Part shown: positions 1-32,138 of the stretch, piece by piece | How the letters are laid out: every line of letters starts with the position of its first letter | How positions within the stretch are numbered: position 1 is the stretch's first letter | Source of the DNA: Candidatus Methylomirabilota bacterium | GTDB taxonomy: Bacteria; Methylomirabilota; Methylomirabilia; Methylomirabilales; 2-02-FULL-66-22 | Length of the DNA: 32,138 bases | Reading direction: 5' to 3' | NCBI GenBank assembly: GCA_016209725.1 | Contig: JACQVO010000116.1 | Location: 1-32,138, forward strand | Position numbers and translations under genes: made by a program | Notes under the pieces: generated by a model | Databases searched by the model: none | What the model saw: only the letters and a program-made list of their open reading frames with translations | Told to the model about the DNA's origin: nothing

Positions 1-150
1 ATCCAGGAGTTGCTGGGCCACGCGCATCTGCGCACGACGCAGCGCTACACCCACGTCGGGCTGGACAAGGTGCTGGAAGTCTATGACCGTGCCCACCCGA
101 GAGCCCGGTCGGGTGGCAGGCGCCCCAGCCCGGCGCCGAGGGAGCCATGA
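1..150 (+). CDS. xerC: Tyrosine recombinase XerC/XerD family, C-terminal end (5' part outside the window)
   Basis: Frame 1 reads [33 protein letters not shown]... to TGA 148-150. LLGH..L.TTQ.YTHV is the His...Tyr catalytic box of tyrosine recombinases. The stop overlaps the hslV ATG (ATGA), matching the known xerC/codV-hslV-hslU synteny. Confidence 0.8.
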
Positions 151-740
151 GAACACCCGGAGAGCTCCACCAGCCTGATGGCCAGGGGCATCCGGCACCG
201 GACCCGGGGCCCGTCCTGCGAAGCACAACCATCCTGTCCGTCCGGCACCGGGGACAGGCGGCCATCGCCGGCGATGGACAGGTGTCCTTCGGCGAGGTGG
301 TCATGAAACACACCGCGCGGAAGGTCCGGCGCATGTGCAACGACCAAGTCATCGCGGGGTTCGCCGGCGCGGCGGCGGATGCTTTCGCCCTCTTCGCGAA
401 GTTCGAGGCGAAACTGGAAGAGTTCAACGGCAACCTGCCCCGGGCCGCCGTGGAACTGGCCAAGGACTGGCGGATGGACCGCGCCCTGCGCCGACTGGAG
501 GCCCTGCTGGCCGTGGTGGACCGGGAGCACTCCTTGATCATCTCGGGGACCGGCGATGTGATCGAGCCGGACGATGGGATCATCGGGATCGGCTCCGGCG
601 GTGGGTACGCGGCCGCGGCCGCCCGCGCCCTGGTGAAACACTCGACCCTGTCGGCGCGGGAGATCACGGCGGAGGCGATGCGCATCGCCGCCTCGCTCTG
701 TGTGTACACCAACGACCAGATCACGATCGAGGAGCTGTAA
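147..740 (+). CDS. hslV: ATP-dependent protease subunit HslV (ClpQ)
   Basis: Track ORF 147..740. It contains [20 protein letters not shown] (N-terminal Thr nucleophile block) and GIGSGGGYA. The Thr codon lies at 225-227, 26 codons downstream of the only canonical start (see findings). Confidence 0.9.
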
Positions 741-742
741 GC

Positions 743-1069
743 GTGGCTGAAGTCAGGGCAGGCCTTCCTGAGAGCCTGGCCAAGGACGCGACCTTCCTGT
801 TCCCGGAGATGGACGTTGGCGAGCTTGATGTCCACGAGGACTGGAGGTACCTGCTTGGACGAGTGCTGGAATACGGCACCCTGGAGTCCGTGCGGTGGGC
901 GATGGACACCTACGGCCGGGAAAGAATCCGCGAGTTTATCCGAACGCGCGGGCTCCGGGTGCTGTCGAGAAAAACGGTGAACTACTGGGCGCTTCTGCTG
1001 GACCTCCACGACGAGGAATGCATCCAGAGATTCTTGACGGGCCCCAGAAATCCCTTCTGGCCCAACTAG
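743..1069 (+). CDS. Small helical protein, putative antitoxin/partner of the downstream AbiEii-type nucleotidyltransferase
   Basis: Same frame as track ORF 335..1069, but only the part after the hslV stop is plausible. GTG 743 is preceded by GAGGAG (729-734, 8-nt spacer); an alternative ATG is at 809. The product is 108 aa with balanced composition. WRYLLGRVLEYGTLESVRWAMDTYGRERIREFI...RKTVNYWALLL resembles, from memory, the DUF6922-type proteins usually found upstream of AbiEii-like genes. The 3' end overlaps the next CDS by 52 nt. Confidence 0.55.
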   Translation: MAEVRAGLPESLAKDATFLFPEMDVGELDVHEDWRYLLGRVLEYGTLESVRWAMDTYGRERIREFIRTRGLRVLSRKTVNYWALLLDLHDEECIQRFLTGPRNPFWPN

Positions 1070-1644
1070 AGCGCGGGGGGATTCCATCGGCCGTGTATTT
1101 GGCCGGGGGAACTGGCCTGGCTCTGCACCTCGGCCATCGGAGGTCCGTGGATCTCGACTTCTTCTCCTCGGAAGTATTCGAGGCCGAGGAATTGCTGACC
1201 GTTCTGCGACAGATTGGGGAGTTTCAGGTTCGTCGGAACGATCCGGGAACGCTGACGGCACGAGTCGAGGGGATTGAGGTGAGCTTCATTCGATACCTGT
1301 ATCCGATGCTCGATTCGCCGACCAAGCCGGAGTTTGCGCCGCCGATTGCTGGGCTCCGGGACATTGCGTGCATGAAGCTCTCGGCCATCATGGGTCGGGG
1401 GTCCAGACGCGATTTCGTGGACCTGTATGCGGTATGCCGGCAAGGGCACGGGCTGGGGGAAGTCTTCGGCTGGTTTCAGCAGAAGTACCATGGGATCACA
1501 TACGACCTGTACCACCTCGCCAGGAGCCTGGTCTATTTTCTGGATGCGGAAGAGGAGCGGATGCCGGTCATGCTCTGGCCCTGTCGCTGGGACGAGGTGA
1601 AGGCGTTCTTCACCGCCGAGTCCCGCCGCGTGTTCAGCGCCTAG
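1018..1644 (+). CDS. Nucleotidyltransferase, AbiEii/AbiGii toxin family (DUF1814-like), short form
   Basis: Internal ATG of track ORF 895..1644; the upstream part is R/G/P-rich shadow of the previous gene. The motif YLAGGTGLALHLGHRRSVDLDFFS is characteristic of AbiEii-type NTases. Product 208 aa. Confidence 0.8.
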   Translation: MHPEILDGPQKSLLAQLERGGIPSAVYLAGGTGLALHLGHRRSVDLDFFSSEVFEAEELLTVLRQIGEFQVRRNDPGTLTARVEGIEVSFIRYLYPMLDSPTKPEFAPPIAGLRDIACMKLSAIMGRGSRRDFVDLYAVCRQGHGLGEVFGWFQQKYHGITYDLYHLARSLVYFLDAEEERMPVMLWPCRWDEVKAFFTAESRRVFSA

Positions 1645-1701
1645 CTCCGTGGCCGGTTGTCGGTTGTCCGTTTTCCATTTTCAATTGAGGTGTAACCCGA
1701 C

Positions 1702-3045
1702 ATGGATCGTCTGACTCCCCGCCAGATCGTGGCGGAGCTCGATAAATACATCATCGGCCAGCACGACGCGAAGCGCGCCGTGGCCATCGCCCTCCGGAAT
1801 CGCTGGCGCCGGCAGAAGCTTCCCGCGGAGCTGCGGGACGAGGTCGCGCCGAAGAACATCATCATGATCGGCCCGACCGGTGTGGGCAAGACCGAGATCG
1901 CGCGCCGGCTGGCCCGGCTGGCCGAGGCCCCCTTCATCAAGGTGGAGGCCTCCAAGTACACCGAGGTCGGCTACGTGGGCCGGGACGTCGAGTCCATGAT
2001 CCGGGATCTGGTGGAGCTGGCGGTGAACATGGTCCGCGGCGAGAAGACCCGCCGGGTGGAGGAACGGGCGCGCGAGTTGGCGGAGGAACGCCTGCTGGAC
2101 CTTCTGCTGCCGTCGTCGCGGGTGGGGGCCTTCGGCCAGACGGTGGCGCCGGAGAGCGGCACCGCCCATGAGACCCGGGAGAAACTCCGGCAGCGGCTGC
2201 GGGAGGGCGCCCTGGATGACCGCACGGTGGAGGTGGATGTCGCCAATCGCGGCCTGCCCATGGTCGAGGTCCTCGGCGGGCAGGGCATGGAGGAGCTCCA
2301 GGAGAATCTTAAGGAGATGTTGGGGAACATCCTGCCCCAACGGACCAAGCGCCGCAAGGTGAAAATCAAGGAGGCGCACCGCATCCTGATGCAGGAGGAG
2401 GCGGACAAGCTGGTGGAGAAGGAGGAGGTGGTCAGCGAGGCCATTGCCCGCGTGGAGAATTCGGGGATCGTGTTCCTGGACGAGGTGGACAAGATCGCCG
2501 GACGCGAGCGGGCTCACGGCCCAGACGTGTCCCGGGAAGGGGTGCAGCGGGACCTGCTGCCCATCGTGGAGGGCTGCACGGTCAACACCAAGTACGGGCT
2601 GGTCCGGACGGACCACATTCTTTTCATCGCCGCCGGGGCCTTCCACGTCTCGAAGCCCTCGGACCTGATCCCGGAGATGCAGGGCCGGTTTCCCCTCCGG
2701 GTCGAACTCCCTAGCCTGACCCGCGAGGACTTCGAGCGCAACCTTACCGAGCCGGAGAAAGCCCTGACCAAGCAGTACACCGCCCTGCTGGCCACGGAAG
2801 GCGTGGGCCTGGAGTTCCTGCGAGACGCCATCCAGGAAATCGCCGCCATCGCCACCGCGGTCAACCAGGCCACCGAGAACATCGGTGCACGCCGCCTGTA
2901 TACCATCATGGAGCGGCTACTGGACGAGATCTCTTTCGAGGCCCCCCACATGGCAGGGGTCAAGGTGGCCATCGACGCCGAGCACGTGCGGCGGAAGCTG
3001 GCGAGCATCGTGAAGGACCAGGACCTCAGCCGCTACATCTTGTAG
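1702..3045 (+). CDS. hslU: ATP-dependent protease ATPase subunit HslU (ClpY)
   Basis: 447 aa. N-terminal [32 protein letters not shown], Walker [16 protein letters not shown], and C-terminal ...DLSRYIL. GAGGTG lies 10 nt upstream of the ATG. Confidence 0.95.
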
Positions 3046-3098
3046 CGTCAGGGCCTGGGGCGATCCCCCTGGGCTGGCAGGACGGCTGGGGGCCGGGG

Positions 3099-3989
3099 AT
3101 GCTGGACTGGGGACAGGCTATGGCTCCGGATCCGAGCAGGGCAGAGATCATCATCGGGGCGTTGCCCTTCATCCGCGCCTTCAGCGGGAAGACGGTGGTG
3201 GTCAAGTACGGGGGCAACGCCATGCTGGACCCCCAGCTCACCACGGCGGTCATCCAGGACCTCATCCTGATGCGGCTGGTCGGAATGCAGCCGGTGGTGG
3301 TCCACGGGGGTGGACCACAGATCGATCAGGCCATGCAGGCTTCCGGGTCGCAGCCGCGATTCGTCCAGGGCCTGCGCGTCACCGACGCCGATACCATGCG
3401 CACCGTCGAGCGGGTCCTGGTGGGGGAGATCAACCAGGAGATCGTCGCCTGGATCCAGCGTCTGGGAGGCGCCGCCATCGGCCTCTCGGGAAAGGACGGG
3501 GGATTGATCCAGGCCCGGAAGGCCGGCCCGGCCAGGGCCCCCGATGGGCAGATGGTGGACCTGGGCCTGGTGGGCGACGTGGCCAGGGTGGAACCCCGGC
3601 CCATCCGGGCCCTCCAGGACGCGGGATACATCCCGGTGGTGGCGCCCACGGCCGGCGATGAAACGGGCGCCACCTACAACATCAATGCCGACCTGGTGGC
3701 GGGAGAAATGGCCGCGGCCCTGGTGGCCGAGAAGCTGGTGCTCCTGACCGACACCGACGGAATTCTGGATCGCCAGGGGCGGCTGCTCTCCACCCTGTCC
3801 CGGCAGGAGGTGGAGCGTCTGATGGCGGACGGGACCATCAGCCGGGGGATGTTGCCGAAGGTGCAGGCGTGTCTCACCGCCCTGAAGGCCGGGGTGCGCA
3901 AGACCCACATCATCAACGGAACCCGGCAGCACGCGCTCATCGAGGAGCTTCTGACCCCCGAGGGAGTGGGGACGGAGATCGTGGCATAA
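3099..3989 (+). CDS. argB: Acetylglutamate kinase
   Basis: KTVVVKYGGNAM and VVVHGGGPQI motifs of the amino-acid kinase family, in arg gene context. An alternative start ATG is at 3120. Confidence 0.9.
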   Translation: MLDWGQAMAPDPSRAEIIIGALPFIRAFSGKTVVVKYGGNAMLDPQLTTAVIQDLILMRLVGMQPVVVHGGGPQIDQAMQASGSQPRFVQGLRVTDADTMRTVERVLVGEINQEIVAWIQRLGGAAIGLSGKDGGLIQARKAGPARAPDGQMVDLGLVGDVARVEPRPIRALQDAGYIPVVAPTAGDETGATYNINADLVAGEMAAALVAEKLVLLTDTDGILDRQGRLLSTLSRQEVERLMADGTISRGMLPKVQACLTALKAGVRKTHIINGTRQHALIEELLTPEGVGTEIVA

Positions 3990-3992
3990 CCG

Positions 3993-4095
3993 GCGATCAG
4001 GCAGCCTGGCAACCAGGCAAGTGGGCGATCAGGCAATCAGGCACCCAGGGAACTCGGAGCCCCTGAGTGCCGAGTCGCCGGATTGCCTGATTGCC
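3993..4095. repeat. Nested hairpin built from 8-nt tandem units (GCGATCAG/GGCAATCA) directly after the argB stop
   Basis: gcgatcaggca at 3993-4003 and ggcgatcaggcaatcaggcac at 4024-4044. ggcaatcaggca (4032-4043) pairs perfectly with tgcctgattgcc (4084-4095). The loop holds a second inverted repeat, actcgg...ccgagt. Confidence 0.7.
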
Positions 4096-4134
4096 AGTCG
4101 TGAGAGCTGAAGGTCAAGGACTTGTACTGAACGG

Positions 4135-5346
4135 ATGAGGTGGGATGCTATGACCACACAGGAGCTTCTTGCGGCGTCGGCGAAGTACCTGGCCAACACC
4201 TACGCGCGCTTCCCCATCGTCCTGGAGAGGGGCCAGGGGGTGCGCCTGTGGGATTCCGACGGGAAGGAGTACCTGGACTTCGTCGGCGGCATCGCCGTGG
4301 ACGCCCTGGGGCATTGCCACCCGCGGATGGTCGAGGCCATCCGGACGCAGGCCGAGCGCCTCATCCACGTGAGCAACCTGTACCACATCGAGCCGCAGAT
4401 CCGATTGGCCCAATTGCTGTGCGAGCACTCCTTCGCCGACCGGGCGTTCTTCTGCAACAGCGGGGCCGAGGCCAACGAGGCCGCCATCAAGCTGGCGCGC
4501 AAGCACGCCAAGGACCACTGGAGCACGGACCGGTTCGAGATCATCGTCATGCGCCACTCGTTTCATGGGCGCACGCTGGCCACGGTGACGGCCACGGGGA
4601 ACGAGAAGTACTGGCACGGCTTCGAACCGCTGATGCCCGGCTTCAAGCACGTCCCGTACAACGACCTGAAGGCGGTGGAGCGGGCCATGGACTCCCGCAC
4701 CTGCGCGATCCTGGTGGAGCCCGTGCAGGGCGAGGGGGGAGTAAACGTCCCCGGCGACGAGTATCTCCCCGGGCTGCGGCGACTGTGCGATCAGGCCGGA
4801 GTCCTCCTGATCCTGGACGAGGTCCAGTCGGGCATCGGACGCACGGGGAAGCTGTTCGCCTACCAGCACTGGGGAGTGACGCCGGACATCATGACCCTGG
4901 CCAAGGCGCTGGCGGGGGGCATTCCCATGGGGGCCATGCTGGCCAAGGAGAGCGTGGCGGCAAGCTTCGTCCCCGGCTCCCACGCCTCGACCTTCGGTGG
5001 GACCCCGTTCGTCTCGGCCGTGGCCCACGCGGTGCTGAGCACCATCATCCAGGAGGATCTGCCGGGCCATGCCGCCCGCGTGGGGAAGTACCTCCTGGAC
5101 CGGTTGGTCGCGCTGCAGGAGAAGCATCGGGTCGTGACCACGGTGCGCGGCAGGGGGCTGATCCTGGGCATGGAGGTTTCGGTCCCCGCCCGGACCATCG
5201 TCTCCGGGTGCATGGAACGGGGGCTCCTGGTCCTGACCGCGGGCGACAACGTGGTGCGGTTCGTCCCGCCCCTCATCGTCACCGAGACGGACGTGGATCG
5301 GGCCGTCCGCATCGTAGAGGAAGTCCTGAACGGACTTCCTCATTGA
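4135..5346 (+). CDS. argD: Acetylornithine aminotransferase (class III PLP aminotransferase)
   Basis: LILDEVQSGIGRTGK and TLAKALAGG (PLP Lys region), in arg context. The probable true start is ATG 4150 (MTTQELL...). Confidence 0.9.
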   Translation: MRWDAMTTQELLAASAKYLANTYARFPIVLERGQGVRLWDSDGKEYLDFVGGIAVDALGHCHPRMVEAIRTQAERLIHVSNLYHIEPQIRLAQLLCEHSFADRAFFCNSGAEANEAAIKLARKHAKDHWSTDRFEIIVMRHSFHGRTLATVTATGNEKYWHGFEPLMPGFKHVPYNDLKAVERAMDSRTCAILVEPVQGEGGVNVPGDEYLPGLRRLCDQAGVLLILDEVQSGIGRTGKLFAYQHWGVTPDIMTLAKALAGGIPMGAMLAKESVAASFVPGSHASTFGGTPFVSAVAHAVLSTIIQEDLPGHAARVGKYLLDRLVALQEKHRVVTTVRGRGLILGMEVSVPARTIVSGCMERGLLVLTAGDNVVRFVPPLIVTETDVDRAVRIVEEVLNGLPH

Positions 5347-5347
5347 A

Positions 5348-6301
5348 ATGGAGCTCGTGATGAATCGCCATCTGGTCACGCTGGAGGATGTCACGCAGGC
5401 CGACGTCGAGGCGCTCTTCGACCTGGCGGCGTCCCTCAAGGCCAAGCAGCGGCAGGGCATCGCCCACCCGCTGCTCCAGGGGAAGACCCTGGCCATGGTC
5501 TTCGAGAAGCCGTCCCTGCGCACGCGGGTGACCTTCGAGGCGGGGATGACCCAACTGGGCGGACATGCCATCTATCTGGCGCCGGCCGACATCCGCCTGG
5601 GCCAGCGGGAGACGGTGCAGGATGCGGCCCGCAACCTGGAGCAGTGGGTGGACGGGATCGTCGCCCGCACCTTCAGCCACCAGATGGTGGAGCGCCTGGC
5701 CCTGTACTCCCAGATCCCCGTCATCAACGGCCTCAGCGACAGCCACCATCCCGTGCAGATCCTGTGCGACCTGTTCACCCTGTGGGAGAAGAGGGGGTCG
5801 CTGGCCGGCCGGCGGGTGACCTTCCTCGGGGATGGGAACAACGTCTGCCACTCCTGGCTTCAGGGGGCGGCCGCGCTGGGCCTGAGCTTCACGCTGGCCT
5901 GCCCGCCGGCATACGAGCCCGACCCGACGATCCTGGGCCGCGCCCAGGAACGCGCCAAAGCGAGCGGCGCCCGGCTGGAAGTGACCCACGACCCGCGGGC
6001 GGCGGTCCGGGAGGCGGATGTCCTCTACACCGACGTCTGGACCAGCATGGGCCAGGAAGAGGACCACGCGCAGCGTCTCCGCGACTTCCAGGGATTTCAG
6101 CTCGACCGCGCCCTCGTGGAGCAGGCCCGCCCGGACGTCCTGGTGATGCACTGCCTGCCGGCCCACCGGGGGGAGGAGATCACCGACGAGGTCATGGACG
6201 GCCCGCGGAGCATCATCTTCGACCAGGCGGAGAACCGCCTCCACATGCAGAAGGCGCTCCTGGTCAGACTCCTGGGACCCGGCGTCAGGGTGGTGAGCTA
6301 G
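5348..6301 (+). CDS. argF: Ornithine carbamoyltransferase
   Basis: Motifs SLRTRVTFE, HPVQILCDL, DVWTSMG and HCLPAHRGEE. An alternative start ATG is at 5360. Confidence 0.9.
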   Translation: MELVMNRHLVTLEDVTQADVEALFDLAASLKAKQRQGIAHPLLQGKTLAMVFEKPSLRTRVTFEAGMTQLGGHAIYLAPADIRLGQRETVQDAARNLEQWVDGIVARTFSHQMVERLALYSQIPVINGLSDSHHPVQILCDLFTLWEKRGSLAGRRVTFLGDGNNVCHSWLQGAAALGLSFTLACPPAYEPDPTILGRAQERAKASGARLEVTHDPRAAVREADVLYTDVWTSMGQEEDHAQRLRDFQGFQLDRALVEQARPDVLVMHCLPAHRGEEITDEVMDGPRSIIFDQAENRLHMQKALLVRLLGPGVRVVS

Positions 6302-6330
6302 TGTGGTGACTCCCAAATTCCATTACAATT

Positions 6331-6395
6331 CCGTTCACCCTGAGAGCTTGTCGAAGGGTGCGAAATCCGGGCTTCGACAAGCTCAGCCCGAACGG
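6331..6395. repeat. REP/MITE-like palindromic element, copy 1
   Basis: ccgttcaccctgagagcttgtcgaaggg (6331-6358) is an imperfect inverted repeat of cttcgacaagctcagcccgaacgg (6372-6395). The first ~45 nt are near-identical to 31794-31836. It generates the spurious peptide FDKLSPNG. Confidence 0.75.
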
Positions 6396-6476
6396 GCTTC
6401 ATGTAAAGCCTTTTCTGAGTCAGTACACTAGACGTCAGCGAATTACCGCTCCGGGTTCAAAGCATTCGACTGTTCT

Positions 6477-6549
6477 ACCGTTCGGTAGTTCGGCACGTAC
6501 GAGGTTGGCGGAACGGCCGAACCGCCGAACCGCCGAACTGCTGAACGCC
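6477..6549. repeat. Composite hairpin: GTTCGG x2, GTAC centre, then (GCCGAACC) tandem array
   Basis: accgttcggtagttcggcacgtac...ggccgaaccgccgaaccgccgaactgctgaacgcc. It has 8-nt periodicity and an inverted orientation of the two halves. The architecture matches 23921-23990. Confidence 0.75.
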
Positions 6550-6566
6550 TTTCGTCAGGTTGGAGG

Positions 6567-7370
6567 GTGACGGTGCGACTGACGGATAAAGCGGCCATGG
6601 TGACGGGTGGAGGGGCCGGGATCGGCCGCGCCATTGTGCTGGCTATGGCGCGGGAGGGCGCCGACATCGTCATCGCCGACCTCCGGCGGGAGGCCGCCGA
6701 AGCCGTGGCCAGGGAGGCGCAGGACCTGGGCCGGAAGGCGGCGGCGATCCGGGTGGACGTCGCCCAGGAGACCCAGGTGCAGCAGGCCATCGCGGACGGC
6801 ATCCGGCAGTTCGGGCACATCGATATCCTGGTGAACAATGCCGGGGTGACCCCGGGACTGGGCCTGCCTTTCACGCGCCAGGAGGAAGCCGACTGGGATA
6901 CGGTGTTCGATATCAACGTGAAGTCAGTCTTCTTCGCGTGCAAGGCCATCGCCCCGCACTTCATGCAGCGGCGGTCCGGCAAGATCATCAACATCGCCTC
7001 CATTGCCGGGCCGCTGTCCAGCTTGACCATGCCGTCTTACAGCGTCTCCAAGATGGGGGTGATCACCTTCACCCGGATCGTGGCCAAAGAGCTGGCGGCG
7101 TCCAACGTCAACGTGAACGCCATCTGTCCGGGCCTCCTCTGGACGGACATGTGGAAGAACATCGGTGAGGTGATTCGGGAGACGAATCCGGCGTACCGGG
7201 ACCTCACCCCTCGGCAGATGTTCGAAAAGCGCGTGGAGGAGTGGATCCCCTTGAAGCGGGAGCAGACGCCGGAGGATATCGGGCACGCCGCCGTGTTCCT
7301 CGCCTCCGAGGAGGCGCGCAACATCACCGGCCAAGCCCTGATGGTGGACGGCGGGGTGGTGATGCAGTGA
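6567..7370 (+). CDS. Short-chain dehydrogenase/reductase (FabG-like oxidoreductase)
   Basis: GTG start, 267 aa. TGGGAGIGRA Rossmann motif, NNAG, and YSVSK (YxxxK). Confidence 0.85.
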   Translation: MTVRLTDKAAMVTGGGAGIGRAIVLAMAREGADIVIADLRREAAEAVAREAQDLGRKAAAIRVDVAQETQVQQAIADGIRQFGHIDILVNNAGVTPGLGLPFTRQEEADWDTVFDINVKSVFFACKAIAPHFMQRRSGKIINIASIAGPLSSLTMPSYSVSKMGVITFTRIVAKELAASNVNVNAICPGLLWTDMWKNIGEVIRETNPAYRDLTPRQMFEKRVEEWIPLKREQTPEDIGHAAVFLASEEARNITGQALMVDGGVVMQ

Positions 7371-7375
7371 GAGAC

Positions 7376-7404
7376 TGTTCGGCGGTTCGGCTGTTCGGCG
7401 GTTC
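7376..7404. repeat. (GTTCGGCG/GTTCGGCT) tandem array, inverse orientation of the 6515-6549 array
   Basis: ctgttcggcggttcggctgttcggcggttc starts 5 nt after the SDR stop. Its reverse complement shares gccgaaccgccgaac with the array 17 nt upstream of the SDR start. Confidence 0.75.
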
Positions 7405-7504
7405 ATGAGATAGCAAAGGGACAAGAGATCGGGTAGTAGTAATCTTACTGAGGATGAGTTGTCTGGTGCCTCATTCTCCGAGAAATTGAAGGAGGTGGTC
7501 CTCC

Positions 7505-7783
7505 ATGCCCCGCCTGCAGACTCCTGAGGGCGTCCGCATTGAAGTTCCGTTTGAGTCGCTTTCAGCGCAAGTTGCGAAGCTCCCTGTTGAGTCGCTTTCA
7601 GCGCTAGTTGCGAAGCTCCCTCAGGGGAAGAAGCTTCGCCTCTTCAAGGAGCTCATGGCTGAGCCTGCTATTGAGGATTGGGTGCTCGAAATGAATCCGC
7701 GTATCAGGAAAGAGATTCGTACTGCGCTGCGCGAAGAAGTGGAAGACTACCGGACATTTCGTCGGCGAGTCGTGGCAAGGTGA
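7505..7783 (+). CDS. Putative type II antitoxin (orphaned), 92 aa
   Basis: ATG is preceded by GAAGGAGGTGG. The stop overlaps the GTG of the RelE/ParE remnant (GTGA). The region is AT-richer than its surroundings. No confident family assignment. Confidence 0.5.
   Translation: MPRLQTPEGVRIEVPFESLSAQVAKLPVESLSALVAKLPQGKKLRLFKELMAEPAIEDWVLEMNPRIRKEIRTALREEVEDYRTFRRRVVAR
7551..7622 (+). repeat. 36-bp in-frame tandem duplication inside the antitoxin-like ORF
   Basis: ttgagtcgctttcagcgcaagttgcgaagctccctg (7551-7586) versus ttgagtcgctttcagcgctagttgcgaagctccctc (7587-7622), 2 mismatches. It encodes FESLSAQVAKLP/VESLSALVAKLP. Confidence 0.9.
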
Positions 7784-7951
7784 AACCATACCACGTTGAG
7801 GTCACGAAAGGGGGGCAGAAGCAGATATCGGAACTTTCTCCGAAGGACTTCCGGCGGATTGACCGATTATCGGATCATCTATCAAGTGAATGACGAGTCG
7901 GCAGTTGTGAAGGTGCTTCGGGTCATGCACAGGCGAGAGGTTTACCGGTAA
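7780..7951 (+). pseudogene. RelE/ParE-family toxin remnant (internal deletion plus frameshift)
   Basis: Frame 1 from GTG 7780 reads VKPYHVEVTKGGQKQISELSPKDFRRI, a typical RelE/ParE N-terminus. Frame 2 (7865-7951) reads [28 protein letters not shown], a typical C-terminus. The ~30 central residues are missing and the two parts are out of frame. Confidence 0.75.
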
Positions 7952-7992
7952 CGAATCTTCTCGAGGCCGCAGCCAGGGTGGGGGTTGGAGGA

Positions 7993-9207
7993 ATGGTGGG
8001 AAACATCAAGAAGATCGTGCTGGCGTACTCGGGCGGGCTGGACACGTCGGTCATCCTGCGGTGGCTGATCGAGACCTACCGGTGCGAGGTGGTGGCCTTC
8101 GTGGCCGACATCGGCCAGGGGGAAGAGGTCGGGCCGGTCCGGGAAAAGGCCCTGCGGACCGGGGCCAGCCAGTGCTACGTGGAGGACTTGCAGGACGAGT
8201 TCGTGCGGGACTTCGTCTTCCCCTGTCTCAAGGCGAACGCCCTGTACGAAGGGCGGTACCTCCTGGGGACCTCCATGGCCAGGCCCCTCATCGCCAAGGG
8301 GCAGATGGCCGTGGCGAAGAAAGAGCGCGCGGACGCCGTTTCCCACGGGGCCACCGGCAAGGGGAACGATCAAGTCCGATTCGAGTTGACCTATTACACC
8401 TTCGATCCCCATATCCAGATCATCGCCCCGTGGCGCGAGTGGAACTTCCGCTCGCGGACGGATCTGGTGGAGTACGCGAAGAAGCACGGGATCCCCACGC
8501 CGGTCACGGCGGAGCGTCCCTACAGCAGCGACCGGAATCTGTTCCACATCAGCTTCGAGGGGGGCATCCTGGAAGACCCCTGGGCCGAGCCCCCGGAGAA
8601 GATGTACGTCCTGTCGGTCTCGCCCGAACTGGCTCCCAACCGGGCGACCTGCGTGGAGATCGGTTTCGAGCGGGGGATCCCCGCGGCCGTGGATGGGGAG
8701 CGGATGGGCCCCGCCGCGCTACTGGCTCACCTCAACCGGCTGGGGGGCGAGAACGGGATCGGCCGGGTGGACATGGTAGAGAACCGCTATGTGGGGATGA
8801 AATCCCGCGGGGTGTACGAGACCCCGGGCGGCACCATCCTGCAGGCGGCGCACCGGGCGGTGGAGTCCATCACCATGGACCGCGAGGTGATGCATCTCAG
8901 GGATTCGCTCACCCCGCGCTTCGCGGAGCTGGTCTATTACGGGTACTGGTATTCGCCGGAGATGGAGCTGCTCCGGACGACCATCGACGAGTCCCAGAAG
9001 ATGGTGACGGGCACCGCCCGTCTCAAACTGTACAAGGGCAACTGCGACGTGGTGGGGCGCAAGTCCCCGGTGTCCCTCTACGACCCCGAGTTCGCGACCT
9101 TCGAGGCGGAGCAGGTGTACCAGCAATCGGACGCCACCGGGTTCATCCGGCTGAACGCCCTCCGCCTGCGAATCCGGGCCCTGACCCAGACGCGGCAGCA
9201 GGGTTGA
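7993..9207 (+). CDS. argG: Argininosuccinate synthase
   Basis: [15 protein letters not shown]-type ATP pyrophosphatase motif, with full-length similarity to ArgG. The track ORF starts at GTG 7978. ATG 7993 gives the usual N-terminal length, so the start is uncertain by 5 codons. Confidence 0.93.
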
Positions 9208-9230
9208 GGCAGGCGGGAGGCCCTCGCCAT

Positions 9231-10394
9231 ATGGTCGAGATCATCGAGAAGTTCATTCCCCTCCGCCTCCCCGCCGAGGAGCGGGTCTCGATGCTCCTCG
9301 CCCAGATCCCCAGCCGGCTTCGCTATCGGAACTATTTCTACCAGCTCGTGGATCCCCGGGGCCAGTGGGCTCTGGTGGAGCAGATCCTGCGGATGGTGGC
9401 TCGGGGAGAGGAGGGACTGAACGGGGCGACGTTTGTCGTCTTCCCCGAGGTCTCGGTCCCCTTCCAGTACAAGGACGACCTGGTGGAAATCATCCAGAAG
9501 GATTTCCCCCTCAACACGGTGACCATCGCCGGGTTCGAGCACATCACCCTGCGGCAGTTCTGGCAGCTCCTGGCCGAGTATGACGCCCACAACGTGGAGG
9601 CCCACCGGTTGATCTTGGACCGGATGAACCGGGCCGAGGCGGAGCGCCCGGTGAACTGGTGCCTGGTGGCGGTCAAGGATGATCACGGGGACCTCCGCTG
9701 CTTCGTGGAGGCGAAAACCCATCCCTTCTTCGGGGAGGAGTTCCTCGACCAGCCCCGCGACCTGTACCGGGGGCAGTACCTGTACCTGTTCCGCTCCCAG
9801 CCTGCCCCGCTGAGCTTCGTCGTGCTGATCTGCCTGGACTACATCTACCGGGACCGGCATGGCTCCAATATCCTCACCATCATCCGGAAGGCCAACGAGA
9901 TGTACTACCGGGAGCGGCAGCCCCTGGATCTGCTTTTCGTGATCCAGTGCAACCCCAAGCCGGAACACCAAGTCTTCCAGGATACCGCGGTGGGCTTCTA
10001 CGGGGAGCATTTGATCTTCACCCCCGGGGTGAAGCATGCCACCACGATCCTTCTGAACACCTCCTCGGAGACGCGGGTCGAAGGGGTGGCGGAGGACAGC
10101 GGCGGCTTCGGCCACAGCGCCGTCCTGGCCCACAAGAGCCGGCGGCTGCCCGCCACGGCGGTGGCGGAATATTCCACGGACCAGCCCGGCGGAGGCCCGG
10201 TGGCGCGCCTCCGCTTCGGTGCCGAGACGCGCCTGTATCACCTGGATGTCTCCCTGCTCCACGAGCGGGATCCCCGCACCTCGCGGAGCCCCGTCAAGAT
10301 CCTGAGCGTCCACGGTATGCGGGCGGGGCAGTGGCGCAAGCTGGAAGGGGAGGAGATCATCTCGGGGGTGAGTTCGCGGGAGGAGCTGGATTGA
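9231..10394 (+). CDS. Uncharacterised protein with a nitrilase-superfamily (carbon-nitrogen hydrolase) Glu-Lys-Cys pattern
   Basis: ATG 9231 (GGGAGG at 9215-9220) within track ORF 8061..10394; 387 aa with balanced composition. Three blocks occur in the order and spacing of the CN-hydrolase triad: ATFVVFPEVSVP (E73, codon 9447-9449), CFVEAKTHPFFGEE (K162, 9714-9716) and FVVLICLDYIY (C201, 9831-9833). The gene is tightly packed between argG (stop 9207) and argH (start 10411). Confidence 0.6.
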   Translation: MVEIIEKFIPLRLPAEERVSMLLAQIPSRLRYRNYFYQLVDPRGQWALVEQILRMVARGEEGLNGATFVVFPEVSVPFQYKDDLVEIIQKDFPLNTVTIAGFEHITLRQFWQLLAEYDAHNVEAHRLILDRMNRAEAERPVNWCLVAVKDDHGDLRCFVEAKTHPFFGEEFLDQPRDLYRGQYLYLFRSQPAPLSFVVLICLDYIYRDRHGSNILTIIRKANEMYYRERQPLDLLFVIQCNPKPEHQVFQDTAVGFYGEHLIFTPGVKHATTILLNTSSETRVEGVAEDSGGFGHSAVLAHKSRRLPATAVAEYSTDQPGGGPVARLRFGAETRLYHLDVSLLHERDPRTSRSPVKILSVHGMRAGQWRKLEGEEIISGVSSREELD

Positions 10395-10410
10395 CGGCGG
10401 GAGCGGCGGC

Positions 10411-11796
10411 ATGAAGCGCAAGAAGCCCTGGGGCGGCCGGTTCGGGGCCGAAACGCACGGGCAGGTCGAGGCCTTCACGGCCTCGATTCATTTCGATCTG
10501 CGGCTGGCCCCCCATGACATCACCGGCAGCATCGCCCACGCCCGCATGCTGGGCAAGTGCGGCATCCTCTCCAGGGCGGAGGTGGAGGCGATCGTGACCG
10601 GCCTGGGGGAGATCCGCGAGGAGATCGCGCGCGGGGAGTTCCGCACCGATCCGGCCCTGGAAGACATCCACATGCATATCGAGCGGCGCCTGACGGAGAA
10701 GATCGGGCAGGCCGGCGGCAAGCTCCACACCGGGCGGAGCCGGAACGACCAGGTGGCGCTGGATCTGCGGCTGTATTTGCGGGAGGCGATCGGGCAGATC
10801 CGCGACCGGATCCGCACTCTGCAGGCGGCCCTGGTGGCCAAAGCGGAGGTGCACCTGGGGACGGTCATGCCGGGGTATACCCACCTGCAGCGGGCCCAGC
10901 CGATCCTCCTGGCGCACCACCTGCTGGCCTACTTCGAGATGTTCCAGCGCGATCGCGAGCGGCTGGCGGACTGCCTGGCCCGGGTGAACGTGTTGCCGCT
11001 GGGCGCGGGGGCCCTGGCGGGAACGACGCTCCCCATCGACCGGGCCTACGCGGCCCGACTCCTGAACTTCCCCAAGATCGCCGCCAACAGCGAGGACGCG
11101 GTGGCCGACCGGGACTTCGCCGTGGAATTCCTGGCGTGCGGCGCCATCCTGGCCATGCACATCTCCCGGCTAGCGGAGGAGCTGGTCTTGTGGGCGACGG
11201 CCGAGTTCGGCTTCATCGAGCTGCCCGACGCCTTCGCCACCGGGTCCAGCATGATGCCGCAGAAGAAGAACCCCGACGTGGCGGAGCTGGCCCGGGGGAA
11301 GGCGGGACGGGTCTACGGCGCCCTGCTGGCCCTGCTCACGGTCCTCAAGGGCCTCCCGCTGAGTTACAACCGCGACCTCCAGGAGGACAAGGAGCCGGTG
11401 TTCGAGGCGGTGGACACGATCCAACAGACGCTGGATGTGCTCTCCCCCATGCTGGGGGCGATCAAGTTCCATACCGAGCGGATGCGATCCGCCGCGGCCG
11501 ACGGGTTCCTGAATGCCACGGATCTCGCCGAGTATCTGGTCACCAAGGGTGTCCCGTTCCGCGAGGCCCACGAGACGGTCGGTCGCATCGTGCGGGAATG
11601 TCTCGAATCCCGGCAGCGGCTGGAGGATGTCCCCCTGCCGCGGCTGCGTCACTTCTCGCGGGCCTTCGAGGCGGATGTCTTGAAATACATCAGGCTGGAG
11701 GCCTGCGTGGAGCGGCGGCGATCGGCGGGCGGCACCAACTCGCGGCTGGTGGGGGAGGCCATCCGCCGGGCCAAGCGCGCCCTCCGCCTCCCATGA
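10411..11796 (+). CDS. argH: Argininosuccinate lyase
   Basis: GRSRNDQV and the GSSMMPQKKNPD fumarate-lyase signature; 461 aa. Confidence 0.95.
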   Translation: MKRKKPWGGRFGAETHGQVEAFTASIHFDLRLAPHDITGSIAHARMLGKCGILSRAEVEAIVTGLGEIREEIARGEFRTDPALEDIHMHIERRLTEKIGQAGGKLHTGRSRNDQVALDLRLYLREAIGQIRDRIRTLQAALVAKAEVHLGTVMPGYTHLQRAQPILLAHHLLAYFEMFQRDRERLADCLARVNVLPLGAGALAGTTLPIDRAYAARLLNFPKIAANSEDAVADRDFAVEFLACGAILAMHISRLAEELVLWATAEFGFIELPDAFATGSSMMPQKKNPDVAELARGKAGRVYGALLALLTVLKGLPLSYNRDLQEDKEPVFEAVDTIQQTLDVLSPMLGAIKFHTERMRSAAADGFLNATDLAEYLVTKGVPFREAHETVGRIVRECLESRQRLEDVPLPRLRHFSRAFEADVLKYIRLEACVERRRSAGGTNSRLVGEAIRRAKRALRLP

Positions 11797-12887
11797 GCCG
11801 TCCCGTCCCCCCGTCCCGCCCGGCCCGTGCCCTCTTCCTCCTCCTGCCGCTTCTGCCGGTCGTGCTCCTGAGCTGCGGCCGGAAGGGCTCGCCCGTCGCG
11901 CCGCGCCCCCTGGCCCCGGCCGCGGTCGGCGCGCTCCGCGCTGAACCACGGGACAACGCCATCGTGGTGACCTGGAGCCGGCCCGGCCGAAACGTGGATG
12001 AATCGCCCCTCGTGGACCTCCTCGAGTTTCGGCTCTCCCGCGCCGTGGGGTCGGCCCTGCCCCAAGGGGCGCCGGAGCGGCCGGCCTTCTCGCTGCTGGC
12101 CACGGTCCGCGCAGAGCAACCCGACAACGCCGCCGTCCAGGGCAGCCAGTACGCCTTTCGGGATGACGGGGGCGCTCAAGGGCTGGCCCCGGGCCTTCGA
12201 TACGCCTATCGCGTGCGGGCGGTGAATCGTCGCGGGGCGGTGGGTCCGCCGTCGGTCGAGGTCTCCGTGGACTACGCCCTGGCGCCGCCGCCCCCGACCG
12301 GCCTGGTGGCCATGGCGGGGGACGGGGTGGTGAACCTGAGCTGGCAGGCGCCCGCGTCGCCTGATCGAGCCGGGGTCCCGCCCGTCCGGGGCTACAACGT
12401 GTACCGTGGTTCCCGACCCGGGCTCTACGCGCCCCAGCCGATCAATGCCGGGCCGGTTTTGGAGACGCGGTTCCGGGATGCCGCCGTGGAGAACGACCTG
12501 ACCTATTCCTATGTGGTGCGGAGCGTGGGAGCCGAGCCGCCTCCCTGGCGTGAGAGCCGCGACTCCACCGAGGCGTTGGCCACTCCTCTGGACCTGACCC
12601 CGCCGGCACCTCCCCGGAGGTTGGTGGCGGTTCCCGAGCCGGAGGTGGTGGCCTTGAGCTGGGACGCGAACACCGAGCCCGACCTCCTGGGTTATCTGGT
12701 CTACCGGCGGGAGCCGCCCGCCTTGACCCCCATCCGCCTCACCGAGACCCCGGTGCAGCCCACGACCTTCACCGACCGCGCGGCGCGGCCGGGCGCGACC
12801 TACATCTACACCGTCACGGCCGTGGACCGCTCCGGCCGCAGGAACGAGAGCGCCCCCTCTTCGGAGGTCACGGTCACCCTTCCCTAG
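11793..12887 (+). CDS. Lipoprotein with LptM-like N-terminal motif and three fibronectin-type-III-like modules
   Basis: The ATG overlaps the argH stop (ATGA). Signal peptide ALFLLLPLLPVVLLS-C (lipobox) is followed by CGRKGSPVAP. Three modules each have the ...L.W....(Y.VYR/F.LSR)...Y.Y.V.AV... pattern typical of FN3. Product 364 aa. Confidence 0.75.
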   Translation: MSRPVPPSRPARALFLLLPLLPVVLLSCGRKGSPVAPRPLAPAAVGALRAEPRDNAIVVTWSRPGRNVDESPLVDLLEFRLSRAVGSALPQGAPERPAFSLLATVRAEQPDNAAVQGSQYAFRDDGGAQGLAPGLRYAYRVRAVNRRGAVGPPSVEVSVDYALAPPPPTGLVAMAGDGVVNLSWQAPASPDRAGVPPVRGYNVYRGSRPGLYAPQPINAGPVLETRFRDAAVENDLTYSYVVRSVGAEPPPWRESRDSTEALATPLDLTPPAPPRRLVAVPEPEVVALSWDANTEPDLLGYLVYRREPPALTPIRLTETPVQPTTFTDRAARPGATYIYTVTAVDRSGRRNESAPSSEVTVTLP

Positions 12888-13150
12888 CCGGGCGCTGGGG
12901 CGGACGGCTTGGACCGGTCTTCCATGAGCAGTGATCCCCTGGGAAGGGGCGTTGGGGCGCGCACAGCGCACGAGGATCTTCTCTGCTTCAGGAAGGCTTG
13001 CGAGGAGTGGTTTGAGTCCTGTATTGTATGCCAAGATGGAGGGGGAGGGGGGTGCTGAGCCTGCCTAATGCTGGAGAGACCGTTCCGGACTTGGGGAGGA
13101 ATGTCTTCAGACGGAGGACGGGAAGGGCCATCGAGGTTCAGGTCAAGGTG

Positions 13151-14041
13151 ATGGGACGAGAATGTGCGCTCGTCGGATTCCGCACGAGAAGGGCGATCCG
13201 AGGCCTGTCACGCCCCCGTGTCCGTCCCCTGGCCCTCACCGTCGCGATCGGTGTGCTCTGGGTCACTCTCGCGGGATGTGCCTCCATGGGGACGCCGGGC
13301 GCGACCGATCGGCAGGCCGTCATCGACCGGATTGTGGCGGGGAGCGCCAAGGTCATGGTCGAGTGGGGAGGGCGCCGGATCACCTCCGGCTCCGGCGTCG
13401 TCGTCGCCTCGAAGGCCGCAGGATCCGGGATCGAGGCGGTTTCCTACGTCTTGACCGCCGCCCACATCCTGGAGAGCAAGGACGGGGCCGTGGTCTTTGT
13501 CCGCTTCACGGGCGCGTACGCCATCCGGGGCAAGTTTGCCGCGACGGTGCCCCGCCGGGGATCCCCTGAGACGCTCGATCTTGCCCTCCTTCGGGTGTCA
13601 GGCGTCGCCGTGCCGCCGGTTTCATTGCCCACGGAGGATCGCGTGCATGTGGGAGAAGAGATCCTGGTCGTGGGATTTCCGTGGGGGAAGCGGCTGGGGC
13701 TCTTCAGCGGCATCGTGAGCCAGGTGCCCGGAGATGGTAGGGAGGATGTCCCGGCGGACGAGGGGACCGAGCAGTCGATCGTCGTCGATGCCTCATCCTC
13801 CAGAGGCGTCAGCGGAGGCGGGGTCTTCCGGGAGGCGACCGGCAGTCTCGTTGGCGTTGTCGAGGGCTACCAGACCGCCTCCATCGCTGTGAAGGATCGC
13901 GCCCAGACCTATTCCGTGAGGGTCCCGATGCCGGGCGAGACCTTCGTCGTTCCAATTGCGCGGATTCGTGGGTTTCTGGAAGAGGCAGGGCTTGGCGAGG
14001 CGTCGGGCATGACCGGAAAGATCGAAAATCCCGGCGACTGA
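13151..14041 (+). CDS. Trypsin-like (S1/DegP-type, no PDZ) serine protease, probable lipoprotein
   Basis: Internal ATG of track ORF 13028..14041. Lipobox TLAGC. Catalytic blocks are LTAAHIL (His), DLALLRV (Asp) and SSRGVSGGGVF (Ser). Confidence 0.8.
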   Translation: MGRECALVGFRTRRAIRGLSRPRVRPLALTVAIGVLWVTLAGCASMGTPGATDRQAVIDRIVAGSAKVMVEWGGRRITSGSGVVVASKAAGSGIEAVSYVLTAAHILESKDGAVVFVRFTGAYAIRGKFAATVPRRGSPETLDLALLRVSGVAVPPVSLPTEDRVHVGEEILVVGFPWGKRLGLFSGIVSQVPGDGREDVPADEGTEQSIVVDASSSRGVSGGGVFREATGSLVGVVEGYQTASIAVKDRAQTYSVRVPMPGETFVVPIARIRGFLEEAGLGEASGMTGKIENPGD

Positions 14042-14072
14042 CGGAGCGGCCCGGAATGTCGGGCCGCTCCGT
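14041..14072. terminator. GC-rich hairpin between convergent genes (putative bidirectional terminator)
   Basis: acggagcggcccg-gaatgt-cgggccgctccgt forms a perfect 13-bp stem with a 6-nt loop. It lies between the protease stop (14041) and the minus-strand stop (14087). There is no U-tract on either side. Confidence 0.5.
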
Positions 14073-14086
14073 CCAGCCGGTCCAGC

Positions 14087-14365
14087 CTACTGGCTCACCT
14101 CCAGCATCGTGGCCACGTTCTTCCCGTCCTTCTCCTCGTAGCCGGCCTTGACCTTGGCGCCTTCCTTTAGGTCCTCCAGCCTGCCTTCCTTACCCTCGAC
14201 CGTGATCTTCGTGGTCTCATCCCACACGAGCTTCGTGCCGTTCTCGAGGGCCAGCTCCTTGTTCATCGGGTCGATGGACTGGATCTTCCCCTCCATCTCT
14301 GCCGCTGCTGCAATGCCGGCAAACACGAAGGTGGCTACCAGGACCAACGCTGCGATCTTCTTCAT
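14087..14365 (-). CDS. Small secreted/periplasmic protein (DUF1344-like beta protein)
   Basis: Start MKKIAALVLVATFVFAGIAAAA (signal peptide) with GGAGGAG 5 nt upstream. GKIQSIDPMNKELALENGTKL...KVKAGYEEKDGKNVAT resembles, from memory, DUF1344-type small periplasmic proteins. Confidence 0.75.
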   Translation of the reverse strand: MKKIAALVLVATFVFAGIAAAAEMEGKIQSIDPMNKELALENGTKLVWDETTKITVEGKEGRLEDLKEGAKVKAGYEEKDGKNVATMLEVSQ

Positions 14366-14379
14366 GTGTGTCTCCTCCA

Positions 14380-14823
14380 TCATGTGATCCCCGCAGTGTG
14401 GGGATCGGGGGTTTCGCCGATCGGGAGCGCGTGCGCTCGGCTCCCGCTCACCGCGTCGCGCAGCGCGCGCACCAACGAGGCACCATGGATCGGCTTGGGG
14501 AACACGTCAGCCGCACCCGCCCGCAGGCCCTCCGACCAGAGCCTCTCGTCCGGGAAGGCCGACACCAGAAGGACCGGGATGGCGGGGAAGTGGGCCTTGA
14601 TCCGCTGCAGGAGGGCCACCCCGTCCAGACCCGGCATTCGCATGTCGATGACCACGACATCGGGCCGAATCTGCCCGCTGGCCATGGCCGCCCAGGCCGC
14701 TTCCCCGCTTTCGAAAGATAGCGGTACGAAGTCCTCGGCGGCCAGCAGCTCGCTTAATGCCCGACAGTTCTCGGCATCGTCATCGACCACCCCGACCTGA
14801 ACTTTCATCCTCCCGGCACCCAT
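14380..14823 (-). CDS. Single-domain response regulator (receiver only)
   Basis: VGVVDDDAENCRAL...VVVIDMRMPGLDG...VLLVSAF...KP receiver motifs, with no output domain. The start is ATG 14823 or ATG 14808. The stop lies 14 nt upstream of the next start. Confidence 0.85.
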   Translation of the reverse strand: MGAGRMKVQVGVVDDDAENCRALSELLAAEDFVPLSFESGEAAWAAMASGQIRPDVVVIDMRMPGLDGVALLQRIKAHFPAIPVLLVSAFPDERLWSEGLRAGAADVFPKPIHGASLVRALRDAVSGSRAHALPIGETPDPHTAGIT

Positions 14824-14854
14824 GTTGTTGGACCACGGCGCGTGAGGAACCTGA

Positions 14855-14870
14855 AGCATCTCTCGTGCCA
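14855..14870 (-). promoter_or_regulatory. Sigma-54 (-24/-12) promoter for the receiver / small periplasmic protein operon
   Basis: The minus strand reads TGGCACGAGAGATGCT, against consensus TGGCACG-N4-TTGCW. The -24 element is perfect and the GG-N10-GC spacing is correct. It lies ~30-45 nt upstream of the candidate start codons, next to a sigma-54-dependent activator gene. Confidence 0.7.
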
Positions 14871-14966
14871 GGTCCCCCGCCAGAGCCTGGGCTAGCGGCA
14901 CGCGCGCAGTGATCGTGGGTTAGCAATCTGCGGCGCTGCCCCGGAAAACGCGGGATGTCCCCCTCG

Positions 14967-15016
14967 TGTGGCGACATGCCACACGGACCACTGCGGATGT
15001 GTGGCGGGATGGCGAA
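14967..15016. promoter_or_regulatory. Putative enhancer (UAS): two TGTGGC-N5-GCCACA-type sites 33 bp apart
   Basis: tgtggcgacatgccaca (14967-14983) is a perfect palindrome. tgtggcgggatggcgaa (15000-15016) keeps one half-site. The centres are ~3 helical turns apart, ~105-140 bp upstream of the sigma-54 promoter. Confidence 0.5.
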
Positions 15017-15036
15017 GGGTGGAAGGGAGGGTCTGG

Positions 15037-16419
15037 TCAGGACTCAGAGGAGGAGTTGGGCGCACTGATCGCGTAGCGCTCGAGCATCCGGTATAAGGTC
15101 CTTCGATCCACGCCGAGGATCTCGGCCGCTCGCTTCTTATTCCAACCGGTGGCGGCCAGGACGCGCGCAAGATGCTGCCGGGTCAGGTCCTCGAGGGAGA
15201 TCAAGTCGAGGGGACCGGGCTTGCCCGCTTCGGTCGCGGCGACGGGCCCGGCGAGGTGCAGCGGTAAATCATCTGGGAGCAGAATCGGGTGGGTGCTGAC
15301 CGCAACGGCCCGCTCGATGGCGTTCTCCAGCTCCCGGACATTGCCCGGCCACGAGTAGGCCTCCAGGCGCGCCATGGTCTCGGATGCGATCCCCCCGATC
15401 GCCCTCCCATTGGCCTCGCCGAACTTCCGGAGGAAGTGGTGGGCCAGGACCGGAATGTCCTCCCGGCGTTCCCGGAGTGGCGGGAGGTGGATACGCTCCA
15501 CGTTGAGGCGGTAGAAGAGATCCTCGCGGAAGCGACCTTCACGGACCTCGGTTTGGAGGTCCTTATTGGTTGCGGCGATCAGCCGGACATCGATGCGGAC
15601 GGACTCGTTGCCGCCGACAGGCTTGATCTCCTGGAGCTCGAGGACACGGAGGAGCTTGGCCTGGGTGTTCGGGCCGATGTCGCCCAGCTCATCCAGGAAG
15701 ACGGTCCCGCTGTTTCCCGTCTCGAACAGTCCGCGCCGAGCCGCGACCGCGCCGGTGAAGGCGCCGCGCACGTGGCCGAACAGCTCACTTTCGAGAAGCG
15801 TCTCGGCCAGTCCGGCGCAGTCGATGGTTACGAAGGGTCCGGCGGCCCGCGGGCTGTTGGAGTGCACCGTGTGCGCCACGATCTCCTTGCCCGTTCCGCT
15901 CTCGCCGGTGATCAGCACGGTGCTCCGGGTTGGCGCCACTCGGGCGATCAGCTTGAACACGTCGAGCATGCGCGGGCTGACGCCGACGATGTTCTCGAGA
16001 TGGTACCGGTCTTGGAGCGCCTGCCGGAACCGCTGGTTTTCGCGAACGAGGCGTCGTTGCTCGACGGCTCGCCTGACGCTCAGCAGCAATTCGTCCAGGT
16101 GGAGCGGCTTGCTGACATAGTCGTAGGCGCCGTCTCTGATGGCCTCCAGCGCCGCCTCGACGGTGCCGAAGGCGGTCATCAGGATCACGCTCACATCGGG
16201 ATTCGCCTCGCGGAGTCCGCGAAGGAGTGCCAGGCCGTCCAGGTCGGGCATTCGGATGTCCGAGACTACGATGTCGAACACCCGCTCCCTGGCAAGGGCC
16301 AGCGCTGCGCGTCCCCCCTCCGCCGTGGCCACCTCGTAGCCCTCGGTCTGGAGCGCCTCGGCAACGACCGTGCAGGACTCCGCGTCGTCATCGACGACCA
16401 GAAGGCGCGGCGGGATCAT
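15037..16419 (-). CDS. Sigma-54-dependent response regulator (NtrC/ZraR family)
   Basis: Receiver domain (VVSDIRMPDLDG), AAA+ domain with Walker A GESGTGKE and the sigma-54 contact loop GAFTGA, and a C-terminal Fis-type HTH (AAEILGVDRRTLYRMLERY). Confidence 0.95.
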   Translation of the reverse strand: MIPPRLLVVDDDAESCTVVAEALQTEGYEVATAEGGRAALALARERVFDIVVSDIRMPDLDGLALLRGLREANPDVSVILMTAFGTVEAALEAIRDGAYDYVSKPLHLDELLLSVRRAVEQRRLVRENQRFRQALQDRYHLENIVGVSPRMLDVFKLIARVAPTRSTVLITGESGTGKEIVAHTVHSNSPRAAGPFVTIDCAGLAETLLESELFGHVRGAFTGAVAARRGLFETGNSGTVFLDELGDIGPNTQAKLLRVLELQEIKPVGGNESVRIDVRLIAATNKDLQTEVREGRFREDLFYRLNVERIHLPPLRERREDIPVLAHHFLRKFGEANGRAIGGIASETMARLEAYSWPGNVRELENAIERAVAVSTHPILLPDDLPLHLAGPVAATEAGKPGPLDLISLEDLTRQHLARVLAATGWNKKRAAEILGVDRRTLYRMLERYAISAPNSSSES

Positions 16420-17981
16420 CCACGACCTTCTTTGGATTCGAGCGGGAGGCGAATCTCGAAAATCGTCCCGCCGCCCGAAGGGCTGGTGGCTTCGATGGTC
16501 CCTCGGTGAGCCTCGACGATCTGCCGGGAGATGGCAAGGCCCAGGCCCGTCCCTTGGCCTTGCTCCTTCGTGGTGAAGAAGGGTTCGAAGATCCGCTCGC
16601 GGGCCTCCGGAGGAATGCCGGGGCCGGAGTCGGCAACCCGGAGGAAAGCCTTGCCATCGGCCACACCCGTCTCCACTCGGATCGAGCCGCCGGCCGGCAT
16701 GGCATCCACGGCATTGGTCAGCAGGTTGAGCACCACCTGCTGGATCTGATGTCCGTCCACCCAGACCTTTGGCAGGACGCCGTCGGTGGCGAAGCTGCAG
16801 GCGATCCCCTTCGCAGCCAGGACGGGAGCCATCAGGTCCGTGACGCCGCGAACGAGCTCATTCAGGTCGGTCGGCTCCGGGCGACGCGCGACACCCCGGG
16901 TGGCTGCCAGCCGCTCCTGCACGGTCTGCACGAGGCGCCGGACCTGTCCTTCAATGGTGACGAGACGCTGACGGTCTTGCTGGGTCAGGCCGAGGCTCCT
17001 GGCCAGGAGCTGCAGGTGAACGGAGATCGAGTTGAGCGGCGTGCCGATCTCGTGCGCGATCGCTGCGGTGAGTTGCCCCAGGGTTGCCAGGCGCTGGGCC
17101 CGGCCAAGCTGCCGTTGCAGGTCGAAGAGGAGCTCGTTGGCCCGCCGCAACGCCTCGTTCCGGTTGGCCAACTCCTGCGTGGCCTCGGCCACGCGGATCT
17201 GCAGGTCCTGGTTGAACCGGTTGATCCGCTCGAGAAGCTGGGTGTTCTCCTCGTGGCTCGTTCGGATCCGGCGGAGCATGTTCGTCAGGCCGTCGGCAAG
17301 CTGCCCCATCTCATCCTGTCGCGCGAGGACCGGGGCGACTGACAGGTCTCCCCGCTCGACCGCGACCATGGTGGCGAGCAGGGCGCGGATCGGCCGGTTG
17401 ATGTTCCGCTCCATGAAGAGGGCAAGGCTCACGATGATGGTCCCACTGGCCACGACGAGGACGAAAAGGAGTTGCTGACCCAAGTTGAGGGCGAGACGGT
17501 TCGCCCCCTCCAGGGAGATGGCGAGGGCGGCTACGCCGGCCGTGGCCCCGCCGAACCGTATCGGCGCCGCGGCGAGCCACGCCTCCTGACCGGCCGATGT
17601 CCCGGCCACAGTGACCGTCCGAGCCTCGGCGAAGGCCTGAGCTACGTATTCAGGCGGCCGCGGCGGCAATGTGTCGCGACTGGACGCGACCGGAATCAGC
17701 CCGTTGGGGCCGTCGGCGAAAATATCGAGCCGCCTGAGCGTCGGTCGCGCGGCCATGATGTTCCGGATCTGCAAGGCCAGCAGATCCCGGTTGGCCAATT
17801 CCTGGGGCGTTGTGATGCCGAAGGCGATGTCCGAGGCGATGGCAGCCGCCCGGTTCCTCACGTCGTCTCTCAGGGCATGAAAGGCGAGCCACCCGTGCAC
17901 GGCGCTGGCAGCCAGACTACTCCCGGCGGCGAGGCCGACGACGAGCGCGGTGATCTTCAGGCGGAGGGACCAGGATTTCAT
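16416..17981 (-). CDS. Sensor histidine kinase (2 TM, extracytoplasmic domain, HAMP, HisKA, HATPase_c)
   Basis: H-box [15 protein letters not shown]-box [11 protein letters not shown]-box [13 protein letters not shown], and a HAMP segment after the second TM. The stop overlaps the regulator start (ATGA). The start is taken at MKSWSLRL; the track ORF extends to 18080. Confidence 0.9.
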
Positions 17982-18241
17982 CGACTGTAGTCTCGGCAGC
18001 CGGTATCCGAACGCCCATATCTTAACCGAAAGTCCTCCCGGCGTCATCCTCGCAAGTCGGCGGCCGTCCCGGCGTAGCATGCAGTGGCCTCGAGCCGGGA
18101 CGCGAATATGACAGAGGGCATATGACGATTGGCAGATGGTTCGGCCTTCGGTTGCGCCATAGGCAATATGCCATGCGCCCCCGTCAGCCCCGACCGGACG
18201 GCCGACGTCCTTCCCGCGGCAATGGTCGAGATTACGTGGGA

Positions 18242-18478
18242 CTACACCTGCGCCTCTTTGCTTTCCTCGCGGACGGCGGACGGCAGGGCCTGCCAGGCGG
18301 AGCTCGCCAGGATGATGGCCGTCACGATGAGGAGGGCCAGGGAGATGGGGCGTGTGAAGAAAATGCCGTAGTCCCCCTGGGAGATGGAGAGGGATTCCCG
18401 CAGGCTCCGCTCCGTGCGGGGGCCCAGGATCAGGGTCAGGATGGCGGGGGCCAAGGGGCAGTCCAGCTTCTTGAACAA
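18242..18478 (-). pseudogene. C-terminal fragment of a TctA-family tripartite tricarboxylate transporter permease
   Basis: LFKKLDCPLAPAILTLILGPRTERSLRESLSISQGDYGIFFTRPISLALL matches the conserved C-terminus of TctA proteins (from memory). Only ~78 codons remain, and the upstream in-frame sequence is unrelated. Confidence 0.65.
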
Positions 18479-18519
18479 GGCCGTGCAGCGAGTTTCGTCT
18501 TCAACCCGGAGCCCAAAGG

Positions 18520-18693
18520 CTACTGCGCCCTGACGGCCTCCACCATCAGCCGCTTTATCTCCTCCAGGACGTCGTCTTTGGTAAGGACCCCCTTGCTCTC
18601 CAGGACGTTGAGCAGCGCGTCCAACTCGAAGGACTGGGCCAGCATGGCGTCTTCCAGGTCTACCCTCGGTTTACTCTTCGTCGCCTTTGCCAT
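18520..18693 (-). CDS. Small hypothetical protein (57 aa)
   Basis: MAKATKSKPRVDLEDAMLAQSFELDALLNVLESKGVLTKDDVLEEIKRLMVEAVRAQ. It has balanced, helical-looking composition and a purine-rich GGAAGGGGAAG just upstream. The rest of track ORF 18520..19389 is antisense shadow. Confidence 0.45.
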   Translation of the reverse strand: MAKATKSKPRVDLEDAMLAQSFELDALLNVLESKGVLTKDDVLEEIKRLMVEAVRAQ

Positions 18694-19230
18694 CGTCTTC
18701 CCCTTCCAGGCTCCGATCATCGTTGGCCGGACGGTTGCCGGGCAGGCGGTTGGCTGCCCTGCGAGTGCGGCGACTGGCAACGTGCCCGTTGGCTCTTCCT
18801 GCCGGCGTCTCGGCTGCGGGAAACCATCGGCTTGCGTCGGTCGGAGCCGAGCCTCCGGTCGACGAGTGGCGACAACTCCGCAGCACCCCGAGGGACGATG
18901 CAGCCCCCTGGAAGTGAGGATGGATTGTTGAGCCTTGTTCCCGGAAAAACGATCGGAACTGGGTGGCCTCGATGGGAAGGTAGCGATCACGGTCCCCTGT
19001 GTCAACGGAGAATGCCGGCCTCGTGCGGACCGCCACACAAAGGGCCGTGGGTCCCGAACTCGGCTGGCTGGTCTCTCGAGAGACCCTGCGTCTCGGGCTG
19101 GAGGGGCGGCGGTCGGCCCCAACGATTTTGCTTTTGACAGCCGCGTCCACCTATGGTACGCATTTCCTCGTTCGTCGGCCCCCAGGGATGCCGCGACTCT
19201 CCTCCGCATCAGGCAGAAAGGCACAACCGC

Positions 19231-20490
19231 ATGCATCATTTCCACTATCGCGGCGACGACCTCTATTGCGAGGAGGTGCCGGTCGCCCGGATCGCCTCCG
19301 AGGTCGGCACGCCGGCATATGTGTACAGCCACGCCACATTGACCCGCCACTTCCGGATCTTCGACCAGGCCTTTGCCGCCGTGCCGCACCTGGTGTGCTT
19401 CGCCATGAAGGCGAACGCGAACCTGGCGGTGCTGAAACTCTTCTCGGATCTGGGGGCCGGCCTGGACGTGATCTCCGGGGGGGAGTTATTCCGCGGTCTC
19501 AAGGTCGGAGTGCCGCCGCAGCGGATCGTGTTCGCCGGCCCCGGTAAGACGCGCGAGGAGATCGGCTACGCCCTGAAATCCGATATCCTGATGTTCAACG
19601 TGGAGTCGGGGCAGGAGCTTCGGTTGATCCACGAGGTGGCCTCGGGGATGGGCATGCGGGCGCGGGTGGCCCTGCGGGTGAACCCGGACGTGGACGCGAA
19701 GACCCACCCGTACATCTCCACGGGCTTGAAGCAGAGCAAGTTCGGCATCGACATCGAGCGCGCCGTGGAGGAGTACGAGGCGGCGAAGTCCCTGGCGGCT
19801 CTGGAGGTCGTGGGGATCCACCAACACATCGGCTCCCAGATTACCAAGGTCCAACCCTTCGTGGACTCGTTGGAGAAGACGGCGGGCCTGGTGCGGAGGC
19901 TGCGGGAGCAGGGGACGGATATCCGGTACATTGACGTGGGCGGCGGCCTGGGAATCACCTACAAGGACGAGGAGCCGCCCCTGCCCGCCGAATTCGCCCA
20001 GGCATTGATCGGGGTGGTCCGCGATCTGGGCGCCACGGTCGTCCTGGAGCCGGGGCGAGTCCTGGTGGGCAACGCCGGCATCCTGGTGACCCGCATCCTG
20101 TACACCAAGCAGAGCCCGGCCAAGAATTTCCTGGTGGTGGACGCGGGGATGAACGACCTGGCGCGTCCGAGCCTGTACGGATCCTACCACGCCATCCGTC
20201 CCGTGCGCCGCGTGGCCGATCGGCCCGACGTCACGGTGGACGTCGTGGGGCCGATCTGCGAGTCGGGCGACTTCCTGGCCAAGGACCGAGCCCTGCCCCG
20301 CTGCCAGCCGGGCGAGTTGCTGGCGGTGATGTCGGCGGGGGCGTACGGCCATAGCATGTCCTCCAACTACAATGCGCGGCCGCGGGCCCCCGAGGTGGTG
20401 GTCTGCGGGGATCGCATCCACGTGGTGCGCGCGCGCGAAACCTTCGACGATCTGATACGGGGCGAACGGACGCTGGACGAGGTGACGTAG
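19231..20490 (+). CDS. lysA: Diaminopimelate decarboxylase
   Basis: Internal ATG of track ORF 19153..20490 (MHHFHYRGDDLYCEEV...). Motifs FAMKANANLAVL (PLP Lys), DVGGGLGI and ICESGD. Confidence 0.93.
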   Translation: MHHFHYRGDDLYCEEVPVARIASEVGTPAYVYSHATLTRHFRIFDQAFAAVPHLVCFAMKANANLAVLKLFSDLGAGLDVISGGELFRGLKVGVPPQRIVFAGPGKTREEIGYALKSDILMFNVESGQELRLIHEVASGMGMRARVALRVNPDVDAKTHPYISTGLKQSKFGIDIERAVEEYEAAKSLAALEVVGIHQHIGSQITKVQPFVDSLEKTAGLVRRLREQGTDIRYIDVGGGLGITYKDEEPPLPAEFAQALIGVVRDLGATVVLEPGRVLVGNAGILVTRILYTKQSPAKNFLVVDAGMNDLARPSLYGSYHAIRPVRRVADRPDVTVDVVGPICESGDFLAKDRALPRCQPGELLAVMSAGAYGHSMSSNYNARPRAPEVVVCGDRIHVVRARETFDDLIRGERTLDEVT

Positions 20491-20541
20491 GCCGGGACGA
20501 AGGCAGGCCGGACAAACGCAGGCACGTCGGGAGGTGCGGCC

Positions 20542-21426
20542 ATGGCAAAGCGGGTATTTCAGGGCTCTCTGGTGGCGCTCGTCACGCCGTTTCGGGACGG
20601 AAAGGTGGACGAGGCCAAGCTGAAGGAGTTGGTGGAATTCCAGATCGCCGGCGGGACCGATGCTATCGTCCCCTGCGGGACCACGGGTGAATCGCCGACC
20701 CTGGACCACGACGAGCACAAGCGGGTCGTGGACGTCGTGATCGCCGCAGTCAACAAGCGGGTTCCGGTGGTGGCCGGCACAGGCTCCAACAGCACGGCCG
20801 AGGCCATCACCCTTACCAAGCACGCCAAGGCCTCGGGCGCCGACGGGGCCCTGGTCGTTCTCCCCTATTACAACAAGCCCACCCAGAAGGGGTTGATCGA
20901 GCACTGCCGGGCCATCGCGGACGCGGCGGACCTGCCGCTCATCCTCTACAACATCCCGGGGCGCACCGGCGTGAACATGCTGCCCGAGACGCTGGCGCAA
21001 CTGGCCGATCATCCCAATATCGTCGGGATGAAGGAGGCCACGGGCAACCTGGAGCAGATGACCCAGGACATCGTCCTGTGCGGCGACAAGCTGAGTTTCC
21101 TGTCGGGCGACGACACGCTGACATTGCCGCTGATGGCGGTGGGCGGGCGCGGGATCATCTCGGTGGTGGCCAACATCGTCCCCAAGGACGTGGCGGACAT
21201 GACCCACGCCTTCCTCAACGGGGATTGGAAGCGGGCCCGGGAGCTCCACCTCAAGCTCTTCCCCCTCTGCCAGGCCATGTTCATCGAGACCAATCCCATC
21301 CCGGTGAAGACCTCGCTGGCCATGATGGGCAAGATTCGGGAGGAGTTCCGCCTGCCGCTCTGCCCGATGACCGAGGCCAACCGGAAGAAGCTGGAGACCG
21401 CCCTCCGAAGTTACGGGCTGCTGTAG
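20542..21426 (+). CDS. dapA: 4-hydroxy-tetrahydrodipicolinate synthase
   Basis: GTTGESPTL, YNKP, and GMKEATG (Schiff-base Lys); 294 aa. Confidence 0.95.
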   Translation: MAKRVFQGSLVALVTPFRDGKVDEAKLKELVEFQIAGGTDAIVPCGTTGESPTLDHDEHKRVVDVVIAAVNKRVPVVAGTGSNSTAEAITLTKHAKASGADGALVVLPYYNKPTQKGLIEHCRAIADAADLPLILYNIPGRTGVNMLPETLAQLADHPNIVGMKEATGNLEQMTQDIVLCGDKLSFLSGDDTLTLPLMAVGGRGIISVVANIVPKDVADMTHAFLNGDWKRARELHLKLFPLCQAMFIETNPIPVKTSLAMMGKIREEFRLPLCPMTEANRKKLETALRSYGLL

Positions 21427-21430
21427 AGCC

Positions 21431-21450
21431 GACAGTGACAGGGACAGGGA
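21431..21450. repeat. (GACAGNG)x3 tandem heptamer directly after the dapA stop
   Basis: gacagtg acaggg acaggga, starting 5 nt after TAG 21424-21426. Confidence 0.5.
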
Positions 21451-21561
21451 GCGAGCCCGGGGTGGAGGCAAAGAGGGATTGTCCTTCCGGACACTAGACT
21501 GGCTTTTCCCGGTGAACCGGATGGGAGGGCAGAAGCGCTGAGCTGGTGTCGACTTCAATAG

Positions 21562-21639
21562 CCGTTCGCCCTGAGTCCCGCCCTGGCGGGATCGAAGGGC
21601 GGACGGGCACCCGTGTTTCGACAGGCTCAACACGAACGG
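21562..21639. repeat. REP/MITE-like palindromic element, divergent copy 2
   Basis: ccgttcgccctgag...atcgaaggg ... tttcgacaggctcaacacgaacgg has the same termini as the copies at 6331 and 31794, plus an extra internal hairpin cccgccctggcggg. It generates the peptide PFVLSLSKHG on the minus strand. Confidence 0.65.
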
Positions 21640-21700
21640 CAACTACCGACGGGGTCCCAATGTTCGCATATGGGGTGGGAGGAACAGGGAGGGATTGGCC

Positions 21701-22507
21701 GTGATCAAGGCCGTCGTCACGGGTGCCTCGGGGCGCATGGGAAAGCGACTGATCGCCCTGCTCCGTGAGAGCGGAGAGTTCCAGGTCGCGGGAGCGGTGG
21801 AGCGCAGGGACCACGTGGACCTGGGACGGGACGCGGGAGAGGTGGCCGGGGTCGGCCCACTGGGCGTGTCCATCGTGGACGCCATCGGCAAGGCGCTCCC
21901 CGGTGCGCAGGTCGTCCTGGATTTCACGGCGCCTGCGGCCGCCATGCAGCACCTGGAGGCGGCGAGCCAGGCCGGGGTGGCCGCGGTGGTCGGCACGACC
22001 GGGTTGAGCGAGGCGGACCTGAAGCGGGCCCGCGAGCTGACCGCCGGGATCCCCTGCGTCCAATCGCCGAACATGAGCGTGGGGGTCAACGTCCTGTACG
22101 GAGTCCTGGCGGATGTCGCGCGGACGCTGGGAGACGGGTACGACATCGAGGTGATCGAGGCGCACCACCACTTCAAGAAGGATTCCCCCAGCGGCACGGC
22201 GGATCGGATGGCCCGCGTGCTGGCGGAGGCCCTGGGGCGCGACCTGCGCAAGGCGGGCGTGTACGGGCGGCACGGAATCGTGGGCGAGCGGACGAAGGAA
22301 GAGATCGGCGTTCACGCCATCCGGGCCGGCGACATCGTGGGGGAGCATACGATCCTGTTCGGCGGGATGGGGGAGCGTATCGAGATCATCCACCGCGCCC
22401 ACAGCCGGGACAACTTTGCATACGGCGCCCTGCGGGCCGCCCGCTGGGTCGTGGGCAGATCCCCCGGCCTGTATGACATGCTGGATGTCCTGGGACTGAG
22501 AAAGTAG
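21701..22507 (+). CDS. dapB: 4-hydroxy-tetrahydrodipicolinate reductase
   Basis: VVTGASGRMG NAD(P) motif and the EAHHHFKKDSPSGTA signature. The start is GTG 21701 or TTG 21695. Confidence 0.93.
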   Translation: MIKAVVTGASGRMGKRLIALLRESGEFQVAGAVERRDHVDLGRDAGEVAGVGPLGVSIVDAIGKALPGAQVVLDFTAPAAAMQHLEAASQAGVAAVVGTTGLSEADLKRARELTAGIPCVQSPNMSVGVNVLYGVLADVARTLGDGYDIEVIEAHHHFKKDSPSGTADRMARVLAEALGRDLRKAGVYGRHGIVGERTKEEIGVHAIRAGDIVGEHTILFGGMGERIEIIHRAHSRDNFAYGALRAARWVVGRSPGLYDMLDVLGLRK

Positions 22508-22626
22508 AGTCGAGAGACGAGAGTCGCGAGCCGAGACCACGGGGAAGGACCCGGGCGGCGGCGACGGGGGAGCCGGAGCCCGGGACGGGCCCCCGGGTGA
22601 TCAATGCCGAGACGGAAGGGACAGGG

Positions 22627-22705
22627 GCGACAGCGACAGGGATGGCCGACAGCGAGAAGTTCTCGGAGGACCCCTTCGGATTTCGCTGTCGGATCACGCT
22701 GTCGG
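22627..22705. repeat. CGACAGCG tandem units with inverted CGCTGTCGG x2 (hairpin) in the dapB-dapL spacer
   Basis: gcgacagcgacagg at 22627-22640. ccgacagcga (22646-22655) pairs perfectly with tcgctgtcgg (22683-22692). A second cgctgtcgg lies at 22697-22705. Confidence 0.7.
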
Positions 22706-22733
22706 ATTTCGGTTCTTTCTGAAAGGGACGGGC

Positions 22734-23912
22734 ATGGCTGAGCACACGCAGGCGAACCGGCTTCAGGCACTCCCGCCGTACCTGTTCGCCGAGATGGACC
22801 GGATGAAGCAGGAGCAGGTGAAGAAAGGGGTGGACATCATCAGCCTCGGGATCGGCGATCCCGACTTGCCGACGCCCGCCCACATCGTGGAGGCGTTGGC
22901 CAGGGCTGCGGCCGATCCGGCGAATCACCAGTATCCGTCCTACGAGGGGATGCCGGCCTTCCGGGCGGCGGCGGCCGATTGGTACCGGGCTCGCTTCGGC
23001 GTGACCCTCGACCCGGCGACGGAGGTCCTGAGCCTCATCGGCTCCAAAGAGGGGATCGGGCATTTCCCGCTGGCCTTTGTGAATCCCGGCGATGTGGTCC
23101 TGATCCCCGACCCCGCCTATCCGGTGTACCAGGCCGGCACGGTCTTCGCCGGCGGCGTACCGCATCCGATGCCCCTCACGCGCGCCCGCGACTTCCTGCC
23201 GGACCTGGACGCCATTCCGGGCGATGTCCTGAAGCAGGCACGGGTCCTCTGGCTGAACTACCCCAACAACCCGACGGGGGCGGTGGCGCCGCGGGAGTTC
23301 CTGGCCCGGGCAGTGGAGTTCGCCCGCCGCCACCGGCTGATCCTGGCCCACGATGCGCCGTACTCCGAGATGGCCTATGACGGTTACCGCCCCGAGAGCG
23401 TGCTGAGCGTCACCGGCGCCAAGGAGGTCGCGGTCGAGTTTCATTCGCTCTCCAAGACCTACAACATGACTGGCTGGCGCGTGGGATTTGCGGTGGGGAA
23501 TGCGGCGATCCTGGCAGGCCTCGGACGCATCAAGACGAACCTGGACTCCGGTATATTCCAGGCGGTGCAGGTCGCCGGCATCGCCGCCCTGACCGGGCCG
23601 CAGCAGGTTGTGGCGGACAACTGCCGCGTGTACCAGGCACGGCGGGATGTGCTGGTGGGGGCATTGCGGGAGATGGGGTTCGATGTTCAGGTGCCCAGGG
23701 CGACCTTCTACCTGTGGGTGCCTGTGCCGAAGGGGTTCACCGCGAAGAGCTTCAGCATCGAGGTCCTGGCGAAGGCCGGGGTCGTCCTCACGCCCGGGAG
23801 TGGCTTCGGCGCGGCCGGTGAGGGGTACGTTCGGGCCGCTCTCACGGTCGGCGTGGACCGCATCCGCGAGGCGGTGGAGCGCCTCCGGAAACTGGGAATC
23901 CGGGGGAACTGA
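22734..23912 (+). CDS. dapL: LL-diaminopimelate aminotransferase (DapL-type class I aminotransferase)
   Basis: N-terminal LPPYLFAEMDRMK...ISLGIGDPDLPTP and SLSKTYNMTGWRVG (PLP Lys). It follows dapA-dapB, and no dapD/dapE/dapC genes are seen here. Confidence 0.8.
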   Translation: MAEHTQANRLQALPPYLFAEMDRMKQEQVKKGVDIISLGIGDPDLPTPAHIVEALARAAADPANHQYPSYEGMPAFRAAAADWYRARFGVTLDPATEVLSLIGSKEGIGHFPLAFVNPGDVVLIPDPAYPVYQAGTVFAGGVPHPMPLTRARDFLPDLDAIPGDVLKQARVLWLNYPNNPTGAVAPREFLARAVEFARRHRLILAHDAPYSEMAYDGYRPESVLSVTGAKEVAVEFHSLSKTYNMTGWRVGFAVGNAAILAGLGRIKTNLDSGIFQAVQVAGIAALTGPQQVVADNCRVYQARRDVLVGALREMGFDVQVPRATFYLWVPVPKGFTAKSFSIEVLAKAGVVLTPGSGFGAAGEGYVRAALTVGVDRIREAVERLRKLGIRGN

Positions 23913-23920
23913 GGAAAGAC

Positions 23921-23990
23921 GTTCGGCTGTACGGCAGTTCGGCAGTACGACGGTACCGCCGAACGGTCGAACGGTCGAACCGCCGAACGC
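23921..23990. repeat. Composite hairpin GTTCGGC x2 / GTAC centre / (CGCCGAAC, GGTCGAAC) x4
   Basis: gttcggctgtacggcagttcggcagtacgacggtaccgccgaacggtcgaacggtcgaaccgccgaacgc fills the whole dapL-folB spacer. It belongs to the same family as 6477-6549. Confidence 0.8.
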
Positions 23991-23992
23991 TT

Positions 23993-24349
23993 ATGCGGGA
24001 TCGGATTCTCATCCACGGCATCCAGTTCCACGGGCATCACGGGGTGCGCGAGGAGGAGCGGAAGCTCGGCCAGCGCTTCGTGGTGGATGTGGATCTCCGG
24101 CTCGACCTGGCGCCCGCGGCCGGCGCCGACAACGTCGCCGCCACGGTGGACTACGAGCGGGTGCACGCTCTGGTGGAGGAAGTGGGGACCCGGGAGTGCT
24201 TCAACCTTTTGGAGACCCTGGCAGAGCGGATCGCCTCCACCATCCTGGAGCGGTTCCCGGTGCGGCAGGTCACGATCCGGGCCACCAAACCCTCGCCGCC
24301 CATCGCCGGCATGGTCGGCGGGGTCTCCGTGGAGATCACACGACCGTGA
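23993..24349 (+). CDS. folB: Dihydroneopterin aldolase
   Basis: 118 aa. IHGIQFHGHHGVREEERKLGQRFVVDVDL is typical of FolB. Confidence 0.9.
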   Translation: MRDRILIHGIQFHGHHGVREEERKLGQRFVVDVDLRLDLAPAAGADNVAATVDYERVHALVEEVGTRECFNLLETLAERIASTILERFPVRQVTIRATKPSPPIAGMVGGVSVEITRP

Positions 24350-24846
24350 CGGTCCAGGCGTTCGTGGGCATCGGCTCCAACCTGGGTGACCGCCTGGCCT
24401 ATTGCCGGGCGGCGCTGGACCGGCTCGCCCTGCTGCCGGGCACGACCCTCACGCGAGTCTCCCCTTTCTTCGAGTCGGAACCCCGGGAGGGTGTGGAGGG
24501 GGGGCTGTTCCTGAACGGGGTGGCGGAGATCGCCACGCGCCTCTCACCACGAGAGCTCCTCGGTCACCTGCAGGGGATCGAGGCGGCCCTGGGTCGCCCG
24601 CCGGACCATTTGCCGGGGACCGCGCGGAGCATGGATCTGGACATCCTGCTGTACGGCGAGACCGTGCTGCACGAGCCCGACCTGACGATTCCCCATCCCC
24701 ACATGGCGGCGCGGCGGTTCGTGCTGGCGCCTCTTACCGCCCTGGCGCCCGCGGTTCGTCATCCCCTCTTGAAGCTCACCGCGGCGGAGTTGCTTCGCCG
24801 TCTCGGCCCGGAGGCCTCGGCGGTCCCCCTGGGGGTGCGCGGATGA
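24346..24846 (+). CDS. folK: 2-amino-4-hydroxy-6-hydroxymethyldihydropteridine pyrophosphokinase
   Basis: The GTG overlaps the folB stop (GTGA). Motifs AFVGIGSNLGDR, RSMDLDILLYG and IPHPHMAARRFVL. The upstream part of track ORF 23608..24846 is shadow. Confidence 0.9.
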   Translation: MTVQAFVGIGSNLGDRLAYCRAALDRLALLPGTTLTRVSPFFESEPREGVEGGLFLNGVAEIATRLSPRELLGHLQGIEAALGRPPDHLPGTARSMDLDILLYGETVLHEPDLTIPHPHMAARRFVLAPLTALAPAVRHPLLKLTAAELLRRLGPEASAVPLGVRG

Positions 24847-25499
24847 AAAAGACGCCGACGCCCCCCCGCTACATCGTGGTGGAGGGCGCCATCGGGGTGG
24901 GGAAGACGAGCCTCGTGGACCTCCTGGCGGAGCGTCTGGGGGCGCGGAAGCTCCTGGAGGTGGCCGAGGACAACCCGTTCCTCCCGAATTTCTACAAGGA
25001 CCCGCGGCGCTCCGCCTTCCAGACCCAGCTCTGGTTTCTCCTGAACCGGTTCCGCCAGCAGCAGGAACTCGGCCAGTTCGACCTGTTCCGCCAGACCCTG
25101 GTGGCCGACTATCTGTTCGCCAAGGACAAGATCTTCGCCTATCTCACGCTGGAGGATCACGAGCTGGCCCTCTACGAGCGGGTCCACGCGCTGCTCCAGG
25201 TGCGGGTGTCCACGCCGGACCTGGTGATCTTCCTCCAGGCGAACACCGAGGCGCTCCTGCAGCGGATCGCGATCCGGGGCAAGGGGTACGAGCGGGAGAT
25301 TGACCGCAAGTACCTGGCCGACCTGAACGAGGCGTACACGCATTTCTTTTTCCATTACACCGCGTCGCCGCTGCTGGTGGTGAATACCAGCGACATCGAC
25401 TTCGTCAACCGCAGGGAGGACTTCGAGGACCTGATCAAGAAGATCGGGGAGACCCGCGCGGGGATGCACTACTACGTACCGCTTGGATCCCGCAGGTAA
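24843..25499 (+). CDS. Deoxynucleoside kinase family protein
   Basis: The ATG overlaps the folK stop (ATGA). P-loop VVEGAIGVGKTSL and RIAIRGKGYE (LID-like Arg-rich motif); 218 aa. Confidence 0.8.
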   Translation: MKKTPTPPRYIVVEGAIGVGKTSLVDLLAERLGARKLLEVAEDNPFLPNFYKDPRRSAFQTQLWFLLNRFRQQQELGQFDLFRQTLVADYLFAKDKIFAYLTLEDHELALYERVHALLQVRVSTPDLVIFLQANTEALLQRIAIRGKGYEREIDRKYLADLNEAYTHFFFHYTASPLLVVNTSDIDFVNRREDFEDLIKKIGETRAGMHYYVPLGSRR

Positions 25500-25524
25500 A
25501 ACCAGAGGGACCGAGACGGCCTAG

Positions 25525-25553
25525 GATTGCGGCAATCGGGCAATCGGGCACTC
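25525..25553. repeat. GATTGC + (GGCAATCG)x2-3 tandem octamer after the kinase stop
   Basis: gattgcggcaatcgggcaatcgggcac. The unit is closely related to the GGCAATCA unit at 4024-4044. Confidence 0.65.
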
Positions 25554-25708
25554 CGGGAAAATGGAATTCCGGATAGCCCCGCCGCAGGCGGGGTTGCCTG
25601 AGCACCTGGGTGCCGAGCGGCTGCACCGCCTGCCGGCCTGGAGGCGCCGGAGCCCATGGGGGACCGGGAGCCTCTCCAGGACCGGAGGGAGGGTGCGCCG
25701 GTGTCATT

Positions 25709-25744
25709 GGCCTTCCGGATCGGTCCGGAAGGCCTTTGTGCTTT
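25709..25744 (+). terminator. Intrinsic-terminator-like hairpin upstream of panB
   Basis: ggccttccgga-tcgg-tccggaaggcc forms a perfect 11-bp stem with a tetraloop, followed by tttgtgcttt. It ends ~20 nt before the panB AAGGAGGGG RBS. Confidence 0.55.
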
Positions 25745-25775
25745 ACAGGCCCTGACCAGACAAGGAGGGGACCAC

Positions 25776-26612
25776 ATGACGCGAGACAAGGTGACGGTCC
25801 GGACACTCCGCCGGATGAAGGAACGGGGCGAGAAGATCACCATGCTCACGGCCTACGATGTCTCCACGGCGCGGGCGGTGGATGACGCGGGACTCGACGT
25901 CGTCCTCGTGGGGGACTCCCTGGGCATGGTGGTCCTCGGGTATCCGACGACGCTGCCGGTGACCATGGACGAGATGGCGCATCACGCCAGGGCGGTGGCC
26001 CGCGGCATCTCGCGCGCCCTGCTCGTCGTGGACCTTCCCTTCATGTCGTACCAGGTGAGTCGAGAGGATGCGCTTCGCAATGCGGGACGCCTCCTGAAAG
26101 AGGACGGGGCAGAGGCGGTCAAGCTGGAAGGGGGACGGGAGGTCGCAGGGACGGTCGAGGCCCTGGTGGCGGCCGGGATCCCGGTCATGGGGCACCTGGG
26201 CTTGACCCCGCAGGCCTTCCATCAGATGGGCGGATATCGCGTCCAGGCCCGAAGCGCCGAGGAAGCCGACCGGCTCCTGAAGGACGCCGCGGCCTTGGAA
26301 CGGGCGGGGATCTTCGCCCTGGTCTTGGAGGGGATTCCGGCCGAGGTTGCCCGACGGGTCAGTCAGGCCCTTTCCGTGCCAACCATCGGCATCGGGGCCG
26401 GACCGTTTTGCGACGGGCAGGTTCTGGTCACCCACGATATGCTGGGCCTCCAGACCGACCTGTCGCCCAAGTTCGTCAAACGGTACATGCATGCCCGTCA
26501 GCTCTTCGTGGAAGCCATGCGGCAGTTCCGTGACGAGGTGCGCTCGGGGGCATTTCCCGGCCCCGAGCACAGCTACGACCTCGATCCTCCCACGCCGCAA
26601 GGCGCTCCATAG
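25776..26612 (+). CDS. panB: 3-methyl-2-oxobutanoate hydroxymethyltransferase
   Basis: Internal ATG of track ORF 25656..26612, with AAGGAGGGG upstream. Motifs [16 protein letters not shown] and VKLEGG. Confidence 0.93.
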
Positions 26613-26761
26613 CTCTGGCGCGTGCGGGTCCGGGTCTCGCGCGAGGGCGTCACGCTCCCGTCGCAGCCAGGCGTTGCCCGGCCCGGCGCGCAGAGGGCGG
26701 CGAGTGCTGGCATCATCCGACCCGTATCCTGGCTCGGGCCAACCTGGCGGAGGACGGATTC

Positions 26762-27607
26762 ATGCAGACCATTGAGACCCCGAGGGACATGCAGAAGCTG
26801 GCCGAGGATCATCGCCGCGCGGGGCAATCCATCGGCCTCGTCCCCACCATGGGGGCGCTGCACGAGGGCCACCTGAGCCTGATCCGGCGCTGCCGGGCCG
26901 AGAACGACGTGGCCATCATGAGCCTGTTCGTGAACCCGACCCAGTTCAACCGCCAGGACGATCTGGACCGCTACCCCCGCGACCTCGCAGGGGATAGCGG
27001 GCTGGCCCGCGAGGCCGGCGTGGACATCATCTTCGCGCCCACGGTCGAGGGAATGTATCCCCAGGGGTACCAGACCTCCGTCACCCTGGAGCAGCTTCCG
27101 ACGCGATGGGAAGGCACCTCGCGTCCTGGCCACTTCCAGGGCGTGGCCACGGTCTGCACGAAGCTGTTCACCATCTGCCGGCCGCACCGGGCCTATTTCG
27201 GCCAGAAGGATTATCAGCAGTCCCGGGTGGTCCGGCGCCTGGCGGCCGACCTCAACCTGGACCTCGAGATCGTCGTCCTGCCCACCGTGCGGGAGGCGGA
27301 TGGGCTGGCCCTCAGCTCCCGGAACGTGCTGTTGAAACCGGAGGAGCGACGCCAGGCGAGGGTCCTCTCCCAGGCCCTGTTCCAGGCCCAGGCCGACGTC
27401 CGCGCCGGGCAGCGCGATGCCACTCGCCTGCACGCCGCCATCGAGGATCGCATCCAGACCGCTCCCTTGGCCGTTCTGGACTACGTCGGCGTGTGCGACC
27501 CGGAGACGCTGGTGCCGCTGGAGAAGATCGAGGACAGGGCCGTCGCCGTGGTAGCCGCCAGCTTCGGCACGACGCGCCTCATAGACAATGCGCTCCTGGA
27601 ACCGTAA
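26762..27607 (+). CDS. panC: Pantoate--beta-alanine ligase
   Basis: PTMGALHEGHLSL (HxGH) and FGQKDYQQ; 281 aa. Confidence 0.95.
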   Translation: MQTIETPRDMQKLAEDHRRAGQSIGLVPTMGALHEGHLSLIRRCRAENDVAIMSLFVNPTQFNRQDDLDRYPRDLAGDSGLAREAGVDIIFAPTVEGMYPQGYQTSVTLEQLPTRWEGTSRPGHFQGVATVCTKLFTICRPHRAYFGQKDYQQSRVVRRLAADLNLDLEIVVLPTVREADGLALSSRNVLLKPEERRQARVLSQALFQAQADVRAGQRDATRLHAAIEDRIQTAPLAVLDYVGVCDPETLVPLEKIEDRAVAVVAASFGTTRLIDNALLEP

Positions 27608-27611
27608 CTGG

Positions 27612-27660
27612 AATGACCAATGACGCAATGACCAATGACCAATGAATTTGAAGAATTGGT
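27612..27660. repeat. (AATGACC)x4-5 tandem heptamer plus an inverted AATTGGT after the panC stop
   Basis: aatgacc aatgacgc aatgacc aatgacc aatgaat ttgaag aattggt, starting 5 nt after TAA 27605-27607. Confidence 0.75.
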
Positions 27661-27724
27661 AAGGCGATCCAGGGCACCTCTGGCGGTCTTGGCGCCATGG
27701 CGGTTCGTTCATGAGGAGGGATGC

Positions 27725-28081
27725 ATGTTTCGCGTGATGCTCGCCGGGAAAATTCACCGCGCCACCGTGACCGAGACGCACCTGGATTACGAGGGGAGCC
27801 TCACTGTGGACGCCGATCTCCTGGACGCCGCCGGAATGGTAGCCTACCAGCAGATCCAGGTGTACAACGTCAGCACGGGCGGCCGCTTCGAGACCTATCT
27901 CATCGAGGGGTCTCGCCACTCCGGGGTCGTCGCCCTGAACGGGGCCGCCGCCCGGCAGGGCCAGCCGGGGGACAGGGTGATCATCGCCACCTATCACCTG
28001 CTCCCGGAGGAGCAGGTTCCCCATCACCGCCCGCGGGTAGTCTTCGTAGACCAGAAGAACGCGAGGCTCTCGATCGCCTGA
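27725..28081 (+). CDS. panD: Aspartate 1-decarboxylase
   Basis: MFRVMLAGKIHRATVTETHLDYEGSLTVD with the Gly-Ser self-cleavage site; 118 aa. The track ORF start at 27635 lies inside the heptamer repeat and is rejected. Confidence 0.93.
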   Translation: MFRVMLAGKIHRATVTETHLDYEGSLTVDADLLDAAGMVAYQQIQVYNVSTGGRFETYLIEGSRHSGVVALNGAAARQGQPGDRVIIATYHLLPEEQVPHHRPRVVFVDQKNARLSIA

Positions 28082-28162
28082 CACGAATCGGGTTTTCCAT
28101 CTGTGTTTCCGGGTGGCGGCAAGACTGGGTTCAAGATCGCTCCCCTTCGTTGAGAGGATCAA

Positions 28163-28467
28163 ATGACACATGCCGTCTATCGGGTCGTTGGGTATGAAGT
28201 GGTCGGGCCGTCTACGCTGCGAGTGGAGTTCGACGACGACACGGCACAAGTGATGACTTCGGGCCGATACTGCGTGGCGAGTTGTATGGCCCGCTCCGGG
28301 ATGACCGCCTGTTCCGGCAGATCGTGATCGACCCGGAGGTCCACACGCTGGTTTGGCCGACGGGCGCTGACTTTGATCCGGCGATTCTCCACGATTGGTC
28401 GCGGTACGAGAGCGACATGCAGCGGCTGGCGCAGCAGTGGGCAACCGCCCAGACCAAGGCGTCGTAA
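28163..28467 (+). pseudogene. DUF2442-family gene with a 1-nt frameshift
   Basis: Frame 2 from ATG 28163 reads MTHAVYRVVGYEVVGPSTLRVEFDDDTAQVM and then runs to a stop at 28325-28327. Frame 1 continues DFGPILRGELYGPLRDDRLFRQIVIDPEVHTLVWPTGADFDPAILHDW... to 28467. The join lies at ~28250-28257 (caagtgatgacttc). Confidence 0.65.
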
Positions 28468-28625
28468 TCGCGCGGCGCCACCTGCGCGCAGGAAGGTGCC
28501 GGACACCTTTCAGTAGCATTGTCAGGTGCGGCTCAGCCGCCGCCCCGACAGGCCGCAGGAGCGGGTGATCGCGGGGAAATGATCCAGGAGAGTTCGAGGA
28601 TCGAGGTGATCAGGGGGAGCAACGA

Positions 28626-28997
28626 TTGGAGCAGCAGGTGACCCTTCCCGGCACCCTTTGCCTCGCGCTCCACACGCTCGCGCGGCTTGGCCCGGTGTCA
28701 CAGCCCGCGATCCCCCGGCTCATCGCAATGCTCGACGAGCCTGACCCCAGCCGGGAACTCCGGTCGCGTGCGGCACGGGTCCGGGGCCAGAATGGTCCCG
28801 CCCTCCCGGCGCTCCGTCGGTCCCTCCTGACGGACGATCAGCCCAAGGTCCGGGCCCTCGCGGCCGACGCGCTCGGCGCCATGAGACCGCGGGCGCACGT
28901 CGCGCTCCCGGACCTCGGGAAGGCACTGGGGGACCCCGATCCCGCGGTCCGCCGGCAGGCGACCCGCGCGATCAAATCCATTGGCTCCGGTCCTTAG
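28626..28997 (+). CDS. HEAT-repeat (PBS-lyase HEAT-like) protein, possibly a fragment
   Basis: Repeated ...P.L...L.D.DP.VR..AA.ALG... units (DQPKVRALAADALGAM, DPDPAVRRQATRAIKSIG). The only starts are non-ATG (TTG 28626 or GTG 28638), and the frame is open from 28569. Confidence 0.5.
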   Translation: MEQQVTLPGTLCLALHTLARLGPVSQPAIPRLIAMLDEPDPSRELRSRAARVRGQNGPALPALRRSLLTDDQPKVRALAADALGAMRPRAHVALPDLGKALGDPDPAVRRQATRAIKSIGSGP

Positions 28998-29193
28998 CAG
29001 ACTTATTCAACTTGTCTGCTGACCGTCTCCGTCAAGCGCTGCATCCTGGTGTGACGACTACCTGCGTCCACATGCCCGCTGTTTCTTCAAGACGCCTCAG
29101 AGATAGCCTCTTCCTGGATCCGTAACTGTCGCTCGGATTCACGGATTTCCTCCGAAGGCCTTTTCCCGCCGACGTTCCTCGCCGATTCAACCC

Positions 29194-29225
29194 AGAAAAG
29201 CAACCGGAATCAAAAGAAAAGCAAC
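29194..29225 (+). promoter_or_regulatory. Perfect 11-bp direct repeat AGAAAAGCAAC x2 (21-bp period) upstream of the orphan gene
   Basis: Copies at 29194-29204 and 29215-29225, with a degenerate third copy (gcgagcaaac) at 29231-29240. They sit in an AT-richer spacer ~120-150 nt upstream of ATG 29347. Confidence 0.35.
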
Positions 29226-29346
29226 GAGGGGCGAGCAAACCAGGTGAGGCGTGTTGTAGAAATAGCGCACCCGGTGCAGAGCCAGGCGGGACCCGGAGAG
29301 GGAAACCTGCCCCAGGGATGAGGCGCGTGTGAAGGAGGGTGCGGTC

Positions 29347-31506
29347 ATGGCTGAGACAAGACCCGCTGAGCAACTGCAGAAAGGAATTCACGGGCCCGAG
29401 AAGGAGCGAGTGCAGTTCAAGCAACTCCTCGCCGAAAACCCGAACTACTTCGGGAATCTCGCCGACAGCCCGTACAAGGTGGTGAAGAAGATCATCGGCA
29501 ATCCGACCTATGAGGAGCTGACCTGCGTTGGGTACAACCCGGACCTGGCCCAACTCGAGGCCCCCTTTCAGGTCAAGCTGCCGACCGGGTACGGCGGCGA
29601 CCTCTGCCATGCGGGCTCGACAGAGTACGTTCGATTCTTCCTGGATTACGGCTCCGGGTGGGTTGACCAGGGCGTGGCGGCGGTGAACGTCCACGACATC
29701 CCCAACGCGCTCGACTGCGCCAAGCACCCGGACAAGCCGCTGACCTACGTCGTGTCCCTGAAGATCAAACCCCAGGCCGAAACCTGCGCACACCCGGTCC
29801 TGCCCCGCGTGCGCGCGATTCTCTCGTGGCAGACCATGCCTCCGGCCGGCAATGCGGCCTGGCCGCCGATCTGGGGCAACGTGCTTACCCGGCACATCCA
29901 GATCAAGCCGCACGTGAAAAATGTCGTGGCCCTGATCGACGTCCTTGCCGCCAAGATCAAGGACAAGATCCCCCTGCCGCCGGAGTACGAGGTGATCAAG
30001 TATCACCCGATCCCGCTTCCGGACCCGCCTCCATACCAACTGGCCGATCTGGTCAAGCTCTATTCAGGAGGACAAGCCGCCAAAGCCGCCAAGGTCAGCG
30101 TCGAGCCCCATCGCTTCGGGTTGGCCGACGTTCACGCCACGCTCAGCTCGGGCGCCCTGACCCAGGAGGCGTTGTCGGCCAAGGCCGAGGAATGGAAGGC
30201 GGTCGGCCTCGACTGGGCGGCCGTCGTGGCCGCCCTGAACAACGTGAAAGCCGACGTCTCGTACGAGGAGGTGGAATGCCTGGGGCTGGACAACAACCTG
30301 GAGTGGCTGGCGGCCACCTTCCGCATCAAGCGGCCCACCGGGTACTCGGGCGATCTGTGTCACAACGGCAGCCAGGAGTATATCGCCTTCTGGGCGGATT
30401 GGGACGACACCTGCGAGTGGACCTATCTCGGAACCACGTCCGTCAACGTCCACGACATCAGCAGCATCCCGGCGGATGGGCTTGCCTACACCGCCCTGTT
30501 CCCGGTGGATCTCACGTTCCACCGGCGTCCCTGCCAAAAGCCCAAGATCGGTCGGGTACGGGCCGTCCTCTCCTGGGCCGTTCCCCCGTCCACGACGGAC
30601 CCGAACGCGCTCACGACCTGGGGCAACCGCCTCGACGCCCACGTCCAGATCAAGCCGGGGCCGACGATCGCGGGACCGACCGCCATCATCGGCATCCTCG
30701 GGGGGATCCCGATCAGCAAGATCAATCCGTTCACGGGATTGACCACCTTCGACGCGTTCTTCGCCCTCAACGGGCTGGCCCCGGATGCGCTCGGCCGACC
30801 CTGCCCGTTCGCGGGACGCGTCGTCCTGCAGGGTCCCTCGTTCCCGGGCTATCGGTACAAGGTCGAAGTCCACAAGGTGGGCGATCCCGGGCCGTGGACA
30901 CCCGTCACGACGACGATGACGCTGGTGGACTGGACGGGGACGATCTTCACCACCCGGGCGGCCGATCCCGGAACGCACCTCTTCAGTTTCCAGCCGTTCT
31001 GGCTGAATGTGGACAACGTGCTGGCCTGGTGGGATACGACCGGGGACGACCTGTGGGAGATCCGCTTGCAGCTCTACGACCTGGCCACGCCGGCGAACCC
31101 GGTGGGACCGCCGGCCAGTCACCTGATTCAGTTGGAGAACAGCGGGATCGCCGACGTCCGCATCCACATCGCCACCGGGGGAGACTGCAAGATGTTCCCC
31201 AAGGCGACGACCTTGACCGGGGCCTTTGTCGCCCGCGACCCGTACCTCGGCTCCTACAGCCTGGGCACCAGCCCGTTCGCCGCGCCGGCGGGACATCTGG
31301 TTCCCACCGGCGGGACGGCGCAGACCGCGCCGGCGCCTATGCTGCCGACCGCGCCCCCGCCCGGCGGTAACGCCTGGTCCCTGGACACGAACGGCATGGC
31401 GCCCTGCGGCTACGTGCTGGTCGTGACCGCGGTTGACCGAGCGATCGTGCACAGCGCGGCCGTAGGGCATTGGGCCTCCGCGTCGGTCGGCTTCTGCATC
31501 CAGTAA
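29347..31506 (+). CDS. Orphan 719-aa protein with two tandem ~133-aa Cys-bearing modules and a ~280-aa C-terminal domain
   Basis: ATG 29347 with AAGGAGG 9 nt upstream. The composition is balanced, whereas the overlapping frames are R/G/P-rich. The internal duplication spans nt 29509-29910 versus nt 30262-30657. There is no signal peptide or TM segment, and I recognise no family. Confidence 0.8.
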   Translation: MAETRPAEQLQKGIHGPEKERVQFKQLLAENPNYFGNLADSPYKVVKKIIGNPTYEELTCVGYNPDLAQLEAPFQVKLPTGYGGDLCHAGSTEYVRFFLDYGSGWVDQGVAAVNVHDIPNALDCAKHPDKPLTYVVSLKIKPQAETCAHPVLPRVRAILSWQTMPPAGNAAWPPIWGNVLTRHIQIKPHVKNVVALIDVLAAKIKDKIPLPPEYEVIKYHPIPLPDPPPYQLADLVKLYSGGQAAKAAKVSVEPHRFGLADVHATLSSGALTQEALSAKAEEWKAVGLDWAAVVAALNNVKADVSYEEVECLGLDNNLEWLAATFRIKRPTGYSGDLCHNGSQEYIAFWADWDDTCEWTYLGTTSVNVHDISSIPADGLAYTALFPVDLTFHRRPCQKPKIGRVRAVLSWAVPPSTTDPNALTTWGNRLDAHVQIKPGPTIAGPTAIIGILGGIPISKINPFTGLTTFDAFFALNGLAPDALGRPCPFAGRVVLQGPSFPGYRYKVEVHKVGDPGPWTPVTTTMTLVDWTGTIFTTRAADPGTHLFSFQPFWLNVDNVLAWWDTTGDDLWEIRLQLYDLATPANPVGPPASHLIQLENSGIADVRIHIATGGDCKMFPKATTLTGAFVARDPYLGSYSLGTSPFAAPAGHLVPTGGTAQTAPAPMLPTAPPPGGNAWSLDTNGMAPCGYVLVVTAVDRAIVHSAAVGHWASASVGFCIQ

Positions 31507-31544
31507 TCGCCTGGGTTCCACCTCAGTACGCCCCCAGGGACATG

Positions 31545-31586
31545 CGGCGGGTAACGGGACACTCCCGTTGCCCGCCGTGTGTTTCT
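31545..31586 (+). terminator. Rho-independent terminator of the orphan gene
   Basis: cggcgggtaacggg (31545-31558) pairs with cccgttgcccgccg (31564-31577), with one G-U wobble, and is followed by tgtgtttct. Confidence 0.65.
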
Positions 31587-31793
31587 GAGACTGAACCTAC
31601 AGCACCTTCCGATCACGGGATCCTCCTGCGCATCTCCGATTCGTTCGCCCCCCCGTTGCGCCTCACAGGCGGGCCACTCGACGCTGTCATGGTATAGTAC
31701 GGGCGACGTGTCGCACGTGGGGCGGACCCACCGAAAGAGGGCGAGGGATACTCGCCCGTCCTCGCGTGGTGCGTCTCAAATCCTTCTATAACT

Positions 31794-31881
31794 CCGTTCA
31801 CCCTGAGCCTGTCGAAGGGTGAGAAATTCGGGCTTGGTTGCGAGTTCAGCCGAACGGCTTCGACAAGCTCAGCCTGAACGG
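31794..31881. repeat. REP/MITE-like palindromic element, copy 3
   Basis: ccgttcaccctgagcctgtcgaagggtgagaaattcgggctt...cttcgacaagctcagcctgaacgg is near-identical to copy 1 over the left arm. It generates the spurious peptides PFDRLRVNG and FDKLSLNG. Confidence 0.75.
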
Positions 31882-31910
31882 ATCCCGGGTGAACCCGGAT
31901 ATTGCAGTTC

Positions 31911-32054
31911 TCACGCAAAGCACGCAAAGGACGCCAAGACCTGCACGGGATTCCTCAAAACACGCTTGGGGTGGATCGGGAATATTCTGGCCGCACGCAT
32001 CCGACACAATGGACGTCCCGGCTCGTCTTTGCGACCTTGGCGATCCTGGCGTGA
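31911..32054. repeat. Second type of inverted-repeat element (30-bp imperfect terminal inverted repeats)
   Basis: tcacgcaaagcacgcaaaggacgccaagac (31911-31940) matches the reverse complement of gtctttgcgaccttggcgatcctggcgtga (32025-32054) at 23 of 30 positions. The arms flank ~84 bp. Confidence 0.4.
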
Positions 32055-32138
32055 TAAATCCGGGGTAAAACCAATACTGAGTAATCAGACTACACGTGTG
32101 CGTGAGGAGAGAACCATGGAGTGGAGACCATGACGAAG

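Follow-up and report, generated by a model that had tools for sequence, protein, structure and literature searches.

Related short-repeat systems

Tandem heptamer repeats of the STRR type form hairpins between hupS and hupL in filamentous cyanobacteria, where transcript stability or translational coupling has been proposed as their function (PMC2670836); the cyanobacterial units are listed in PMC2408588. Xanthomonas has about 70 convergent pairs of GGGAATC repeats, for the most part in spacers of co-directional ORFs and rarely between divergent ones, with distances of about 28 nt to the ORF upstream and about 160 nt to the one downstream, and the repeats studied by Rehm et al. 2015 (Xanthomonas GGGAATC, Nostoc GGGGAYT) were described for a high-GC genome and as about 90% intergenic (PMC4692102). 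TAACTGA repeats occur in marine Beggiatoaceae as well as in Cyanobacteria and Bacteroidetes, and this scattered presence among phyla suggests horizontal spread without a known mechanism (MacGregor 2015, PMC4679880). Two further systems are relevant here, the REP/REPIN elements mobilised by RAYT transposases (PMC3116915) and the 23S rRNA intervening sequences of Coxiella and Leptospira with their S23p/four-helix-bundle ORF (PMC4990558).

The window analyzed here, a 32,138-nt stretch of a Candidatus Methylomirabilota genome, contains nine loci with 7-8-nt repeats for which a preliminary description knew of no described class; this was not supported, as the STRR of cyanobacteria, the GGGAATC pairs of Xanthomonas and the TAACTGA repeats of Beggiatoaceae are of the same kind. 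The elements in question are palindromic DNA of 50-160 bp, with arms that each repeat a single unit of 7 or 8 nt in tandem. With the cyanobacterial STRR they share tandem 7-nt units, many families per genome, a location in intergenic or intercistronic DNA and inverted arrays able to form hairpins. Unlike these, they belong to a different phylum, in a genome of 66% GC, and their octamer families, whose eighth base is degenerate, are as common as the heptamers. The unit AATGACC is the complement of TTGGTCA, presumably the STRR2 repeat of Mazel et al. 1990. The arm order of AATGACC hairpins is opposite to that of the cyanobacterial ones.

The position statistics match the GGGAATC pattern of Xanthomonas, but that organism has one dominant unit while this genome has 10 or more, the G-rich GGGAATC and GGGGAYT units form quadruplexes, which most units here cannot, and the cargo genes considered below were outside the study of Rehm et al. 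2015. Heptamer arrays in intergenic DNA and a patchy cross-phylum distribution are common to the TAACTGA repeats, whose unit is one base from the CAACTGA of our GACAACC family; those arrays, however, are almost all direct (169 sets, one inverted) and located just upstream of start codons, whereas inverted pairs dominate here and the bias is toward the upstream stop codon. Like REP/REPIN, the elements are extragenic hairpin doublets with conserved arms, enriched in co-directional spacers and present in several families and hundreds of copies per genome, but their arms are tandem arrays rather than single imperfect palindromes, and none of the ten Y1-transposase genes in the genome was flanked by arrays. 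Inverted arms around a TIGR02436/PF05635 gene are shared with the 23S rRNA intervening sequences, although the nine loci of the window are gene-less and lie between protein-coding genes, not inside rRNA.

Reality and scope of the class

Tandem Repeats Finder (TRF) detected arrays at all nine loci (1654-1672, 3988-4053 with 4077-4095, 6511-6546, 7377-7404, 21431-21450, 22676-22711, 23924-23989, 25531-25550 and 27612-27645) as well as at 22506-22536, which was missing from the earlier list. Strong hairpins with z-scores from -3.6 to -5.8 were observed at five loci (3990-4098, 6468-6552, 22622-22712, 23915-23992 and 25520-25612) and a weak one at 27608-27672 (z -2.2), while the remaining three (1645-1700, 7372-7440 and 21428-21500) are lone arms without a fold. 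The statement that almost every plus-strand spacer carries an array proved too strong, with arrays in about 9 of the 13 such spacers longer than 30 bp. Nor does the unit differ at every locus: the nine loci represent about five families (GTTCGGCN at three loci, GGCAATCN and GACAGCG at two each, GACAACC and AATGACC), all of them with many further copies elsewhere in the genome. The absence of arrays from the minus-strand block of the window is real but carries no weight as evidence, because genome-wide 70 elements lie between minus-strand and 55 between plus-strand gene pairs. An assembly artefact is ruled out, since the same elements recur in independently assembled congeners and in contigs of other public runs.

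Genome-wide, the arrays are far above chance, with 213 period-7 and 124 period-8 arrays in intergenic DNA compared to 15.2 and 16.0 expected from first-order Markov simulations (about 14-fold and 8-fold over-representation, respectively). An inverted partner accompanies 338 of 730 period-7/8 arrays, mostly across a loop of less than 80 nt. The class of tandem units with an inverted partner just 3' of stop codons holds for the whole genome. This contains about 240 lone arrays and 173 hairpin elements, the latter made of an array and its inverse, with a median length of 87 nt and an average folding energy of about -46 kcal/mol.

These elements fall into 10 or more unit families, within each of which arm polarity is near-absolute (40:2, 22:1, 20:0, 19:0, 18:0 and 17:0). 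The abundant units begin with a G/C-rich stretch followed by a common A-A-pyrimidine core, and conservation extends to the termini outside the repeats (AAAAGC-GTTCGGC...GCCGAAC-GCTTTT). Copies of the AATGTCG and GACAACC families keep their unit variants in the same order, in contrast to the GTTCGGCN arrays, where the order of the variable eighth base is not kept between copies. Among the copies of one family the arms were 79-87% identical, while the loops were no more alike than shuffled loops. At 56.6% GC the elements are AT-richer than intergenic DNA (63.5%).

Position within operons and RNA-level readings

The proposed enrichment at gene 3' ends was confirmed as a genome-wide bias toward the upstream stop codon. 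The majority of elements are located in co-directional spacers (125, versus 8 in convergent and 5 in divergent ones), at a median distance of 11 nt from the upstream stop codon and 35 nt from the next start, and the bias toward the stop codon persists in long spacers. Lone arrays of the 5'-arm type begin a median of 7 nt past the stop codon, those of the 3'-arm type lie a median of 29 nt ahead of the next start, and no orientation bias relative to transcription was apparent (43 versus 35); lone arms behave as halves of elements. After subtraction of the element, the spacers have a median of 52 nt with 37% at or below 30 nt, compared to 65 nt and likewise 37% for element-free junctions. With a residual spacer of normal junction length, the elements look like insertions.

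The location of GC-containing hairpins directly 3' of stop codons, along with the A-rich and T-rich outer units of some families (e.g. GGTTTTCAATTTT in the GACAACC family), would suit intrinsic transcription terminators or insulators, a role suggested in the preliminary description. We regard this as extremely improbable and contradicted by the data: five or more T within the 8 nt past the stem on the sense strand were found in only 1 of 140 elements, convergent gene ends are not enriched, and elements occur within obligate pairs such as hslV-hslU and argD-argF. A terminator scan flagged none of the window hairpins within 19000-29000, while identifying a canonical terminator-like site at 25709-25734 that is conserved in the congener G015.

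The scarcity of such T-runs on the sense strand relative to the antisense strand (7 of 140) also agrees with a selected device acting in the operon RNA, which could protect the upstream cistron from 3'-exonucleases, serve as an RNase III processing site, or fold out so that stop and next start stay adjacent and termination-reinitiation coupling is kept. The great stability of the folds, both genome-wide and in the five strong hairpins of the window, and a median start within reach of the terminating ribosome are in line with this, as are the cyanobacterial proposals of transcript stability or translational coupling (PMC2670836). One case is a GTTCGGCN-family hairpin (23916-23992; -40.3 kcal/mol, z -5.0) that fills the dapL-folB junction, beginning 8 nt past the dapL stop codon and ending 1-3 nt ahead of the folB ATG, so that its base brings the two side by side; in the relative G027 this junction is 1 nt long, without a Shine-Dalgarno sequence. 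On the other hand, neither strand bias nor compensatory change gave a sign of RNA-level selection on the elements: sense and antisense folds are nearly equal (-46.2 versus -45.1 kcal/mol), as are G-U pairs (354 versus 358), and no compensatory pairing was detected, the complementarity of an element's own arms being 0.69 compared to 0.73 between arms of different copies. The lack of orientation among lone arms, the decay of elements, including one degraded here and intact in G015 (25520-25612), and the empty or exchanged junctions of close relatives likewise speak against an RNA device, and a palindrome that folds out would be tolerable without selection. We therefore consider this reading possible but rather unlikely; the suggested role as an mRNA 3'-end stabiliser is conceivable, but strand asymmetry and covariation lend it no support.

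Turnover at orthologous junctions

Comparison with sister genomes revealed that a given junction may be empty, carry the same family or carry a different one. Between hslV and hslU the window retains only the 3' arm of a hairpin of the GACAACC family (CCGGTTGTCGGTTGTCCGTTTTCCATTTTCAATTGAGG; TRF, 1653-1691, just upstream of hslU), the 5' arm and loop being missing, whereas G015 has a complete hairpin with a near-identical 3' arm. The argB-argD junction contains a GGCAATCN/GCGATCAG-family hairpin (TRF, 3990-4098; -61.1 kcal/mol, z -5.8), which in G015 is replaced by an AATGACC array, and the argD-argF spacer is 13 nt long in the window compared to a hairpin of about 95 nt in five congeners. Between argF and the SDR gene, a GTTCGGCN-family hairpin (6479-6547; -40.7 kcal/mol, z -4.6) with GTTCGG units in its 5' arm and GCCGAACC units in its 3' arm has an orthologous counterpart in G015 that belongs to the same family but differs in its loop. 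The lone 5' arm 6 nt past the SDR-gene stop codon (GTTCGGCN x3.5; TRF, 7376-7404; no fold) is matched there by a complete GTTCGGC hairpin.

Further downstream, a lone (GACAGNG)x3 array starts 5 nt past the dapA stop codon (TRF, 21431-21450; no fold, z +0.15); the G015 spacer is short and plain, and related strains diverge over 21445-21699. An (AGAGTCG)x4.4 array (TRF, 22506-22536) begins within the dapB stop codon. Next to it comes a GC-rich, unique segment of 68 nt (22538-22605), single copy in the genome and with the direct repeat GCCGAGAC at its borders. In contigs of other runs, 22606 is joined to 22515, 22529 or 22536, left ends that differ by 14 and 7 nt, with 8 letters shared at the joint. 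The CGACAGCG/CGCTGTCG hairpin between dapB and dapL (22628-22712; -45.4 kcal/mol, z -4.6) corresponds to another family, CAATTGGT, in G015. At dapL-folB the GTTCGGCN family is shared by G007, G014 and G015 and reduced to a single GTTCGGC in G004, other unit families are present in G013, G002 and G019, and G005 has an ordinary hairpin without repeat units; across relatives this junction is thus empty in some cases, as in G027, and elsewhere holds one of at least four different unit families. The decayed element 3' of the deoxynucleoside-kinase gene (-47.1 kcal/mol, z -3.6) is a GGCAATCG-family hairpin, the same family as its intact G015 counterpart, and the (AATGACC)x4.7 array 3' of panC (27612-27645; TRF score 59) retains only a vestigial inverted partner and a weak fold, with an orthologous AATGACC array in G015. 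Nested insertions within hairpins were also observed in G015.

Alternatively, the repeats could be generated in situ and not imported, through 7-8-nt polymerase slippage with template switching for the inverted arm or by a unit-adding enzyme. Strains differ in 7-nt steps of unit number at 22506-22536, the eighth-base order of GTTCGGCN arrays is not conserved, loops are unrelated, AATGACC takes either polarity depending on the phylum, and heptamers are reported to be the most frequent of the long simple-sequence repeats of many bacteria (Mrazek 2007, as cited in PMC4679880). The near-absolute family polarity within the genome, the conserved non-repeat termini, the unit-variant order kept in the AATGTCG and GACAACC families, AT-rich units foreign to a 66% GC genome and the limitation of families to one genus are not expected from such a process. 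Moreover, own arms are no more complementary than those of different copies, contrary to what fold-back copying would produce, and overall we judge in-situ generation improbable.

Phylogenetic distribution and accessory genes

Among 201 genomes of the phylum, three copies in tandem of GTTCGGCN or AATGACC were limited to this genus and one other genome. Outside the phylum, AATGACC x3 was found in Cyanobacteria, Bacteroidota, Planctomycetota, Verrucomicrobiota, Myxococcota and others; a 21-mer of the 27612-27645 array occurs in many other phyla, including exact matches in many Nostocales. The polarity of AATGACC hairpins in other phyla is opposite to that in this genome (13 loci versus 2), so it is the unit that is shared and not the hairpin.

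Two accessory modules occupy sites at which G015 has intact hairpins and the window has lost one arm. A plus-strand two-gene module (743-1644) encoding a DUF6922 protein and an AbiEii nucleotidyltransferase toxin (Pfam PF21956, PF08843) lies between hslV and hslU in the position of the lost 5' arm and loop; it is absent from G015, and across 901-1500 other samples gave a contig depth of about 0 for related strains. Similarly, a plus-strand toxin-antitoxin remnant (7505-7950), recognized from its translations as a 92-aa ORF and a frame-shifted, internally deleted ParE-type toxin whose C-terminal piece matches Pfam PF05016, lies in the position expected of the loop and 3' arm and is missing from G015, with depth 0 over 7501-7800 in related strains. 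Elsewhere in the genome, all five near-full-length TIGR02436 genes (four-helix-bundle, '23S IVS protein') are flanked on either side by short-repeat arrays, which are clearly inverted in four cases and have an uncertain partner in the fifth (C137), and one GxxExxY (nuclease) gene is flanked by inverted arrays; the bracketing arms are the same as those of the hairpins.

TIGR02436 genes are concentrated in the array-carrying order (42 of 56 genomes, versus 4 of 145 in other orders), and in a small sample high-scoring arrays were present in genera of this order and hardly in others. This correlation, together with conserved arms around freely varying loops and the common A-A-pyrimidine core, might indicate that a nucleoid, regulatory or four-helix-bundle protein binds the arrays, reading single- or double-stranded tandem units, the hairpin being incidental. 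We find this very unlikely: at least 10 different units occur within one genome, a 7-8-nt period would not match one face of the DNA helix, lone arrays are unoriented relative to transcription, and the correlation exists at the order level while unit families are distributed at the genus level. No four-helix-bundle gene was found in stretches of about 8 kb around AATGACC arrays in other phyla, so that the link to cassettes may be secondary. Arrays were absent from the RNase P RNA genes of relatives.

Repeat-armed elements as probable inserted passengers of operons

The elements are STRR-type repeat hairpins and probably small, dispersed and family-structured insertions, passengers of operons rather than terminators. 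A copy would land in a short intercistronic junction and survive when located downstream of the stop codon and ahead of the next ribosome-binding site; unit gain or loss through slippage would follow in its arrays, and the element would afterwards decay or be deleted and replaced, the hairpins being co-transcribed with the operons as very stable stem-loops. The earlier suggestion of a footprint of a repeat-generating mechanism comes closest to the evidence if it is taken as insertion of family-structured elements with subsequent unit slippage.

Proximity to stop codons would then reflect which insertions are tolerated rather than a signal function, although the stop-proximal bias in long spacers is a point against passengers and could indicate function or targeting. 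The abundance of the elements, their architecture, families, arm polarity and position, their turnover, the association with cargo genes and the lack of terminator features are observed directly, whereas mobility and neutrality to the host are inferred; no transposase, recombinase, target-site duplication or insertion caught in progress was found for the elements. Unrelated loops between conserved arms count against simple copy-and-paste MITEs.

Since accessory genes are bracketed by the same arms and toxin modules occupy two of the sites, the hairpins may represent the commonest, gene-less variant of an element resembling a cassette, or else gene-insertion hot spots. What these repeat-armed elements add to the published systems is a new host phylum, the octamer families and the data on their turnover.

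Repeat arrays and genes of the window

The assembly from which the window (contig C48) derives comprises 2.9 Mb in 305 contigs with 65.8% GC. According to NCBIfam and Pfam matches, the window encodes, in this order, hslV, a DUF6922 gene, an AbiEii gene and hslU, followed by argB, argD, argF and an SDR gene, a ParE remnant with a partner ORF, argG, an unknown 387-aa gene, argH and further genes, and finally lysA, dapA, dapB, dapL, folB, folK, a deoxynucleoside kinase gene, panB, panC and panD. Tandem Repeats Finder recovered a period-7 or period-8 array at each of the nine loci named in a preliminary description of this DNA, as well as an additional array at 22506-22536 that had not been listed there. 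The proposal that these loci can fold was borne out in part, with strong hairpins at five of the nine (z -3.6 to -5.8) and a weak one at a sixth, while the remaining three were unfolded lone arms, i.e. single arrays. They had also been thought to carry a different unit at each locus; instead, they fell into about five families (GTTCGGCN, GGCAATCN, GACAGCG, GACAACC and AATGACC), each with many other copies in the genome.

Several further features of the window were recorded. The 387-aa gene between argG and argH (9231-10394) has very good coding statistics without an NCBIfam match and is kept in place in the congener G015, where the block 8008-12885 aligns as a single piece. A non-tandem palindromic repeat (GTTCRCCCTGAG ... 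CTCARCMCGAACGG) is present in two window copies, 6318-6398 and 21560-21642, for which 67 and 10 genome matches of at least 30 nt were found, respectively. Contig depth in other metagenomes jumped 10- to 50-fold at 6301-6600.

Genome-wide anatomy of the elements

The over-representation of such arrays was confirmed for the entire genome, since intergenic DNA contained 213 period-7 and 124 period-8 arrays compared to 15.2 and 16.0 in composition-matched simulations. An inverted copy within 1.5 kb, mostly with a loop of less than 80 nt, accompanied 338 of the 730 period-7/8 arrays, far more than in unit-shuffled controls. Merging of arms yielded 173 hairpin elements with a median length of 87 nt, a median loop of 29 nt, a mean RNA fold energy of about -46 kcal/mol and a GC content of 56.6% versus 63.5% for intergenic DNA.

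Every abundant family exhibited a fixed arm order. In the GTTCGGC family, 40 of 42 arms had GTTCGGC on the 5' and GCCGAAC on the 3' side, and AATGACC and AATGCGG were the 5' arm in 20/20 and 22/23 cases, respectively. Because reverse complementation leaves this order unchanged, it is a mark of common descent or a common process and not of gene direction. Copies of a family also have non-repeat ends in common, as in the GTTCGGC elements with their AAAAGC-(GTTCGGCN)n ... (NGCCGAAC)n-GCTTTT structure, while the unit variants of GACAACC elements grow A/T-rich toward the outside. Arms of different copies were 79-87% identical, whereas loops (0.57-0.64) remained at the level of shuffled loops (0.53-0.63), unlike MITEs, whose copies are homologous along their full length. 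The inverted termini were conserved, and flank alignments of three families revealed no consistent target-site duplication. Affiliation with the usual REP/REPIN-RAYT system was rejected, because none of the ten matches to PF01797 (Y1 transposase) was flanked by period 6-9 arrays of the element families.

Taken together, we consider it fairly probable that these are insertion-derived, family-structured palindromic repeat elements that are tolerated in operon junctions, turn over and are linked to the arrival of small accessory genes. Generation of the repeats in situ would account for the unrelated loops and for units common to several phyla, but not for the uniform arm polarity or the conservation of the ends, and we regard it as distinctly improbable. 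A fold-back or self-templated origin was discarded, since the own arms of an element were no more complementary to each other (0.69) than to arms from other copies of the family (0.73); pairing maintenance was likewise not apparent from this comparison.

Position in spacers and tests for a role in transcription or RNA structure

Positions were determined on a gene map from our own codon-usage caller, in which the positions of stop codons are exact and those of start codons are approximations. The placement near stop codons described for the window held genome-wide, with a median distance of 11 nt from the upstream stop to the element and of 35 nt from the element to the next start, and the bias toward the upstream stop was still present in long spacers. 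Elements occupied 125 co-directional, 8 convergent and 5 divergent spacers (background 1479, 166 and 191). After subtraction of the element, spacers had a median length of 52 nt with 37% not exceeding 30 nt, matching the distribution in element-free junctions (median 65 nt, 37% not exceeding 30 nt), and the elements are thus extra DNA in otherwise ordinary junctions. Following insertion, they would be tolerated downstream of the stop codon and ahead of the ribosome-binding site in such junctions. Neither orientation relative to transcription was favored among lone arrays (43 versus 35); those of the 5'-arm type were located 7 nt from the stop codon and those of the 3'-arm type 29 nt from the next start, as would be predicted if they were halves of larger elements.

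The suggested function as terminators or insulators was contradicted by these data. At least five T residues followed the stem on the sense strand in only one of 140 hairpins in co-directional spacers versus seven on the antisense strand, and at least four T in 3 versus 15. This scarcity of sense-strand T-runs would agree with counter-selection of termination within operons. Convergent gene ends were not enriched either, with 8 of 138 elements compared to an expected 12.5 (by spacer number) or 14 (by spacer length), and a terminator scan of 19000-29000 flagged none of the window repeat hairpins. The same scan flagged a canonical stem with T-run at 25709-25734 (GGCCTTCCGGATCGGTCCGGAAGGCC TTTGTGCTTT) upstream of panB, which is kept in G015, while the repeat hairpin 100 nt before it is decaying. 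Termination is thus the weakest of the readings and extremely improbable; that the arrays serve to bind a protein is also a weak reading and only slightly less improbable.

The elements might alternatively act as a device at the RNA level. The stop-proximal placement and the geometry of the dapL-folB junction are compatible with a stem that folds out and allows termination-reinitiation coupling across it. Strand bias indicative of selection on RNA was absent, with fold energies of -46.2 (sense) versus -45.1 kcal/mol (antisense) and 354 versus 358 G-U pairs, and an Rfam search of the window returned no family match. We consider such a device unlikely. Contigs from other metagenome and metatranscriptome runs ended at the repeats whether they derived from DNA or from RNA, and those of the metatranscriptomes yielded no transcript ends.

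Turnover at orthologous junctions

G015 is syntenic over most of the window, with 78-87% DNA identity in aligned blocks, and junctions of both genomes were compared individually. Between hslV and hslU, G015 contains an intact GACAACC hairpin, of which only the 3' arm is present in the window, where a DUF6922 protein and AbiEii nucleotidyltransferase toxin pair (743-1644) replaces the rest; the first gene of this pair starts 3 nt past the hslV stop, and the pair is missing in G015. Similarly, the GTTCGGC hairpin at the SDR-argG junction is intact in G015, where its loop contains a second palindrome, and the window has its 5' arm followed by a remnant of a ParE-type toxin-antitoxin module (7505-7950). 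The latter consists of a 92-aa ORF with an internal, nearly perfect 36-nt duplication (7551-7621, 97% match) and a gene for a ParE-type toxin that is disrupted by a frame shift as well as an internal deletion. Neither the AbiEii nor the ParE module was covered in related strains represented by contigs of other public runs.

Other junctions differed in the elements themselves. A 95-nt GACAACC hairpin separates argD and argF in G015 compared to a 13-nt spacer in the window; among up to 30 relatives, five congeners carried this hairpin, two had a variant or vestigial form, and six genomes including that of the window lacked it. The family differs between window and G015 at argB-argD and dapB-dapL and is the same at argF-SDR, kinase-panB and panC-panD, with a decayed window copy at 25520-25612. 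The dapL-folB junction harbors the GTTCGGC family in the window's genome and three congeners and a single GTTCGGC unit in one relative, while other relatives exhibited other unit families (three genomes), a repeat-free ordinary hairpin (G005) or a 1-nt spacer (G027). At 22506-22536, left breakpoints among contigs of other public runs were 14 and 7 nt apart, which points to variation in unit number. The contigs with these breakpoints lacked a 68-nt segment (22538-22605) bounded by the direct repeat GCCGAGAC; this segment is single-copy in the genome and was rejected as a mobile element. The fate of an insertion-derived element would include slippage, decay, deletion and replacement.

Two additional observations concern contig C10 of G015. 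Two different GTTCGGC hairpins, at SDR-argG and dapL-folB, contain a nested GC-rich palindrome (GGCACCCACGCCACGGCGGCG ... CGCCGCCGTGGCGTGGGTGCC), which represents another kind of small element, one that inserts into GTTCGGC hairpins. Between hslU and argB, an insertion of about 1.09 kb encodes a response-regulator-like protein (MDTILIVEDERLF...), while the window spacer measures 53 nt.

Genes bracketed by arrays

Short-repeat arrays were present on both sides of all five near-full-length genes of TIGR02436, the four-helix-bundle "23S rRNA IVS protein" family; they were clearly inverted in four, and the partner was uncertain for the copy on contig C137. Inverted arrays also surrounded one of two GxxExxY genes. 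In the most probable reading, the elements are therefore also connected with the arrival of small accessory genes. Cargo is not a general rule, as genes bracketed by arrays on both sides were ordinary housekeeping genes of normal size, and about seven cargo-bearing copies compare to 173 empty hairpins. A PF05635/TIGR02436 ORF was not found between the arms at any of the nine window loci, which are at most gene-less relatives of IVS-type cassettes. In other phyla, no four-helix-bundle gene was detected in stretches of about 8 kb around AATGACC arrays (586 kb) with a four-sequence HMM that may be insensitive. Given the few cargo copies, the housekeeping genes between arrays and the negative result in other phyla, we treat the link to cassettes as real in this genome but as only part of the explanation.

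On contig C130, a gene for a 421-aa aconitase-family large subunit (10102-11580; candidate LeuC-like, with the translation judged by eye) lies between GTTCGGC and GCCGAAC arrays. These belong to separate hairpins, one in each flanking spacer, and array pairs therefore do not always constitute one cassette.

Distribution across genomes

Three tandem copies of GTTCGGCN were found in 12 of the 16 sampled genomes of the genus (including that of the window) and in one other among 201 genomes of the phylum from 61 genera, with copy numbers from 0 to 70. AATGACC x3 occurred in 14 of the 16 and in no other of the 201 phylum genomes. In a small sample, high-scoring arrays were present in other genera of the window's order and hardly at all in other orders. 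TIGR02436 genes were found in 42 of 56 genomes of this order versus 4 of 145 in other orders.

Outside the phylum, the matches listed for the exact AATGACC 21-mer included Cyanobacteria, Bacteroidota, Planctomycetota, Verrucomicrobiota, Myxococcota, Acidobacteriota, Gemmatimonadota and others, with exact AATGACC x3 in Nostoc, Anabaena, Calothrix and many more. Among the first 80 listed stretches, AATGACC array pairs within 1.5 kb had the opposite arm order at 13 loci versus 2. On a Victivallales MAG contig (5400-5622), heptamer arrays abut without spacers in the series GGTCRGA, GGTCATT, GTCCRCC and TTCGGGC, which looks as if one array were mutating into the next.

Relation to described repeats

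STRR-type repeats, the short tandemly repeated repetitive heptamers of cyanobacteria, have been catalogued since 1990 and have no accepted origin or function. While no described element class had been recognized for the window loci, the STRR-type repeats of cyanobacteria and Xanthomonas fit on all four features tested: intergenic over-representation of arrays with units of about 7 nt, convergent or inverted pairs able to form stem-loops, location mostly in co-directional spacers closer to the upstream ORF, and units in common with described members (AATGACC and CAACTGA/CTGACAA). The elements belong to this kind, which is already described, while its mechanism is not. CAACTGA/CTGACAA is on record for Nostoc PCC 7120 along with TTGTCAG, CCACTGA and ATTGCGA (PMC2408588), and a function in the stability of transcripts or in the coupling of translation has been suggested for cyanobacterial STRRs (PMC2670836). 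The GGGAATC repeats of Xanthomonas form about 70 convergent pairs and have the same positional statistics as the elements studied here (PMC4692102), and TAACTGA repeats are patchily distributed across phyla (PMC4679880). STRR-like insertions were not observed in the RNase P RNA genes of relatives.

The genome of the window represents a dense, many-family case with comparable congeners, and we found no published description for its phylum. Our data sharpen the picture of these repeats in several respects: they behave like insertions and not as terminators, show no selection for pairing, and turn over at orthologous junctions; units are common across phyla but hairpin polarity is not; and element sites coincide with the entry of small toxin and defence genes into housekeeping operons. 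In practical terms, the repeats break short-read assemblies, with contigs ending at them, and can mislead terminator and sRNA predictors. More speculatively, and in our estimate improbable as a whole, the heptamer- and octamer-armed hairpins, cyanobacterial STRRs, Xanthomonas pairs and ORF-bearing 23S rRNA intervening sequences might be one horizontally spreading system defined by a repeat unit that is read or made by a trans-acting factor, for which the Avd-like four-helix-bundle protein of the full-length forms would be a candidate. The gene-less junction hairpins would then be its commonest remains and provide landing sites where toxin-antitoxin and defence modules can enter. Such a trans-acting factor, if found, would explain a widespread genome feature and could explain how accessory genes enter essential operons.

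Follow-up and report, generated by a model that had tools for sequence, protein, structure and literature searches.

Gene X, which lies between argG and argH in the window (the whole 32,138-nt stretch of Candidatus Methylomirabilota DNA that was analyzed), encodes a protein shown by motif conservation and structure modeling to have the predicted fold of the nitrilase, or carbon-nitrogen (C-N) hydrolase, superfamily, with a conserved Glu73-Lys162-Glu169-Cys201 tetrad. The protein belongs to a far-diverged clade of this superfamily that has no curated family model, and, as far as sequence comparison can detect them, its relatives are only immune effector domains (those of Lamassu LmuA and of STAND/TPR proteins). 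It is apparently an active enzyme, predicted to cleave amides. We favor, with a probability of about 0.6, the reading that X is a soluble cytoplasmic thiol amidase, formerly one half of a NUDIX-X gene pair, with a role that we guess to be in house-cleaning or salvage.

The gene and its surroundings, all on the forward strand, are as follows.

7978-9207, forward strand: argG, argininosuccinate synthase, the 5' neighbor (PF00764 and PF20979, E = 5e-65 and 9e-83)
9208-9230, forward strand: 23-nt spacer between argG and X, the place where relatives have a gene of about 147 aa for a MutT-like NUDIX protein (by synteny)
9215-9220, forward strand: GGGAGG Shine-Dalgarno sequence, read from the sequence, 10 nt 5' of the ATG of X
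9231-10394, forward strand: gene X, 387 aa plus stop (ORF call and translation)
10411-11796, forward strand: argH, argininosuccinate lyase, the 3' neighbor (PF00206 and PF14698)

A preliminary description of this DNA had given X the same extent, the same length of 387 aa and the same gaps of 23 and 16 nt, and the coordinates agree: the argG stop codon is at 9205-9207 (the true start of argG may be the ATG at 7993), and the ATG of argH is at 10411. The start codon of X is confirmed by its N-terminus, MV(E/Q)IIEK, which is kept in the alignment of 21 orthologues. A 777-aa ORF at 8061-10394, in the frame of X, was rejected as argG read through in the wrong frame, as is typical in GC-rich DNA. GC content at the three codon positions of X is 0.665/0.384/0.894, the same pattern as in argG and argH, and X is therefore a real, native coding gene. 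Since neither the argG-X gap nor the X-argH gap contains a promoter- or terminator-like site, co-transcription of X with argG and argH is plausible, a softer verdict than the near certainty expressed before. A search of the window against Rfam gave no match. The product is a protein of 44.5 kDa with a pI of 6.1, predicted to be soluble and devoid of transmembrane segments (maximal KD19 hydropathy 1.46).

Searches of Pfam and NCBIfam with the X sequence returned nothing even at E ≤ 10, and this includes the CN_hydrolase model PF00795, which had been suggested as a check on the nitrilase assignment. The same model matched only two of 23 diverse relatives of X, with E of at least 0.081, and sequence and profile searches of PDB, started either with X or with the alignment of its 21 orthologues (called A1), found nothing. 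When the broader profile A2 was compared to PDB, nitrilase matches stayed below threshold (E from 0.29 to 0.73); eight of the ten sub-threshold matches were to the nitrilase superfamily, and in them the FxVFPE motif around E73 aligned with the catalytic Glu motif, at Glu47, of N-carbamoyl-D-amino-acid amidohydrolase (1fo6, 1erz). Three relatives of X (P0145, P0164 and P0216) match the RT_UG5-nitrilase model at about 1e-6, and X itself matches it weakly, with E = 0.026. Because significant sequence matches to PF00795 or PDB are lacking, the membership of X in the nitrilase superfamily rests on fold, motifs and such transitive profile links.

The fold was compared with solved structures using an AlphaFold (AF2) model of X with a pLDDT of 78 and a pTM of 0.86. 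All of the top 11 Foldseek matches in PDB are nitrilase-superfamily proteins, with E from 6e-8 to 1e-2; the first eight have a probability of 1.00, the other three, which are structures of Lnt, have 0.75-0.97, and the next match after these has E = 0.18. The C-N hydrolase fold proposed in the preliminary description is thus borne out at the level of the model. The closest solved amidases are AmiF (5g3o and 2e2k) and the aliphatic amidase of Geobacillus pallidus (4kzf), at probability 1.00 and E from 6e-8 to 8e-7, and vanin-1 (4cyy) is also among the matches. The TM-scores between the model and the solved nitrilases are only moderate, 0.37-0.56, at 10-12% identity to the solved amidases, and two loops near the active site, residues 160-180 and 204-210, are modeled with low confidence (pLDDT 46-67).

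The predicted catalytic domain and tetrad map to the window as follows.

9282-10142, forward strand: catalytic domain, approximately residues 18-304, of divergent nitrilase-superfamily fold (LmuA profile, AF2 model, Foldseek)
9447-9449, forward strand: codon of E73, predicted catalytic Glu, motif FVVFPE; kept in 21/21 orthologues and 102/102 relatives
9714-9716, forward strand: codon of K162, predicted catalytic Lys, motif EAKTHPFFGEE; kept in 21/21 orthologues and 102/102 relatives
9735-9737, forward strand: codon of E169, predicted second catalytic Glu, seven residues after K162; kept in 21/21 orthologues and 95/102 relatives
9831-9833, forward strand: codon of C201, predicted nucleophile, motif VVLICLDY; kept in 21/21 orthologues and 101/102 relatives

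The orthologues in these counts go down to 41% identity, and the 102 distant relatives are representatives of clusters formed at 50% identity. The three motifs had been placed correctly at E73, K162 and C201 in the preliminary description, and the triad that it proposed is conserved in all 21 orthologues and in 101-102 of the 102 relatives; E169 is an addition to it. The residue next to it, E170, is kept in only 31 of the 102 relatives, and D203 of the LICLD motif in 101. Across the orthologues 70 columns are invariant, the whole predicted tetrad among them. In the model, E73 ends the strand 68-76, K162 follows the strand 155-161, and C201 sits between the strand 194-199 and the helix 203-206, so that, judging from conservation and the AF2 model, Glu, Lys, Cys and the second Glu would occupy canonical secondary-structure elements in the canonical order. 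X shares with the solved nitrilase amidases the order and spacing of Glu, Lys, second Glu (seven or eight residues after Lys) and Cys; beyond them it features one more strand at the N-terminus, inserted helices at approximately residues 107-131, and a module of its own at the C-terminus.

10143-10391, forward strand: C-terminal module, residues 305-387, about 85 aa, beta-rich (A1 alignment; the LmuA match ends at about residue 304)

Both terminal extensions are shorter than was first thought. The N-terminal one amounts to about 20-25 aa relative to canonical enzymes, not about 60: residue 37 or so of X aligns with residue 13 of D-carbamoylase, and LLAQIP at residues 21-27 is the usual first strand. 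At the C-terminus, the part specific to the family comes to about 85 aa rather than about 130. This module has eight invariant residues in the A1 alignment (R326, R328, F329, R334, D347, R349, R352 and W368) and is limited to the stand-alone X family and a few multidomain relatives; only P0121-P0124, P0132, P0142, P0151 and P0152 cover X out to residues 370-380 or so, and LmuA lacks it. The module is rich in Arg and takes the place of the sensor or adaptor parts found in the immune relatives.

Gene X has its place between argG and argH in the majority of the 80 loci from Geobacterales and NC10, and relatives from other phyla keep it at the same junction, so that the argG-X-argH arrangement emphasized in the preliminary description is indeed conserved. 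The block shared by NC10 and Geobacterales is argB-D-F-G-(NUDIX)-X-argH-lipoprotein-lysA-dapAB, the lipoprotein being of the FN3 type, and this synteny may go back to a single block that was shared or transferred, and not to separate retention in each group. The order argG-NUDIX-X-argH is found in Geobacterales and in other NC10, and a low-GC lineage (about 30% GC) has argG-NUDIX-X-lspA-lgt, with argH elsewhere. In Geobacter sulfurreducens the orthologue is probably GSU0155, which follows the NUDIX gene between argG and argH. The order argG-NUDIX-X-argH is probably the ancestral arrangement, and the clade of the window has lost the NUDIX gene: none is present anywhere in the 32,138 nt (best tblastn E = 0.4). 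The NUDIX gene is also absent beside the Holophagaceae copies of X. The proximity to lspA and lgt, together with the presence of Lnt among the fold matches, hints at an Lnt-like role; this was rejected, as X has neither a membrane segment nor a signal peptide.

The tightest conserved neighbor of X is not an arginine enzyme; it is the MutT-like NUDIX hydrolase, a protein of about 147 aa resembling MutT, NudG and NudI. The median gap between the NUDIX gene and X is 6 nt, it is at most 30 nt in 41 of 61 loci, and 16 of the pairs overlap; the gap between argG and the NUDIX gene is looser. The pair occurs without arg genes at one locus (L066), and in at least seven of the 80 loci (L011, L012, L014, L015, L055, L064, L070) X has no arg gene within 6 kb. 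Neighbors at the arg-free loci include Usp, BCAM0308-family, birA, nrfA, ackA, TANGO2 and MFS genes, and in one NC10 subclade X comes after universal-stress (Usp) or BCAM0308-family genes. What looked like natural fusions of X with NUDIX, ArgG or Usp turned out to be gene-calling artifacts (P0127, an out-of-frame read-through, and P0184, a frameshift).

X is shown to be under purifying selection equal to that on argH: dN/dS is 0.11-0.29 for X and 0.12-0.23 for argH. It is present at full length (about 385-390 aa) in 268 species-level genomes, diverges in parallel with ArgF and ArgD, and its GC content tracks that of the host locus over the range 0.25-0.65. A recent horizontal insertion was rejected on the grounds of composition, synteny and parallel divergence.

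If X follows the chemistry established for its superfamily, Cys201 would attack an amide or carbamoyl group at the carbonyl carbon, assisted by Lys162 and the two Glu residues; ammonia or an amine would depart, and the resulting thioester would then be hydrolyzed. Gene order suggests that X started out as the 3' member of a MutT-like NUDIX-X pair, translationally coupled and located between argG and argH, that the clade of the window dropped the NUDIX gene, and that X may now be co-transcribed with argG and argH. As for its role, our best guess is that X hydrolyzes, for house-cleaning or salvage, a small anionic metabolite bearing an amide, either linked to a nucleotide or arising as a by-product of carbamoyl or arginine metabolism; by the same guess, X is neither a replacement for ArgE nor a working defense system.

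The preliminary description had put X on an acylated or carbamoylated ornithine, citrulline or arginine, possibly in place of ArgE. That proposal is unsupported in view of the arg-free loci, of the NUDIX gene as closest partner, and of the immune relatives, and the wider idea that X is an enzyme of the arginine pathway, acting on an intermediate or a side product, seems to us unlikely. Candidate reactions would be deacylation of N-acetylornithine or N-acetylcitrulline, removal of carbamoyl groups from amino acids mis-carbamoylated through carbamoyl-phosphate chemistry, or ring opening of the cyclic anhydrides that argininosuccinate forms after the ArgG step and before that of ArgH. The position of X between argG and argH in most loci speaks for such a role, as do the tight, terminator-free gaps in the window and the retention of argG-NUDIX-X in the lineage of about 30% GC even though its argH is elsewhere; indeed, the recurrent adjacency to argG in three deep clades, including argG-NUDIX-X-lspA-lgt of the low-GC lineage, could be a real link to argininosuccinate synthesis. 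Carbamoyl-amidases and acyl-amidases are numerous in the nitrilase superfamily, and the PDB entries that X matches weakly by sequence are N-carbamoyl-amino-acid amidohydrolases. However, X stands alone or beside Usp, BCAM0308-family, ackA, TANGO2 or MFS genes in the seven or more loci mentioned above, the same block also holds unrelated genes (those for the FN3 lipoprotein, lysA, dapA and dapB), and the tightest coupling is to NUDIX. The remaining relatives of X are all immune effectors, for which arginine intermediates are improbable targets, and cleavage of citrulline or argininosuccinate alongside their biosynthesis would be futile.

These relatives were found by profile search, which recovered 386 clusters (at 50% identity) for this branch of the nitrilase superfamily. 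Residues 10-304 of X match positions 13-306, out of 604, of the PADLOC model for LmuA (PDLC03850) with E = 3.8e-32, and two relatives (P0170 and P0179) match the whole of that model, positions 7-603, at 1e-145 and 1e-170. On sequence evidence, then, the catalytic domain of X is shown to be homologous to the N-terminal effector domain of the long-Lamassu subtype of LmuA, and likewise to the domains that NACHT, NB-ARC and TPR proteins have at their N-termini; the signature PE / (Q/E)xK..P..E / LIC.D / N is conserved in both the X group and the LmuA-type group. The subtype of LmuA in question is, we presume, possibly the one called 'Amidase' in DefenseFinder. In the LmuA-type relatives, of about 600 aa, the gene is followed by an overlapping gene for an SMC_N protein of about 1200 aa, i.e., an SMC-type LmuB (L089 and L090 are examples), and other relatives are fused to NACHT, NB-ARC, nSTAND or TPR modules.

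LmuA of the long-LmuB type, found in two-gene lmuA-lmuB operons, is thus the closest named sequence relative of X, homologous over about 295 residues, yet the two differ in architecture and setting. X lacks the C-terminal domain of LmuA, about 300 aa long (profile positions 307-604 or so), which couples to LmuB/LmuC, the match ending at position 306; it has its own 85-aa module instead, and no SMC-type LmuB adjoins it. The window contains neither an SMC nor a STAND gene, and SMC_N is not next to X in the loci of relatives that were examined. Since both the LmuA C-terminal domain and LmuB are absent, an orphan Lamassu system was rejected. The context of X is not that of an island or a mobile element, given the conserved housekeeping synteny in most of the 80 loci, the native composition and the divergence parallel to the arg genes. 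In a rough neighbor-joining tree, star-like and with an intended outgroup that is not monophyletic, X forms a clade separate from LmuA. A plasmid collection searched with X and with one LmuA-type relative gave no match, and a library of viral structures contained no relative of X. The literature search found no paper describing this LmuA effector as a nitrilase-type domain, and nothing relevant under Geobacter locus tags, on amidases or nitrilases in connection with Lamassu, or on argG, argH and NUDIX together.

Other nitrilases of defense systems (DRT1/UG1, UG5-nitrilase, RT-associated nitrilase and CARF-nitrilase) are immune effectors of the same superfamily, but they belong to a different, more canonical branch, and each is linked, by fusion or as a pair, to a reverse transcriptase or a CARF sensor; the activity of DRT1 is controlled by DNA-adduct-driven filaments. 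The DRT1 effector is autoinhibited by a C-terminal lid, and even for this best-studied nitrilase-type effector the substrate is not known (PMC13275509).

With such kin, X might be imagined as a domesticated or latent toxic effector, serving stress-triggered growth arrest or dormancy and restrained by a NUDIX or Usp partner or by a C-terminal lid of its own. All relatives detected beyond the group of orthologues belong to conflict systems or lie in accessory contexts, the conserved extra module of X recalls the lid of DRT1, and in the NC10 subclade already mentioned X comes after universal-stress or BCAM0308-family genes. We nevertheless regard this as quite improbable: X has resided vertically for a long time, with native GC, in three deep clades, under selection of the kind seen for a biosynthetic gene; it has no adjoining sensor, antitoxin or mobile element; co-transcription with essential biosynthetic genes would make it a constitutive toxin; and the clade of the window lost the NUDIX gene and kept X.

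In glutamine-dependent NAD synthetase (NadE), the NH3 used by an N-type ATP-pyrophosphatase domain comes from a glutaminase domain of the nitrilase superfamily; ArgG is of the same N-type class, and Usp shares with ArgG the HUP/adenine-nucleotide alpha-hydrolase fold class. By analogy, X could deliver ammonia to ArgG, and the two together might amidate citrullyl-AMP directly. This long shot is consistent with the fact that in three deep clades argG is the immediate 5' neighbor of X or is separated from it by a single gene, and with the placement of X after Usp at other NC10 loci. Against it, argH is kept next door and the normal route is intact, a NUDIX gene usually separates argG from X and is spaced more loosely from argG than from X, several lineages have X far from argG, and none of the cases inspected is a true fusion of X with ArgG, Usp or NUDIX. 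The idea of X as a mere passenger ORF, decaying or non-catalytic and without a function of its own, to which the failure of any curated family or solved structure to match it by sequence might point, is effectively refuted by the dN/dS of 0.11-0.29, the 70 invariant columns with the tetrad among them, the full-length presence in 268 species-level genomes and the confident fold of the model.

The coupling of an amidase to a nucleotide hydrolase has a precedent in the Nit-Fhit 'Rosetta stone', in which Nit, of the nitrilase superfamily, is fused to the nucleotide-hydrolyzing Fhit in flies and worms. The likeness is one of analogy: an amidase would in both cases be genetically coupled to a small nucleotide pyrophosphohydrolase, MutT-like NUDIX in the case of X. 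The partners differ in fold (HIT versus NUDIX) and in the mode of coupling (fusion versus operon), and the branch of Nit is a different one. A bolder and doubtful extension of the house-cleaning reading takes NUDIX-X for an ancient two-enzyme module acting on a nucleotide-linked or otherwise essential metabolite bearing an amide, of which LmuA and the STAND/TPR nitrilase-type effectors would be weaponized, sensor-gated versions.

Current HMM libraries overlook a whole branch of the nitrilase superfamily, which fold search and motif conservation recover. Within this branch, X is a conserved protein, by prediction enzymatically intact, that sits inside one of the best-studied biosynthetic operons, and its hosts are the NC10 methane oxidizers and Geobacterales, the latter including cultured, genetically tractable species. 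X is the counterpart, of housekeeping type, to an immune effector domain. Effectors of the nitrilase type are found in Lamassu, STAND, DRT and CARF systems, and a stand-alone, presumably non-lethal relative with a conserved NUDIX partner is a convenient point of entry to their substrate. If NUDIX-X is indeed an ancient module and the immune effectors are weaponized versions of its chemistry, X would be an unrecognized enzyme of central metabolism beside argininosuccinate synthesis, and its homologue in culturable Geobacter would offer a direct experimental route to the target of a nitrilase-type immune effector.

The 387-aa open reading frame between argG and argH, gene X, is found by translation of the window exactly at the position, at the length and with the flanking gaps that the preliminary description reported:

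9231-10394, + strand, gene X, 387 aa; separated by 23 nt from the preceding argG stop (9205-9207) and by 16 nt from the following argH ATG at 10411
10 nt 5' of gene X, ribosome-binding site GGGAGG

The codon-position GC of X (0.665/0.384/0.894) is indistinguishable from that of argG and argH, and shows the pattern that marks real genes in this genome of ~66% GC. Among close NC10 (Methylomirabilota) orthologues, at unsaturated dS, dN/dS is 0.11-0.29 for X, 0.12-0.23 for argH and 0.10-0.16 for argG, and neither the argG-X nor the X-argH gap has a promoter-like or terminator-like site. X is thus a real, native gene under purifying selection and, as had been supposed, is very probably co-transcribed with argG and argH. 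The best protein matches, which are 77-98% identical and bear the names Methylomirabilis or NC10, place the window in a genome of the NC10 / Methylomirabilota type. The frame of X is open backwards across argG, as is frequent in GC-rich DNA, which produces a spurious 777-aa ORF (window 8061-10394, +), in which argG is read through out of frame. Public protein sets contain this kind of artefact as "fusions", such as the 456-aa relative P0127, and the P0184 "fusion" is a frameshifted call of X with a neighboring NUDIX gene; every apparent fusion of X to NUDIX, ArgG or the universal stress protein proved to be a gene-calling artefact.

The gene order of the window is hslV, an inserted AbiEii gene, hslU, argB, argD, argF, an SDR gene, two small low-GC ORFs, argG, X, argH, an FN3 lipoprotein, a trypsin-like protease, a sigma-54 two-component pair, lysA, dapA, dapB, an aminotransferase, folB, a deoxynucleoside kinase and, at the end, panB, panC and panD. 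Several of its members are not arginine genes:

829-1641, + strand, AbiEii-type nucleotidyltransferase toxin (PF08843, E=4.9e-13), between hslV (87-740) and hslU (1696-3045)
6567-7370, + strand, SDR (short-chain dehydrogenase), between argF and argG
7505-7783 and 7678-7893, + strand, two overlapping or adjacent ORFs of 92 and 71 aa, between the SDR gene and argG
11799-12887, + strand, FN3-domain lipoprotein (in relatives' loci L001 and L004, 10581-11342 and 4631-5653)
29266-31506, + strand, 746-aa ORF with GC3 of 0.87 and the codon signature of a real gene

The AbiEii gene looks foreign, because its GC3 is 0.67 against about 0.9 in its neighbors. The small-ORF patch before argG has GC of 0.53-0.56 and GC3 of 0.58; its two ORFs have no match in Pfam or NCBIfam and may be a foreign toxin-antitoxin-like pair. 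The 746-aa ORF likewise has no match in Pfam, NCBIfam or PDB sequences. The FN3 lipoprotein, with faint LptM_cons matches in Geobacter, always lies 3' of argH in NC10 and Geobacterales alike, and is a second conserved non-arginine passenger of the arg block. Just past it, in one NC10 contig (L088, 6642-7338), there is a nucleotidyltransferase/HEPN pair of toxin-antitoxin type (PF01909, PF05168), another small mobile module inside the conserved block.

X has no match in Pfam or NCBIfam even at E<=10, including the Pfam CN_hydrolase model by which the nitrilase proposal was to be checked, and none in PDB sequence and profile searches; the curated CN_hydrolase model misses this branch, matching only 2 of 23 relatives, at E>=0.08. 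Nonetheless, the predicted fold is that of the nitrilase superfamily. When an AlphaFold2 model built from 21 orthologues (mean pLDDT 78, pTM 0.86) was compared with PDB by Foldseek, the top 11 matches were all nitrilase-superfamily proteins, the first eight at probability 1.00 and E of 6e-8 to 3.5e-5, among them the AmiF formamidases of B. cereus and H. pylori, the G. pallidus aliphatic amidase, vanin-1 and Lnt; the next, unrelated match came at E=0.18. TM-scores to the superfamily matches lie at a modest 0.37-0.56, consistent with a distant member that carries insertions. The three residues initially proposed as catalytic, E73, K162 and C201, are invariant in the 21 orthologues, down to 41% identity, and in the wider domain family, represented by 102 members of 50%-identity clusters, they are kept in 102, 102 and 101 proteins, respectively. 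E169, seven residues past the lysine and at the site of the superfamily's second catalytic glutamate, is kept in 95 of the 102, and the adjoining E170 in 31. The model places E73 and K162 at strand ends, E169 in a loop and C201 at a strand-turn-helix "elbow", as expected. The PDB matches of a broader profile, ten in number, all stayed below threshold (E 0.29-0.73). Eight of them belong to the nitrilase superfamily, and each of the eight pairs "FxVFPE" with its own catalytic-Glu motif, E73 falling on residue 47 of N-carbamoyl-D-amino-acid amidohydrolase as counted on the printed sub-threshold alignment. Three relatives (P0145, P0164, P0216) match the RT_UG5-nitrilase defence model at ~1e-6. Membership of X in the superfamily by predicted fold and motif is therefore well supported. 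The extensions are shorter than first thought, about 20-25 aa at the N-terminus instead of ~60 and, instead of ~130 aa at the C-terminus, a family-specific module of about 85 aa:

Residues 305-387 of X, C-terminal module, with invariant R326, R328, F329, R334, D347, R349, R352 and W368

A scan of one genome per species gave 268 loci, and synteny was read from the best 80 of these, which come from Methylomirabilota and Geobacterales/Desulfuromonadales, a few labelled Holophagaceae/Geothrix, and an uncultured lineage of ~30% GC. Most of them have the order argB-argD-argF-argG-NUDIX-X-argH-FN3 lipoprotein-(lysA)-dapA. Between the window and Geobacterales, ArgG is 68% identical, ArgH 57%, ArgD about 55%, ArgF about 49% and X 45%, so that the divergence of X has kept pace with that of the block and is about as fast as that of ArgF. 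The X proteins fall into three deep clades, one in NC10, one in Geobacterales and one in the low-GC lineage, which are 38-51% identical to one another, and in every case the GC of X agrees with that of its host locus, over a range of 0.25 to 0.65. The Holophagaceae copies are 74% identical to those of Geobacter, which suggests transfer or mis-binning.

In Geobacterales, other NC10 and the low-GC lineage, a NUDIX gene of ~147 aa separates argG from X; its matches are of MutT/NudG/NudI type, every one below curated cut-offs. The median distance from its stop to the start of X is 6 nt, with <=30 nt in 41 of 61 loci and an overlap of 8 or 17 nt in 16, against medians of 77 nt from X to argH and 61 nt from argG to NUDIX. 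In L066 the pair stands without arg genes, and in two loci of the ~30% GC lineage it accompanies argG in the absence of argH:

L018 4391-8435 and L043 3869-7883, argG-NUDIX-X-lspA-lgt

From the tight gaps and the occurrence without arg genes, NUDIX-X seems to be a module with coupled translation that has settled inside the arg block. The window's clade (L006-L010, L016), with 23-151 nt between argG and X, appears to have lost the NUDIX gene. The SDR gene is kept at its place between argF and argG in this same clade (L006, L008-L010), and is missing from Geobacterales loci. In L018 and L043, X stands immediately 5' of two lipoprotein-maturation genes. Lnt, the third enzyme of that pathway, is a nitrilase-superfamily protein; X is ruled out as Lnt, since it lacks any hydrophobic segment and is by prediction a soluble protein.

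If the chemistry of X is that of superfamily amidases, the Cys201 thiolate would attack the carbon of an amide or carbamoyl group and displace NH3 or an amine, after which the thioester would be hydrolysed. That so many Arg and His residues are invariant suggests a small anionic substrate. Our favored guess, to which we give a probability of only about one in three, is that X serves as an amidase in house-cleaning or salvage and in its original setting acted together with the MutT-like NUDIX protein. A true arginine-pathway substrate ranks next and is rather unlikely. X lies between argG and argH in most of the best 80 loci, yet some loci are free of arg genes for 6 kb around X: in L070 its neighbor is TANGO2, in Holophagaceae its neighbors are ackA and an E1 dehydrogenase or MCP gene, and in one NC10 subclade it directly follows, outside the arg operon, a universal-stress-protein gene or a BCAM0308-family gene (NCBIfam NF040826, a model named with the prefix "lxa"), which hints at stress or low-oxygen co-regulation:

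L086 6463-8164, L087 5917-8161, L014 5412-7161, L012 5243-7161 and L015 5235-7167, X after a universal-stress-protein or BCAM0308-family gene

The more specific proposal that X replaces ArgE finds no support in anything recovered.

The sole strong library match of X is to the PADLOC model of the Lamassu effector LmuA (PDLC03850, E=3.8e-32, X residues 10-304), covering just the first half of the 604-position profile. A profile search over 1.84 billion representatives gave 386 clusters. Four are stand-alone, full-length proteins of ~390 aa, that is, the X family; a large set comprises proteins of ~590-620 aa, similar to X over the first ~300 residues alone; and the rest are 700-1300 aa long. The ~600-aa relatives match the entire LmuA model at 1e-145 to 1e-170, and on two contigs such a gene is followed, with overlapping stop and start, by a ~1200-aa SMC_N/AAA_23 gene:

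L089 7001-12425 and L090 7001-12458, nitrilase-like LmuA N-terminal effector, then an overlapping ~1200-aa SMC_N LmuB

These are genuine long-type Lamassu operons; one has an IS110 transposase nearby. No Lamassu effector, of this type or another, was found described as nitrilase-like in the literature searched. In the long relatives, the domain is fused to NACHT and HEAT repeats, NB-ARC and TPR, nSTAND, or TPR alone, and the nearest non-orthologue with the C-terminal module of X is an archaeal 699-aa protein amid small toxin-antitoxin-like ORFs. Judged by these comparisons, X is a homologue of immune effector domains that lacks the accompanying sensor or adaptor parts. In a rough NJ tree the X and LmuA clades are separate, with X amid STAND, TPR and archaeal forms; star-like and impossible to root, this tree does not tell an ancestor of the effectors from a domesticated effector. 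The one studied defence nitrilase, DRT1, has an active site gated by the C-terminal lid of the neighboring protomer and a substrate that is explicitly unknown, the authors suggesting "ATP, GTP, NAD+" (PMC13275509).

That X itself is a latent toxin-like effector is improbable. No SMC, LmuC or STAND gene is present among the window genes, where X belongs to a housekeeping block and not to a defence system; despite its homology to the LmuA effector domain, it falls outside Lamassu on three of the four membership criteria, and so is not to be classed among defence genes. That X is an ammonia donor coupled to ArgG, on the model of NadE, is very improbable. X is best described as a far-diverged nitrilase branch not covered by curated models, distinguished by a C-terminal module and a NUDIX partner of its own, and as the counterpart, on the chromosome and of housekeeping type, to an immune effector domain. 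Its modelled fold is the one predicted at the outset; the kinship with immune effectors, the conserved NUDIX coupling and the occurrence of X in culturable Geobacter make the target of nitrilase-type effectors experimentally approachable.

Follow-up and report, generated by a model that had tools for sequence, protein, structure and literature searches.

What is the protein encoded at positions 29347–31506 of this window (the whole 32,138-nucleotide stretch of DNA analysed here), and does it have relatives from which a role could be read? The original prediction described it as an orphan, built from a duplicated four-cysteine module and a further C-terminal domain. The reading frame and its start are defined by the following elements:

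29329..31506, + strand: open reading frame, 725 residues from a GTG codon, 719 residues from the ATG at 29347
29347..31506, + strand: coding sequence, 719 residues, 77.5 kDa, pI 6.0, 12 cysteines
29332..29338, + strand: Shine–Dalgarno sequence AAGGAGG, as read from the sequence, 8 nt before the ATG at 29347

The frame corresponds to a genuine gene, which is under selection. When compared with a 93.6%-identical copy found at another locus (L088), the coding frame displays a dN/dS of 0.15, the lowest of the six frames; the other five give values of 0.33–2.9 in the same comparison, which argues against another frame being the expressed one. The GC content at third codon positions (GC3) of the 719-residue frame, 0.87, is that of the adjacent housekeeping genes. 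The gene has its own ribosome-binding site, as proposed, and both the LLAENPNYFGN stretch near the N-terminus and the VGFCIQ end are present in the translation.

The gene was also said to be an autonomous unit, and the flanking DNA bears this out:

29113..29346, + strand: conserved upstream non-coding region; the 93% homology to L088 begins at 29113
29194..29225, + strand: direct repeat AGAAAAGCAAC, two exact copies at 29194 and 29215, 21 bp from start to start
31540..31586, + strand: GC-rich hairpin followed by GTGTGTTTCT; strong hairpin at 31540–31582, weak U-tract

The window gene comes after a run of housekeeping genes; its L088 counterpart, encoding a protein approximately 94% identical, lies in a wholly different context, after atpBEFHAG. 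The two loci share DNA homology that begins 234 bp before the ATG, takes in the terminator hairpin and stops only where the L088 contig ends, and the DNA 5' of 29113 is unrelated (a HEAT fragment in the window versus atpG in L088). Region 29113–29346 is thus probably the promoter and 5' leader, moving with the gene. No sigma-70 consensus was found in this upstream region, and no Rfam matches were found. Both copies of AGAAAAGCAAC, the 11-bp repeats already pointed out upstream of the gene, are identical in L088 and were not found upstream of homologues from other phyla; by inference from their arrangement, they could be a candidate site for a regulator recognising direct repeats. The downstream hairpin (RNAfold, −53.7 kcal/mol for the 94-nt stretch containing 31540–31582) is conserved in L088 and is a probable intrinsic terminator. 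It had been called clean, which is generous: the GC hairpin is strong, but the U-tract is weak and a pattern-based terminator scanner did not call it. Expression would thus run from the gene's own 234-bp upstream region, with its 21-bp-spaced repeat, to its own hairpin.

The other neighbours described around the gene were also recovered, namely a split DUF2442 fragment, the HEAT fragment and a MITE-like repeat at 31761–31835 that matches 6298–6374. The arrangement is monocistronic in every context examined (ten gene-called contexts were read). Homologue neighbourhoods had been proposed as a source of clues (defence islands, secretion systems, metal homeostasis) and yielded none: clustering of the flanking ORFs at 88 loci (the window tail and 87 others) identified no conserved neighbour beyond one Acidobacteriaceae clade, and no secretion system lies near the gene in the contexts examined. 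The protein itself matched none of the PADLOC models (0 families at E≤1). In the Acidobacteriaceae clade, the conserved downstream genes encode a small membrane protein, which by the look of its sequence we take to be DUF1360-like, an 81-residue MSCCG protein and a 569-residue protein that is, presumably and judging from its sequence, a YkuD-type transpeptidase. An association with argG/argH near two acidobacterial copies was discarded as a housekeeping coincidence.

The window gene is neither an orphan nor a lineage-specific invention. At E≤0.001 its homologues number more than 3,095, mostly full length and 50–94% identical; they form 1,419 clusters at 50% identity, and 216 species-level genomes are carriers. 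The bacterial carriers belong to more than 12 phyla and include NC10, Acidobacteriota, Rokubacteria, Deinococcota, Chloroflexota, Cyanobacteria, Actinomycetota, Gemmatimonadota, Verrucomicrobiota, Proteobacteria and Brocadia; the archaeal members come from Nitrosocaldus, Bathyarchaeota and Hodarchaeota. The members, of about 700–750 residues, are nearly all labelled hypothetical. The patchy distribution, combined with approximately 50% identity across phyla and domains, suggests horizontal transfer at the level of the family. By contrast, the suggestion that the window copy itself was acquired recently finds no support, since its codon usage matches that of the host. Sensitive profile searches had been proposed as a check. 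Pfam, NCBIfam and PDB sequence searches with the 719-residue protein returned nothing significant, and profile searches against the PDB, with the whole family or the module, gave chance-level matches only. DUF5560, the sole Pfam entry to come up, was rejected (E=0.047, below threshold and in only one of the 63 sequences scanned).

The protein can be divided into five segments:

29401..29454, + strand: N-terminal helix and signature ER..F..LL..NPNYFGN, residues 19–36, with AlphaFold helices at 19–30
29482..29913, + strand: module 1, divergent GEVED-like beta-sandwich, residues 46–189, with C60, C87, C124 and C147, ending in WGNVLTRHIQIKP
29914..30234, + strand: helical linker, residues 190–296, with PIPLPDPPP and VEPHRFG motifs
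30235..30660, + strand: module 2, second GEVED-like beta-sandwich, residues 297–438, with C311, C338, C356 and C396, ending in WGNRLDAHVQIKP
30661..31503, + strand: C-terminal region, two Ig/FN3-like beta-sandwiches (approximately 485–597 and 601–719), residues 439–719, with C486, C614, C687 and C717

The internal duplication is real: residues 46–188 and 297–437 are 37% identical over 147 columns (E=3e-28), and the family profiles of the two modules align with a probability of 100% (hhalign, E=2e-57, 138 columns). Note that the earlier numbering of these segments, 61–194 and 312–443, was counted from the GTG start. Across 63 diverse members, R21, N31, N33, F35 and G36 in the N-terminal signature are invariant or nearly so, and the linker contains conserved positions (P221–P227, V252, R256). 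Among the polar residues, R21, E56, R256, E307 and Y504 are invariant; the remaining invariant positions are occupied by Gly, Trp, Phe, Leu and Cys147, and none by His or Ser.

The module, in which no motif had been recognised, can be assigned through its homologues. Searched directly, the window protein gives no match to the GEVED family (PF20009), either at full length (E≤1) or with module 1 isolated (E≤10), and its own modules reach no Pfam GEVED score. PF20009 is nonetheless the only family matching more than a handful of members in both scans that we performed, with matches in 10 of the 63 diverse members (best E=3.3e-8) and in half of the 16 isolated modules (8/16). More specifically, module 1 of member P0174 scores 34.7 bits, above the Pfam gathering threshold of 24.4 bits, as does module 2 of P0211 (26.9 bits); module 2 of P0162 scores 16.7 bits. 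The matching members align with the window protein over their full length, and P0174 displays a literal FGEVED where module 1 of the window protein reads WGNVLT. The G-E-V-E-D motif is absent from the last strands of the window protein (WGNVLT and WGNRLD), and intermediates occur at this position in relatives (WGEVQE, WGNREE). By transitivity through these homologues, and on sequence grounds, the module present in two copies belongs to GEVED as a divergent form of this domain. We also presume that F.DYG.GW / WADWDDTCEW and RVRAILSW may correspond to the canonical GEVED motifs W.DWN.DG.F and TRMRV. GEVED was defined from the NR3 region of CshA, an extracellular fibrillar adhesin of Streptococcus gordonii (Barringer et al. 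2023, PMC10952558).

AlphaFold predicts, for the whole chain, four beta-sandwiches and a helical linker (pLDDT 88.3, pTM 0.83), with helices at 193–300 and a lower pLDDT of 57–66 at 190–230. The C-terminal region of about 280 residues, rightly expected to be beta-rich, is all-beta in the model (pLDDT 95.2). Structure prediction followed by a fold search had been proposed as a way to identify the protein; the first part delivered the four-sandwich model, and the second gave generic matches only. Against the PDB, Foldseek retrieved generic tandem Ig/FN3/cadherin/S-layer domains for the C-terminal region (best E=1.8e-5, TM-scores up to 0.39), and the whole model, searched against PDB and viral structures, retrieved generic Ig/FN3 strings with TM-scores of 0.09–0.18; given these low scores, no family was assigned from the fold search. 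The better matches are mostly extracellular proteins (Ig, FN3, cadherin, macroglobulin, S-layer and adhesin proteins). The possibility that the C-terminal domains are third and fourth copies of the module was rejected (hhalign, E>0.2).

The twelve cysteines, four in each module and four in the C-terminal region, all vary little or not at all when close homologues are compared, in keeping with the structural importance ascribed to them. The modules had been credited with four equivalent cysteines each, and three of these equivalences hold (C60 with C311, C87 with C338, C147 with C396), but C124 and C356 are not equivalent; nor does the supposedly invariant LCH motif hold, its His not being conserved across the family. 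To see how cysteines vary together, 249 family members were compared. C60 and C311 are both present in 225 members, both absent from 19 and discordant in 5 (phi 0.88); on the tree, 18 joint changes are counted versus 31 changes if the two residues were independent, which implies approximately 13 coupled events. When lost, this pair is replaced by S/G, A/A, E/E or S/H. C124 is carried by an insertion loop that is seen only where C356 is present; both residues occur in 164 members, neither in 79, and 6 are discordant (phi 0.95). Since cysteines are lost in pairs and not in fours, two-cysteine links are favoured over Cys4 metal sites, and a single Cys4 site per module was discarded. A C486–C717 disulfide was likewise rejected, the two residues being uncoupled, with C717 usually present in the absence of C486.

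Co-variation of this kind suggests that the two GEVED-like modules would pack together, stapled by C60–C311 and C124–C356. Of the 249 members, 15 have a DxNxDGxF sequence in loop 1 and 21 in loop 2, in no case alongside the C124–C356 pair; this loop looks EF-hand-like (calcium-binding) on our own reading, and in the subfamily of the window protein the C124–C356 staple would take its position. Pairing within domains (C87–C147, C338–C396 and C614–C687) is assumed, these six residues varying almost never, so that co-variation speaks neither for nor against it.

As stated in the original prediction, the window protein has no signal peptide or transmembrane segment: its N-terminus is hydrophilic and the maximal Kyte–Doolittle mean over 19 residues is 1.51. 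No signal peptide, transmembrane segment or known secretion motif was found in the window protein or in most of the family. An LPXTG motif or sorting domain is also absent, and a conserved GFC(L/I) motif is followed by no more than a few residues in the family. Some relatives are equipped differently. Classic Sec signal peptides occur in 21 of the 91 members of the P0158 clade and in several members outside it, among which that of P0162 resembles a lipoprotein signal; fusions to PG_binding_1, LTD (lamin-tail) and HHH_3 (ComEA-like) domains are found in the family, and an N-terminal extension present in some relatives resembles, by eye, a transthyretin-like domain. The window protein carries none of these N-terminal devices. 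The argument for an anchor is weakened by the fact that the PG_binding_1 fusions are leaderless and that one is assigned to an archaeon without peptidoglycan. Sec-signal and leaderless forms are interleaved at 50–70% identity: the location may truly vary, or most members may be cytoplasmic.

How, then, could the protein act? There is no sign of an enzyme, since invariant His and Ser residues are lacking and the conserved cysteines come in pairs and not as a lone nucleophile. Tentatively, we favour a binding protein that is stapled by disulfides and located in the envelope or the extracellular space, a reading to which we give somewhat less than an even chance. The protein would be a non-enzymatic binding or scaffold protein working in an oxidising extracytoplasmic setting, be it the envelope, the extracellular matrix or, after release, the medium. 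The rigid four-sandwich core would be a payload binding a conserved ligand, most plausibly a polymer or a surface, and lineages would address this payload by means of Sec or lipoprotein signals, peptidoglycan-binding or ComEA-like DNA-binding HhH domains, or the N-terminal extension. That the bacterial and archaeal family as a whole is strongly conserved, horizontally spread, always encoded alone, stapled by inter-domain disulfides and mostly leaderless is a broader description that we regard as rather doubtful; were it to hold, either the route by which a folded, cysteine-linked 77-kDa protein is exported or released has gone unrecognised, or one fold would exert the same conserved function on both sides of the membrane.

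The absence of a signal peptide or transmembrane segment from the window protein and from roughly 80–95% of its relatives speaks for a cytoplasmic protein, an intracellular scaffold or sensor made of sandwiches, whose cysteine pairs would be metal ligands (for example, of Cu(I) or Hg(II) in two-coordinate sites, or of Zn together with His/Asp) or redox-sensing thiols; we consider this unlikely. The subfamily devoid of C124, C356 and C486, which keeps C60/C87/C147, C311/C338/C396 and C614/C687/C717, that is, an odd number of cysteines (three) per unit, also speaks for it, as do the uncoupling of C717 from C486, which probably leaves one or more thiols free, and the HD dipeptide (NVHDI) present in both modules. 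However, the cysteines disappear two at a time and not as a Cys4 set, the lost C60/C311 pair gives way to assorted small or acidic residues and not to other ligand sets, neither His88 nor His116 is conserved across the family, Sec signal peptides occur in a sizeable minority of close relatives, and the domain is of an extracellular type, as are most of the better fold matches.

Leaderless tandem beta-sandwiches of a binding type would also suit a released effector, such as a lectin-like bacteriocin or a toxin aimed at predators or eukaryotes, freed by lysis or in vesicles and binding a conserved surface target. That the gene stands alone between a promoter and a terminator of its own, in unrelated contexts even at 94% identity, is compatible with this idea, and so are the patchy, transfer-like distribution across phyla, which reaches a Ralstonia megaplasmid, and the one family locus that adjoins recombinase, integrase and IS66 transposase genes. 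Bacteriocins and toxins, however, usually show diversifying evolution, and 50–60% identity across phyla with a dN/dS of 0.15 is far more conservative than that; besides, we found no immunity, lysis or toxin domain (nothing with PADLOC, no toxin domain with Pfam) and no pore-forming or enzymatic signature, and we consider an effector quite improbable. Least credible, and very improbable, is a phage structural protein, domesticated or remnant, akin to a tail fibre or a receptor-binding protein: leaderlessness is normal in virion proteins and Foldseek lists tail and FN3 proteins among viral models (E of about 1e-8 to 1e-10), but the TM-scores of 0.09–0.18 reflect generic Ig-string similarity, and the one PHROG match, to a tail protein (E=0.03, residues 398–437), lands on the GEVED-like strand motif. 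Moreover, tblastn found no match in 50,697 phage genomes, no locus examined has flanking phage genes, and the window copy follows its housekeeping-gene run.

These observations concern a family of more than 1,000 clusters at 50% identity, unusually well conserved at approximately 50% identity between phyla and even domains of life, the whole protein being without a Pfam, NCBIfam or PDB representative. The cryptic GEVED repeat ties it to adhesin biology and offers curators a handle for a family model. Leaderless and Sec-targeted orthologues with disulfide-like cysteine pairs raise a testable question, where and how these proteins act, and culturable carriers are at hand (Ralstonia PSI07 and Allomeiothermus silvanus).

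Three known systems invite comparison. Macroglobulins (alpha-2-macroglobulin, complement C3/C5, CD109), which rank first among PDB structures when the whole chain is searched with Foldseek (E of about 3e-9), are strings of beta-sandwich domains too, but the TM-scores are 0.11–0.15, there is no sequence similarity, neither a thioester nor a bait region nor any further defining domain was seen in the sequence or model of the window protein, and no Pfam macroglobulin family matched it. Ig-string adhesins and S-layer proteins, of which the Ig domains of PrgB (8beg), SbsB (4aq1) and the HPI protein of D. radiodurans (8cka) are among the better Foldseek matches (E of 1e-4 to 1e-8), are likewise multi-domain and all-beta, and some members of the family resemble them in having signal peptides and cell-wall-binding domains. 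They differ in that only the generic fold is common (TM-scores up to 0.39), the window protein being compact (four domains, pTM 0.83), with no long stalk, anchor or leader, and in that its sequence conservation is far above that usual for them. Fibrillar adhesins are recognised by a signal peptide, an adhesive domain, stalk repeats and an anchor; the window protein has a hydrophilic N-terminus and no signal peptide, transmembrane segment, stalk repeats, LPXTG motif or wall anchor. Compared to GEVED (PF20009) itself, the window module is larger (about 140 residues, with extra N-terminal strands and the cysteines), is present twice in tandem, the copies being joined by a helical linker, and not downstream of an NR2 adhesive domain, and has a degenerate GEVED motif and DxNxDG loop. 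What it shares with GEVED is the beta-sandwich, of about 80 residues in the Pfam model, and last strands, WGNVLT.. and WGNRLD.., that lie at the position of the FGEVED of P0174.

The window gene occupies an open reading frame at positions 29329–31506 of the forward strand, where it had been placed originally; it encodes 725 residues from a GTG codon and 719 from the ATG at 29347, which serves here for residue numbering. When the gene is compared with its 93.6%-identical copy on the metagenome contig of the closest relative (L088), dN/dS is 0.15 in the annotated frame versus 0.33–2.9 in the other five, so that purifying selection acts on the annotated frame; this disposes of the idea, raised in the original prediction, that another frame might be expressed. 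Its GC3 (0.87) is the same as that of the housekeeping genes in the window. The local signals are as follows:

29194 and 29215, upstream of the gene: two copies of the 11-bp direct repeat AGAAAAGCAAC
8 nt before the ATG at 29347, forward strand: Shine-Dalgarno sequence AAGGAGG, read in the sequence
31540–31582, downstream of the gene: strong GC hairpin with a weak U-tract

The direct repeats had been noticed previously. The hairpin had been described as a clean intrinsic terminator; the terminator scanner, however, made no call on it, and the U-tract that follows is weak.

The protein, taken for an orphan, is nothing of the kind. A search of 5.8 billion proteins returned more than 3,095 homologues, the closest 94% identical, the second 72%, followed by hundreds of full-length sequences at 50–61%, all labelled 'hypothetical' and without a Pfam domain. 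When 1.84 billion cluster representatives were searched exhaustively with an HMM, 1,419 clusters matched at E ≤ 1e-3, of which 578 also at E ≤ 1e-30, and in one-genome-per-species data 216 species carry a homologue (best match: NC10, 80% identity). These include many Acidobacteriota, along with Rokubacteria, Deinococcota (Meiothermus), Chloroflexota, Cyanobacteria, Actinomycetota, Gemmatimonadota, Verrucomicrobiota, Proteobacteria and Brocadia; archaeal members occur in Nitrosocaldus, Bathyarchaeota and Hodarchaeota. A copy with 43% identity, unannotated in PLSDB, lies on the megaplasmid of Ralstonia solanacearum PSI07, which can be cultured.

The internal duplication is real: residues 46–188 and 297–437 align within the protein with 37% identity (E=3e-28), and the family profiles of the two modules align over 138 columns (hhalign probability 100%, E=2e-57). 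The twelve cysteines, the NPNYFGN motif at the N-terminus and the VGFCIQ end are likewise present as described. An AlphaFold2 model built with 35 homologues (pLDDT 88.3, pTM 0.83) displays a short N-terminal helix, a β-sandwich (residues 56–183), a helical linker (193–300), a second β-sandwich (307–435) and, after the second module, two more β-sandwiches, which reach a pLDDT of 95 if modelled separately. The latter are not additional module copies (hhalign E>0.2). Fold searches yielded just generic strings of Ig, FN3, cadherin, macroglobulin, S-layer or phage-tail domains, with TM-scores of at most 0.39; the fold class is clear, but the matches point to no specific family.

The more telling lead lay in the sequences of the homologues. 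The window protein itself has no match in Pfam. PF20009 (GEVED), a domain whose definition comes from the NR3 region of CshA, a fibrillar adhesin of streptococci (PMC10952558), is matched by 10 of 63 diverse family members and by 8 of 16 isolated modules; in neither scan did any other family match more than a few members. Two matches exceed the curated Pfam threshold of 24.4 bits, those of module 1 of the homologue P0174 (34.7 bits) and module 2 of the homologue P0211 (26.9 bits). The literal FGEVED of P0174 aligns with WGNVLT of the window protein, and relatives show intermediates at this position, e.g. WGEVQE and WGNREE. Together, the matches and the intermediates show that the 'four-cysteine module', in which no familiar motif had been recognised, is a divergent, enlarged GEVED-type sandwich.

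The cysteines matter, as had been surmised, in a manner that argues against Cys4 metal sites. Across 249 near-full-length sequences, C60 and C311 occur together in 225, are jointly missing from 19 and disagree in 5 (phi 0.88); for C124 and C356 the figures are 164, 79 and 6 (phi 0.95). C87, C147, C338, C396, C614 and C687 are almost never lost, while C486 and C717, present in 59% and 90% of sequences respectively, show no coupling to each other in the distance-tree analysis. On this tree, C60 changes 18 times, C311 13 times and the joint state only 18 times, implying some 13 independent coupled events. The 8-residue insertion loop bearing C124 exists only where C356 is present. Since cysteines are lost in twos, not fours, two-cysteine links are favoured, and two of these would connect module 1 with module 2. 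Three cysteines per module do occupy equivalent positions, but the fourth does not, and the histidine of the supposedly invariant LCH motif is not conserved across the family. Some relatives carry a DxNxDGxF loop (15 of 249 sequences for loop 1, 21 for loop 2), which to our eye looks EF-hand-like; it is never found together with the C124–C356 pair, and in the window subfamily its position is occupied by WDDTCEW, which contains C356.

The gene was monocistronic in all loci inspected, with a long non-coding upstream flank (325–670 bp) in 8 of 10 gene-called loci. Clustering the flanks of 88 loci revealed no conserved neighbour beyond one acidobacterial clade. In the window, the gene is preceded by panBCD, a disrupted DUF2442 gene and a HEAT fragment (the latter two as reported earlier), whereas atpBEFHAG precedes the 94%-identical copy on L088. 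The homology between the two DNAs nevertheless reaches 234 bp beyond the ATG on the upstream side, beginning at 29113, includes both AGAAAAGCAAC repeats and continues through the hairpin up to the L088 contig end; the gene therefore travels, or is kept, along with its own control region, in agreement with its proposed autonomy.

Several loci deserve mention. In L088 (1–7561), 439 bp separate atpG from the homologue, which occupies the slot that atpD normally has in an atpBEFHAG-D-C operon; the contig stops before the remainder of such an operon would show. A Vicinamibacteria MAG (L084, 6131–8248) has the homologue in two ORFs (6131–6988 and 7055–8248), reflecting either a frameshift/pseudogene or an assembly error. 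In locus L007 (3427–7560 and 13755–15191) the homologue is bordered by a serine recombinase, an integrase fragment and an AAA_25 gene and, on the opposite side, by an IS66 transposase, which puts it inside a probable mobile region. In Acidobacteriaceae (L022, L046, L051, L056 and about 20 more loci) a trio follows 0.1–0.8 kb downstream: a small membrane protein of ~120 residues (..WR.THL...EDGP...CFYCLS.W..), by eye presumably DUF1360-like, an 81-residue protein starting with MSCCGNGRR and a 569-residue protein that we take for an L,D-transpeptidase. Among the 88 loci, this trio was not seen outside that clade.

Elsewhere in the window, the DUF2442-like gene (28163–28467) is split over two overlapping frames; ORF 28163–28327 would be its N-terminal part, and ORF 28282–28467 matches positions 40–71 of 72 in the DUF2442 Pfam profile (E=0.0016), which fits a frameshifted pseudogene. 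The MITE-like repeat reported near the gene is present 255 bp downstream of it: this ~75-nt element (31761–31835, matching 6298–6374; copies 77–90% identical) holds CCGTTCACCCTGAGC.TGTCGAAGGGTG and resembles an intergenic hairpin element of the MITE/REP type. By eye, an arm with partial complementarity, GGCTTCGACAAGCTCAGCCTGAACGG (~31857–31882), comes after the downstream copy. Arrays of an 8-nt unit (GCCGAACC / GGTCGAAC) flank a short-chain dehydrogenase gene (6567–7370) in inverted orientation (6500–6546 and 7377–7404) and recur after an aminotransferase gene (23934–23988). In the lower-GC stretch from the dehydrogenase gene to argG, a 35-nt unit is tandemly duplicated almost perfectly (7551–7621, 97%; TTGAGTCGCTTTCAGCGC.AGTTGCGAAGCTCCCT).

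Where the protein acts has to be weighed from its relatives. As stated originally, it has no signal peptide or transmembrane segment, and most relatives also lack a leader. Clear Sec signal peptides nonetheless occur in both subfamilies, one resembling a lipoprotein signal; in the clade of the homologue P0158 they are found in 21 of 91 sequences, with leaderless and signal-peptide forms interleaved at 50–70% identity. Some relatives have an N-terminal PG_binding_1 or ComEA-like HHH_3 domain, a C-terminal lamin-tail domain or an N-terminal extension that, by eye, we assume to be transthyretin-like; added domains of this sort usually belong to proteins of the envelope or extracellular space. Along with the adhesin-type domain, fold matches that are largely extracellular and cysteine pairs resembling disulfides, they favour action outside the cytoplasm, the main weakness being that most members have no leader for export.

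Our leading, still tentative, reading takes the window protein for a binding protein located in the envelope or extracellular space, with four sandwiches held rigid by cysteine staples and a putative ligand. A cytoplasmic metal or redox protein would suit the missing leader, but is unlikely in view of the pairwise loss of cysteines and the Sec signal peptides of some relatives. A released lectin-like effector seems less probable again. A phage remnant is very improbable: phage-tail domains do figure among the fold matches, but the other genes around it belong to the core chromosome (hslVU, argBDF, argG, argH, lysA, dapA, dapB, panBCD).

Nothing found so far points to a new mechanism. The result is a useful correction: autonomy, duplication and the importance of the cysteines stand, but not the orphan status or the lack of a recognisable domain. 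The family is best filed as a widespread architecture, not described before, that is built around a cryptic GEVED domain, and is a good candidate for family curation.
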